The notes: generated by a model not told the origin, from the letters alone. 64,000 bases of DNA from Schizochytrium sp. TIO01 (GCA_004764695.1 SMSO01000025.1:5620862-5684861); one strand, 5' to 3'. Counted from the first letter of the stretch, positions 1 through 64,000 are shown. Translations and numbers: made by a program.

Positions 1-256
1 GCCGACATGGGATCTCAACAGAGAGTCAACGCCAACCCGGTCTGTACTAGGTATACCAATCTTTTCGAAAAGCGTCATTTTTGGAGTCTTACAATTAGTC
101 AATAAAATTGCAACTACTAAAGCTGAGCGAAGACTGCCGGCACTATCAGCACAACTCTCGCTTGCTTTCAACAAGAAAAACCATGGTGCAAATAATAACG
201 ATGCTAATGTGCGCTCGGCACGCTTACGGTTGCATCGTGTGCACACTGTAACCCGT

Positions 257-1882
257 ATGGGTCATACTCGAAGTGCTTCAGCTGCAGCCGCTGTCCCTGA
301 TAATGAACCGTTCGATGAAACGGAAACCCCAGTAAATTCACCAATATCACCTTCCTCTGCTCTTAAGCCGGATGTGCCGCAGATACAGTGTCATCATTGT
401 ATGGGTCAGCTACCTTGTCGTAAGTGCGTGAAGAGGAAGGAGGCTGAAGAAAAAGAAAATCATCGCCGCTCTACCTCTGTTACATTCTATACTGAGTTTG
501 ATCTGAAAGTATGCAATCTTGTATGTGCCCGAATTACACAGTCCATGAGCACTCGAGCAGTGAATTTTCAGTATGACAAAGCAATTGCAGAGAGTAGTGA
601 TTCGTCTGGAGTGCTCCGTTCACTTCTCCAAGATCAGACAAATATGAACGAAGAAGATACTGTGGCTGAATTATTAACTGCAGAAGCTGAGGACTATAAA
701 GTTGCATTCAAAGCCATCGGAAAGTTCATGCGCGTAATCCAATCTAAACGTGACAGCAATGGATCAAGTTACAGAGGTCGCTCGCGTCGCTGGTCACTAA
801 GTAGTGTCGGAGGCGCCTTAAATGTGGTCCTTGATGAAACATTCCGTGACCTTCTTCACTCACAGGCCTTACCATCTCGCGAACTACTTTGCTCCTTAAA
901 CTCCAGGCATGCAAAGATCTGTGGGGAATCAGACGAATCTACCTTTGGGAATTGGCATGTAGACATTCTTGGTTACCAAAATAAAGAGCTTGTGGAAGAA
1001 ATCACTTCCGCCATCTATCGTCTGGGTTTATGTCAGAAGTTTAATTTAGATCAGTCAAAAGTACACCCTTTTGTTGAGGCCATTCGGAGACGATACCTAG
1101 ACAATCCCTACCATAATTGGTTTCACGGAGCCCATGTCTTCCAGCAGGCCTATGCATTTTTGCTCAATACATCTGCGGCAGACGGGCTACACTACCATGA
1201 TATTCTTGCTTTAATGATTGCTTCTTTGTGTCATGATGTAGGCCATACGGGTCGCACAAACGACTTTGAGTGTAAGTCACTCTCTCCTCTTTCACTTCGT
1301 TATAACGATACATCAGTGCTTGAGAACTATCACGCAGCTCTCACCTTTGAAGTTCTTTTTAGCGAGGGTACAAATATCTTAAGCGCTGTGGCTCCCCCGA
1401 AAGTAAAAGAGATTCGACGAATCATCATCACCCTTATCCTTGCTACAGATATGAAAAACCATGCTAGTGTAGTCACAGCAATGAATTCATTAATCCTGGA
1501 TGATGAAACGATTCAAACTGTTCGGAATCAGGGTCCAATGCGACAAACACTTACCACCTTTATTCTTCATGCGTGTGATATCGGGGCTCAAACAGCACCA
1601 GTGCCAATTGCCATGAAATGGGCAGAGCTAGTCTTGAAAGAATTTCGAGAGCAAAATGAGGATGAGGTTAAGCAGAATTTGCCATTAACACCACATATGC
1701 AAAATTTGGATGACCCAAGCGTAGAAGCCAGGGTTCAAATAGGTTTCATTGATTACATTGTAGAACCCACATGGAAACTAATGGCAAGTTTTTTTCCCGA
1801 AATGCATTCATCATTATTGGAAAACATTGCAGCGAATCGTGCAGCATACGAAGAGAAATTGGAAAACTCAAAACAATCATGA
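257..1882 (+). CDS. Class I 3',5'-cyclic nucleotide phosphodiesterase (PDEase_I/HD domain)
   Basis: Motifs NPYHNWFH, LCHDVGHTGRTN, SVLENYH, LATDM, LHACDI, EFREQ and QIGFIDYIV occur in canonical order. First in-frame ATG is at 257 (ORF track starts at GTG 209); an upstream exon cannot be excluded. Confidence 0.93.
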   Translation: MGHTRSASAAAAVPDNEPFDETETPVNSPISPSSALKPDVPQIQCHHCMGQLPCRKCVKRKEAEEKENHRRSTSVTFYTEFDLKVCNLVCARITQSMSTRAVNFQYDKAIAESSDSSGVLRSLLQDQTNMNEEDTVAELLTAEAEDYKVAFKAIGKFMRVIQSKRDSNGSSYRGRSRRWSLSSVGGALNVVLDETFRDLLHSQALPSRELLCSLNSRHAKICGESDESTFGNWHVDILGYQNKELVEEITSAIYRLGLCQKFNLDQSKVHPFVEAIRRRYLDNPYHNWFHGAHVFQQAYAFLLNTSAADGLHYHDILALMIASLCHDVGHTGRTNDFECKSLSPLSLRYNDTSVLENYHAALTFEVLFSEGTNILSAVAPPKVKEIRRIIITLILATDMKNHASVVTAMNSLILDDETIQTVRNQGPMRQTLTTFILHACDIGAQTAPVPIAMKWAELVLKEFREQNEDEVKQNLPLTPHMQNLDDPSVEARVQIGFIDYIVEPTWKLMASFFPEMHSSLLENIAANRAAYEEKLENSKQS

Positions 1883-2568
1883 GTGCAAGAACGCATAATA
1901 CAAGAGGCAAGTTATGATGAGAATGTTGTTTTGCAAAGTAATAGCAAAGAAACAAGAGAATAGTTTCAGCAAATACATTCTTCAAATCTCTAGTGTACAA
2001 GTTTACAGCAATGATAATCAACTTCCCGTTTAATATTAAAAAATGATTTTTTCGATTAATTTTCAAAGAAAATGCCTTTAAACTCTCTTCGTAAAAAAAA
2101 AAAAAAAAAAAAAGGAAAAAAATCTGATTTTCTGAATCTACGTTGCTGTCGCGGCCACGCTGGAGTCATTTTGGGCTCCTTGACAAGAACAAAAGGAATC
2201 AAACAATATACGAAAGACTAGATACGGTGGAATAGACTTTTCTGTGGGCATGGTTGTTCTGAATTTGAAGAGAAATAAGGTTAATATGTTTATACCATAG
2301 TGTGACGAATAGGAACCAGAAACTCCGAGAGAAGAGATACTCAAGTTATATACATTGGATATAACGTAAATGAGTCCGGGAGTAGCAAACAAAATAAATT
2401 CGTTTTTAAGAAAAAGAAGTAGGGCGAGTTCTTTCAGGGTGTCTCTTGTGAAATGTGTGCAAATGATCAGCACGTGTGTGTATAGGACAAAATGCAAAGC
2501 TATCATTCTAGTACCGTTATGCTTACTGACGGGAATTAATGCCTTTTATTAAAGGTGGCATGCTTGAA

Positions 2569-4599
2569 CTATTCGTGGTCATTTGCAACTCTTGATGGAG
2601 AGGATGGTGTAGCGTCTTGAAATTTCGAAGATGAAGAAGAGGACGTAGAGGATGATTTGCCTTGAGTTTTGCTTTGACCCTTGGCAGAAGCTTGACTTTG
2701 TGCCGAACCCGCACTATTACCTGCACCTGCAGGTTGCAAAGTGTTAATTACTTCACGAGTTCCTCGGCGAAAGCGTACTGCCTCACGGATTTTGTCCGCA
2801 TGCTTGACCCATTTAGAGATATTCGGGCGTGGAATACTAAGCTGTCGAGCCAAGTGTGTCATAGATTTGTTATCCCCAAGTTTGTCGTACATGTCAAGTA
2901 CCATTGCCTTAAACTCCGGATCATAGGTGCGGGCACGACTTCCGAGACGCGCTCCGCGTCGTCTTGTGTTCTTTCGCGAGCTTCCATCATCGTCGTCATC
3001 GTCATCGTCGTCATCTCGGTTCAGGTTTGAGAGTTCCATTTTCATGTGGTTTGGGGATCCCAAGTTAGCATGGCTCATTGGGGTTGTTGCGTCTGTAACA
3101 GAATTTGGTGAGCCAATTGTAGCTAGATTATTTGTTTGATTTGGGCCATTCTTCTTGCCTGTCTGGACGCTTTTACCTGAGTGTGTAGCTTGTGCTGCGG
3201 AACTGCTAGCAGTAGCTCCGTTATTGCTACGAGCGGCCGTGTTTTTGCCACCAGACAGCTTAGCCTTCTTCCTGTTGCTGTTGCTTTTGGTGGTGTTATT
3301 TGATGAGGCTGAAACTGAACTCTTCGCGCCGTTCTTATCAGTAGAATTTCCTTTACCCAATTTGGACGTTGCCCCTACCTCAGGAACAGCATCTCCATTC
3401 ACTTGAGCGCCTGTATATATCGTAGATGCTGCAAGCAACTTATAGTGATCGTTGTTCGAAGAACTATCGAGCTTCGTAGCAGTAGTGATTGATTTTTCGC
3501 GGAGCTCAGCTTCATACGGAGGTGGGACACTGGCTGCGCTAAAGCGAAAAATTTGCTCTAGCTCGCGGGCTTGGTCACTAAATACGGCCTTACAGTATGT
3601 GCAATAAACCTCATCGTGGTATTCCGGACTGAGTAATCTCGGCAAATCAGCTATGTTGGTGTGTAAAGCTTTGGATTTTCCATCATATACAGTGACAGTG
3701 CGTCCGTCAATCACGAAGCGAACACTTCCAAAATCAAAGCGATGCAGGGGGCTGCGATAATCTGCAGGTGCTGGACCATGCACAGGGAGTCCCTGAAGAG
3801 CATAGAGAAGAGCTGCAGATTCGCTGTATGCCTTGTGGCGCTGCAAATCATATACTACACACCTCTCGATGCGATGGGCAAGCAGCTCAAGAGCAGGACA
3901 CGGACCCTTGGTTTTGCCACGCTTCCGTTTTTTAGTACCGGGGGGGGCGACACATGGATTAGGACCCTCCTTGAAGCTTTCTTTCCCAAAGTTCTCCGAT
4001 GCAGTAGCTTTTGTGAGTGCAGATCGAGTTTCTGAGAGCTGCTGCGTATTCCTATCTCTCCTTTCCAGGAGTTTGGAGAGATGTTTAATTGTAGCAGTAC
4101 ATTCTTTCAAGAACTCGTCCATAAGCGTAGTGTACTGATTTCTATCATTCCACTCCGATATATCTTGATTGACTGAATTCATCGAGTGACTACATGCCAC
4201 AATCTTTTCCTTCGTGACCTTGATCTCCTCATTGAGCGTTGCCATTTCATACACTAGTAGCCTCTCTTGAGCAATCAAGGACTCCACATCGCCTGCAAGC
4301 CCAGGATTCTCACTCTCAGCCCTCGCATTTGACTTCGCTTCTGACAGAATCCTTGCTGCTTCTCCAACCAGGTTTTCATGGTCATCCAGTTGATTGTGTT
4401 GATGCTGCTCCTGCTGCTGGTGTTGCTGCTGATTCCGATTCTGAGACTGCTGCTTGCGCTGCGACTTTCCTGCATCAAATTCTTCTGGTCGCGAGGATTT
4501 TCCCTTCTTCGGCTCGGACTCAGATCTCGCGTTGGTCTTAAGCTGCAGCAGCACAGATGCCATATCTGAGCCGCCGTCGCTGCTCCGGGTCTGAGGCAT
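2569..4599 (-). CDS. Coiled-coil/low-complexity protein with C-terminal CENP-B-N/Brinker-like helix-turn-helix DNA-binding domain
   Basis: 676-aa ORF from ATG. C-terminal RTYDPEFKAMVLDMY...SMTHLARQLSIPRPNISKWVK matches the psq/CENP-B/Brk HTH pattern. NLS-like KKRKR is present. Confidence 0.7.
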   Translation of the reverse strand: MPQTRSSDGGSDMASVLLQLKTNARSESEPKKGKSSRPEEFDAGKSQRKQQSQNRNQQQHQQQEQHQHNQLDDHENLVGEAARILSEAKSNARAESENPGLAGDVESLIAQERLLVYEMATLNEEIKVTKEKIVACSHSMNSVNQDISEWNDRNQYTTLMDEFLKECTATIKHLSKLLERRDRNTQQLSETRSALTKATASENFGKESFKEGPNPCVAPPGTKKRKRGKTKGPCPALELLAHRIERCVVYDLQRHKAYSESAALLYALQGLPVHGPAPADYRSPLHRFDFGSVRFVIDGRTVTVYDGKSKALHTNIADLPRLLSPEYHDEVYCTYCKAVFSDQARELEQIFRFSAASVPPPYEAELREKSITTATKLDSSSNNDHYKLLAASTIYTGAQVNGDAVPEVGATSKLGKGNSTDKNGAKSSVSASSNNTTKSNSNRKKAKLSGGKNTAARSNNGATASSSAAQATHSGKSVQTGKKNGPNQTNNLATIGSPNSVTDATTPMSHANLGSPNHMKMELSNLNRDDDDDDDDDDGSSRKNTRRRGARLGSRARTYDPEFKAMVLDMYDKLGDNKSMTHLARQLSIPRPNISKWVKHADKIREAVRFRRGTREVINTLQPAGAGNSAGSAQSQASAKGQSKTQGKSSSTSSSSSSKFQDATPSSPSRVANDHE

Positions 4600-6865
4600 C
4601 TCGAATCAGTCACGCCTCTGCTGCCAGTGTGTCAAAGAGACCCTCGCTCCACGCTAGTGCCCCTCTACAGCGCTCGCTTCCAACCGCCGTGGCCTTCAGG
4701 ACGACTCCTACGTGCTTTTCCACAGGTGGATCGATAGATAGATCGATCAATCGATCGATTTGTTTATTGTTTGTTTGACTGATTGATTGTTTATTCACTT
4801 TCTGTGAACAAATTGTATCTATCTTCTTCTATAATATGAATTTTATTTAGCTATTGGATACTTTTAGTAGCATTCAAGAACAGGAATCTCTGCTGCTACT
4901 TTGTTTCTTCGCTTCTCTTCTAATCCGTATCTGCCGTTTGATGCTTCGTTTGATCTCGCATGGTTTCTGCTGGAGATGGATACTAGCTACCTAGCCACCG
5001 CATCGTTTCTATTCCCGTGGTCTCTGCTGTGAATGCATGTCCTCGCTCAATTTTGGTTTTCTAGTATCCAAGAAGCTAGTAAAAAACGCTAACCTTTACT
5101 AGCGCCCAACTAGGGTCGCAGGTAGTTTCGTCATTCATTCCACAAATGGTGTGTCTTTGCATAGCTTCTAGGCCTTAGTTGTGGTCTTCTTCATTGGCTT
5201 GTCCTCCTCTCGATCCGAGTCTAGGCATCAAGACAACTGTCCATTTACGCGAGCTTATTCGTAGTGCAGACTCTTCCCGCATGCACACCGTAGTTTCTAT
5301 TTCAATTTATATTATGCGTCTCCTCAGAGTCATTCGCTTGCTTATTTCTATGCTCGTTCACCAAAATTGAACTACAATTAGCCTTTATCGATTACTCTTT
5401 GCCTGGCAGAGCTCGAGATAGAATGGAGGGTGAATATCTATCCCACTCTCACCTCTGCTCTCGTGTTCCTCAGAGCCCCTTAGTCAAGTCCAGACGGATT
5501 ATGCATGAGAACAAGAACTTTGAAGGAAACAAGGATGGAGTAACTGGGATCTTAAAATATTAAACATCTATAAAAGTTTTTTTTTAAGGGAAAGGATCCT
5601 ATATTCATCATATATACATCATCTATGCAAGGAATCCCATGAGATCCGCCATAATGGTCTTCAGGATGTTCTTCTCCCTTGCTGTTCATGAATGTTTGGA
5701 GACCCTATTCGCAAGGCCTTTCTCTTTTGCTTTTCTCTTTTGCTTTGCATTCTATACAACTTGAAAACAAAATCAACAACGGAAAATAAAGTAGAAAAGC
5801 ATGTGTTTCTTTCTGCTTTAGTAAAAAGAAAATACAACTAAAACCAGGGTTAGAATCGCGCGAGCAGCGCCTTGCAGAAGCGCGGCCTTCTTGTATGAAA
5901 TTGCAACGCAAACTGTTCATAATCATTCACTCTCAAACCCTCAAACTCTAAACCTGAAATGAGGGGAAACTGAGGAGATCCATTCACCTTTCTTTGTACA
6001 TGTGTGCTAATGTCTATTACATTAATCAATATGGCATCTCAAAGGCACCAAACCTTGGCTTCAAAGGCTTGCGCGCTCATATCGCGTGGCTTAGCCTGGC
6101 CTGGATACCCCCATCGTCTGAGTGGTGGTGTCGGAGAAGTCTTACCCGGATTCAGGCAGGCATCACGAGAACGAAATTCACCATGGACCATACTGGTAAG
6201 AAAGGTTTGTTCGGCAGGGCGCTAGTACCTGCTAAGAACGCGAAAAGCGTTCTTTCCAGAACGTGCTTCACAAGCCATGGAGGAGACAGCGGATAGGACT
6301 CCTCCTCGAAGGAGCATCAGCAGCTTCAACCTCGATAGATCCTCATGGAGTGCGCCGAATCGGCTTATGCGTTACGATCAATACTGACTTGCTCAGCGCA
6401 GAGAGCGGTTTTCACAAAATTGCGGAAAGTCTATTCCTCATAGTTACTAATCCGACCGAGATACTGCCCAACATTCTTTGTGGAATCCGCGTGCTCGTGC
6501 TCGCTATGCATAAGGCAGCTTTGCAAAACGTCAGGCGCATAACTCGGCACCAACCAGTATTTTCAGGTCCACCTTTAGAGGAGTTTTGGACATTATTGCA
6601 ATTGCAGAATCGTCTACCACTTTCTACCTTCTAAATCCAGCTCTAGTCTGACGTACCTCATGAATTCTCCCGAAAGCCTCAACGATTACGAGCTCGACTG
6701 GAGGCGCTAATCATGCTCATTGCAGGGCGTCTCGCAACGATACGAGTTTACAGAGCAGATCAAATCTACCTACCTACCTACATGTGTTCTATTGCGAACT
6801 CAAGTCTCCGAATACCTCGACATCGAACCCCTGGATAGATGGCTACACTACAGCCGTCCATCGTC

Positions 6866-6866
<1 letters not shown>

Positions 6867-6940
<74 letters not shown>
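6867..6940. repeat. (CTG)n microsatellite, about 24-25 units
   Basis: Perfect CTG run read directly. Confidence 0.97.
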
Positions 6941-6943
<3 letters not shown>

Positions 6944-7485
6944 AGTGTCGCGAAATACACCTCAATCTCGCTCCTCCACCAAACCGCCGCAACGACTGAT
7001 GCAGAACGCTGTCGATGTGAAGTGTCTCGAAATTGCACAACCTTTCTCTGAGCCCCACAAGTTTTCCCTTTTCCCAATAAACAGAGATGGCACTGCGGAG
7101 CACAGGCACATTTAAGGGATAAGGTATAAAGACCGCTTATTTGGTTCGTTCGCAGACCGACCGAAGAAAAGAAAGTAATTGTAATTGAGCTCCTAATACC
7201 GGGCATCTCGCTTCTGGGCACCCCGAGTAGGCAGGCCTAGGCGTAACGGTAGGACTCGGTTCTTAGAAACGACCATGTGCATAGAACCCAGACTTAGAAG
7301 GGTGCGCACCGTGAGAAAACAGGCTTCGAAAGGGAAGTGAGGAGAGCTTTAGCAGGCTATCTTTGGAGGTACGCGAAGCAGAAGCAATCCAAACCTGATT
7401 CGTGACAGCGGCGGTAGGCTGAAGAAAGCTTTTAGACAACGGAAGAGAAGAAAGCAGATTGCATGCATGCAGAAACGAGGCAAGA

Positions 7486-8472
7486 ATGCTTGGAAACAAC
7501 ATGGAGCTGTCGGAAAATGTGAGGCGTGAGCGCCTGAACTCCGACACTGATGCATTTGTGAAGGATATGTCTTCCAAGGCCAGACCAACCTCCACGTTGA
7601 GGAAGGAAATCCACATCCATGGAGCCAAACGTCTCGAGAAGGCATCACAGGCAGTAGACGTACCGGCGGGTGGCGTTGAGAGCGGAACACCACCCTGCTT
7701 CGTACGAATGATGTGGTGCTTTATGCCGGCGCGATGGCAAGAACCACGCCCTGTGGAAGCTCGGATTCTCTCTTACGTCTCGATGGGCATTTCCATTCTT
7801 GCATGTCTCATTGGATTCATTATGTCATATATCACGATGAGCTCTGCAATGCTTGCATTTGCTCTTGAGAATTTGGTTGATGTCTTAAGCTCTTTTGTGG
7901 TGATCTGGAGATTTTCTGAGTCCTCTGCGGCCCAGAATGTAAAAATTGAAGAGCGCGAACTTCGGGCTAGCGTAGGCATCGGCTTGAGTTTTCTACTGAC
8001 AGGTGCTGTTGTTCTTGTTGACTCAACCATGCATCTTACCGAACGTGAGGCTATTAAAGACGCTTCAGTATTGTTGTGGCTATCGATCCCCAGCTGCATC
8101 CTGCTTGGTGCGGTCGGTCTAGTTAAAGTGTACGTTGCGAAAAAATTGCACAGTGGGGCACTCTTCGAAGATGGTATCTGTTCTCTTGGCTCCTCCACGA
8201 TCAGTATGAGCATTTGGATTTCTATCATTGTTCATGATGCGCACCCACGCGTATGGTACATCGACGGCGTTGTTGCATTTGCCATCGGCGCTGGTTTTGT
8301 TTTGTATGGCCTTTACATCGTCCGTTGTCACAGGTGGTGGACGCCAGCTTTTTGGCGCGGAGCTGTTGTTGATGGAAAAGTTCACATGAAAGTATACTCT
8401 AGAGACCAATACTTGCAAAAAGTATCTAACAAACCTCCTCTGTCTTTTGGAGAGGGTGTTGCATATGTTTGA
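7486..8472 (+). CDS. TMEM163-like cation-efflux (CDF) family membrane transporter
   Basis: About six hydrophobic helices, with SSAMLAFALENLVDVLSSFVVIWRF, ERELRASVGIG, SGALFEDGICS and VWYIDGVVA. First ATG at 7486. Confidence 0.8.
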   Translation: MLGNNMELSENVRRERLNSDTDAFVKDMSSKARPTSTLRKEIHIHGAKRLEKASQAVDVPAGGVESGTPPCFVRMMWCFMPARWQEPRPVEARILSYVSMGISILACLIGFIMSYITMSSAMLAFALENLVDVLSSFVVIWRFSESSAAQNVKIEERELRASVGIGLSFLLTGAVVLVDSTMHLTEREAIKDASVLLWLSIPSCILLGAVGLVKVYVAKKLHSGALFEDGICSLGSSTISMSIWISIIVHDAHPRVWYIDGVVAFAIGAGFVLYGLYIVRCHRWWTPAFWRGAVVDGKVHMKVYSRDQYLQKVSNKPPLSFGEGVAYV

Positions 8473-9021
8473 GCTCAGCATTCGCTTCTGGCAACAGTTA
8501 AATCAAGAAAACTATGCATTAACCCTTGACCTAGATGCATGCTAAAAAGCAGCGACCGTGCCGTTTAAAACATTAATTTAGCTACCTACATCCTACTTTT
8601 TAGCACACAAGTTTGAAAATATATGGCCAACTCGATGAACGCAGAGATTGCATAAATTCTAGCACCAAGACCTTGAAGAATTTTTATCACAACAGAGTGT
8701 AGACGTTTCAGAACTAGAAGTAATATTAGTAACATTAGCAGCACGATATATTGTATCTAAATAAATAAACAAAACCAAACATGGTTGATTTCAAGCTGCT
8801 TTGATTTGTGTTTGCTGATACTTCAAATGTGTTTAAAGGAGTAGGCTATGTCCAGCTTGGTATAATGGCTTTTTTTAGTGTATGGGCATGAGCTATAATA
8901 AATCTAGAGATAAATACACGACCACGCCAAAAAGAAGGTCATATAAGATCATTTGAGAAAAAACCTCGTTTTGCTTGAACAACAATAATAACGGTTGACA
9001 ATGTAATTAAATGTGTATAAA

Positions 9022-9200
9022 TCTATATTTTTTAAGGAGCGATGCAAAAATACCAACAAGGGAATAATTGTGGAATTGTATGAAAATCTGAAGCAGATAA
9101 TATGTGTCATCTTCTATATTTTTGGGGGAGCGATGCAATTTCCAAAAGGGGAATAATTGTGGTAATTAGATGAGGATCTGAAGCAGATAACATGTGTCGT
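9022..9200. repeat. Diverged tandem duplication of about 91 bp spanning the stop codon of the cysteine dioxygenase-like gene
   Basis: TCTATATTTT..GGAGCGATGCAA..GGGAATAATTGTGG..ATCTGAAGCAGATAA.ATGTGTC occurs starting at 9022 and again at 9113. Confidence 0.85.
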
Positions 9201-11535
9201 TTCCAACGTTGTGAAATGATCCGCTCAAAAGATTGGAGATATACACGGAAGAACGGGGAGTGAGCATTGTGGTATGTACTTCTTGATCATTCAGGAATTG
9301 GCTGTGCAGAACTTCGCCTTGAAGAACCTTAATCCATGAGCAGTTTGTCGGAATCTCACGGGGAGTTTGTTCATGGGGCTCAAAACGGTGCAGTACAAGT
9401 CGATAGTTGCTACCCCGGGCAATAAGTGAGGTGTTGGGAGAGTTCGCACCCAGCGGCATAAACTCCATCCATTCATCAGCGTTGATGTTCATGCGGTCAA
9501 GAGCACGAAGCACATGACGATGGGCAGCCTCATCCTTGAGACCACGAATGACAATAAATCGAGAAAGTGCGTTGAGGTTTGTGAAGACGTTTCGATCTTG
9601 GTCTTGCTCAAAGAAAGACAGCAAGCGGTTCACAGACGCTTCCTCGTTGTCATCTTCCTCCATTGCATCATCAAAACTACTGCCTGTAGAACGCGAGCGT
9701 TTGATAACACGATCACAGATCGAAATAGGGTCTGCTGAGCAGCAACGCTTGGTTGAGGTTGCGGAATGTACAACTGGAATAACGCGATCAACACCGCTGC
9801 TATCGAGGTAAGCCATCTGCACAAATGGAGGTGAGTAAAGGTGCAAGGTTACTGCAGGATCCTTTTCGTCCTCATTTTGCAACATATGAATGCCCTTAAA
9901 GAGCTCACAGTCAATGCTGGCTCCCTCGTGAAAGGTAAGAGACTCGATAAGAACAGGGTTCGTAGCCGATCCAGTGTAGCGCTTTAGAACAATGGATCCA
10001 CGTAGAACTTTGACCCAACTACATACAGAAGTTCCATGTGTGTGAATTGGGGTACCCTGGCCAATGTTCCAACAGAGTACCATGAGAGAGAAGTCTGCTT
10101 CCAGTGCAACTAGAGAGCGGGTATACCGATATGCGTCAAAGTGTACGAACTCAGCCCACTCATGCTCTTGCAAAACAAGGTTTTCCACAAGGCGGCCAAT
10201 CTCATTGCACTGATCTCTGTGCACGGCATCCCGAACGCGCTTGTAAAAATCAGTAAGTTTGATGCTGTTCTGATTAGTGATCGTAAGAGGGTTGCTGGGA
10301 ATACGGGCCGCAGCCATAGATCCGGTGCGGCGTTCACCAGTGACAGGATCAAAAAGCTGACAAAGTACGTACGGAGGTGCATACACGTGGAGAGAGGCTG
10401 AGACCTGGTCAGGATCCGGGTTTCCCATGCTGTGTACACCCAGGGTATCATTGATGTAGCAGGTTCCTTGGGGACCAACGGTCAAGTCACGAGTAACAAC
10501 AGGCTTGCCACTTGATGTATCATAGCGAATCTCCCGTACCTTGCCCTTGAGCACCTTGACCCAACAGGAGCTACCGGCATGGTCATGAATGGGAGACATT
10601 TGGCCCTTGTCCCAACAGAGGATGAGAACCGTAAACTTAGCACGACCTTCATCACCCGGAACATCGTATCCAACAAGATTTCGAGTGTAAGCTTTATTGT
10701 GGAAGCGCAGATAACGAGCATATTCACGTTCGTCGATGCGTACGGCCTCAAGAAGATTGGTGATCCGCGCAATGTGGTCTTCGGAATGGAACTCCCCAGG
10801 CTTGATGCTCTCGACCTCATGATGCAAAAGCTCGATGAGGTCGCGAAAGTTAGTGTAGAGACGGAGTGACTTTTTACAAACGGTGGATTTCTTGAGCATG
10901 TGCTGTCTGCTCACAACTCGCGACACAGAAGCACCGCGCTCGGCATCTGTGACAGAGTGTACACCTTGGCAAAGCACAAGCTTACGGTTCGCTGTGCAGT
11001 TGCACTTGGTAGGGTGGCAAACCATGTTAGCGACCTCAGTCAGGTAGACATGTACGGAAAGGCTTCCCGGGCGTCCCGAAAGCTCGACACTGTCAGCAGC
11101 GATGATGGGTTCACCGTCATTTTCAATAGCGGAATCGTTGACAAACGCCTCACCCTCGAGGACCCAGCTCCATACCTTTTCACAGACATGTGCGTGTCCG
11201 TACTTGTCGAGGCCATCGCCCCAGCGAATGACAACTGCACTAAGTTGCGGATTTTGGAACACAAGGCTAACTTGGCCAGGGTTGATCATCCACTCCTCCA
11301 CAGACTTGTTTTTCTTTACGAACCAGTCTTGCATGAAAGTACCAATGCTGCTTGTCGTTGACTTTCCATGGTCAAAGCACCATTTTGTCAAGGCTTGTGA
11401 AAAGTCCATACTGTTGTTATTGCTCATATCGCATTCCTCTGGACTTTTGCAAGAACCATGAGAAACCTTGCCCCGGGCGTTCTCGCAACACTTGCTTTCC
11501 TCGGGATCATGTGCAGCAACTTTTGTAAGCACCAT
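9166..11535 (-). CDS. Multi-domain cysteine dioxygenase (CDO_I)-like protein: two intact and two degenerate cupin repeats
   Basis: Domain motifs YTRNLV..ILCW..GQMSPIHDH..SSCWVKVLKG..GVHSMGN..SLHVYAPP and YTRSLV..VLCW..GQGTPIHTH..WVKVLRG..GIHMLQN..TLHLYSPP. First ATG at 11535. Confidence 0.88.
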   Translation of the reverse strand: MVLTKVAAHDPEESKCCENARGKVSHGSCKSPEECDMSNNNSMDFSQALTKWCFDHGKSTTSSIGTFMQDWFVKKNKSVEEWMINPGQVSLVFQNPQLSAVVIRWGDGLDKYGHAHVCEKVWSWVLEGEAFVNDSAIENDGEPIIAADSVELSGRPGSLSVHVYLTEVANMVCHPTKCNCTANRKLVLCQGVHSVTDAERGASVSRVVSRQHMLKKSTVCKKSLRLYTNFRDLIELLHHEVESIKPGEFHSEDHIARITNLLEAVRIDEREYARYLRFHNKAYTRNLVGYDVPGDEGRAKFTVLILCWDKGQMSPIHDHAGSSCWVKVLKGKVREIRYDTSSGKPVVTRDLTVGPQGTCYINDTLGVHSMGNPDPDQVSASLHVYAPPYVLCQLFDPVTGERRTGSMAAARIPSNPLTITNQNSIKLTDFYKRVRDAVHRDQCNEIGRLVENLVLQEHEWAEFVHFDAYRYTRSLVALEADFSLMVLCWNIGQGTPIHTHGTSVCSWVKVLRGSIVLKRYTGSATNPVLIESLTFHEGASIDCELFKGIHMLQNEDEKDPAVTLHLYSPPFVQMAYLDSSGVDRVIPVVHSATSTKRCCSADPISICDRVIKRSRSTGSSFDDAMEEDDNEEASVNRLLSFFEQDQDRNVFTNLNALSRFIVIRGLKDEAAHRHVLRALDRMNINADEWMEFMPLGANSPNTSLIARGSNYRLVLHRFEPHEQTPREIPTNCSWIKVLQGEVLHSQFLNDQEVHTTMLTPRSSVYISNLLSGSFHNVGNDTCYLLQILI

Positions 11536-13233
11536 TCTCCCCAATCGAATTTGCTCGCTTTCCTAGCGAGATTGAGATCAGGTTTTGCTTGTAGTTTTTG
11601 CCTTTGTCTAGATTTTGTTCCGCTGGTTAGCACCAGCAGTTGTCTGACTATTTGATATGATGGTACGACCTTCCCATACAACTCAGTATAGGGCTTGTGA
11701 ATTAATTTTTCACTTCCCCGCTGCTGGCTGCTGTAGTGTGGGCCTGTAAAGCTTTCGCCACCCAAACTGCCTCCGCCTTTGGCTTTCTTATTGAGGTTTT
11801 GGTCTTTGTCTGGTCTGCTCCGAGCCAGTTGCGCAGAAATGATCGCGGGGTTTTCAAGCTCCGACTTCAGGCACGATTCCTAGAAGGAAGAACGCTCCGG
11901 ACTCAGGCCCGTCTCCGAGCCTCGAGGAGTTCGCTGTCAGAGCAACGCGGAGCGAGCGGGCAAGTTCGCTCCGTTCTTGATTTCGGTTTTGTCTACTCGT
12001 GATGCCACTCGACGAGCTATCGTTCTGCGAGAAAGAAAGCGCTTCTTGGTCACGGTCGATCTCCAGAAATGTGTCTCCACTAAATACTACTGCAATTCCA
12101 TAATTCTTTTTCCTTTTTTCCCTTTTCCTTCACATAGAAGACAGCGTGAAAAATACTTTCATTACATCTATTCTTATCAAAAGAAAAAATTTGTTCATTG
12201 CTATTCATAATAATAAACTTATTTGTGTAAGAATAAAATGCAAACAGCCTGAGTTGAATAGCAGGCGCGATCAACCAGAAACCCACCACTCATCAATTAA
12301 TTCCCAGGGACACGAAAGTTTCCCGCAATGGCAGATACTCTGGAGTCTATTCTGAACAGCTAATTCTGCGGCTGCATCTTTTGTGACTCTGTCCTCTCTT
12401 CGCCTTCTCATATCGACCTGTGTAGTGCTGCTTTAGGCGCGTCTTTTCTTCCTTTCTGTGTTGTTTCGATTAATCAAAATAATCATCTCTTCAGAATAAT
12501 AAACACTAAAGGAGGCAGTCCTGTAGGGCACTTTCTCTCCAATCTCGAGTAGCTCAGAGTGAGCCTGTAGAGAACGAGATATAACGAAACAGACAGCGCA
12601 AAGGCCTCGAACTTTCTTCGCCTGGGCGGCCAAAGAGCAGGGCTGCTCACTAGCAAATAGCTCGTCGTTGAAAGGCCAGGCATAGGTAGGGTCTATCATA
12701 CGCTGCTCTATTGAACAGTAGCAAACCCTTAGTGGTGGGCGCTTTCGTTAGCGCTTTTTATTTTACATACATTTCTTTACAATTTACAAAATAAAGCTAT
12801 ACTTCATTTAGTTTTGGAGACAGAGTTTTCCCTGGCTTGGCTATTTTTGATTCACTGTTCAAGTTGATTGATTAATTTTGACTGATTGATTGATTGATTC
12901 ATTCATTCATTCATTCATTCATTAATTGATTTTTGTAAAAGTGAAAAGACGTTTTTCATTCTCTTCAAGTTTTTCACTTTTAGCTTTGGTTTTGCTATCA
13001 AAATTACTTTACTTACTACCCTAGGGTACCTGCTGCCTTTGAGGTTGGAAAAGGCTGCATATGAACTATCAAAGCTACCCCGAATCTGAGTCGGCCAAAG
13101 TCTCAAATGTCTTTGGATCCTGCTCAACGTCTCCGGGTCGCATACATGCTGCCACATTTATTCATCCTGGCCTGATGGATCGGATGTTTCATATACTTTC
13201 ATTCATTATACCTCATATTTTATCTCTCTATCT

Positions 13234-13235
13234 AT

Positions 13236-13301
<66 letters not shown>
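13234..13301. repeat. (TTTA)n microsatellite
   Basis: Direct reading. Confidence 0.95.
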
Positions 13302-13303
<2 letters not shown>

Positions 13304-13846
13304 AAGTTTTTGTTTATTTTAAAATACAATATACCTATCCGTATTCATAGTCGCTGCTATTTAGAAAATGGATGGGAACTTGAAGGTAAAGAGGACCCAA
13401 ATTGAGAGATCTAGGAAACGCTTCTTCAATTGGCAAAAACATAACCATCGTGAGTTTGCCTTCAAGCTCGTTTGGATGTGATTGGCTTCATCCTCGTGCA
13501 AGAACTTGAGATCCTGAAGTACCTCCATGCATGCAACACAGATACGAGGTACCTGGGCAGTTTAAGGCATTTTTCGCAGCTCGGCTCCAACATGAGCGGG
13601 CAAAACATTGATTTTCTGAATGGATCAGTGCTCGTCTCTCAGAGGTCTAAAATCCTATTCAACTTTTCAGGAGAGAAGATCGAAGAATTACTTTAAAAAC
13701 AGACGACTCCGTTCGTGCTTCAGACGCTGCTTGGTCGACGCTTTTGAGCTTGAAGCAGTGTAAGTCCTGCCTGCACCCTCTTCAAACTCGTGTCCGTCGT
13801 CCGGGATAAGGAGTCTCGACCAGCCGCAGATCGACAGCGCGAGGCT

Positions 13847-13890
13847 TTCATTCATTCATTCATTCATTCATTCATTCATTCATTCATTCA
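13847..13890. repeat. (TTCA)n microsatellite
   Basis: Direct reading. Confidence 0.95.
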
Positions 13891-14370
13891 TCATTCTCCT
13901 CTCAATTTCCACAACACAGCGATGACCTTTCTCCTACGTTCTCTTTCATTTATAAGTTAACAAGCGCGGCATTCCTCATGTAAAACTTTGTAAAGGATAA
14001 CAAACGAAGGTACATCTCAGGCTTTTTAATTGACATGATGTGCCTTAAACGTGCGTTTTTTTAATGGTTGGTCTATTCGTGCGAATTCTCTTCTTTTCTG
14101 TCTGAGAAAGGACGTTTGTGACCGGTTCAAGTGCCCGAAAAAGCGCTTTTCAGGTCGAAATCGGGCCGCTTTCAGGCACAGGCTTTGCAATGGCTGCTGA
14201 GTAGAAATTGCTGTGCACTGCCTCGACAGCACTTAACTCAAGCAGAAATTTCTGAGGATGCGGCCGGGCCTGAAGCCAAAGTGCGTCCAAGATGGCTAAT
14301 TCTCGCTTTGAATTCCTACATTACGTTTATATTAATCTAGAGCTCTTCTCAGAACATCCAATGGAACAGA

Positions 14371-14415
14371 CGGTGATCAGCACCGGCTCCGGGACTTCAA
14401 CCTCTGAAGCTCCTA
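14371..14415 (+). ncRNA. Two-hairpin structured leader upstream of tRNA-Asp copy 1 (representative; homologous element precedes all 18 copies)
   Basis: CGGTG-ATCAG-CACCG, 5-nt linker, GGGACTTCA-ACCTC-TGAAGCTCC, 2 nt, then tRNA. Covariation is seen across copies (see findings). Confidence 0.65.
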
Positions 14416-14487
14416 TTCCAGATAGTATAGTGGCTAGTATCCCCGCCTGTCACGCGGGAGACCCGGGTTCAATTCCCGGTCTGGAAA
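14416..14487 (+). tRNA. tRNA-Asp(GTC) copy 1
   Basis: 72-nt cloverleaf TTCCAGA-TA-GTAT-AGTGGCTA-GTAT-C-CCCGC-CTGTCAC-GCGGG-AGAC-CCGGG-TTCAATT-CCCGG-TCTGGAA-A, with A/B boxes and a downstream oligo-T terminator. Confidence 0.97.
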
Positions 14488-16249
14488 GATTTTCTTTTTC
14501 TCCTCTGGTTATTAGAAAAGAGATTTTTTTATGTTTTTTGTTCTCTTCTTCTTGTAACATCTTTTCCTTTTTTCTTTCAGTATTAGTTTCGTATGATAGC
14601 GGCTCCTTCAAGTTTAAAATATAGTACTAGTAGCAAGATTAAAAAAAAAAGTTATTCTATTATAATTTTTGTTTAAAACACTTTTTAATAAGGTATATTT
14701 TTTTATTGAATGATACTTTGTTTAATCTTCCTGGTAGGTATCATCTACCTAATAGCTACTTTCGGCCACATTTGGATAAGATCACAGTTTCATGGCCTTT
14801 TGTTTGGTTTGGTTTTCGAGGCATCTTCGAGCTCGTCGCTCTTGACATCGCCTGAAGAAACTGGACTTTCGATCAAATCCTGCGAACGAGCGACGCATTA
14901 GATTCCTTCCTTCGAATTTCATTTCATTCACTCAATAACATGTGTCGATGGACCAGTCATCTGCGTTCGGCGCGCTCACGCGTTTGCAGTCCGTATGAAA
15001 GGTCCGAGCAGTTTGCCCCGATAGAAACAGGACAAGATCGTGGTCTGAGTGACCGTCGAACACAAATAATATGAAATTCGAAGGAATGGAATCTGAAGGA
15101 ATGGAATTCGAAGGAATGAAAGCATGAAAATATAAATCGCGCGCGCGTCTATTGGGATGAGTGAAAACAACAATGCTCTAAGTTTGGCACAAGCAGCCCA
15201 AAATCTAAGGGATCTCATATAGATCAGCACTGCGAAGTGCACAGAACTCAGTTGATGGATGGGGAGGTTCTAAGTAGCAAACTTGAAAGTGAATTCTGTA
15301 AAACAACCAAAAGCTCGGATTTAGTGGGCTGGATTTGCCCACACACGCAGTTCGCTTGTGTCGAGTTGGACCGGCACCCACACATACATAGACACATACA
15401 GACATACATCTATATACCACCCAGTTGCAAGATCTTGACCTGCAAAAAGTAGCGTAAAGACAGAAATAGCTAGATACACAACAGCTGTTCTGACCTTCGA
15501 TGAATGACATGCTTCGTTGTAATTTCGAAACCTGTGCATTTTGCAACATCTCGTGGCCTTCCGTAGCACTTAGTTCTACTCCTCGACCATACGAGGTGGG
15601 GAGGGCTATGCTGCATGAAGCAGCGGGGGAGCTTAGATTTGCCGGCGCTGCTCGTGCGGAGCCAAGTTGGTCCACGGTGCTAAACTAAGATGTGAAAACT
15701 CCGAGCAGATGTCTTGGGTGTGCACCTACATTTTTGCGAGAATTCTCATGAAATTACTATTTCTGAGGTAGTAAAATGCCCCTTAAAGATGTTCTCAAGA
15801 TCACGTCTGACTTTAGATGCACATTGGCCGTGCTACTCTCTTGAGCAATCTGCTCACTTTAAGTCCAACTTGAAGCTAGACAGGTAGGTACCTAGCTGCC
15901 CTAGTCCTTAGGAACTCGTGGAAGCGGAGCTCGAATATGCGTGCCTCCGTTCGCGCGATCAGCCTAACACTTCCCGGCTAGGCACTTTCTCTCCACCGAG
16001 ACTGGTTTGTGTAAATAAGAACGATAAATCGAAGCTTAAGCCCTCGTGGGTGTCGCCACCTTGATACAAACAAGAGTGCTTGCTGTTGCACATTCACGTC
16101 ATTCATTAAATTAGTTTGTTTGATTGTTGGCTCAATTACCCCGCTGATGTCCAGACCCAACGAAAGGGTATGTCCACTGCAAAATTTTGGTCATCAATCG
16201 GAAAAAACGGTGATGAACACCGCACTTGGCAGCTTATCTAAGTTACCTG

Positions 16250-16321
16250 TTCCAGATAGTATAGTGGCTAGTATCCCCGCCTGTCACGCGGGAGACCCGG
16301 GTTCAATTCCCGGTCTGGAAA
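16250..16321 (+). tRNA. tRNA-Asp(GTC) copy 2
   Basis: Identical 72-mer, T-run downstream. Confidence 0.97.
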
Positions 16322-17899
16322 GATTTCCTTTTTCCCTTTTTTTCCTTTTTTAAATATAAATAATATAAAAATTAAATTAACTCGAAAAGCCTGAATTTTT
16401 TAAAGCTGGAAGACACCCTTTCTTGTCATAGAATCCAGATGGCCTCCTTTTTACTTATAAATAGAAATCTCAATATAGCTAAGTCCACACAAACAATGTC
16501 TATTTGTACAGGATTATAATGGTCGTGAATACCTTTTAAAACAACTTCTTGCTTTGCACATTTGTGATCAAATGATTATAGCTCATGGACATTAGCATGC
16601 CTTCACAGTATCCAGCTAATAAAAATGGAAACGTTTGTACTCTGCGATATGAATGCCTACACTATCTATATTTCATCTAAAGTTCGAGCAGTAAATAAAT
16701 TGTCCAGGTATGTAAACGTACCCTATAATATGCGTACTGATGCTCTCGCGTGAGATTGGTTTCTGCGTCAGTAAAATTGCAATACAAGCATTACTGGTGA
16801 ATGTATTTGCATAAAGTTCGGTTCGTTATCTTTGATTCGAATGTTTGAAAGATCCAAACATTAAAACCTTTGACAATTACTAGAAAAAACTTTCACAATG
16901 TGAACCTTGCATTTGACTAAACCCCTAACATGGTGTTCTGGTACTTTGTTGAGACTGAGAATATATAAAAGGGACACGCACGGCTTTGACAATCAACACC
17001 TCTGTAGACCCATAAACTCTAAACAATCCAACTAAGGATATGAATTACAGCAACATGTGAAAGAATCGTATGTATATATGTGCCCCTGGACAGTGAGATG
17101 GGATTTGCTAATCTAGGTTTTATACACTGCACCAGAATCTCACCAAAACATTGATCTAAGCCCCTATTGTTAGTCACATAAGCTCAGTTAAAATCATATA
17201 TGTTTATCTTTTATAGGATGCTATTGAGTACACGCCGGTACTCGCGGCGTATATATGTGACAATTTACTATTGCCATGTATTCTTCTCTGTTTCATGTAG
17301 CTCATGCTTTAAATCAAAAAATATTCAAGTCAACGGCGAATGTTATCTTGACTAGATCTCTCATTAAGACAATAGACGATCAGCTTAATCATGAATTAAT
17401 TCTAGTTTGTAGAGGTGAGGAATTGCTTACAAAGAACTGAAATTGTGTCCAGACTAGTTAGAATTGCGCATGCAACACGCATGACTGTAGTGCAAACTCT
17501 TGAGAAACGATCATGCTGAGGTTTTTAATCGAAGGATTATGTAGACAAGACATTAGCAGATTTTGTAGCACACTATTTAAAGTCCTAAACTACTAGGACT
17601 TGTATATGACGTGAATATAACTATCAGATACGAAGGTGTGAGACCAAGGGAACTTGAGAGTGAAAGTTCAATCGTTACGTAAGGACCACCAAGGTTTGTG
17701 ATTGAAAAAAATATCTAAGTTTGTCTCTTGAGTTTTGCTTAATGATAGGTGAATCCCACTTTACTAGTCCCCTAATTAAAATATCAACCAACCCACCTGG
17801 GGGCTCATCTTCGAGGTCGGAAAATCACTAACGCATAAGCCCAAGTATGCAATGCCTTCTCAAATGTTACTGTGCTTTCCAAGCCCCTTGCCTTCATAT

Positions 17900-19000
17900 C
17901 CCTAGTGTACGTCTGACGACTCAAATACAGCTTTCAACAGGGAAGATTTTTTTAGTTATAAGCTAGAATTTTGTTGGTTTGATAATGGTATTTCAAGTTT
18001 TTGCTGATATACGAACTTCAAACGTTTGTAACCTTTGTGAAGCCTCCATGCAACTTTGCTTATGGTGATCGTTAACAATTTTCTCTAGATTCGCTGGGAT
18101 ATGAATAAGCTCTCGTTTATTGACATGGATGTTGATATACGCCAATACAGTAGTATAGACAATCCAGACGTATGGCGAGGTAGCCTGCTTGCAAGGCTTG
18201 TACCAGAGACACTTTTCATATAATATACAACATCTCCAGCTCAAAACTGACCTTTTCAAATGCTCTGCAAGTTTGAAAGAGTAACGCTTCACATGAGGAC
18301 TGTTTATGTAGTTGCAAATCAAGGTGACCAGTTAGCTACACTGCTGAAAGGCATATAGATCTTCATTTTGGTAGAAAGTCTCATGAAAGCTAAGTTTCTG
18401 GGCAGATAAATGTGGAACCACAAAAGAATGCAATAAGTTTGAGCTTACCTTATCGCTGTTCATAAACGTTGTCAAATTGACTAGTATGTAGCCAGATACC
18501 AATATTGGGCACACAGAAATAGCATTAAAAACCTTTCGGATGACCTGGGGCTTGCGAAAGGCTATTCTACTACATCAATTTCGTAGCAACAGGCTTACGA
18601 TACTCTTCATATTTGTCCATATCATTTATTAAGGTAAACTTTGTAAAAACAATTACAGCAAAATCGAGGGTTTACGTAGCGATATTCTCTTATGATAAAG
18701 CTACCCGAAGGAAGATGCACGAGTGTTTTCAACAGTATATTTGAGACGACAGGTTCCGAATATGCGTAAAGCATTTAAAAAGGTTATTATGTATGCTTTG
18801 TATACCTTGCTCAACCGGAGTTGTTTCAAAACCATGGTGATAGAAACAGTGCATTATGAATGGTTTCGAGATGCGACATAAGAAGACAAGAAACAGTGGT
18901 ATTCACCTACCATCCCAAATTGTAATTCAAGCTTAACAAAAATTTTGATCCGACCAAATCATCTAACGTAGCTTTTGAACATGAATTTACATAAGCGCAA
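17900..19000 (-). mobile_element. Heavily decayed Ty1/copia-like RT-RNase H relic (boundaries approximate)
   Basis: Manual minus-strand translation across stops and frameshifts gives, in copia order: GFETTPVEQGI..THIRNL (GF..S..DPCLY..YVDDL-like), YRKPVATKLM (CKPV.TPM-like), NLLHSFVVPH, then KRSVLSW..LWYKPCKQAT (RKSTSG..ISWKSKKQ.T-like). Confidence 0.45.
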
Positions 19001-19241
19001 ACCTGTAGACCCGTAGGACATACTCCCAGCCTAATTCCTAAGCAGCTTACTAACGTATTATTTTGAATTACGAGAAGAGGTAATCTATTTACCTATACAT
19101 AATACCTAGCTAGGTGCTTCCGCTGTTTTTGTCTAAATCAAAAGTGCTTAAGACTATATATACGCATACGCACCCGGTGATACCATCAGATGGAAAAAAC
19201 GGTGATGAACACCGATCCAGGCGATTAATTCAAATTGCCAA

Positions 19242-19313
19242 TTCCAGATAGTATAGTGGCTAGTATCCCCGCCTGTCACGCGGGAGACCCGGGTTCAATT
19301 CCCGGTCTGGAAA
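19242..19313 (+). tRNA. tRNA-Asp(GTC) copy 3
   Basis: Identical 72-mer, T-run downstream. Confidence 0.97.
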
Positions 19314-19599
19314 CATTTTTTTTATTTCCATTTTCTTAAATATTGTTTAATTTTTTAAAATACCCCCAGTACCTCATCACAAAATAGATAATTCGCAGCA
19401 GGAACAAACTTTTAGATCTTCAAAGGCATTCCTGCGATCTATATTTGCTATCTGCTTTTTTTATGCAACTACTTTAAGCTCTCTCTTTTATAATACAGAT
19501 ACCATTGGGTTGCAGTCGTAAATGTTAGTCTAAAACTTGTCTACCCCAACTATTGCTCTTCGTCTTCAACGATTGGTTTCGAGAGAGAATTGGGTAAGA

Positions 19600-22500
19600 C
19601 ACTTTCCCCTGACAATTCGCGACTGATCTTTTTCAAGAAGAAGAGTCCTAAAGGGTGTAAGTCTTACGCTTTGCTACACGCGTGGCGATATCGGTTAGCT
19701 GTAAGATGTAGCTGTAATTTAAGGATTTAGATGGCATCTGTGGACGGAATTTTAGACAAAATTGAGCAAGTTAAAGAGCTTTCCGATCAGACGCCATACT
19801 ATAACAGATTGCGATAGTTTAGCCTGCGAAGTCGTAAGTATAATTTTTAGTTGGTTTTCCTTTGTAATTCGTAAAGCAACACAGTTATCAAACTGAGAGC
19901 CTTCCTTTCAAACAAATACTGAAGCAGGATTTCAAATATGCAGATGTGCGTTATAAGATTCGATGAATATAACGGTACCTTTGACATAGTTCGTGACTTT
20001 CTGGCACAGGCTTCGAGATACGTGTGGGTATCTTGGCGAATTGTAAAAGGTTCACAGACCGCCTTTCACCCCACAACCCCACATGGGTACCTCGAAGCAT
20101 TCATGTGCTGTCCATGATTAACTTTCAGGACAGCTAGTTGAATTGAAATGATATCAAAAGAAACAGTGGTGTTCGAAGTCAAGATCCTTTACTTGAATTT
20201 TAAAAAGAGCCCATAATAAGGATGATATACCTACCTTTGCGTAGTGCGAAGAAACATCTGGATGCATAGAATCATCAGAAAATCTTGAACCAGAACTTGA
20301 ACTTTCGTTGATTCGCTGAATCGACCTAACCGACAACATACGTAAGTTGGAAACATGCCATTTCTACGGTTGGGAAAATATGTCGTAAAGTCTTCTTCTC
20401 CCACCTCACTAACCCGAACGATGCCACTCTTCTGCAATCATTTCAAACCAAAAGTATCTCATTCATTGAGTCAATCTGTCGATGTTTTTGATATGTATAT
20501 TGCAGAGTAGTTTGTGCTGTGAAGTGTGCAGAGGTAGTCTGACAAGGATGGCGAACTCAGGAGAAAGAGAAAGAAGATGATATTTGAGATATTGGGGTTC
20601 GGGTCTGCATACAGGCAGGATGAATATATATGGACAGAAGAGCTTGGCTAGGTTTGGTTGGGTTAGGTCAGACACTTAGCTCTGTGTTACTTCAATAATT
20701 TATACATACACATATATTACAAGGACAACATAATCTCCGGGAGATGGCATTCGAGGATATTAACGTAGGTGGACTCCTTCAACATCTCTGTTCTTCAAGG
20801 TTATTATGGTGCTTCTGGAAGCAGAAGCCATATGTGGTAGTTCATGGGGGAAAAATGTTATGTTTGTAAATTTTAAGACAAAACCTTGACAGAGGACAAA
20901 CACGAAGGGTACTAGTAACTAATGAAGTCTTGAACGGCCCGGGTAGTATACGTCAAGATACAGTGACGGTAGCTTTATTTTGAGGAATGTGCTAATAATA
21001 GATTGCATCCAAAGTTTGAAGTGGTGACTCGAGATCTCAGAGGTTACCAACTTAAAGGAAGGAATTGTTACGCGATAAATAAATATTACAATGTATACTT
21101 TCTTACACTATGATCAATCTTAACGCCATAGACGTAAGTACTTCTCCTCCATGCGCTCTAGGAAAGATCTTGACAACATGTCGCTATATTCCATATCAAT
21201 TATTTCAAGAAAATAGTCATACAGGATGATAATTATAGAAACTCTCAGTGATGTTGCCGACCAAGCTAAACAGAAAGGTATCACACTTCGAGATACAATG
21301 GGAAAATGACCAAAAATTGACTTAGAAAAAGTAATTCACAACGATCGAGATAATCTTAAGTCAACGAATTTAGGTTTTAAAACCCTGTAGGTGACGAACG
21401 ACGTATGTACCTCCTGATCATGGATAGAAAACATACCACAAAGTCAACTTCTGTCTCGTCGAATATACAAAAAAGAAATTGCAAGTGCTAGCGAAATCCG
21501 AGGAGAGTTGTGCAAGTTGACACTGAACAATATGTTAGCCAAACCATGACTAATGGGTCTATGAACGAAGGATGTTGATGTCAATCAATATGGACAATAG
21601 CCTCAACCAGGATATACGAAGCACAATAATTACACAAATCCATGTACATAAAATAGTTATTAGAGTAGGCCAGTACGTATACTATGAAGGATGCACACTG
21701 AGGCTTTAGCAGAGGATAATTACATCGTACTCTGCTTCAGAACTTGCCATACATAGAACTGTATATGTCTTTCTAGACACGTTAAACAGTTGCATATAGA
21801 TGGTAGGGAGACACGATGAGATCCAACAAATAGATCATCAGACATATACAGTCATGACTTAAATAATATGTTGTTCGAAAGTTAAAACAGAATATAGAGA
21901 GGCAGATGTTGACTTTTACAAATACCACAAAATGATATGCAACCTCGAACACTCGGTTGCATTATTGGTAATCGTTATATATCTCTATCAAAGCCTTTTC
22001 GGTGTACGCCTTGTGCACATTTTCTTGTCGTTTGGGCATTTCCAACTGAGTAAAATACTAAGATCCGGATTACCTATAGTGACAAAGAGGACACATTATG
22101 TAAGCCTCAGCAAACGGACAAGTGCGGAAACACTTCTGTCAGAAGAATACACGGAATCGACTGTGTATGAGAATAAACGACATCAGCCCTAATTCACAGG
22201 AAAGGAGACGTGTGTATTCTGGTCATTCATAATCCATCGGAACTCATTTACCGCGGAGAATTTAGGGACACATGAAGGTTTTACTTGCGTAACGAGTGAC
22301 ACAACAGATATTCTCGTGACAGAGCACATGGATACTTCAGTATTCTGCACATAATCTAACTTGTTGGGTCTCAAATGCAACTATACGCTAATTTTACTTT
22401 ATGGTATATCAACATGTTCTCAACATAAATATAGAGAATCGACCGACTTCTGTTCACTTACATTCTATAAAATTGTGACTGGGGTCATCAGACAGCTGTA
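19600..22500 (+). mobile_element. Decayed Ty1/copia-like retrotransposon relic (integrase then RT; boundaries approximate)
   Basis: RWHSR (20745) and CYVC (20856) lie in the same frame 37 codons apart (WHxRLGH..CxxC zinc finger). They are followed by LNGP, VLIIDCIQSLKW, FLHYDQ and TCRYIPYQ (integrase-core-like), then IYLYQSLFGVR (RT KSLYGLK-like). Many stops and frameshifts. Confidence 0.55.
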
Positions 22501-23206
22501 TCAAAACATATAACTGTTAAATAGCGAGTCTCACTTGTAATCCCAAAACACATAAATTCACGTTTTACTAGATTAATTTTTCCATTGACCTTTCCTGCAT
22601 GTAAATTTGTTCAGCAGGGGGAACGATGGGGCCCGGTTAAAGCTTTGGTTACATGCTCTTAATGCAATGCAAGTCTTTCTTTTGAGCAAGTTCAAAATGT
22701 CTATTCATGAAAACTTTTGTTATAGGATTCTCGTAGGTATATGGTATTTTTGTTACTCAAGTAACTTCCCGCTGCCTGTTGTTAATATTGCTTAGTGAGG
22801 GAAAATGTAATAAAAATGAACTAATATTAATGGCCATAGCATACACGCTTCCTTTCTCTATTTCAACCCATCGTGAGTTCTCTAAGGAGAAACTGAAAAC
22901 CAGAAAAGACTAGTTAGATTTTTTATTTTTTTAAATTCAGGTCTTGTTCCCTTGGTTGTGGTTATCGAGGTTTTACAAGTTTAAAGTAACTATTATCAAA
23001 ATTTATATAACTATAGCTATGGGTACAATATCAACATTATTCGCGAAACACTCCAAGCTATCCTTTCCAACTATATTGACTATGTAAAGAATATGAAACA
23101 ACAATAATCTGAAGGAATTGTTTATATGGTCTGATCTCCTTTCGCATACATCAGTTGGAAAAAACGGTGATTAACATCGATTACGGAAGCTCATTTGAGT
23201 TACCAA

Positions 23207-23278
23207 TTCCAGATAGTATAGTGGCTAGTATCCCCGCCTGTCACGCGGGAGACCCGGGTTCAATTCCCGGTCTGGAAA
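23207..23278 (+). tRNA. tRNA-Asp(GTC) copy 4
   Basis: Identical 72-mer. Confidence 0.97.
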
Positions 23279-23412
23279 GGAATATTTTTTGCTACTTCCA
23301 GTTATAAACTTTTTTATGCGAGTTTCACTAGTGGTATATAAAGAGCAATGGATTTGTAAAGTTTCAGCGGTGATCATAACCGGCGATGGGAGCTCATGAA
23401 GTGAGTTACCAG

Positions 23413-23484
23413 TTCCAGATAGTATAGTGGCTAGTATCCCCGCCTGTCACGCGGGAGACCCGGGTTCAATTCCCGGTCTGGAAA
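23413..23484 (+). tRNA. tRNA-Asp(GTC) copy 5
   Basis: Identical 72-mer. Confidence 0.97.
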
Positions 23485-23611
23485 GAGTATTCTTTTTTAT
23501 TTTCCACATGTCAAAAATAATGTCTTAGGTTAGGTTATGAATGCTATCAACTTTTGGGGTTTCAACCGGTGATCACAGCCGGATCTGGGAGTTCATCAAA
23601 TGAGCTACCAA

Positions 23612-23683
23612 TTCCAGATAGTATAGTGGCTAGTATCCCCGCCTGTCACGCGGGAGACCCGGGTTCAATTCCCGGTCTGGAAA
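23612..23683 (+). tRNA. tRNA-Asp(GTC) copy 6
   Basis: Identical 72-mer. Confidence 0.97.
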
Positions 23684-23696
23684 GGATTATTTTTTT

Positions 23697-23915
23697 TTCT
23701 GTCGATTTGAAAAAGTTTTTTATTTGTTTTTTATTCTGTCGATTTGAAAAAGTTTTTTATTTGTTTTTTATTCTGTCGATTTGAAAAAGTTTTTTATTTG
23801 TTTTTTATTCTGTCGATTTGAAAAAGTTTTTTATTTGTTTTTTTTTTCTGTCGATTTGAAAAAGTTTTTTATTTGTTTTTTTTTCTGTCGATTTGAAAAA
23901 GTTTTTATTTGTTTT
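23697..23915. repeat. 37-bp minisatellite x6 (TTCTGTCGATTTGAAAAAGTTTTTTATTTGTTTTTTA)
   Basis: Units start at 23697, 23734, 23771, 23808, 23846 and 23883. Confidence 0.95.
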
Positions 23916-25455
23916 GTGTGTATCATGAATGCTTTGATATGAATTTTTTGTGTCAGGGTGGTGGCACTTATCGAAGTGGGTGAAAAGTTGCATACCCAGA
24001 ACATTGTTGTTCCGGAAAGCTATAGCAAATGACGAAGAGGTTTTTATCGGAAGGGCGGAGTGCAATATTTCTGCAAGAGCAGAAAAAGCATAAGCTCTTA
24101 GTTGCCACGAGCTGCGGCTTGACGTAGGAGATGGTTCCAATTTTGATGAAACGCTTTAACCAAAAGCATATCCTTTAGCGCTTCTGGAGTTTGGACACTG
24201 TTCGCGATTCAATATTGCTTTTTGATCATTTCACCATGGCACATTAGTTGCATTCACTTCCTGGCAGACTGATGTCCCGTGCAATATACAAGGGCATCAT
24301 TTACGTCGGTATAAGAACTCAGACCCGATCCTGCGTAGCTTTCTCGAGCCACTAGAGAGGAGAACTCGAAGTCATTCAAAAGAATGCAACAAAAAACATT
24401 CAAAGCATGTTATCGTAACAGCCTCTGTTCTTTGCTAAGACCTCTTCCAGACTTTCTCTCCTCTCTTCGGGCGTGAGATCTTTCAAAATAACAAACTCAT
24501 CATACACATCATCAGGAATGATGAAATGTGCTATGACGTGTGCACCAGCAGCGCGTTGTTCATCTAGCTGTCGCTGCGTGAGTAGCTTGTAACCCCCAAT
24601 TGTCTCACCCTCGTTTTGGTTTTGTTCTTTTTAATTGTGGGTCTGTTTCACAAAATGCCAAGCGAGTAAAATAACTACTTCAATTTGGGTCTTGATTACA
24701 CAACTCTCAAAGCAAAGTTTGGGCAAGAAAGAAGAACTCCAGGAAAAAGATCGAGCAAGTACTTCAACATTTAGAAATTCAGGATTTCGCAACAGCCAGG
24801 CAAGAGATGGAAACGTACTTTGGTTGCACCTGGGCGTACGCGCTATCCTTGACATGCTAGTTATAAAGCTCTCGAGCGGATCAAGAATAATGTACAAGAC
24901 GAGGCAGAGTTTGAAAACTTTGAACCAAAGGCAACACAAGATCTTCCTCCAAAGCATCTGATCGAAACTATCGATAATACTTGGGACTCATTTGAATGCT
25001 ATCATTCATTGAACCTTCTTTTCTTTATTGCATTGGTCAATACTCAATATCGAACGACTTATTCATTCTGCCTCGTGACTAACGAGACACTTTATAAGGT
25101 AGAATGCATTATTCGTCGTACTGTAAATGAAACGAGTACGTTTATGAAAGGCTGCAATGATACTTCTTCTTGCGATTTTACGGAAGCCCCAGCGTTTTCC
25201 AAGCTTGTGGATGCATTTTAGGTTGCACAAGATCGTCAGAAGTTTTCGATTTTGGTACATTTTATTTTAAAAACGGCTATCCTTGAACTGTTTCTGTTAC
25301 TTTTGGCTATGGATGTCAAAAAGATAAAAGGGTCTGCATTTGTCACGCAGGTTTCACCACATTTGCGAGCATGTCAAGACTTGACGAGAGTTTTAGTGCT
25401 ATCGGTCGAGGGCTAATGAGGCCCTTTATAGATCAGAAAGCGCACTACAGATGTA

Positions 25456-26210
25456 ATGAAGAGGTTGGTTTATCAAATCCTGTTAGAAAATCTGTTTAAT
25501 TTAATAGAAGCTCGTGCGATCTTCACGCTTGTGTGTCTGTTCAGGGCTACAAAAGATGCTCAGAAGGTTTCGACGTTGGTGCAATTTATTCAAAAAGCGG
25601 CAATCCCTCTGTTAATTTTGTTTTCTTTTGGTTGTGGACGTTGGGTAGATGAGGTGTGCTGCACTCTTCATGCAGATTTCACAGAATTTGCGAATCTCCC
25701 GGGTCTTGACGAGGATTTTAAGGATATTGATCAAGATGGTGTCTATACAGAAGGTGCGATAGAAGAGGGTGATGACGGAGAGATGACAGAGAGTTACATT
25801 TAGAACGTTCTTGCTGATATAGACAATGCAATCAATAAGTCAATTGTTGATGATACTCCTTCTGACACTTTAAAATAGTTTACTTCGGCAAGGGCCGATT
25901 GGGTCAACAGAAGATTATGATGGTAAATCTGACCATTTTGAGTATAGTTTTGACATAAGATCTATTGATAGTAACGGAAAAGATGAATTTCTTCATTTCT
26001 CTGATGATGCAAATGCAAGCTATACAGAAATTGACGCCGTGAGCAAAACCCACAAATGTTCAAACTATACCTCAAATGGTGATACCACTCTTAGTGGTAT
26101 TAGGCTAGTTAAAACATCAAATCTGAAGGACGTTGAGAGCCCTAGGCATGTATCCAAACCAGAGACTCCACAAAACAAAGATACGTTGTCAAGATACGTT
26201 GTCTATTGAA
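25456..26210 (+). pseudogene. Decayed coding-like sequence of unknown family (acidic)
   Basis: A 115-aa ORF continues past its TAG stop (NVLADIDNAINKSIVDD) and in a shifted frame (EDYDGKSDHFEYSFDIRSIDSNGKDEF...). Confidence 0.3.
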
Positions 26211-28121
26211 GGCTCTATCTTACTGTCATTTCAGTCAGAGTTGATTTTCTTTCGCTAAATTATCATAGTCCAATCCATAGTGGTCATGCATACATGATTG
26301 AGTAAAATTTTACACAGTGTATAATCGTGTAATTACGTGCTCAGGTTGGGCAATAAGACTCACGAAGGGTAGAAAATATGGTGCAGACCATGCTTCAATG
26401 TACGAAAACGACATTAGAGAACTTTTCAATGAAGGCCGGGTAATTTCGCCAGATGAGAAGGCACCCTCTATACTGCTTGTTAGACTCAAAATCTAAGTGC
26501 AATATGCGTAACTCATACCCTAACGTGACGGACATCCAGATTAAGATCTTTCCTCTGATGAAAGCATCTATGCAGTCTAGTTCCTGTGTCTGATTGGTAT
26601 CTGAAAGTGGTACAGACCAAGGTTCATTAAAGCGAGGTGACAAATATAATGTTTCATCAAATGTACAGACAAGATGACTGATATGTATCAACACAGCAAG
26701 AACATGAAGGCGAAGGGTTTGATTATCAAGCTTCGCAAAGACTTGCCAGGGGGATTTCCCGGAATTAATGTGGGGCGTCGGTATTACATGCCGAGGTGCA
26801 CAAACGTGCTTTTCGTGCGTGCAAAACGTTAAACATTACATTTATTTCCTAAATGTAATAGGCATATTCATTGAGTATGTATATGTTTTCTTCACTGCTG
26901 CCTTGTTGCAGCTGCTTTGAGCTAACCTCACGCATTAAATTTCACTAAACAGCAAAGCCTGCCGTAACGGGTCACTGGGGCTCATAGTTTACTGAGCCCT
27001 CGGGACAAATAGGATTGTGCCTTCTGTGCTGTTTCTCCGTTTTTGCAGCGCTCTGGGTGACGTTGCAGCATTTTTTTTGAGGTGCGCGAAACCTTAACTT
27101 GACGTTCGCACCGACTGCGAAGTTTCTGACCTTGACAGTAAGTACTGATTGTCGTGCACCATGCACTCTATCAGTTACACCGAACAAAAAGAAACGAAAC
27201 TAAGCCATGATAGGATTTAGTTCGTCACTATGTTACCACGTATTCTGGATAAAGTATGCATGGTTCTTAGGCGGAGTCGGTATTATATAAATTATCCTAC
27301 TACATATATTTTGTTTTAAAAGTAAAGGTTATGTTGAGGGTGTTAGTTTTTCTATATTTACCACATGCTGCTGTTGTTTGGTGCTTCAATGAATGATTAC
27401 TTTGGCTTGATTTCTTATTCCAAGCTAGGTGATTTCAACTTATTGCCTCTGACTACGAAGAGTGATTATGCTATATTCCTCGTGCACATACCCATGATAC
27501 CTAGAATTACCAAACAAAATGAAACCATAGTGGTTGCTTTGGCTAGAGCATTAAACAAGCTAAAAGGTGTTAGGGACTAGCAAGAGCGAGATGAATACCC
27601 CCAAAACAATCCCTCAAGGTGAAAACATTCGCAGATGATGTAAGGGATTAAAGATGTTTGGTCAGGAAATGTCAGTATTGTTGGCTGTGATAGTAAATTC
27701 AAACCAGTCTGATATTTTGTTTTCTATGAATATATTTTAACGAGAAACTACATCCAATATGGGTCAGGGAATCAATCCTTCTCTCCAGTTACTTTCCTCA
27801 AAAAGTGATGCTCATTGCTAAGAAATCTCCACATATCTGAAAAAAACTAATTCGCTTCATTCCATAGTTCACCTAGCGTCATGAACCCATTTTGTACAAT
27901 GTATTTTGTTCAGTCTACAGTATTCCCCGAAAAAATAACCTGATGAAATCGAAATCTTATTAGTATAAATTCGACAGCAAATGAACGAGAAGACTTGATG
28001 GTTAGAACGAATTTAGTTTCGTAGACTCCAACGAACTGGGTGGTCGCAAGCAGCTTTCTGAGACAAGAATTGGAAAAAACGGTGATGAACACCGGCCTTG
28101 GCAACTCATCTGAGTTACCGA

Positions 28122-28193
28122 TTCCAGATAGTATAGTGGCTAGTATCCCCGCCTGTCACGCGGGAGACCCGGGTTCAATTCCCGGTCTGGAAA
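28122..28193 (+). tRNA. tRNA-Asp(GTC) copy 7
   Basis: Identical 72-mer. Confidence 0.97.
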
Positions 28194-28320
28194 ATTAGTT
28201 TTTTAAATTTTTTTATGTGTAAAAATTACTGTTGTCTTGTAGTTTATAAATTCCCTTCGTCTGTGAATGCTCAACCGGTGATCACAGCCGGGCCTGGGAA
28301 TTCATCGAGTGAATTACCTG

Positions 28321-28392
28321 TTCCAGATAGTATAGTGGCTAGTATCCCCGCCTGTCACGCGGGAGACCCGGGTTCAATTCCCGGTCTGGAAA
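28321..28392 (+). tRNA. tRNA-Asp(GTC) copy 8
   Basis: Identical 72-mer. Confidence 0.97.
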
Positions 28393-29283
28393 GAACATGT
28401 TTTTTTGTTATTAAAATTAAATTGTTATGTCAACTCAATCTGTCAAATTTGAATCTGTGGTTTGAGAGAGAGCTTTTCTACCTATGTTTTTCTACATAAA
28501 ATCTCCAGCTCTGATGGCAGGCCTACTGTTTTGTTGTTTTTCCAATTAGTATTCGTTATACTTTTATATTCTATCATGATTTACCGAATAAATAATTAAC
28601 AAGAAAAATGTAATTTATATTCTTTTATTTTAAAACAAAAGTAAATGGCTATGATTGATTGGTTTATTGTCTTGCGCCCCCCTCCCCCCCCCCTTAGTTC
28701 AGAACTCGTACATGCACGCCATGTCAAATGCGAAATAGGAGGCCGACTCATTCGCATTGATGTTTATGGGGTACTTCAGCAGAACTATTCATACCATTCT
28801 CTGCTCCTACATCTCAGAGGAAATCTCATGATGCACAGCTAAATCCCATTGGGTTATAGGGGTCACTGAAAGGTGTGTAAAAAGACTAAGGTAGAGCGGG
28901 TAGGTGGCATTAAATAGTTTACAGTGGTGCCTTAAAGGCGCAGATGAAATACTCCTTCCTCTAAAAGGCATAGTTACTTGTTTCTATAATCTCAATTCGA
29001 GAAGGGAACCTATGCAGGCTGGATACAAGTTAACTGGATTTATGACTTACATGAAGATCACAAAGATAGATTCTAAGAATTGTTAGTAGCCTGAATATCT
29101 ATTGAAGTCATATCGAGTGGGCACATTTGGCACACATTACTTGTGAATTATGTTCGAGAAGTTGCACAAAATAAGGAAATAAGTACATGATCAATTGCTT
29201 AATATGTCCGGAGGTAACTCGGAATCAACCAAACGGAAAATTCGGTAATCAATACCGGTCCTGGAAGCTTGTTGAGTTTCCTG

Positions 29284-29355
29284 TTCCAGATAGTATAGTG
29301 GCTAGTATCCCCGCCTGTCACGCGGGAGACCCGGGTTCAATTCCCGGTCTGGAAA
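29284..29355 (+). tRNA. tRNA-Asp(GTC) copy 9
   Basis: Identical 72-mer. Confidence 0.97.
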
Positions 29356-30883
29356 GAACATCTCTTTTTGCAGTCTTAATTTTGCCATGAGAAGCCACCT
29401 TTTCTTCCTACTTTGTGTCTTTTTAGTTTTTCTTTCTTTTTGTTATTATTTTATTGGTTAATATTTTAAACCTTAATATGCACTGTTTATGACCATGGGA
29501 GTTCTGAAATAACCACATCATATCAACCGTGTTGCTTCTGGCTTTGCTTTCAAACGATCTCCTCATATCAATCCTATATCTCAATGCACAAACCTATTCT
29601 TCCAGGTACTAACCAATCTGATCAAGTGCAATTCGTACAGAAGAAGAGGTTGCAGACTAATGCCCTCTGGCCAATGTCACTGCCATTTGTATTACCATAC
29701 GGGTCATTTGGCAGTGTGGAGACGCGTTGTAGAGGCTTAAAATGGGAGTATTGTCGCGCGTAGCGACCAACGTATGGAATCTGCATCAGAAACTTGTAAC
29801 TATGAGACTCCATCACTTCGGTTTCTCAGGCTTACGTTTTGGCAAAATGAGGTAATTTGTTATTTTACCTTCATTCATTTTTATCATTTTAAACCTGCGG
29901 CGAATTCTATCCGCTTCAAAACGACTCCGTACTGAACCAGCGCATGGAGCTCTTGCGATGTTACATGCGGATTAGCAGCAGCTTCAAGGGCTCCACTGCT
30001 GCCGGAGCCATGGCCTCCATCTGGTTCGACGTTAAAAACAACGACAGCATTGACAGCTTAGTAATTTTGACAGGGGAGGCGTACCTATAAGCAAAGTTGC
30101 TGTTGTTTCTGCTAATTCATTTGATCAGTGCCGTGTTTGCTCACGTGTTTTTTGGGGGCCTGCTACGGCAACATACCACATTGTGCTACTGTAGATACTG
30201 TAAGATGTCCACCAAATTTTTGCATGCCAGGATATGTGCAAACAGCTCATTCTCAACTCGCGATGCATCTCTCTATACGACGCGGGAGGAGATCAAGGTT
30301 GGTGTGCTAAACTATCTTCCTTCTTTAAGTGATTTGTGGACATTCTGTCATTGACCTACTGTATCTTCCTGAATATAAATATGAAGCCTTGCACCCGATT
30401 CATCATATCCACGTCCAAGATTCGGCCACTAAGACTAACTGTGATGGATTGCAAAAAATTTCAGACATTGAAGAGGATGTCCGAAGCCATCACAGGGCGT
30501 GCTTATCACAGGTATACCTTTTTTGGTACTCGTTTTTCTTCCTGCACATATGAATGGGAACAATTTTGCAGAGCTGTTGGGAGCAAACATGTATCTGAGC
30601 CGTGCATTCTGATGTACATTTGATTCGATATATCGAGACCTATTCAGTTTTAAATATAATTTTGACTTTTTTTGGTTTCTTGTCTTTGAAATGATAGCTC
30701 AGCTTTGCTTTGTTTTGATTTGTGTACCCCACCATGGAGGTAATTTAGTTTAATCAAATTATTTTATAAAGTGAACATTAACTCCTGAATTACAATGATA
30801 TAAGTATATATGTATCACAATCCACATTTCGTGTCAGCGGTGGTCATAGCCGAATGAGGAAATTCAAGTTAATGAATTGCCTG

Positions 30884-30955
30884 TTCCAGATAGTATAGTG
30901 GCTAGTATCCCCGCCTGTCACGCGGGAGACCCGGGTTCAATTCCCGGTCTGGAAA
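30884..30955 (+). tRNA. tRNA-Asp(GTC) copy 10
   Basis: Identical 72-mer. Confidence 0.97.
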
Positions 30956-31088
30956 GAATATTTTTTCATTATCAGCCTTACTTTTAGCTAAGAAAGTAAT
31001 CCTTTAGTAGATTATATAGGCTATTGACAATCTTGAGTTTCAGCGGTGATCGTAACCGACAATGGAAACTCACTTGGTGATTTGCCTG

Positions 31089-31160
31089 TTCCAGATAGTA
31101 TAGTGGCTAGTATCCCCGCCTGTCACGCGGGAGACCCGGGTTCAATTCCCGGTCTGGAAA
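31089..31160 (+). tRNA. tRNA-Asp(GTC) copy 11
   Basis: Identical 72-mer. Confidence 0.97.
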
Positions 31161-31286
31161 ATTAGTTTTTTTAATTTTTTATGTGTAAAAATTACTGTTG
31201 TCTTGTAGTTTATGAATTCCCTTCGTTTGTGAATGTTCAACCGGTGATCACAGCCGGATCTGGGAATTCATTGAATGGATTACCTG

Positions 31287-31358
31287 TTCCAGATAGTATA
31301 GTGGCTAGTATCCCCGCCTGTCACGCGGGAGACCCGGGTTCAATTCCCGGTCTGGAAA
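31287..31358 (+). tRNA. tRNA-Asp(GTC) copy 12
   Basis: Identical 72-mer. Confidence 0.97.
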
Positions 31359-31482
31359 GACCTTCTTTTTATTTTTCACACGTAAAAATGGTGTTGTAGG
31401 ATAGAATATAAACGCCATTAATTTTCCAGCTCTCAACCGGTGATCGCAGCCGGATCTGGGAGCTCAACAAATGAGCTACCAA

Positions 31483-31554
31483 TTCCAGATAGTATAGTGG
31501 CTAGTATCCCCGCCTGTCACGCGGGAGACCCGGGTTCAATTCCCGGTCTGGAAA
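31483..31554 (+). tRNA. tRNA-Asp(GTC) copy 13
   Basis: Identical 72-mer. Confidence 0.97.
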
Positions 31555-31681
31555 GAGTATTCTTTTTTATTTTCCACGTGTCAAAAATAATGTCTTAGGT
31601 TAGCTTATAAATGCTATCAACTTTTGGGGTGTCAACCGGTGATCACAGCCGGATCTGGGAGTTCATCAAATGAGCTACCAA

Positions 31682-31753
31682 TTCCAGATAGTATAGTGGC
31701 TAGTATCCCCGCCTGTCACGCGGGAGACCCGGGTTCAATTCCCGGTCTGGAAA
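31682..31753 (+). tRNA. tRNA-Asp(GTC) copy 14
   Basis: Identical 72-mer. Confidence 0.97.
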
Positions 31754-32658
31754 GTATATTACTTTTTATAATGAAAGTTAAACCTCCCTCTTTAAAGAGA
31801 GAAAAAGGCTCGACAATTCAGTTCGAATTGAAAGATGGAAAGAAGCTGTTAATGAACTTTCTCTGCTTACATCGTTTTTATTTTTCGACCAAACTATTTG
31901 TTTGTTGTTTTTCTGCTCGGGTCTAGGATTCGCTTCGATAGGTGCTAATGAGAATTTTGGCCTGTGCGAATATTTCTTTTCGTGTCGAAGGGAGAAAAGC
32001 AAACTTGATGCAAAATAGAATTTGCATCACTCGGCGGCAACTGGTAGCTAAAGTATCGAAGTTGTAAAAGTCAAAGGTCATAGTAGATGAAATAAAGTTT
32101 GGTGTTTACTTTTTGTTTGTACTTTTGAAGTTAGTACTGAGCAAGAATGACATCGAAAGCTAGGAGCACATGATAGTAAAATAAACCATCAAGGTATGTA
32201 GATAGATGGTGCCGATTTAGGCGCAAAACGATGTTGCTACTCTTGATTTTTTTCTGAGGGTATAAACATGAGTCAAAGAATAGCACTCGAAACATTTGCA
32301 TGCTATTGGTAATATCAAAAGATCAAATCATCGTACATACATACATAGGTAGTTTTTGGTTTACGAAAAAAACACAACTGCAGGGTGATGCTCAAAATTG
32401 AGCATACTGAGCATGTTACTAGCTAAACTATGGGCATGGTCGTAGTTGAATATGATAAAAACCTGTTGAGGTTCTTACGCTCAATAATTACAATGTTGTT
32501 CTGTAAGACCTTGCAAGGAAAAATAACGAAATGCGTCTGCTACAAGGTAGCGTATAGGTAAGCTTAATCGCGGCAAGGATCGCGATTAGTAGTTGTGAGA
32601 GAATCCATGCTAACGTAATGCCTGGTGATGGTGATTAATGTGGACAGAAAGACATCTA

Positions 32659-33714
32659 TTAAAAGCCAGGGGGGGGAGCTTGCTGGTGGCGCTTCTGGGG
32701 CTGACTCTGGTGAAACGCATCGAACTCCTCAAAAAAGTCGTGTTGTTCATAGCCTCGCTTTGCCAGGCCGCTCCGCGCATGCAGCGTAGCTGCATTCAAT
32801 ATTTCCTCTCTTTCTCTAATTTGTTGATCGAGCTTGGCCTGGATATAGTCCACATTGATTGCGCCTTGCTCATAGAGCTGAAGATCTTTCGAGCCAATAT
32901 CCATCTTCGTTTCAAAATCTAGGCCAGAGGTGAGTCTTTTTCTGAAATCAAACAAGGTAATAGTCAGTGGATCCCCAAGGGCTACGAGAGCTTGGCGAAC
33001 CCGCCTTAAGACTGCCTCAAACTGCACGACAGACTGTTGTGGCGCCTGTTTGGCCAACAGCCACCTGCGAAGACACGCATCCTTCTCCTCCCACGTGTAC
33101 AGCGTTTGGCAAATCTTTGCAAGAAAGAACCTCACACGCTGCAGACCCAGCGCGTGCTGATATTCCGCAGTTAGGGGTTGCTTAGCAATGTAATTGTACG
33201 CTGCAAGGGCCTTTCCTCTAAGGTGGTTTACAAAGTATTCAAAGACCATATCTTCCCAAGACATTCCCTGATATGCTGCCTGCGTGGAGTTTTCGTAAGG
33301 AGAGAAAAATCCCTCTGGAGAATAGGGGTTTTGATTCAGGTTTGAGCGGAAGGCCTCGCAGCGCTCTACGATATCTGCCGCTGTTGTCCAATTTTCCTGC
33401 GTCCGCTCGGAGCTGAATTGCGGTGCTGGCCCATACGAGGTAATCTTGGATAGACCGCAGCCGCCATCACCCTCGAGAAAACCGCGGTCGCTTGCCCGAG
33501 CAAACTCTTTGTAGTCTTGAGGAGGCTCAGGGCTATACTTGATGAGGCGAGAGAAGACCTCCTCAGCTGGCAGATTGAATCCGTTCCACAGCAGGCCCTG
33601 AAAGTAAGGCTTCATCATAGGGCTTGGGCTCGTCATCGCGGTAGCCGTCGTACTTGTTGTTCCTACGCTGCTAGCGCTTGTGAAGCTCGTGGCGCCACTC
33701 ATGGCGCCGCTCAT
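32659..33714 (-). CDS. Ty3/gypsy-type Gag capsid-like protein, stand-alone (no pol, no zinc knuckle)
   Basis: 351 aa from ATG 33714. YFVNHLRGKALAAY, LLAKQAPQQSVVQFEAVLRRV (major-homology-region-like Q...ESV..F..R) and RKRLTSGLDFETK (F..GL...I) follow the Retrotrans_gag order. Confidence 0.6.
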   Translation of the reverse strand: MSGAMSGATSFTSASSVGTTSTTATAMTSPSPMMKPYFQGLLWNGFNLPAEEVFSRLIKYSPEPPQDYKEFARASDRGFLEGDGGCGLSKITSYGPAPQFSSERTQENWTTAADIVERCEAFRSNLNQNPYSPEGFFSPYENSTQAAYQGMSWEDMVFEYFVNHLRGKALAAYNYIAKQPLTAEYQHALGLQRVRFFLAKICQTLYTWEEKDACLRRWLLAKQAPQQSVVQFEAVLRRVRQALVALGDPLTITLFDFRKRLTSGLDFETKMDIGSKDLQLYEQGAINVDYIQAKLDQQIREREEILNAATLHARSGLAKRGYEQHDFFEEFDAFHQSQPQKRHQQAPPPGF

Positions 33715-33935
33715 GGCGCACGCCGGAGTCTGGAGGACGAGGGAAGAGAGCAAAAATGGAGTCTTCTGGAGGTACTTATGTGGATTGCTTCTTACGGCGG
33801 ACAAGTGCTTTGGGCGTTCAAGTAAGGCCTGCTGCTACGGCTACACGAGAAGAGACCCTCGGTCCACGATCAACTGCCAAGGTCTGCGTCTTCCGGGCGC
33901 GGGGGGGGGGGGGTGACCTTGATTTGCTCTGAGGT

Positions 33936-33972
33936 GTTTGTTTGTTTGTTTGTTTGTTTGTTTGTTTGTTTG
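33936..33972. repeat. (GTTT)n microsatellite, preceded by a G-run at about 33900-33913
   Basis: Direct reading. Confidence 0.9.
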
Positions 33973-36900
33973 TTTTTTATTTGCTAGCTTGTTCAAAGTT
34001 CTTTCTTCGATTGTGCAAGTTTTCCCTTTCTTCCTGTCAATCATCCAAAAAAAGTATTTACCCGTACCCATACCTACTCGAGAGTAGCATATTACAAAAT
34101 AACAAAATAAACGAAAGAAAAGAGGGCTTCGGAAGAGAAGGTTTCATTTCTCATTCTTGAGAAAGAAAATGACTGATCAGAACAAAACTTTTCTTACCAA
34201 AGAGAATTTGTTTGACTGATTGATTGATTGATTGATTGATCGATCGATTGTCGATTGATTGATTGAGCGATTGATTGATGGATTGAACGACCTGAAAGCA
34301 GATTGACTAACAATCAAACTGCTCGTTGTGTGCGGCCTGTGCTGCATTATTGTCATCTCTCCCGCTCAGCTCGATGCCGCGCAGGTGGAAATATGGGTAG
34401 GTACGTGCTAGCAATTGGCCTCCTCCACGAACTGCCCTCCCTTCCCACTGCTCCTGTCCCGTACTTCGCTCTTCACGTACTAAGCTGAGAGGCAGAAAGC
34501 AACGAAAAGAAAGCCAAATAAATACCTAATTTGAAGAGAGGTAGTAGTGCTATATTGTTATTGTGCGATGATGAGCACAATTCACCATGCGCGCATGAAT
34601 TCTCCTTGCCAGCAGCCTTCATGCATACCGCACGAAGATAACCTAATCGACGTCCTCGTGCTGTAGGTGTCTTGCGGCACGAAGACGTCCTGAAATAGAA
34701 GCCGTCAGACGCTGGTGGCGAATGACACAGACGGGAGAGGAGTCAAGAGTGCTGCTTGCTTGTTCGTCTCTTTGATTCGCCTTCTTTCTTCTTCAAGTTG
34801 TTTACTGCAATACTCAACAGTGTGCCTAAATGTAAATACAGAAGTAAACATTGCTAAATTTGCTTCTTTATATCATGATTTGAAGTTGCTTCTTTACGAT
34901 GACGGACCCTAATTCATATTCATATTTATATTTATACATTCACCCCTGTATTAGTAATAAAATGTTCTTTCTGTTTAGAAGAAGGTTGTTTATTTTCATT
35001 TAAAGTTTCTATTTTCATTAAAAAATATACATCGCAATGTCTGTCGTAGGTGGGCTGTAGATACCTGAATCCTATGCATGAAGTGATTCAACTGCTTTCA
35101 CGAAGCTGCTGTTACTGTGAATTAAAGCTCACTCATGGCTTCTTTCTATAAACAAAGGCGGAAGAAGCACGATCAATCAATCGTGCTTAACTTGGGTCGA
35201 TCGATCGCAGTAGTTCGTCAGGTAGGAGGAAGGACTTGGCGCAAAAGGACCACGTGGAGGGAGACCTCTTTGACGAAGACAAGCTCTACCTACCTGCTGA
35301 AGGAGGCCGGCCTCGCTCTGTTTTGGAGGTTCTCGCAGTGTTTCGTTGACTCCAAAGGTATCCTCGCCCTGGTGCTGGAGTCTGGGCGGAGTAATACATA
35401 CATACCTATATCGATAGGCGGTGCCTTCACATTCACATGTAGGATGACGAGGGTTGGCGACCTCCAAGTCATCCACGTGCATCTGCAAATCAATGGTTTC
35501 GTACCTGAAGAGATGTAGAACTCCTGAACCTAAGAGAAAGTCTGCATTGATTGTAAGAGCGGCCGTGGAGGTTTGTTTTTGAGATACCCAGGCACTTAGT
35601 GACCGCGTTGATCATTAATGGTGTAAAGCACAGGTGGTCGTCATAATAGAGATAGATGGACAGCTCTAAGCTCCTGCCTCGTGGCTGAAAGCCGAGGTCA
35701 GACGTTGCCAGACTGAAGCAGCGACGTCGCTTTGCTGCCACGTCAGTTTCGGGGAGTCCGACTGTGATGAGTCAGCGTGCGAATTGAGGAATGAGAGCTA
35801 GAGTTACACGGATTTCGAAGTAGGTACGGCAGACCACGGGTGTTTTATTAGTATTATGCAGAACTAGATCTAGCTAGATGTTGCTGGTGGTAGGTAGTGG
35901 TATCTACATACTGCTACTGCCAGGCTAGGGGGGCAGTTTATAGCGTTTTGCTGGCTGGATTGCTGGCGTTGTTCGGGTTCCCATGCTCTGCTGTGCTCAG
36001 TTTCAAGCGGAAGTGGCTATGAATACTGCCTGTAACTAGCTAGGTACTGAAGGGTCAGATGCCTGGAATAATCGAATACCAGATCGACAAACAAATAAAT
36101 AAATGCAAAACATTTGATGCTATTTTTACAAAAATTATTTTTACAAAAATTGTTTTTACCAAAATTCATCAACAACGAAATGGGATAAATCGATTGAGCA
36201 ATCGGTCGATGAAGAACCAGAGAGCAATCAATAACGAACGATTGTAGCGTCGAACACATCTCCAGACTTTTCTCGAAAAGTCTGGGAAAGAAGAATGTGT
36301 CGGTCGAGATGATCTCCGCTGGCGCAAGGAGCACATTATGTAACACGAGTGGGACACAGCCACAACGCCTTGCCGGACACAATCTGTCTTTACCAATCAA
36401 TACACAGTTCTTGCAAGAATTGCAACCTGCGATCAAAGCGGTTGCTGAGAGGGCCCGACCATAGGCAACGTCGGCTGCAGTTACAGCAAAGGTGACAGCC
36501 AATTGCCCAAAGCGTTGCAGGTCGCCATTTCTTCAAGCATGTCGAGGCGTCAACTAGCGAGCAGTCAGTGAGCGGGCCCGAGGGCATTCCCATCAGAGCT
36601 CATGGCGTCGATGACTCAGCGTGTATCTCGGCCGATCCGATTCTAGCTTCGTCGAATCCCGTCCACCTGCCATGACTCAAGATTTCAATCTCAACCTGGG
36701 TTCCAGGCTACACTAGGCCAACCTGTCCTGCCTTGGCCTTCCGGCGAGGGCGTGCGTACGTAGTGGCTTTCATGGTGGCCTGCTCGGGCTCTCTTTCATC
36801 AGCTCTCTGTTGACCGGATAGCGTGAAAAGACAGACAAATACCTCTTCTTTTAATTAAAAGCTTTCTCAAAACTTGCTTTCAAATGATAAAAGAATTTGG

Positions 36901-37443
36901 GAGAAAGAAAGAAGTATTTTTTTTAAATTAAAAAAAAGAAGGTAGTAAAGAAAGGTTAAAGAATAACTGGAAAAGAAATGCGGAAAACTAATATGATCCC
37001 TTCCCGCTTCTGAGAAGAAGTAAAACCCACTCTCTGCGCTGTACATTTTTGACTCATTGCACTGGCCCCATTTTATATTGAACAGGTCAGGGGCGGCTAT
37101 AAGCCATACTTCGTGTACGTAAGTGTGCAAATAAATCGGTAGACAGTCTGGGATAAACATGCAAATAAACACACAGATCAACAACCAATTCCGGTTTCTT
37201 GAAAAGATGAATTCTATCAAGAATCAACAAATAAATAAATCAATGCGTACCTGTGTTAGGAGTATCCAAGCGCTAGTTACTGACTCGATTGGTTAGTTTG
37301 CTTTGTGGCTTTTGGATTCATCGCTCTTTGGGCACTTCGGGAAGTTAGCTGGTGGCTTGGTTGGTCTAACTAATGTGGAAGACGGAGGAGGTCCTTCTCT
37401 TCTGCTCTTCTTCAGGTTCCTTGATTCCAGTATTTGTTTGTTT

Positions 37444-37560
37444 ATTCATTCATTCATTCATTCATTCATTCATTCATTCATTCATTCATTCATTCGTTCA
37501 TTCATCCATTCATTCATTCATTCATTTATTCGTTCATTCATCCATTCATTCATTCATTTA
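37444..37560. repeat. Imperfect (ATTC)n microsatellite
   Basis: Direct reading. Confidence 0.93.
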
Positions 37561-40413
37561 TTTATCTCACGAGGCCCTGTTTACTTTTCATATGCTGGAT
37601 TTATTGTTGAATTTCCAAGCCTCAGGGCGCCTCAAAAGTTGGTCAATCTGGGCATTCTGTATTCTGTGATACAGGGATGCTGGTTTTGGGAATGCCATGC
37701 ATAGAATGAGACCTATTTTAACACGTTTATTTATGTTCCTTCTGGCTTGTGGAGAGGTTCTCGAGCACTTGTGTGTGTGCGTATGTGTGTCAATGGTTTG
37801 ACAGCGCATGGCGCAATGAAGCAAATTGTCGCGTGAGGAGGACCAGCTCGCCAAGATTGCCCAGCTGACGAGGAGTACGTAGCTAGTACTTGCCATGGAC
37901 GGGACTAGGCCTGGTTTAATTCTTCTGCTGGTCGAACTTATACGCACATGGTTAATTTAATTATTATTGATCTCGCAAGCACTCGAAGAATCGAAGAATT
38001 AAAGAAGCGACTCCTGAGCAAACCAAGTAGCCTGGCGGCGGTTCTCTAGAAATGTACGAAGAGTGCCAATGTCGGCCGCGTTCCAGACACTTGCAGGGCA
38101 AGCAAAGTCTGGGATTCCAAAGGAGGTATGTGTTTGTAGTGAAGAAGCGTGTAACAACGTGGGGTTTTGATCACTGATTTGGCTTGGCTTGCCGGCATTT
38201 GGCGAGAATGATGGTAACTGAAAGGTGTGGCAGGAGCCTTGTGACTAGCACTCTTGTGGTGAACAGACACCGTGGCGTTGGGCAACATGTGAAGGAGCAA
38301 CGAGGGGCTGGCGACGGCATCAAGACAAGACGAGAGTGCTGATGCATGCATCCATATCACCGATTTCGAAAAACTCTTATCTGAATATGTGACTAACTTA
38401 GTCAACCTCTACCACGAGGGTTAATTGTTAATAGTGATAAACCACTTTTTTTAAATTTTTTTAAAATTAAGATATCCTTTTTAAAATAATTTAGTCTATA
38501 TGAACTAAAAGGACCATCATGAAACGATGGCGAGCAGAAATGCCCAGCAATACTGCGTTCCCGGGCAGCAACAGGACTCAGCTCAGAATCGCCGACGTGC
38601 CTTCTTCCGATGTCTATATTTGCCGCGACCAGATTAGCCCCTATATCATGGACGATCATAATCTACTCCGAGCTTTTGTGCGCAAGAGAACGTCTCTCAT
38701 GAAGTTGTGTACCAATTTACCCCAGGCCAGCGATTACTACTGACTAGGTATGACACCAAGACAAAGGAACAATTTATAGTCATGTTTGAAATTGTGCAGG
38801 CCACCTACGATCTGAGCCCAGCCACGATGAAGCTTGTGGTTGACCTCATTCTAAACCGTGTGCCCCCGATCAATTAGACTTAAAAAAAATAAGAAGTTTA
38901 TAACAACGAACCCAAAGGTATCTGATAATAGTCTCTTACCTGATGTTGAAAACCCTAACAATTTGATCCATCTACGTGCACACAGCGTCAAAATATTATA
39001 TGGTGTCGGAGGGATGGTTTTGTAAACGTTGATTCATTCGAGCTCACTCTTCTATGGCAAATGGATCAATGTTTCATGGAGTTATTAACCAAAATAAAAG
39101 GAAGATAATATACACAGCCCCGTGTGTTGATTTGTCACTAAAAATGTGTAAATAAATTCATTCCGTGGCGAGTTCAGGGTGTAGATTAGAAGAAAAAGTT
39201 GCCATCAAATACTAACGATGTGTTTCAAATACACGACCTTGTGGCTCGTCGAGCTTCAAAGACGACCATCTCCGTTCTTGGAACGTTCCTTTAGTTTGCC
39301 GCAAGGTATTTCATACTTTTGAGGATAGATGACCTTGAGCACACAAATGTACATTACGGATGTCAGTGCCACGAAACCAACGTCGACCCCTGAGACGAGA
39401 AAGAGGAAACTATCGTCGCCCATTGCTGCTGTGTTATCTATCGTCCCCGATGGCTGTGATGGGTTCTGAACGTAATATATGGGAAAGCAAATATGACGAC
39501 GACGATGAAGAAGAAGAAGAAGAAGAAGAAGAGCGAGACCCGCAATATGATTTGACTTATACAATGGTAGTGACACGCAAATGGATTTGGGAAATGAGGC
39601 TTCGATATAGACAAACACGCTACCAAAATTCACAATGCTACGTCACCGCATGCATGCTTGCATGCAAAGAGTAGAGTCAAACTCGGAAGAGGCGCTCGAT
39701 GTGCACGAAACCCCGCGTCTCCCACTGCGCTGTGAAAGAACACAAAACCCGCAAAGTCCAGACTCCAATATTCTGTTGGTGTATTTAGAACTATCGTGCA
39801 TAGGGGGTCGGAGGCCAGCACTTTTGCCAAATGGGAGGCTGATCACAGTACAGATCATCACGTGCAGGACATCAAGCATGCGGAATCGACGCCACAAAGC
39901 GGGTGCGTGAAATTATTTTCATAATAGCCTCTGGCATCCACTTGGAGATAGACAAATCAGTCTCACGGACAAGGCCGTCTGTCACAAGGCTTTCCAGCGA
40001 TCGTGTCCTCTGGCTGAAATGACACTCCCAAACCTAGAGATTATTAGGTGTGCAGGCAAGCGATACCTTAAATACGCGGGTAAAATGTTGTCAACGGACA
40101 TTGTGGCAAAACGTCTGATGGCTTGGAACACAACACAATTGGGGTGCTCTTCAACAATACAGAAATGGCCATGAGTGAATTAAACCGCAGCAAACGTTCA
40201 GCAACGGCGGCCTCTGTTGTAGCAGGCACTCCACGAAAACCACTGACACAGAAAGTAATGTCTCACGGTTCTTCTTTAAAAAACAAATAAAAGAAAATTG
40301 TAAAAAGTAGAAAATGTAGCGTTCTCCTGCAAAAAGCGATGGGTGGCCGAGGCCGACAGCGTAGTCGACACTCGAAGGGTTGTCGACCAGAACCAAACTA
40401 AAAAAGAATGCTC

Positions 40414-40485
40414 TTTCCAGACCGGGAATTGAACCCGGGTCTCCCGCGTGACAGGCGGGGATACTAGCCACTATACTATCTGGAA
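40414..40485 (-). tRNA. tRNA-Asp(GTC) copy 15
   Basis: Reverse complement of the same 72-mer. Confidence 0.97.
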
Positions 40486-40618
40486 CTGGCAACTCGAGCA
40501 GATGAGTTTCCATGCCCGGCTGCGATCACCGGTTGAATGCCAAAAAGCAAACTCGACATTTATTGCTAAGTAACACGGTCATTCTCAAACTATTCCACAA
40601 AAAGGAAAAAAGAAGGTC

Positions 40619-40690
40619 TTTCCAGACCGGGAATTGAACCCGGGTCTCCCGCGTGACAGGCGGGGATACTAGCCACTATACTATCTGGAA
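40619..40690 (-). tRNA. tRNA-Asp(GTC) copy 16
   Basis: Reverse complement of the same 72-mer. Confidence 0.97.
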
Positions 40691-40817
40691 CAGGTAATTC
40701 ATCGAATGAACTCCCAGGCCCGGCTGTGATCACCGGTTGTAAATTCAGAAGCAGAGGAGACATATATTCGATGGTATTGCATCTATTTTCACATGTGAAA
40801 AAAGAAAAAAGAAAGTC

Positions 40818-40889
40818 TTTCCAGACCGGGAATTGAACCCGGGTCTCCCGCGTGACAGGCGGGGATACTAGCCACTATACTATCTGGAA
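40818..40889 (-). tRNA. tRNA-Asp(GTC) copy 17
   Basis: Reverse complement of the same 72-mer. Confidence 0.97.
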
Positions 40890-41019
40890 CTGGCAACTCA
40901 ACGAATGAATTTCCATTGTCGGTTACGATCACCGTTGAGATACAAATGTGACCTGGATGATTATAAACTAAAATTATTGATTCCCATGAAAGTATTTAAT
41001 AAAAAGAAAAAAGAAAGTC

Positions 41020-41091
41020 TTTCCAGACCGGGAATTGAACCCGGGTCTCCCGCGTGACAGGCGGGGATACTAGCCACTATACTATCTGGAA
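41020..41091 (-). tRNA. tRNA-Asp(GTC) copy 18
   Basis: Reverse complement of the same 72-mer. Confidence 0.97.
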
Positions 41092-41401
41092 CAGGTAACT
41101 CGGAAGAGCTGCCAGAATCGGTGTTGACCACCGCTGATTCCTTGACCTTGATGGCTGAGTTGACACACATAAAGATTGGCAGTAAAGTCCCTAATCACTA
41201 GAGTAGGTATCTCTAGGTATGTAGTTAGGGTCACGATGAATAAAATGAATGAAGGAATGAATGAATAAACGAATGAAGGAACGAATGATTTCGCACCCTT
41301 GTTGAAACATTGAACCCTTTAGATCGCTTGTGTGCTTGAGGGTTCGATCAGAAGCCAAAGAATCACAACCAACTCTTTTTGAATTCACGAGAGTGGTCAC
41401 G

Positions 41402-42490
41402 ATGGTTCGAAGTGCGACTCCTGCAGAGGCGGACGCGGTGGCGAAGTTTGTGGCTGAGGCTGGCAAAAGGTTTGGACGCGCGGTAGATGCAGTGGAGGCC
41501 GGTGGTGTTTTCCCACAAGCGCTGCGAGACTTGGCGGTGCGGGTTATGCAAGAAACGAAGTCGCAAGTAGATACATGCGTTGTTGGTAATCGCGATCTTG
41601 TACCTGAAAATGTGGTCAGCTCTGCTGTGGAAGTCCCACTTGGAGACACCCTAGGCGTGCTTACGTTCTACAAGTCCGGCCTGAGCCTTAAAGAAGTGCG
41701 ACGATTGCAAAAAGCACAGCAATCCAAGGTCGAAGATAACGATGAGAATGGCGAAGAGGAAGACTCAAACAAACGTAAGGCAAAATCTAAGCCTGTGCCT
41801 GAGGATTTTTTGTCCTCACAAAAGAGATCCAAATCGACAGAATCGCTTCCAGCAATTGAAATTGAACATGTGAAGAATGTGTATGATTCAATTGCACCTC
41901 ACTGGCATGGAACACGATACAAAGCATGGCCTAAAGTTGAGTCATTTGTGCGTGGGCTAGCACCTGGATCTCTTGTTGGTGACTTTGGATGTGGTAATGG
42001 CAAAAATCTTCCGGCATGTTCAGAGTCCGGGCTAGGATTGGGCTGTGACTTCAGTGCTGGCCTCGTCAAGATTTGCGCCGAGCTAGGCCATGAAGTGAGT
42101 GTAGCGGATGCTACTCGACTGCCATATCGGGATGGCGTGTTTGATGCTGCACTCTCTATTGCTGTCTTGCATCATATTTCTACTGAAGCTCGACGGGTCC
42201 GACTTATTTCTGAAACTATGCGTGCTCTGCGTGAGGGTGGTGTGGCTTTATTTTACGCATGGGCTCAGGAGCAGCATGAAGGAGTATCTGGACATCGCTT
42301 CGAAGAAGCCGACGTCTTTGTGCCATGGCATTTTCGGGGTCAAGAACAAGTGTTTGATCGCTACTGCCATGTATATCAAAAGGGAGAGCTAGAGTCGCTC
42401 TTCGCTCAAGTCCCGGGTACCTCTATTGAGACTTCATATTATGACTGTGGAAACTGGTGCATTATTGCCAAGAAAGTTCCAGTAGAGTAA
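41402..42490 (+). CDS. TRM9: Trm9/ALKBH8-type tRNA (carboxymethyluridine-34) methyltransferase-like protein with N-terminal extension
   Basis: EHVKNVYDSIAPHWHGTRYKAWPKV, DFGCGNGKN, ADATRLPYR, SIAVLHHIST, YAWAQEQ, DVFVPWH, RYCHVY..GEL and DCGNWC. First ATG at 41402. Confidence 0.88.
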   Translation: MVRSATPAEADAVAKFVAEAGKRFGRAVDAVEAGGVFPQALRDLAVRVMQETKSQVDTCVVGNRDLVPENVVSSAVEVPLGDTLGVLTFYKSGLSLKEVRRLQKAQQSKVEDNDENGEEEDSNKRKAKSKPVPEDFLSSQKRSKSTESLPAIEIEHVKNVYDSIAPHWHGTRYKAWPKVESFVRGLAPGSLVGDFGCGNGKNLPACSESGLGLGCDFSAGLVKICAELGHEVSVADATRLPYRDGVFDAALSIAVLHHISTEARRVRLISETMRALREGGVALFYAWAQEQHEGVSGHRFEEADVFVPWHFRGQEQVFDRYCHVYQKGELESLFAQVPGTSIETSYYDCGNWCIIAKKVPVE

Positions 42491-43025
42491 GAAACACAAA
42501 ACACAGCACGGGAAGGAAGCCTCAATTTGCAGGATGTTTTTCTAAGCAGAGCGAAGCTCGGTGTCTGCTTAGTAATTCAATGAATACCTTAGTTGAGCCA
42601 CCCGGCAGTGTTTCTTGCAGTCAGCAAACCTTTCTCTGCCGGGGAACCTCTTTTGCAATAATAAGACGAAAACTCATTGTCCGAGCAAGGTATGTTAAGT
42701 CTCCGCATCCCAACTCGACAGATAGGACTTTCTTTGTCGCCTAAATTAGTTGTTGTACCCTAATAGTGAAGAAGATATTGATTTGTCAAACAAACGCATG
42801 CGTGTCACACTCTATACTTAGCAATAAAAGCTTTCTTGCTTTTTCATTAGTCTGGTGCATGGAGTCAGACTGAATATTAGAGAATCACGTTGTGCGCTTT
42901 CAGAATCAGAAAGACAAGACAGACTCCAAAAGACTAGAAAGACATCCAACAGGGCTCAATTCGTTCAATAAGAGGATTAAAAATGTTATTTCATATGAAG
43001 GATTTTCCAGATCACGGAGTCGCGA

Positions 43026-44753
43026 TTAGGCCGTGACAGAGGGTGCACCATCCTTGTCACATTCGCAGCGAGGCGGATCACAACAGGGTAGAATGGAAAG
43101 ATCCTGCCACAGTTTCATTTGGTTGGGTTGCGAGGGGTAGGTAGAAAATGAACTACGGTGGGCATGGACGGCATCGCTAATACGCTGCTGCAGATCTGCA
43201 TAGGCAGAGAAATTGCTAGGCAGAAGAGGCTTACTCTCGCTAATGTCCTCTACAAGATCAAATAGAAGTGGCGGCGAATGAATTTGCACAGAACTGCCAG
43301 AACATCCGCAGATACTTGCAGTAGGGCAAGAATCAAGACCTGGTTCCCAAATTGCAGTGGAGAAGTGTGCCTTGTAGCGACTGTCCAGGCGAACTGCAGA
43401 GAGTTCTTCTCCGCAATAATGGAACATGATTTCATGTGGGCTTGATTTCGCCTCGCGTGCTGCATAAGCAGAGATATCCTTACCATCTAACATGCCAAAA
43501 GGCCTGCTTAATTTGCGAGAGCTGTCTGGCGCAAGCTCTGCGTCCACCAAAGCTAGTGTGGTAGGGAAAATATCCATCGTAGATACAGATCCAGGCAGGA
43601 CCTGGCCTGCAGGAAACCTGCGCGGATAGCGGACCATGCCCGGAATGCGAATTCCACCTTCATATGTTTGTCCCTTTGCTCCACGAAGGGGCCCGGAGGA
43701 CCCACCCTCATGCCCACGTTCTTTAAAAGGACCATTATCAGATGCAAACCAGACTAACGTGTCATCTGTCAGCCCTTGAGCCTCAACCTCATCGAGGATA
43801 GCACCAATCGACCAATCAAGTTCTGCGATGTTGTTCAAGTAGTTGACTTCTCCAAAGCTCTCGTGGTTAAATAGGGCTGTGTGGACCTTCACGTAACTCA
43901 TGTACAAGAACCAGGGTTTATCACCTCGAGATGCACGCTTAATGTAGCCGAGGGCATCTGCAGTAAGACGTTGGGTGAGGTTGGCAAGCTTGACTGGCTG
44001 CTGAATAATATCCTCATTGCGGTACATCAAGCAATTCTTTGGGCTCATGAGGGTATATGTGCTAGTAATGTACCATGCCAGCGCGAAAATTATGCCCTCC
44101 AGAACCAAAAGACTGGCAAAGCCGCGATTTCCTACGAATCCAGCAAGGCGTAATATAAGAGCCCCACCAAAGATCGAAGACCACAACATAATGAGATTCT
44201 CAAACAAGTATTGTGCCAGTGTTGGCTGTTTATAGATTGTCTTGCCCGGGGCGCAGGATTGAACGTTTGTGATGGGCATTCCATAATAGTTTTCAAAGCC
44301 GTGATGAGTAGGGAGCCACTTGGTCTCCCTACCGATACCCAAGTGCCATTTACCCGTCATGTGCGTCGAATAACCGCGTTCCTGCAAGGCTTCTGCAATT
44401 GTGAGTTCTTCATGGGGCAGACCAGTTGGAGAAGTTGGGTGGAAAACTCGTGTTTTGAAGTCACTGGAAGCAAGGCCAATACGAATAGGTAGTCTCCCCG
44501 TCATCAAGGCACCTCTTGAGGGCGTGCAAATACTTGAACCTGAAAGCCATTGTGTAAATCTCACACCATCTGCAGCGAGCTGGTCAATACGAGGCGAGGC
44601 AACGCTGGCGTTGCCTTGGCAGCCAAGATCGAAGTATCCGAGGTCATCCACAAAAAAAACAAGCACGTTTGGGGGGCGAGCTGAGCTCACAAATGCGATG
44701 GCTGCGAGGAGAGCAAGCTGAAGCGTCAATTTGTGGTTTGCCACACGAGTCAT
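43026..44753 (-). CDS. Steryl-sulfatase-like arylsulfatase (signal peptide, membrane hairpin)
   Basis: PNVLVFFVDDLG, formylglycine motif CTPSRGALMTG, GKWHLG, two internal TM helices, SDNG, EGGIRIP and PLLFDL. An alternative upstream ATG lies at 44792. Confidence 0.93.
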   Translation of the reverse strand: MTRVANHKLTLQLALLAAIAFVSSARPPNVLVFFVDDLGYFDLGCQGNASVASPRIDQLAADGVRFTQWLSGSSICTPSRGALMTGRLPIRIGLASSDFKTRVFHPTSPTGLPHEELTIAEALQERGYSTHMTGKWHLGIGRETKWLPTHHGFENYYGMPITNVQSCAPGKTIYKQPTLAQYLFENLIMLWSSIFGGALILRLAGFVGNRGFASLLVLEGIIFALAWYITSTYTLMSPKNCLMYRNEDIIQQPVKLANLTQRLTADALGYIKRASRGDKPWFLYMSYVKVHTALFNHESFGEVNYLNNIAELDWSIGAILDEVEAQGLTDDTLVWFASDNGPFKERGHEGGSSGPLRGAKGQTYEGGIRIPGMVRYPRRFPAGQVLPGSVSTMDIFPTTLALVDAELAPDSSRKLSRPFGMLDGKDISAYAAREAKSSPHEIMFHYCGEELSAVRLDSRYKAHFSTAIWEPGLDSCPTASICGCSGSSVQIHSPPLLFDLVEDISESKPLLPSNFSAYADLQQRISDAVHAHRSSFSTYPSQPNQMKLWQDLSILPCCDPPRCECDKDGAPSVTA

Positions 44754-46179
44754 TGTTGGCGACGTAAAGAGGAGTTGGAATTGCCTTATCATCGAGGGTA
44801 TCTTTAGTTGAAAGACGAAGATTGATCAGCGTTGCTAATCTAGCTGACTACTAGCGTTTATTACTATACTTTAAAACTGTAGAACTGTCTTTATCCGACT
44901 AGCGCAGCTTCGCATCTTAGTACTTGCGTTTATCACATCTGCTTTGTACACGTGCGCATGATTGCTCTCAAGTCTTGTCAGAGATTAGCAAGGGTTGCCC
45001 CCAAAGTTCCGAGTGTTTCTTCTTACTTGGTTGCGCAAGTAATGGACAAATGCGATGCAGTTCTGTATGTGTAAGGAAGAATTCGAGTAGCCATTTCCAT
45101 ATCCATATTGTGTTTGTCTTTTTGTATAAATGGGCTCTCTTTACAACACACAGGTATTGCGAACGGATTTTTTTCTGCAAAAATCAGTATTTGTTCTGCG
45201 ATTGTTGAAGGTCTTCCCCGAATTTTAATCAGTCTCACTCTCGTAGCTGTTTAGCCCACATTGGAATGATGAGCCTGGCGTTATGATAGTTCTGCGACTG
45301 TGTTATCAACGCTCCATGACGAATAAATCTATGGAATGAATTCTAAGAAAGTTGAATTGCTCTTGTTTAAGATGACGCGGTGTACACCCCCGTCATGGCA
45401 ATGCCAGATTAACTTCGCAAATTCTGTTCGTCTAGAGTCAAGGCGAGAATTCCGTATCCTGTCGTTGCTCGATGATATCACAGTCGTTGTTACGAAGAAT
45501 GGAGTTTACAAGCCATGGTTAGATAATATGGCACATGCACTTACCTCTCTTGCGTTACAATGCGTGACATAGCAGAAGGTAGGTAGCTGCTAACTTACTT
45601 AAAATCAAACATGCAGAATCAAGACCCTAAGAAACCGCGGCGGTGGTGGAGAGCGAGGACACTGACGTGGAGAACCGAGCGAGGGATGCCCTTGTTGTTG
45701 AATGAATCATCATTCATCCACCACTAAGTTTCATCTCTTTCGCACTGTAGTCTTTAAGCTAAATAGTCCTTATCCCCATCCCTCTTTTTAGGCACTTTTC
45801 CGAATAAAAAGTAAAAAGAAAGATCATAGGATTGATAATCAAAGCTTCTATTATATTCTTAATTAAAAATAAATTAATAAATTAGTAAAAATTAAATTAA
45901 AACTGTCTTTTCAGTTGTCCAAAGGACAACGAATTCCTGTCCCGATTCAATTTGGAGAAACAAACTTGAACCTTGAAGAAGCAAGGCTGATTTCGCTGCT
46001 GCTGCTGCTGCATTGGATGCTGCATTGGATGCTGAATACTGTGCAGATAACCCTCCTTGGGCCGCGAAGCACTTGCAAACGAAGCCAAACAGCAGTCGCG
46101 AGTTCCATGATCCTCACAGGGCCTGAGGGTGCAATTCACCGTGACTGCAGAAACCCGCGTTAGGTGCAGCTATTAAGGG

Positions 46180-46264
46180 ATACATACATACATACATACA
46201 TACATACATACATACATACATACATACATACATACATACATACATACATACATACATACATACA
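46180..46264. repeat. (ATAC)n microsatellite, about 21 units
   Basis: Direct reading. Confidence 0.96.
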
Positions 46265-46373
46265 AATTGATGCTGTTAGCCTTCACAAGTGACAAGATTG
46301 CTTCATTCACTGAGGTTCGCTCCCTTCGCTTCGCGGCCCACTTGGTTTACTCGCCCGAGTTCTTGTCTGCAGC

Positions 46374-46404
<31 letters not shown>

Positions 46405-46641
46405 TGCCCATTATCTATGCGCTGGTTTGTTTGTCCATGACAAGAAACACCTCTGTGAGCATTGCAAATGACCGACTCAGTACTTCTACTTTCGCCTCTC
46501 TGTCTGAAAATAAGTTTTCATCCTTTGTTTGTTTGTTTGTTTGTTTGTTTGTTTATTTGTTTGTGTTGTATAGTATTCGAGTGAAGGACCAATGAGTGAG
46601 TGAGTGAGTGAGTGAGTGAGTGACTGACTGACTGACTGACT
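46374..46641. repeat. Cluster of (AGAT)n, (GTTT)n, (GTGA)n and (CTGA)n microsatellites
   Basis: Direct reading. Confidence 0.9.
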
Positions 46642-48416
46642 CACGAGTGGTGACTGAGTGGCAGCGCACCGCTCGCTTCATTGAAGCTGGCAGCCGAAGA
46701 GACCCGGCTCGCAGCGAGGGAGGGAGCAGTTGGAAGCCAACGGACGGCGTTCCCGCGAAGAGCACTGCAGATTCGACCGGCCCTGCTGCTGGCTACATTT
46801 GTGTACATGATGTGAATTGCCTGAATGATGGAGGGATAAGTCTGTTTTATACGCTGCTGTTGTTTCTTTTACTTTGATCTATCTGCAAGTGCGGTGTTTT
46901 ATATTTATGTTTATATTTATTTTTAATTTAATTTTTGTTTAGTTTAGTTTAGTTTGTTTTGTTTTGTTTTGTTTAGTTTTGTTTTGTTTAGTTTTGCAGC
47001 TGAGGAGAACAGAAGCTTGGTCGATCATGAGAGCTGTATGTAGCGAAGCAAAGGCAGCAGAGGGCTGTGAAAAGACCTCGCAGAGCTCCACGCGAAGGTC
47101 AGCCAGAGAGGAACCGGCATGAACCGCCCGTATCCAGTTCGACTGCTTACCAGATATGTAGGTATGTATATACATGTATATACATGTATGTATGTACCTA
47201 CGGGAGTTCCTGTCTGCGCGTGAAGAGTTAAAATACACGTATTAAAATAGCGCCTCCGATTTAAAGACGGGGTACCGCACGCGCGTGCACGTCTTCACGG
47301 CAGGGCTTCTTAGCCTAGTTTGGGCTAGCTTCTAAATTACTTTCCAAGGCATTGCAGGGAAGCTTGCAGAAAGAAGTACACGACGGTTCAAGAGGCGTGG
47401 GCGTACTAAGGGCCCCACGGTGGTGCTGCCGGTGGTGCTGGTGAACAGAGCAGGAGAGTGGCAATGCGCAGCGCAGGGATTATATGATGATCAATCTGAA
47501 CATGCGTGTGTACGTGTGCGAAAATGACAAAAAGAAAATAGTGAAAGAAAGGAGAACGTAAAGTAAAAGGATCGTTTTATTTTTATTTTTATTTTTTATT
47601 TTTCTCTTTCTTTTTAATGCTCCAGGTTTTTTATTACTATAGTATGTTCAAGGTTAAAGTTTTTTGTTTGTGGAAATTATTATTATTATCGTTGTTATTA
47701 TTGTTAGTTATTTTTTAAAGTCGAATTGTTAGAAATAATTTGAACATAATCGATCAACCTCTTCTTCTTCGCTCCAGGCGCGCGCAGCAAGCACGCACGC
47801 AGTCAACTAAACCCTCGCCATCGCACTCGGTTCCACTGGTTTGGGGCGCTAGATAGGAAGGTTCATATTACGTAGGCCACCCTGCCTCGTGCAAGGTTGC
47901 TGGGTCTCGTGCTTGAGAGGTAGAGATCGCGTTGATTGATCAGAAGAGGTCCGTGTGTTTGCGCTTTTTGGGTTGCCTTTTTATTCTATTTTTTCTTACC
48001 TTACCACGTGCAGACTAGGAACGCCTTTGTGGAATTCTGCGAGTCCGCCGCAGCACGCCGCCACGCCGCCAGCGCGAGTCCGGGGCCGGCTGCTAGCGTG
48101 TTTCACAGAGCAGGAGTCACTCACTCTGCTACGGCTGCTGTTGCTGCGGGTGCGAGGAGGCATCCGAAATCCCAGATTGTCCTCACTTGACTCGACGGGA
48201 TCGGCGTCGAGGCGCAGCACGTGCAGGTGCAAAGCAGTCGCGTTTTAGATCTGGCGCGTGAAAACCCCTGCGTCTCCTGGCCGTATAGAGACTGCGCAGA
48301 CGAGAGGAACGTCTTCCCGCAAAATTCGCATCCCAAGATCTGGTCTTGGTCTCGTCCAAGTGGTTGCGAACTAAGGGCTTCTTTGGGATAGAAGACTTGA
48401 GCCCAAAACTAGAAAT

Positions 48417-50342
48417 ATGGCTGAAGAAGAAGTTCAACAGGATACAACCAGCGAGGTTGCCGAGGAAAAACGTGCCTCTAGAAAGTCTCTGCGACAAAGC
48501 CTGAGGTCAGTGGCCTCAAGCATCTCGGGAGGCGCCCGTCGAAGCAGCCGCGCTTCTACTAAATCTAGCACTAGCGAGGCACAGGCACCAGCGGAGGTAG
48601 CCGCAGAAGACCCTCCTGCAGATGACCCTCCTGCAGATGACGATGAATCTGCAGAAAAGCCTGCACCACTCGAGCGTGCTCCAAGCAGTGGTGGAGTGAT
48701 GGGTTTCGTAGGGGATGTAATTTCGAGGGTTATTGGAACTAGCCAAAGAACCTTTGAGCACGGTGACAACACGATCATTAAGCTCAACATCGGCGGGACT
48801 CTATTCACAACCACGCTCGGAACAATTCGTTCGGGTTCATCCAGTGTGCTTAAAGAGCTCGTCCTGTGGGAGCCACATGGCAACAATGGTGATGACCAGG
48901 ATACCGATGATGAGACTGACGATCCACGTACATTTGACGATGAAGGCAACATCTTCATTGACCACGACCCAAAGCATTTTAACGTTCTGCTTAACTTCAT
49001 GCGTGCTACCAGTCCTGCCTCACTGCCTGCCGTTGGATCCCGGGAATGGCATGAGATCCGTGGCGATGCTGAGTTCTTTGATATGCCTGACCTGCTCAGC
49101 GCAATGGATGAGCTTGAGGAAGCTGACGCACAGGCAACGAGTGAGCTACGCAACCGCGACCATGCGACTACAGAAAAGCTCATTGCCATGCAAGGCCGTG
49201 AGCTTGAACGTATGCGGGTCGAGTTGCACAGACTTCAATTCGAAAAGGAGCGCGCAGAGGCAGAGGGGCGCCCGATGTTCGCCAAAATGGAGTACGCCTA
49301 CAACTTGATGGTAGCTGGAGTTACTGGAAGTGGTAAGTCCGCTTCGCTTAACTTTATCCTCAACCAGCAAGTATGCGAAGTTTCTGGTTCCCAGGCGCAA
49401 GGAACTCGTGGTTGCCATCTGCGAGACGCCGTGCTTGATGACAAGCACTTTGTTTCTTACCTTGACACACAAGGTCTCGGTGCTGATACGAGCATTACTG
49501 ATGAAGAACTGCTGGAGCAGATTATGCTCAGTGCAGAGTCTATTCGACAGATGGGTATCATCAACAATATCCTCATTAGCAACGATCTCACCTCGCGCTC
49601 CACACCAGCAGCAACTGCTAACTTGTTGACTCTTTGCGAGCTCTTCACCACCCTGCGTCGTAGTTGCTTTGTGGTCTTCACAAAGTGGAATACGAACGCT
49701 GTCCTTTCCGAATGGAACTTGCCTCTTAAGAAGTGGGTAAAGAAGTACCGCCGCGCTCGTTCCCTTGATCGCATCACTACTGACCCTCCATCCTATGAGG
49801 AGCTTTACCGCGCATACTGCACCTATCTGCTCCGGTCTCTCAACAACCGTCAGGATGGAGGAGCCTTTGCAAAGGTAGCTATGTTCCTCAGCTTCTTTGA
49901 ATCCCGTGTCATATGGGCCTTCAACCTCGATGCCGTGCAGATTGAGGATATGGAGGACGGTGAGCTCGAGCCGTACGTTCAGTACCTCTACGACTTCTAC
50001 CGCCGCAAGGCACTCACTGCGCTCCGTCGTGGTTCCACGATTATCAAGACCGAGGATCTTCCTTTCCTCAAGGATGAGTCAGATACCATGCGTGACGTTG
50101 CGGGTCGTCTTATTGAGCATCGTGACGACAAGATCGCTCATTTAGAGGAGATTGGCATGGACATGAATAAGGCAAAGGTTTTGCGCGCTAGCTTTGCAAA
50201 TATGTATGACATTGCTGCGGAAAATATGGAGCGTCGCGTCTACGATGTCTTTAATGTAGGTACCACGGAGATCGTCGAGCTTATGGATGAAGAAATCCCG
50301 AACGATGGCGATGCGTCTGCTGAAGTATGTGTCATCCAGTAA
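48417..50342 (+). CDS. KCTD-type BTB/POZ + coiled coil + AIG1/septin-like P-loop GTPase with C-terminal CaaX box
   Basis: BTB: IKLNIGGTLFTTT..IFIDHDPKHFNVLLNFMR..DAEFFDM. GTPase: G1 GVTGSGKS, G2 QGT, G3 LDTQG, G4-like TKWN. The protein ends CVIQ-stop. Confidence 0.8.
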   Translation: MAEEEVQQDTTSEVAEEKRASRKSLRQSLRSVASSISGGARRSSRASTKSSTSEAQAPAEVAAEDPPADDPPADDDESAEKPAPLERAPSSGGVMGFVGDVISRVIGTSQRTFEHGDNTIIKLNIGGTLFTTTLGTIRSGSSSVLKELVLWEPHGNNGDDQDTDDETDDPRTFDDEGNIFIDHDPKHFNVLLNFMRATSPASLPAVGSREWHEIRGDAEFFDMPDLLSAMDELEEADAQATSELRNRDHATTEKLIAMQGRELERMRVELHRLQFEKERAEAEGRPMFAKMEYAYNLMVAGVTGSGKSASLNFILNQQVCEVSGSQAQGTRGCHLRDAVLDDKHFVSYLDTQGLGADTSITDEELLEQIMLSAESIRQMGIINNILISNDLTSRSTPAATANLLTLCELFTTLRRSCFVVFTKWNTNAVLSEWNLPLKKWVKKYRRARSLDRITTDPPSYEELYRAYCTYLLRSLNNRQDGGAFAKVAMFLSFFESRVIWAFNLDAVQIEDMEDGELEPYVQYLYDFYRRKALTALRRGSTIIKTEDLPFLKDESDTMRDVAGRLIEHRDDKIAHLEEIGMDMNKAKVLRASFANMYDIAAENMERRVYDVFNVGTTEIVELMDEEIPNDGDASAEVCVIQ

Positions 50343-51257
50343 TTGCATAGCAATTTGCCTTTTCAGCAACACTCTTTCAGCAAAGAAGAGAATCCTTCAA
50401 AAAAGTTTCCTGTGTTTGTCTACCAGTGGCTGACGTTATACGGGCTGACGTTAAGGATGGAATAACTGTGCTCTTGTTTCTGTTTAGAGTAAGCTGCCAT
50501 CTCGACCAAAACTTCCTCTATCATCTTTTCTGCTTTTCGTTGCAGGCGTACCTGCTCCAGAGCTCTGCCTAGATCCCCTTTGGCCTGACTTTTCCTTTCA
50601 ACCTGCTTTTCTGTTAACTGATCATTGTTCATTTGTCATTTTTGTTTTCCATTTCCCTACCTCTTTTTGTTCGTTTCTTCGTTTGTTCGAAAAACCTGCC
50701 CTGCCATTTGATTGACTCTATCTGGTAATCTTCTGTTGTTGATGTCGTTCTTACGCGTATGCACAGGATGATGCACTATGACGATACTTAATTTGCTCTC
50801 CATCTTTTGTGGAGAGCATCTAATCTAAGTTATAGGGTTTAATAATTTGTATCGCGAAGTTAGCTCCTCGCTGGGGCACTTCTTAAAGTCATGATTTGCC
50901 GAGCGGTTTCTTTCTCCACAAATAGCATTCCACAATTCGCAAAAAGAAAAGAAGAAAGGACTATATAATAGAAAATATAAATACACCAAAAGGAATAATT
51001 TCTTAATCTCTTCTTGTGCCCAAATTTCATACATTGCCGTCCTCAAGCCTCCACTCAAAACCCAAAGAGTTGACCATCTAAGAAAGCTTTTACCAGCAGA
51101 ACTAACGCAGCATACAGCGTTCCCATTTATCCAAGATAAGAGTAGTAACTATCCTACTATTAGTATTTGATGTGCCAAAGGCGCTCATTGTTCAAGTAAA
51201 CTAAGTGGAACATCAATTCCAACAATTCCAATTCTCGATTCGAAGCCGTCAGCTGAG

Positions 51258-52496
51258 ATGCAGCGCAGCACTGTTGCGGCGGCCTTGCGCGCCCAGGCGA
51301 GGGAGCGGCAGCGTATCGTGGAGGAGAGTGGTCTCGACGATCGTTACTTTGACTCCTCTGCCACGACTGGTGGTAGCTATGATCGAGATGGAGTAGCTCG
51401 AGCTCGTGGCCAAAGTCGTGTGCCAAGCAAGGCGAAAATGAGCCAGAGCAAACGTGCCAAGGCCCGTGCAATTGGCGGCGATGATGATGACGACGATGAC
51501 GATGAAGAAGAAGAAGAAGAAGAAAATTTGCACAATTCGAAAGGAGATGCGCTGGATCCGGATGAATCGACTCGGAACCAAGAAGAATCTTATGCAAATG
51601 AGGAAGATGAATTGCTGAGACTGCAAAAGGAGGACCGCTCCGAGGTGCCTTTGGAGGCGTTCAACTTGGAACAGGAGCGTGCACAAGGAAGATTTGACAA
51701 AAATGGAAATTATGAATGGACGAGGCGAGATCTGGCGAAGGATGATCGAGACGATGAAGGTGACGAGTGGATCGGCGATGTAGTCGACATGACGACGGCA
51801 AGGCAAAAGAGGGCTCGTGATGAAGAGGACGAGAAAGAGTCAAAGAGCCGTCAGTTTCATATTCAAAGGCTTGTAGATTTGCTTAAGCCTGAGGAAAATG
51901 TTCTCAAGGCACTCTCGAGGTATGGCAAACAAGATAAGACCAAGCTCGACCTCGTCACAGACTCCGCAAATACCCTTCTTGACCTGCTTCCGGATGTATA
52001 TCAAATGACTCAGCGAATGTTAGATGCAGAGGTGCGCCGTGATAGAGAGGAAAGGATGGCTCGTATATTTTGGGAATATGACACAGGTGATGGCCAAGTA
52101 TATGGCCCATTTCCGGCAACGACGATGCAAGCGTGGCATGAAGCCGGATACTTTACCGGGGACAATAAAGACGACTTGCGGTTCAGGCGGGCTACTGCAC
52201 CCCAGGAAATCCAAGGTTCACAAGGGCAAAGCTCCTCAGCGACAGACACCAATGCAGATATTGATGATGGAAACGCGGGGAAGCGTCGGAAGGTCATTTT
52301 CGCAAAGTCTGCAAAAGAAGACCTCGATGATGACTTTGACGATTCTGATGATGAAATTGACCAAAGTCAGGCCCAACCTGCACTCAGTGATGCACAAATC
52401 TCAAGCACTAAACCTGATTCAATAGTTGATGCATCAAAGCCATTATCTCCTTGGTGCACTCTTTCAGAAATTAGCTTCACTCAGGTGTTTGACTAA
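51258..52496 (+). CDS. CD2BP2: CD2BP2/LIN1 (U5 snRNP 52K) GYF-domain protein
   Basis: PLEAFNLEQERAQGRFDKNGNY, DEWI, LLKPEENVLKALSR and WEY..VYGPF..MQAWHEAGYF. Confidence 0.88.
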   Translation: MQRSTVAAALRAQARERQRIVEESGLDDRYFDSSATTGGSYDRDGVARARGQSRVPSKAKMSQSKRAKARAIGGDDDDDDDDEEEEEEENLHNSKGDALDPDESTRNQEESYANEEDELLRLQKEDRSEVPLEAFNLEQERAQGRFDKNGNYEWTRRDLAKDDRDDEGDEWIGDVVDMTTARQKRARDEEDEKESKSRQFHIQRLVDLLKPEENVLKALSRYGKQDKTKLDLVTDSANTLLDLLPDVYQMTQRMLDAEVRRDREERMARIFWEYDTGDGQVYGPFPATTMQAWHEAGYFTGDNKDDLRFRRATAPQEIQGSQGQSSSATDTNADIDDGNAGKRRKVIFAKSAKEDLDDDFDDSDDEIDQSQAQPALSDAQISSTKPDSIVDASKPLSPWCTLSEISFTQVFD

Positions 52497-52999
52497 TGTG
52501 CAGTAGTTTAGAAAGTAGACAGGCATCACAGCAAGTGCTTGATAAGTTTAGGTTTGAAGGGCTGAAGAGGATCTCAGCATGTGTGATTCTATTATTATTT
52601 GTCAAAGTTATCTTCTGTCCCTCTTTTAACGCATCCTTTTTCACCCTTGAAAAAAATATCATCTTTTTGTCATGAAAACGGTACTTGTATTCATGATAGT
52701 GATACATGAAATTTCTCGAATTGCACGTATGGGTCCTCAAAGTTTGGGACAGTACAACACTATTCATTTTTATTCAGTTGCTTAATGTACAGCAAACTTT
52801 ACCACCACATAATAACCAATATAGATTATTCATAACACCACGACCGAACATTCACAAATAGTAAGAAGCAAAACAACAACAAAAAAAGCAAAACAAGTTT
52901 CAAGATTCATCACGATTGGGTGCACCCACTCAAATGGAAGCATAATTAATAGTAGAATAAAATTCTACGTACGTGGTAACATGGGCACGAATAAGGCTT

Positions 53000-54076
53000 T
53001 TAGGATCGGTCCCACGGTAACTTTCGACCTACGACATGTGGTTCCTCCCGTGAGCGAATTGCTCCCTTTGAGTTGAGCAATTTACTTTTCACGCTTTTAT
53101 CCCAGCCTGGAGCGCTTGGATGGCGATGTTGCGATGAAACTGCCGACTTTTCTTCTCTCATGACAAAGGTTCTGGAAGGTGGACTTGGAGGTGATTGCGA
53201 GAGCGATGGAGACGGCAGTGGAGCTCTTACTTTCATTGCTGTGCGTTTCTGATCACGGAGTGTATGCTGAGCACGCTGATATGCACGGCGCATCTCACGA
53301 GTACTGTTTTTCATAAAGCCCTTGTAGGTTGCAAGCTGACGACTCCAACGTCCAAACGCCTGGGACAGGAGCCTTTGCTTACATAGTCGAAAATGTGCCC
53401 AGATTGTTCGACATGCCATCTGTGTAGCTCGCGAAGAAGAACGCCACTCCTGAAAGCAACCTCTGAGTAAGTGCCCTCGTGCCTGGGGTGTCATCATGGC
53501 CAGGGCAAGCTGTCGCATATTCGGGTTTTTGACCTGGCGACTTGCACGGCTGCCAATGCTGCCTTGGCTTTTAGAAAGGTTGCTTCGAGAAACTAGCGCA
53601 CGGGCATCAATAACCTCATGCATAATTCTGTACACGTCAATATAGCCAGCGTTGCTCACTTCTGGGTCGATCGTTGCCTCTTCGCTAAGCACTGTGCACA
53701 GAGCGTTCACCCGCATTTTGGACACTTCCAGAGCCGAAATGTCAGTGTAGAGCCTGAACTTATGATGCACGAGGAGTGCTCTGGTCTTCTCAAACTCCAC
53801 AGGCCGTTCATTCGCGAGGCGTGTAAGCCTATCTAAAAGGCAGCGGAGTTCTGCTTCACAGCACACGACGCGATCCTCAAGAGCTGTTTCAGACGCAGGG
53901 ACAATAGTTGAAGTGGTGTTGGCATTTTTCAAGTTCGTTTCTGCTTCACCAAGAGCTTCGATTGCATCCACAATGTGTCTTACAAAGGTCTCTAATGCTG
54001 TAGGCTGCCGAAGTCCGTTTAGAGGCCTACCATGAAACTTCATGGGTACCGTTTCGCGTCCCCTGCTCAGCATCAT
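53000..54076 (-). CDS. Hypothetical protein (helical; F..W motifs, Pro/Ser-rich tail)
   Basis: 358-aa ORF from ATG with coding-like composition. No family recognised; upstream exons are possible. Confidence 0.55.
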   Translation of the reverse strand: MMLSRGRETVPMKFHGRPLNGLRQPTALETFVRHIVDAIEALGEAETNLKNANTTSTIVPASETALEDRVVCCEAELRCLLDRLTRLANERPVEFEKTRALLVHHKFRLYTDISALEVSKMRVNALCTVLSEEATIDPEVSNAGYIDVYRIMHEVIDARALVSRSNLSKSQGSIGSRASRQVKNPNMRQLALAMMTPQARGHLLRGCFQEWRSSSRATQMACRTIWAHFRLCKQRLLSQAFGRWSRQLATYKGFMKNSTREMRRAYQRAQHTLRDQKRTAMKVRAPLPSPSLSQSPPSPPSRTFVMREEKSAVSSQHRHPSAPGWDKSVKSKLLNSKGAIRSREEPHVVGRKLPWDRS

Positions 54077-55371
54077 TCACTCACGCCAGCAGCTGATTTA
54101 TGTAGGCTACTTCCCAGTTGTTTTTACAATCGCCTAAACAGTTCTCTGGCCCAAACCCAGCCCGATTCAAGCATTCGCGAGTGCAAGCATTCATTCACAA
54201 TTTGCATGCAAGTCCGTCATTCATCCTCTATATTACACAACAACGTATAAGTAGCCCTAAGAAGTACTTATCAATATGGTTCTTCATGTTCACATAGTAG
54301 AACCCTCAACAATTTCATTTGACCAAAAATATGGCCTCCCCTCACCATGATATCATACACAACAACAACGAGAGTCATTACTCACAACTCACGATGATCC
54401 ATCTACCAGCGATTCTAAATTAACACGCGCAGGAGGCTTGGCGGAGTCTTTTCAGTTCCAGCACTCTGGTGCAACAGCCTCCCCCATTCAAGATACGTGC
54501 CAAGGGAGTTACTCTAGGTGTTACCAAATGTTATGGCAACTCCAAGGCTATATATATCTAGCCTCAAAAAAAGGCCGTTTCGCGCCTGGGTCACAAGTGA
54601 CACCGCGGTGATCTGGCTGTTCCGTTCTTTCGTTCTTTTCTGCGAGGGAGGGAACGCGCCTGGCACGCCCAGATTTAGGGGCATGTAAGCACCTTATAAT
54701 GAGGTATTTAGTGAGATGGTGTAGAGGTTTAATTAAGGTGGGTTTGCCTGCGGCTGCCAAGGAGGATCGACCATGCATTCATTGCGGCAACAACAATCGA
54801 TCATTACGGCCGAGGTACGCTCACGCGGAAGGGGGATCTAGCGGCGGCGGCTGGGCCCGCTTCGCACGCTATCGCGCCTTTATGAGAATCGGCTGGACCA
54901 CACGGTCCGAGTTGATCGGAGGCTGCGCGATGGCGGTGATGGCGGTGATGGCGAGGCGCTCGCGGTGCTGACTGTGCTCTGCTTATCGCTATGTGTCCAT
55001 AATATGTGTATATGTCTGTATGAATGAATGCTCATGCACCTTCACCTCTTTCGTGGATACGTTTGGATATGTAGTCATGGTGGGCTTCGCGGTACGCTTG
55101 TGAAAGCGAGGGAACGGAGGAGATGGACAAGGACTAACTTCTTATTGGTTGATTTTGTGTTATGTTTGCTTTTGGCTACTGTGAATTGGTACCTTTGTGT
55201 GCGGTGGTTTCTTTGGTGGAATCTCATGGCTTTACTCTGTGGCGTGGCGCTCATTGATGCTACTAATTTACTCTACCATGCTATGCTATCCTGCATCACT
55301 TGTGCTGCGTGAATCTGACTTTGTGGATATAGATCTTTGGAGAGACTAGAACTCTTTTTTAACTTAGCAAT

Positions 55372-55851
55372 ATGTCTGGCACCTCTGCTTGGCGCGTCGC
55401 CGGCCTCTCCTACGTTAAGTACGTGGAGATCTCCTCCAAGGCTCTTCGCCAGTGCGTGAAGGAGGAGGCCAAGAAGAAGTTCAAGACCCACGACCTCCAG
55501 ATGAAGGAGCGTACCTTCACCAACGGTGTCCCCAGCGAGAAGGGTAAGTAGTTTTGTTCGATTATGTACGGTTTCTCCCGTCGTTGAAGGTCAGGCGGGT
55601 TGTATAAACTTTAAACTAGTGGTTCTCCCTTGGGTCATAAACTTAAGATGCTCAAAGAGCTCTGGAAAATTGGAAGGAATGGAAAACTAACTTTATCATG
55701 CTTTTAAAAATCGATTTGTGCTTCAATTTTTCTTCCCGTGTTGCTCGGCGGATGGATGAATGAATGCCACTGTCTTTGAAATACTGTATACTATTATTAC
55801 TACCTAGTCGAGATTGCCGACTCTTTCGCCGCGTCTATCTTCAAGAAGTAA
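55372..55851 (+). CDS. ATP5F1E: Mitochondrial F1 ATP synthase subunit epsilon, 2 exons (55372-55543, 55808-55851), 71 aa
   Basis: Translates MSGTSAWRVAGLSYVKYVEISSKALRQCVKEE..., matching the epsilon signature WRxAGLxYxxY..LR..LK. GTAAGT donor at 55544, TAG acceptor ending 55807, in-frame exon 2 VEIADSFAASIFKK-stop. Not in the ORF track. Confidence 0.9.
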
Positions 55852-55864
55852 CGCTAAAATATCA

Positions 55865-57580
55865 TCACTTTTTCTCTAGAATAACTAATGCTGGCTCTGT
55901 AGCAATGCGGCCTTCGCGCCACACCATTCTCGGTTTTCCTTGTAACATGTGAATTGTCTTGAAGTTAGAAGCGCACGCCGCATCCTCTGCGTAACGTGTA
56001 GGTTCCATAATGAGGTACTGGAACTCGCTGTTCGGGGCACAGAGAGAAGCGAGAAACTCTTCGTTATCTTCCCGCTTGGAGTATTGGAGAGATGGTGAAC
56101 CATGCTCAACAAATCGAGTGATACCAGACATTGCTGCGTAAACGCAGTAATGGACCTTTGCTGACTTTGGTGCAAGGTGCTTCTGGTGATAGTCTTGAAC
56201 AAACATTAACGCCTCTGCACCGGGGTAGTTGGCTCGTGAGACTGCCAGGTGTGCAGTCGCTACACCAAAGCTGGCAAGAAGCGCAAAGCTACTTGCAAGC
56301 AAGCCGAGGCGCGCAAAGATACGACGCACACTTCCCTTAGTTGGCGTTGTTTTTGGGGCATCGTCATGCTTGCTTGAAGATTCGTCCAGTTTCGATTTAG
56401 GTGGACTCATGCTAGCCCATTGCAAACGGGACAGGCCAAGTGCAGCGAGCGCATTGAAGAATGGAAAGACTTGAAAGAGAAAACGAACCTCCTTGTGCGG
56501 AAGAATGGAATATAAGCAAACGTATCCCATAGCTGGAATCCAGAGCAAACTCAAAGCGTCAAGGTCGATCATGCTTTCAAGAATCTTGCGCGAGGTCTCA
56601 AGACCGTTCACAGCAGGTCCAGCAAGAAGATCCGGGACGTTTTTCGCAAAACGATCTAAAGGCTGCACGATACCCAAGAATGAAAGCGGTAAGGCAGCCA
56701 TCAGGGCTTTCGGAAGCGCGTTTGTAAAGTACCAGTGCGCTGGCATAACACCCCATTCGTGGGATTTGTTCATAACAGTGTTGAAGAAGAGTACAGTACC
56801 TTCTGGCCACAAGAGGCGGTTCCACATGATAGAATCCACCACGAATGTGAGGAAAAGGCTTGAGAGTCCTGAAGCGATACCGTCAACAATCAGAGCAAAT
56901 ACGCTTGTCTCACGACGAATGAGAATCATCAAGCTGACCCAGGCGCCGAGGATCGCAGTATCACAACGGAATACAACCGTACAAAAAGAGAGAACACCGA
57001 TGCATTCCTCCCAAGAACCTTCTACCCAACGAGCAAGCGCGTATGCACAAAGACCCAGGGCGTATGTGTTGGGTAGCGGGCGTCCGAGGTAGAAGATAAG
57101 GTGAAACTGACAGCAGCAGACCACTGCAAACCATGTGCCGCAGGAGTTGCCAAATCGTTTCGATAAAGCTGTGCTCAAGCGCACCAAGGCCAGCCACACG
57201 AGCAAGGCCAGTGCGAAACGTACCGCGTAAAGCTCAAGGATACCGTCTAGATGATCAAGGTCTAGCTGAACTGACAAAGGGTTGTACACAGCAAGAATGT
57301 GCGGTGCTACGATACGTAAAACTGCGAGAATGGGCCATGATGTAAGCGTCACAAAAAAGGCGCCTACAAAAGTTCTTGGCACAACACCAGGAAACTCATG
57401 GTGGTCAAAGGATGCAAGGTCTGAAAAGTTTCTCGAGCTCAGAAGTCCGTGAATATCGTGCATTGCCTGCGCATTGAAGCTTTCCTCCACCTTTGTAAAC
57501 GGGCACAATGCCACGTGAGCTAGAGCGAGACCCAACAGAGCCATCAAGGCTGCCAGCTGGGCGCCGCCTATGCGCCCCAT
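55865..57580 (-). CDS. ALG12: Dol-P-Man alpha-1,6-mannosyltransferase ALG12 (GT22)
   Basis: PFTKVEESFNAQAMHD, DHHEFPGVVPRTFVG, RPLPNTY, NKSHEWG..HWYF, PHKEVRF and NYPG. First ATG at 57580. Confidence 0.93.
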   Translation of the reverse strand: MGRIGGAQLAALMALLGLALAHVALCPFTKVEESFNAQAMHDIHGLLSSRNFSDLASFDHHEFPGVVPRTFVGAFFVTLTSWPILAVLRIVAPHILAVYNPLSVQLDLDHLDGILELYAVRFALALLVWLALVRLSTALSKRFGNSCGTWFAVVCCCQFHLIFYLGRPLPNTYALGLCAYALARWVEGSWEECIGVLSFCTVVFRCDTAILGAWVSLMILIRRETSVFALIVDGIASGLSSLFLTFVVDSIMWNRLLWPEGTVLFFNTVMNKSHEWGVMPAHWYFTNALPKALMAALPLSFLGIVQPLDRFAKNVPDLLAGPAVNGLETSRKILESMIDLDALSLLWIPAMGYVCLYSILPHKEVRFLFQVFPFFNALAALGLSRLQWASMSPPKSKLDESSSKHDDAPKTTPTKGSVRRIFARLGLLASSFALLASFGVATAHLAVSRANYPGAEALMFVQDYHQKHLAPKSAKVHYCVYAAMSGITRFVEHGSPSLQYSKREDNEEFLASLCAPNSEFQYLIMEPTRYAEDAACASNFKTIHMLQGKPRMVWREGRIATEPALVILEKK

Positions 57581-60024
57581 GCTGCGTCTAAAGCCTGTGA
57601 GAGCAAGTCCTGCAAGGTCCACGAGTGGCAATCCTGCGTGAGGACGTGTCTCAACCTTGTATTCAGAGCTCAATCCGCTGTTGCTTTTCTTGACGCTCTG
57701 GTCATCTCAAAACCTGAAAACGATCTTTCATTCATTATGAATGAATGCTTACGTACTCGGTACTAATATTATAACCAAGGTTACTCCACAACCATCGTAG
57801 AAACAAATACTCGTAACTATGGCCTATTGCTCGAAGATTTTGGACAGTTCATAGGGCACGAGAGCATGACGCCATTTCTAAAAGATGCTTCGATCAAATG
57901 CGCTCGCTGCGATCTTGAAGATCAGGTGTGCTATGTATGGCAAATGATGCTGGGATCTCCGTCATAAATCCTGAGGGTTCATGTACCCTTGTTTTTTTAA
58001 TAAGTTTTTACAAACATGCCTAAGAGATAAATAAGATCAGGAAGGAGCACAAGAGATCTAAGAGATCTTGACTTCGTTTTGTTTACCCGCTCGTTACTAT
58101 GAGTCGAAGTTAGTTAGCCCCAGTTCGTTGTTATGTAGTTATGTAGGTAGTTAGTTTAGTTAGTTAGTAAGTCAGTTATTGATTAATTGATTAAGTTGGT
58201 CACATTATCGATTTTTAATGTAAAGAGTAATTTAACTTCGTTCAACTTGCTCGCTCACTCGTTGGCGTGGTAGAACTGGTGCTACCTGGTCCCAGGTTCA
58301 ACAGTTTACAAAGCCAATTCCGCAAACGAAAATCGGTCTTAACTAGCCAGGCAGCAGCACGTAAACAAGGCGTAAGGCCAAGGTTGTGACCTAAAAAAAC
58401 AAACATTTTTTGCTCAAAAGCAGCGCCAGGTCAGCGTCTAGACTTTACGGACCCTTCCAATATCTCTGGTTCAATCCAACTAACTCTAACTAGCTTCTAA
58501 TAAAGTTTAATTAGATATGCGTCTACGGTATATAGGTATAGATAGGGCTGCCTGAGAAACAACCAAAGCGAAAGAAACAACGAAATAACTAATAACTAAC
58601 TGTATCTTGTCAAAGAAGAAACGAAAAGCCACAAACCACGACCTAAATTAGGTAGGTACGCCTAGACTAATCTTCAAGGTGATCTCTCATTGGTTGTCTT
58701 CTCTCGCCCTTGGGCTCTTCGCCTCGCCCAGAGATCCGCTGCTGTGAGCTGTGCCAACTATCGTGCATGCATGTCCTCTGCTGTGTTTCATTTCATAAAC
58801 CCACAGCCTCGAGCCAATCGATGTACCGATCAACAGAGCGAATCGAAGGGTCATTGATTGGACCAACCACACGCTCCCTCTTCTATTCCCAATCCCCCCA
58901 AGAACGAAGTTCCCTGGCCATATACGAGACAGCTTAAGGCGCATCTCGTAGACACCGTTCCCAGCCTGTTCCGTTCCAGACAAAAAGAGGCCTAACGAAG
59001 AGGCCTAACGACACTGCGCAATGCGGCGTGAAAAATCTATCTGTGGCAATCGATCACAGCGAACCTCGTTAAAAGCAGCGCTTGGATGGAGAAGGGAGTG
59101 AAATGGAAAGTTTTCAGGGAGCGGGCTGTGAGAAGAGACGAGGGAAGGAGAAGAATAATGGAAAGAAGAAGACTTGGAGGCGATAAAAACACGAAATATA
59201 GTACTATGTTTGTTTGTCTATCTATGTTTGTTTGTATTTGTATAAGTTTGTATGTATATGTATAATATAAGTTTGTATTTATTGTATGTGGTGATAATAG
59301 TGATTAGTGAAAACTTCTGTATGGGAGATAGAGAGGGAAACAACATACAAAGAGTAGAAATCAAAAAGACAAAGAGTCGCGGCGCCGCGCAAAAGTAGAG
59401 CGCGAGCGATCCAAAGCGCGAGGCCGGCGCTGTCGGTGCGAGGAGGTACCACCCGCGGTACTCTTCACACCCAAGGAGCGAGCTGCCCTTCGTGCGAGCG
59501 AGCGAGCGAGCAAATCAGACACAGATTGGCCGCGGGAAAAAAGGGCGCTTGCCTTCCCGCTTCGCACGGCCTTCTCGTTCTTCACCCTCTTCAGCCAACT
59601 CTACTCGACCCAACGCCCCCCCCCCCAGGGACACCTCGCACACAGGAAACTGCGCGGGTATCTTTGCAGTATTCTCCGTAACTCTCAAAGGTCCTTCCGC
59701 GAGCTGCTGGCTTATCTTGATCCTTGCTTCTTTTGGCTCCTTTGTCTACATATTAAATACTCTTATTAGGCAGACAGTTCATCCGAGACGCGCGGTGATC
59801 CAAAGGAGATTATATCATAAGACATCTTTGGAAGATCTTGCGGAGATCTTGGGTAAATTGTGACAGAAACGTCTGCTTTAATTGGAGGTAGTGGATCTTG
59901 CTTTCAGGCAACTTGCTTCTTCTCCTTTTTTACTTTTTATTTAGAATAAAAAGAGGACGTGGGTCATACGAGTTAGCTTGGATAGCGGCGTGGAAGCGGC
60001 AGCTGGGAGCTTGCATACGGAAAG

Positions 60025-61530
60025 ATGTCGATCACGTCAGACGAGCTGAATTTCCTGGTTTACAGGTACCTTCAGGAATCTGGCTACGTCCACAGTGCAT
60101 TTGTGTTTGCGTATGAAAGCCTCGTTGGGAGGGCAGACCTTGCGACGGCAGATATTCCACCTGGAGCTTTGATTAACTTTCTGCAAAAAGGCCTACAGTA
60201 CATTGAGATTGAAAAGGAGCTTGAGCAGGGCTCGGGAAAGCTGGTGAATGGACTTTCGCTTCTCTCGGCAGCGCGTGACTCAGATGAGGCTATTGCTGGC
60301 AACAATTCCGCAGGAGCCGCTGGCAGCGGCGGTGACCCCATGGACATCTCAGACGGTACAGGCCGTGGAGGCCAGGGCAAGGGCGGTGCAGGTGCCACCA
60401 CACTCGGACTCTCTGGACAGGGTAAGGGTGGTGCAGCAGCTGGAGATGGGGCGTGGGTGACGAAGGAAGATGTCACAGAACTGAAGGGCCATAAGATGGA
60501 GGTCCTCGTGTGCGCATGGAATCCCAAGGCTGACGTCATTGCTAGTGGATCTGCAGACTCTACTGTCCGTCTTTGGACTATACCACGCGGAGCGTCAGGC
60601 CTCCCCGCTGGCAACGTGGCCTCCAAGAACCCGACAGTTTTGCAGCATTCCAGCGATGACAGCTCAGGATCCTCATCTAGGGATGTGACCTCTTTAGACT
60701 GGCGCCCCGATGGCCAGCAGCTCGCAAGCGGATCCTATGATGGCACAGGCAGAATATGGGATCTCAAGGGTGAACTCGTAAAAACGCTCTCCTGCCACAA
60801 GGGAACTATCTTCTCTATCCGCTGGAGCCCGAACTGCACATACTTGTTGAGTGGCAGTGTAGACAAGACCGCTGTGGTGTGGGATGCCAGCTCAGGAACT
60901 GTTTTGCAGGTGTTTGATAACCATAAGGAGCCCGTGTTGGACATCGCCTGGCGAAACAACGAAACCTTTGCGACGTGCTCGACTGACAAGATGATCTATC
61001 TCTGTGAAGTCGGCAAACAGAAACCGCTTACTCAATTCTCTGGTCACACAGATGAAGTTAACGCCATTGAATGGAGCTCTGACTCTCAACGCCTCGTGTC
61101 TTGCTCCGACGATTTTACAGCCAGACTATGGAAACCGGGCAACACCAGCCCAGTGCGCACCTTTAATGAGCACACTGCTGCCATCCACCAGGTTAAATGG
61201 TGCCCGACAAATCCTGCACTCTTTGCTACCGCATCTCACGATGCCACTGTCAAGACTTGGGATGCAGAGACAGGTAAAAGTCTCTTCACCTTTGCTGATC
61301 ACACCAAGCCCGTGTACAACATTGCGTTCAGTCCAGACGGACAGTACATTGCATCGGGCTCATTGGACCAAACCCTGCGCATCTGGAGTGTTCGTGATGG
61401 CAAGTGTGTGCGCAAATCGAAGGGGGATGGCGGTATCTACGAGGTAGCATGGAACCATACTGGGGACAAGGTTGCGGCTTGCCACATGGAGCCCAGCAAG
61501 TCTGTTGCTGTCATTGATTTTAGGAAGTAA
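60025..61530 (+). CDS. TBL1: TBL1/TBL1XR1-like LisH + WD40 corepressor subunit
   Basis: MSITSDELNFLVYRYLQESGYVHSAF..IPPGALINFLQKGLQY followed by about 8 WD40 repeats. Confidence 0.95.
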   Translation: MSITSDELNFLVYRYLQESGYVHSAFVFAYESLVGRADLATADIPPGALINFLQKGLQYIEIEKELEQGSGKLVNGLSLLSAARDSDEAIAGNNSAGAAGSGGDPMDISDGTGRGGQGKGGAGATTLGLSGQGKGGAAAGDGAWVTKEDVTELKGHKMEVLVCAWNPKADVIASGSADSTVRLWTIPRGASGLPAGNVASKNPTVLQHSSDDSSGSSSRDVTSLDWRPDGQQLASGSYDGTGRIWDLKGELVKTLSCHKGTIFSIRWSPNCTYLLSGSVDKTAVVWDASSGTVLQVFDNHKEPVLDIAWRNNETFATCSTDKMIYLCEVGKQKPLTQFSGHTDEVNAIEWSSDSQRLVSCSDDFTARLWKPGNTSPVRTFNEHTAAIHQVKWCPTNPALFATASHDATVKTWDAETGKSLFTFADHTKPVYNIAFSPDGQYIASGSLDQTLRIWSVRDGKCVRKSKGDGGIYEVAWNHTGDKVAACHMEPSKSVAVIDFRK

Positions 61531-61702
61531 GAGAATTCCTGTGCACTCATTCACCCATTTCTTCTCCTTTCTGACTCCCTGACCTCCCTGACTTACTCTC
61601 CCCCCCCCTTTTCGTCTTTTTTCCTTTCCGAAGCAACGTTGCATCCCTTCTTCAAATGTACTCCCACACTCACAACCATATAGCATGAACGCAAGGATTT
61701 TT

Positions 61703-61734
<32 letters not shown>
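61703..61734. repeat. (TAC)n microsatellite
   Basis: Direct reading. Confidence 0.9.
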
Positions 61735-61735
<1 letters not shown>

Positions 61736-62850
61736 CACTGTCACAGCTATCACAACACACATTCAGCACCAACAACAATAGCAATTTCATAAATGGAATA
61801 TCTCTCTCGTTCTCACAAATGCCTTTTGTGAGACCATCTTTCTTTTTCATCATTGCTGCTCTGGTTTTAATATTTGAGCTTTTGCACACGCACCGCTGAT
61901 TATGTACTCAGTTTCTGTTACAAATAAATATGCGGTTGGTGAAAAGCAGGGACCCAGAATGAAGTGCATGGGTAGTGTAAGTCTGTATCGATCTGCGTCC
62001 TTCAGATCTAACATGTGCGTGTTGTGTGCCTTTCTCTGCTTCATTTTATCTTGCAAAGTCTACAACTGTACAGCTCCATGAAATTTGCTTCTATTACTCA
62101 GCAGCTGGTTATCGAATGCACCCTGCATGGAGGAACTTTTAAATTAGTACGACAAAAAGGTTCATAAACTTGGGAGAATATATTTGGCGCCCATACCTTT
62201 AGAAATGATGAATGCAGGTTGGAATTTTGATCCAAAGCTGTTGATATCAAAGATGGGGGTCCAGTCACTTAAAGGAGGATTTCCATTCTCTTCTCCTCTG
62301 TCGCCTTCTTCATAAATCCCCTAACTATCACTACTATCACCATTTTGGTTGCAAACAAAAGATATTCTCCTCCTTAGAGCTTCTCTTGTTTTTGTTTGAA
62401 ATGTTTTCTTTATGTTGCTTGAATCTTTTATCTTTAACAATATATTATGCCACAGAAGGATCTTTTAGTCCTTAAGTATCTTTCGTGCGGAGTGGAGGAA
62501 TAAAGTTCTTATTCGTTTAGAAAAATAAATAAATATTTTCCTTAAGTTTTAAGTTTTACACATTTCGCTTGTAACGTTCATTTTTCAACCAAATCTACAG
62601 AGCTTAAGACCCTTACAATAGATGAATAAGATGATTGGTACTGTAGTCGCGAGTTTGGGCAAGTCTCATGTCAGTAGAAGAAGTGTATAAGTTAAGTTAC
62701 GAAACATAAAGTTTAGCATTTATTTTCCCTTAAGTATGACAGAAATTGGATCCCAAATTCCATCATGAAAGATTTAGGCGGGTTGAAGAAAACACTTCAA
62801 GTTTATCATCAGGTGCAATGGGACATATACGCGTAGTAGTAACCTTGAGC

Positions 62851-63808
62851 CTATCTTGCCCGTGCGCGCTTCTTCGAGGGTTCAGACCTCCGGAGTTCAT
62901 CTTCATCTTCGTCTTCGTCTTCGTCTTCGCCTTCATCTTCATCTTCATCTTCCTCCTCTTCATCTTCTTTTGCCACATTATTGTGAACACGGCGGCCGCC
63001 AAATCGCAGATAGTAGGTGTCACCATCTTTTGGTGCCCCGAGGTTCTTCAACTCTTCCTGGAGCTCCACAAGCATACGAGGACCTCCAGAGTAGGTTTTA
63101 TTATTTTTTTCTTTGAGATCAATAAGCCACTTGCGCTCTACGAGCTTAGCCAGGAATTTATCCAGGGACAGACCAGAAAATTTAGACTTTGTAATAGTAT
63201 CATTTTCGCTCAAGGTACGAACCTCTTTAAAGGTTACCGTAGCGCTCTGGTGCTGGATCAGATGAGTCATGATTAATTTGAATAGAGCCCGCTCATAGTC
63301 GGTAAACTCTGACCCCGAGGAAGTGGAAAGATTGTCACGGCGATTATTGTGCAATACGTAGTAAGTCTTATGGTTGTCTAGCTCGGGAAGAATCTTGCTC
63401 GTGATGTGCAGACCCAAAAGATAGTCCGACATTTTGGCATTGATATCTCCAATTAATCCGTTAATCACAGCATCGTTTACCTCGAATGGCTTTCCAGCGC
63501 GTTCTCCAGCTTTACGCAGCTCTTCCACCATCTCCTCTGAGTCGAGAGCACTATCATTTTTTATTCGCAACAGCAATTTTTTAAATTAGTTGTCAGCACG
63601 CGGATCTTCCTGTCTCCAGTTAACAACCCCCAAAGACACTTGTGCAGCACATGTACACGCCAAGCCATTGCTCGTTGGTTTCGATGCTCGCACAATGGCT
63701 TCAACTTTTCATTACTCGAGACGAGCTGTTGGCTCACTAAGGGATAACTTACTATTCACGCATCAGTGTTTGCAGGAGAAGCCTGTGCTGATCTCCGTAG
63801 CCCGACAT
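62851..63808 (-). CDS. NSE1: SMC5/6 non-SMC subunit NSE1-like, 2 exons (63808-63753, 63550-62851), 251 aa, lacking a RING finger
   Basis: Exon 1 MSGYGDQHRLLLQTLMRE is followed by a GTAAGT donor; a TAG acceptor restores the frame (Y-ALDSEEM). Winged-helix motifs INAKM, YYVLHN..D, F..YERALFKLI, LVERKWL and YSGGPRMLVEL. Confidence 0.8.
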
Positions 63809-64000
63809 GGTGTTCGTCGTAGTGAGACAAAGTGGAAGCCCAGAACTTCAACCAGCAATCGATCAGCAGTCAATCGGGCACTGCTCAAGCGATTGGCCTG
63901 AGCAGCAGCAGACAGAATGGGGTATGTGTTGGCCGAATTGATTCACTTGCTGAGAGTGCTCTCAAACAAACTACCGAAACCTCTTCTAATATAACTCCTA

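Follow-up and report, generated by a model that had tools for sequence, protein, structure and literature searches.

What is the conserved sequence that adjoins every tRNA-Asp gene in Schizochytrium sp. TIO01, and does it act as DNA or as RNA? In this thraustochytrid, a marine protist, a conserved block of about 45 nt lies upstream of all nuclear tRNA-Asp genes. A preliminary description of one 64,000-nt stretch of the genome (the window) had proposed that the block is a two-hairpin RNA element of no recognised family whose fold is under selection. ARAGORN and Rfam agreed on 18 identical tRNA-Asp(GTC) genes in the window, each preceded, 5′ to 3′, by a hairpin (H1), a linker, a second hairpin (H2) and 2 nt adjoining the tRNA (Table 1). 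A search with the pattern CGGTRRT-N6-CG-N5-GG-N13..24-CC-NN-TTCCAGA returned exactly 18 matches in the window, starting at the 18 positions first described, and none in 100 dinucleotide-preserving shuffles. As had been claimed, every copy had an H1 of 15 nt, a linker of 5 nt and 2 nt between H2 and the tRNA, and the variation in block length among the window copies (41 to 46 nt, counted from the start of H1) was confined to the apex of H2. A covariance model of the block matched only tRNA-Asp sites in the 64-Mb genome, namely the 18 in the window and a 19th on the same contig 1.15 Mb distant (36 to 66 bits; next-best match, 23.6 bits). The 19 copies comprise two subtypes, 12 short-type and 7 long-type. 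Many of the copies are arranged in 199-bp tandem units. We conclude that the block is present at 19/19 tRNA-Asp genes and nowhere else in the genome.

Table 1. tRNA-Asp(GTC) genes of the window with their upstream blocks (listed as leaders, order H1-linker-H2). Genes were called by ARAGORN and Rfam; leaders by pattern match and H1+H2 fold, and additionally by pairing in copies 4 and 9.
Copy	Type	Strand	Leader	tRNA	TATA-like box	T-run	Remarks
1	long	+	14371..14415	14416..14487	14330-14336	14490-14493	box matches 6/7
2	long	+	16208..16249	16250..16321		16329-16333	no clear TATA-like box
3	long	+	19200..19241	19242..19313	TATATAT 19155-19161	19316-19323	H1 45 nt downstream of box
4	long	+	23165..23206	23207..23278	23121-23127	23285-23290	G-U in H1
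5	short	+	23368..23412	23413..23484	TATATAA 23335-23341	23493-23498	H1 33 nt downstream of box
6	short	+	23567..23611	23612..23683	23536-23542	23690-23698	H1 31 nt downstream of box
7	long	+	28080..28121	28122..28193		28199-28204	no clear TATA-like box
8	short	+	28276..28320	28321..28392	TATAAAT 28245-28251	28400-28406	H1 31 nt downstream of box
9	long	+	29243..29283	29284..29355	29201-29207	29365-29369	weak box; compensatory A-U in H1
10	short	+	30838..30883	30884..30955	TATATAT 30805-30811	30961-30966	
11	short	+	31044..31088	31089..31160	TATATAG 31013-31019	31166-31172	
12	short	+	31242..31286	31287..31358	TATGAAT 31211-31217	31366-31370	
13	short	+	31438..31482	31483..31554	TATAAAC 31407-31413	31563-31568	
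14	short	+	31637..31681	31682..31753	TATAAAT 31606-31612	31763-31767	
15	short	-	40486..40531	40414..40485	40558-40564	40400-40405	
16	short	-	40691..40735	40619..40690	40760-40766	40606-40611	
17	short	-	40890..40934	40818..40889	40961-40967	40805-40810	
18	long	-	41092..41133	41020..41091	41165-41171	41007-41012	weak box

Conservation followed the hairpins. Mean pairwise identity among the 19 copies was 0.81 in H1 and 0.74 in each arm of H2, and it was near random in the linker (0.39), at positions −2/−1 (0.46) and in the outer flanks (0.30 to 0.37), and thus conservation did not fall off away from the tRNA. Separately, the 5′ half of H1 (CGGTGAT) was nearly invariant in the sequence itself, beyond pairing. 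In the alignment, 93.6% of cells were paired (97.5% for H2) compared with 89.7% in shuffles, and pairing fell to 21 to 51% in a control in which the partners were slid by one to three columns. The covariation score was reached by 0/500 shuffles, four pairs changed on both sides and MI-APC ranked 3 structural pairs within the top 15 of 1,035 column pairs, but the split into two subfamilies also inflates many non-structural column pairs, and the covariation is therefore moderate rather than overwhelming. Pair types varied while pairing was kept, one H2 pair being CG, UA or UG and the next AU, GU, GC or CG, and the compensatory change described for H1 of copy 9 was seen as a replacement of G-C by A-U. 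A swap between G.A and A.G reported at the third H2 position was found in the 12 short-type copies but not in the long-type copies, which carry C.A, A.A, C-G, A-U or G.U.

Folding predictions pointed to the same two helices. H1 plus H2 was the minimum-energy structure in 19/19 leaders (about −14 kcal/mol; mean z −2.3), and when precursors containing both leader and tRNA were folded, the leader was self-contained in 18/19. The sense strand was more stable than the antisense strand in 17/19 copies (p=0.0013). Moreover, G-U pairs, which work on the sense strand only, occupied 19 cells, compared with 1 cell for A-C, which favors the other strand, consistent with the earlier statement that wobbles fit the tRNA strand alone. 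The compensatory and wobble changes, the level of pairing and the strand asymmetry bear out the suggestion that selection acts on the fold of a sense-strand RNA. We propose that selection preserves both helices, the spacing between them and the single-stranded 2 nt before the tRNA.

The likely transcriptional start was located by comparison with 5S rRNA and U6 genes of the same genome. TATAWA was found at −30/−29 from the 5′ end in 13/13 distinct 5S rRNA genes and the U6 box was at −29, and thus the fixed spacing of about 30 bp expected of a TATA-dependent polymerase III (Pol III) promoter holds on genes with known 5′ ends. Upstream of tRNA-Asp, a TATA-type box was located about 76 to 79 bp from the gene (85 to 87 bp in copy 3). 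A TATA-like box matching at least 6/7 positions lay 31 to 35 nt before H1 in 12/12 short-type copies, and a TATA-like box, weak in copies 9 and 18, was present in 5/7 long-type copies, with copies 2 and 7 having no recognisable box. Given the spacing on the 5S and U6 genes, the start in the short-type copies is expected 1 to 5 nt before H1, and a CAAC/CAGC motif was located at the predicted position. Were the box to position Pol III about 30 bp before the start, like the boxes of 5S and U6, then initiation on the 12 short-type genes should generate a leader of 46 to 49 nt, and initiation about 8 to 15 nt further upstream on the 7 long-type genes should generate one of 50 to 57 nt. A Pol III terminator (TTTT) was found inside 0/19 leaders, and a T4-T9 run was found within about 12 nt 3′ of the tRNA in 18/18 window copies, as for a pre-tRNA with a 5′ leader. 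We consider it likely that the block is the transcribed, unusually long, two-hairpin 5′ leader of pre-tRNA-Asp.

A leader of this kind would be removed by RNase P, and the genome encodes the protein-only enzyme PRORP (80.9 bits, 799-aa open frame); stramenopile PRORP is reported to serve every compartment (PMC10941002). PRORP contacts the leader at N−1 and N−2 only, and pairing between N−1 and N73 causes it to miscleave (PMC8925977). The leader N−1 was a purine in all copies and the discriminator was A, such that N−1 and A73 are unable to pair. Moreover, the 2 nt after H2 were single stranded in predicted folds, and the gap between H2 and the tRNA thus matches the −1/−2 contact of PRORP. We infer that the enzyme that processes pre-tRNA-Asp is probably PRORP. 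In the precursor, the leader would self-fold into H1 and H2 beside the tRNA cloverleaf, and our best guess is that the fold stops a long leader from disturbing tRNA folding and offers a fixed, accessible cleavage site. It is also possible that the leader gates processing or acts as a released RNA.

Hairpin leaders were not confined to tRNA-Asp. The Lys-CTT, Thr-AGT, Val-GAC and Asn genes, absent from the preliminary description, have their own family-specific upstream hairpins, which are unrelated in sequence to the tRNA-Asp block; the tandem type of Val-GAC keeps a short TATA-tRNA arrangement. We conclude that the tRNA-Asp block exemplifies a more general habit of this genome, that of family-specific hairpin leaders. 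A more speculative reading, which we offer tentatively and judge to be rather unlikely, is that thraustochytrid pre-tRNA leaders are isotype-specific functional RNA modules, either PRORP-processing gates or stable released RNAs, and that they are enabled by an enzyme that needs just two free leader nucleotides.

One alternative is a small RNA co-transcribed with the tRNA: the leader, 46 to 57 nt long, would persist after cleavage and act in trans. The stability of the fold would suit such an RNA, and the features that are invariant beyond pairing (CGGTGAT and the H2 purine-purine G.A/A.G) hint at recognition by a partner. Rfam 15, however, returned only tRNA hits for the window and either nothing or 12 to 16 bits, against thresholds of 70 to 84, for leader-only stretches; the block therefore matched no described family, as first thought. 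Complementarity between leaders and their own tRNA, calculated as duplex energies, was likewise not above that of shuffled leaders (mean z 0.07), and because the other families have leaders of unrelated sequence, no partner motif is common to them all. We regard a trans-acting RNA as unlikely.

Another alternative is that the block functions as DNA, a site for binding or spacing that separates the TATA box from the internal A box, with transcription starting near the tRNA. Consistent with a DNA element whose position is set by the internal promoter, the distance from block to tRNA is fixed in both subtypes while the distance from block to TATA differs, and CGGTGAT is near invariant in sequence and not merely in pairing. 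The bias of G-U pairs toward the sense strand, the better folding of that strand and the compensatory changes that keep pairing argue instead for RNA. Furthermore, with 5S and U6 boxes at −30, transcription from close to the tRNA would call for a TATA-like box inside the leader, and none was found within the tRNA-Asp leaders. Finally, other tRNA families carry different sequences at this location, which is unexpected for the site of a shared factor, and a DNA element seems quite improbable to us.

The block could also be functionless, reflecting shared ancestry of duplicated units homogenised by gene conversion from the identical tRNAs. Identity of 100% among the tRNA genes implies either homogenisation or strong selection, and many of the copies are in the tandem units. 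Conversion spreading from the tRNA is nonetheless hard to reconcile with the missing identity gradient, as the farther H1 is better conserved than the linker and positions −2/−1; with the 3′ side, which has no comparable block; and with changes that keep pairing, and we give this explanation very little weight. Least probable of all is the remnant of a partner gene that once lay upstream, whether a second tRNA, for which yeast tRNA-Arg/tRNA-Asp is a precedent, or a snoRNA, for which plant dicistronic genes are: H1 (4- to 5-bp stem, 5- to 7-nt loop), the 5 nt and H2 loosely resemble an anticodon arm, variable loop and T arm, and the stretch from H1 to the linker matches, by eye, the tRNA-Asp T arm and 3′ acceptor strand at 16/27 positions, but neither a second tRNA by ARAGORN nor a snoRNA by Rfam models was detected in the block, the loop has no U33 or T-loop consensus, a TGATGA-like box occurs in only 3 copies and is not conserved, and the likeness to TCTGG falls in the free-sequence linker of some copies only.

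As a probable pre-tRNA leader, the block can be compared with known systems. Known eukaryotic nuclear pre-tRNA leaders are short (about 5 to 12 nt), lack structure and show no conservation from one gene copy to the next. Like the ordinary leaders of yeast, plants and animals, the tRNA-Asp leader would be the RNase P-removed segment between the Pol III start and +1 of a gene with a T-run after the tRNA; unlike them, it is a predicted 46 to 57 nt long and has two hairpins with compensatory changes in 19/19 copies. Dicistronic Pol III genes, such as yeast tRNA-Arg/tRNA-Asp, plant tRNA-snoRNA and gammaherpesvirus tRNA-miRNA, also join a structured RNA to a tRNA and part the two with tRNA-processing nucleases, but here the partner is upstream, about 45 nt long, and without a match to tRNA, snoRNA or miRNA models. 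With the TATA-dependent tRNA promoters of Schizosaccharomyces pombe and plants, which have an upstream TATA and a CAA start motif (cf. PMC11547032), the tRNA-Asp genes would share a TATA box about 30 bp before the Pol III start and the CAAC/CAGC motif. They differ in that the box is about 76 to 79 bp from the tRNA instead of about 35 to 40 bp, which would account for the long leader. Long leaders removed by RNase P are also found in bacteria and organelles, as in the 43-nt leader of Escherichia coli supF (PMC8925977), but they owe their length to operon or promoter distance and are not conserved structured modules present on each gene of a nuclear Pol III family. There is also a likeness in layout to synthetic RNase P riboswitches, in which a hairpin likewise lies directly upstream of the tRNA and accessibility depends on how many leader bases are single stranded at the cleavage site, with PRORP needing N−1 and N−2 only (PMC7897497, PMC8925977). 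The riboswitches are designed and ligand binding, whereas the tRNA-Asp leader shows no evident aptamer or alternative fold, and its predicted structure leaves the 2-nt gap constitutively open. If some thraustochytrid leaders do act as gates, they would be the natural counterpart of these synthetic devices.

The 18 tRNA-Asp(GTC) genes of the window, on which ARAGORN and Rfam agree, are identical in sequence; copies 1, 2, 3, and 9 stand singly, and copies 4 to 6, 7 and 8, 10 to 14, and, on the minus strand, 15 to 18 lie in 199-bp tandem units. A preliminary description had placed directly 5′ of each gene a block made up of a 15-nt hairpin (H1), a 5-nt linker, a second hairpin (H2), and 2 nt. Both the layout and the coordinates were borne out: a strict pattern (CGGTRRT, 6 nt, CG, 5 nt, GG, 13 to 24 nt, CC, 2 nt, and the first 7 tRNA bases) gave 18 matches, precisely at the positions described, and matched none of 100 shuffles. 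A search of the 64-Mb, 37-contig genome added a 19th tRNA-Asp gene with the same block, 1.15 Mb distant on the same contig; the tRNA sequence is the same in all 19, and the genome yielded no further nuclear tRNA-Asp. Genome-wide, a covariance model built from the block (R1) scored the 19 tRNA-Asp sites at 36 to 66 bits and returned no other match above 23.6 bits; the block is thus confined to tRNA-Asp and accompanies each copy that was found. A metagenome scan with the leader pattern returned 120 stretches, and the 119 matches examined were all due to chance, none being followed by the 3′ acceptor strand. We conclude that a two-hairpin block lies upstream of tRNA-Asp as first described.

The copies are of a long type (copies 1, 2, 3, 4, 7, 9, and 18), which has an additional A-rich stretch before H1, and a short type (the remaining 12, including the 19th copy). 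In the arrays of copies 4 to 6, 7 and 8, and 18 to 15, the long type comes first and the short type follows; the array of copies 10 to 14 is short type throughout, and the remaining long-type copies are single genes. This arrangement suggests that each array began with a founder gene, behind which 199-bp units of the short type were added. All 18 window genes carry discriminator A73, and their acceptor stem opens with U1-A72 and U2-A71. In yeast, by comparison, G73 serves as an identity element of tRNA-Asp. A window protein has its closest named relative in the thraustochytrid Hondaea fermentalgiana (64% identity).

Features of the window (positions in the window) and loci elsewhere in the host genome (G000; C numbers are contigs, L numbers are loci)
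Feature	Location	Strand	Remarks
676-aa open frame	2569-4599	-	Sole Pfam match, close to the C terminus, to a Brinker-type DNA-binding domain; may be transposase derived
tRNA-Asp, copy 1	14416-14487	+	
Second, partial copy of the H1 5′ half (CCGGTGATACC)	~19172-19184		5′ of copy 3, between the TATA box and the predicted start
tRNA-Asp array, copies 4 to 6	23165-23683	+	
37-bp tandem repeat	23690-23915		6.1 copies, 97% matches; begins at the T-run that serves tRNA-Asp copy 6 as terminator
tRNA-Asp array, copies 7 and 8	28080-28392	+	
381-aa open frame	32659-33804	-	Between two facing tRNA-Asp clusters; no Pfam match
tRNA-Asp array, copies 18 to 15	40414-41133	-	
Family-specific upstream blocks with hairpins (Lys, Thr, Val, Asn)	L200, G000:C35:885600-888300; L201, C30:9380800-9384200; L176-L187		L176-L187, dispersed Val/Thr loci
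PRORP homologue	L217, G000:C31:5110535-5114200		799-aa open frame; gene at C31:5112035-5112700

Identical tRNA genes could share upstream sequence simply by common descent or gene conversion, and conservation was therefore compared region by region as mean pairwise identity among the 19 copies. Upstream flanking sequence, beyond the 3 nt that precede H1, is effectively randomised, at 0.30 to 0.34, and the trailer gives 0.43 over its first 5 nt and 0.37 beyond the T-run. Within the block, identity is 0.81 in H1 and 0.74 in each H2 arm, and it is 0.39 in the linker and 0.46 in the 2 nt that adjoin the tRNA. A gene-conversion tract fails as an explanation of the similarity, as identity does not fall off steadily away from the invariant tRNA.

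RNAalifold returned the same two hairpins that the preliminary description had proposed. Standard pairs occupy 93.6% of the cells of that structure and 97.5% of those in H2, both sides have changed at four pairs, and pairing falls to 21 to 51% once the partners are slid by 1 to 3 columns. The covariation score of the block was reached by none of 500 shuffles. A structure-blind ranking by mutual information placed three H2 pairs within the top 15 of 1,035 column pairs, compared with a chance expectation of about 0.2. Numerous nonstructural column pairs also rank high because the copies form two subfamilies, and we therefore grade the covariation as real but moderate. H1 plus H2 is the minimum-energy structure in all 19 copies (mean, −14.2 kcal/mol; z, −2.3), compared with a z of 0.1 for control sequence lying farther upstream, and when whole precursors were folded, the leader remained self-contained in 18 of the 19.

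The strand on which the fold acts bears on whether the block could be a DNA-only element. The claim that wobble pairs work on the tRNA strand held up, with 19 G-U cells on the sense strand versus a single A-C cell, and 17 of the 19 copies folded more stably as the sense than as the antisense strand (P = 0.0013). Together with the other fold tests, this imbalance points to a fold that acts as RNA, or at least as a single sense strand, rather than as a DNA palindrome. A DNA-only element would leave unexplained the wobble asymmetry, the compensatory changes, and the differing sequences found in other tRNA families. Neither leader-only stretches nor the window gave an Rfam match to the leader, which the preliminary description had not recognised as a known family either.

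Promoter geometry was calibrated on genes with known 5′ ends, 5S rRNA and U6. A TATAWA box starts at −30 in 12 of the 13 distinct 5S rRNA genes examined (L205-L216) and at −29 in the other, and the single U6 gene (L204) has TATATA at −29; TATA-dependent polymerase III (Pol III) promoters seem to be general in the host genome. Most of the 5S genes also have a GCACC or CACC motif about 12 to 17 nt before the start. In the 12 short-type tRNA-Asp copies, a TATA-like box (at least 6 of 7 positions matching) lies 31 to 35 nt before H1, which predicts a start 1 to 5 nt before H1, at CAAC or CAGC, and hence a leader of 46 to 49 nt. Five of the seven long-type copies have a TATA-like box, weak in some, 38 to 45 nt before H1, for a predicted leader of 50 to 57 nt, and a recognisable one was not found in copies 2 and 7; a CATC or CAAC motif lies about 15 to 19 nt upstream in every long-type copy except copy 7. 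No TATA-like sequence occurs inside the leader, where a tRNA-proximal start would need one, and no copy has a T4 run within the leader. A run of T4 to T9 follows every tRNA-Asp gene.

A leader of this kind would have to be removed by RNase P. The genome encodes a single homologue of the protein-only enzyme PRORP (80.9 bits versus a cutoff of 39.1), and a shallow search for nuclear RNase P RNA (RF00009), in which 15 candidates were scored and controls gave no signal, did not find one. According to a review, the RNA enzyme has given way to PRORP in stramenopiles (PMC10941002). The enzyme is reported to touch the leader only at −1 and −2, and to cut at the wrong site when −1 pairs with the discriminator (PMC8925977). 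The gap between H2 and the tRNA is precisely 2 nt in 19 of 19 copies. Position −1 is G in 12 copies and A in 7, and the discriminator is A, such that the two cannot pair. Pol III probably starts about 30 bp past the TATA box, as at the calibration genes; the nascent leader would fold into H1 and H2 and so be kept clear of the tRNA fold; and PRORP would cleave within the fixed 2-nt open window. The fold may in addition act as a gate on processing, or the leader may survive as an RNA after its release.

Other roles for the block fared less well. Direct pairing between leader and tRNA was not above chance. The same was true of a GAU that is conserved within the loop of H1, considered as an Asp codon in contact with the anticodon; the loops of other families lack a cognate codon; it was true also of the linker as a mimic of the acceptor strand, and the linker is not conserved. 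ARAGORN and Rfam found no second tRNA or snoRNA in the block, and a C/D snoRNA, tRNA half, or T-arm remnant had no model support. The block is best interpreted as a conserved 5′ leader of pre-tRNA-Asp, unusually long and with two hairpins; promoter geometry and the comparison of 19 paralogues whose flanks are saturated are the grounds for this reading.

Other tRNA families of the genome follow the same design with unrelated sequences. The 12 Lys-CTT genes, in 208-bp tandem units, have a TATA box at −76 to −78 and a leader with a conserved nested hairpin; most Thr-AGT copies examined have a 7-bp hairpin, and several Asn-GTT copies have hairpins. The dispersed type of Val-GAC has a TATA box at about −57 to −61 and a conserved CCAGCAG, followed by a hairpin of 6 or 7 different sequences among copies. 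Tandem Val-GAC/CAC arrays (L173, L175, and L203; units of ~165 bp) differ in that their TATA-like box, TTGTAGG or TTATAAAC, lies at about −41; a conserved CAGCAGC separates it from the predicted start, which falls at TCAACAA. The box position predicts a leader of about 11 nt, short in contrast to that of Asp. In a survey of 51 nonredundant upstream regions from eight anticodon families, the 32-nt segment that adjoins the tRNA had a mean energy of −5.6 versus −2.0 kcal/mol for a control 80 nt further up, and a z of −1.17 versus −0.14 (P ~ 1e-7; P = 4e-5 without Asp). The Asp leader was the most structured among the families sampled, and only Asp, Lys-CTT, and Thr had a clearly negative z over 48 nt. 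Differences between families and the short leaders of some argue against a uniform genome-wide leader, and the Asp leader is best seen as one among several structured leaders of this thraustochytrid, each particular to a tRNA family.

Thraustochytrids such as Aurantiochytrium and Schizochytrium are industrial producers of docosahexaenoic acid (DHA). tRNA promoters already drive short hairpin RNAs in these organisms (PMC13731073), and if a structured leader is part of the unit, knowledge of it and of the start position would directly affect how these cassettes are designed. Small-RNA sequencing of molecules under 200 nt exists for Schizochytrium sp. (PMC13731073). The reading, if true, would also join three topics ordinarily studied separately: the way in which an upstream TATA box positions the Pol III start, cotranscriptional folding of the precursor, and the minimal leader need of protein-only RNase P. 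Nuclear pre-tRNA leaders are usually regarded as short, disposable, and unconstrained. A two-hairpin leader of 46 to 57 nt on every tRNA-Asp copy would indicate that eukaryotic leaders can be under selection, and the unrelated, parallel leaders of other families in the genome point in the same direction.
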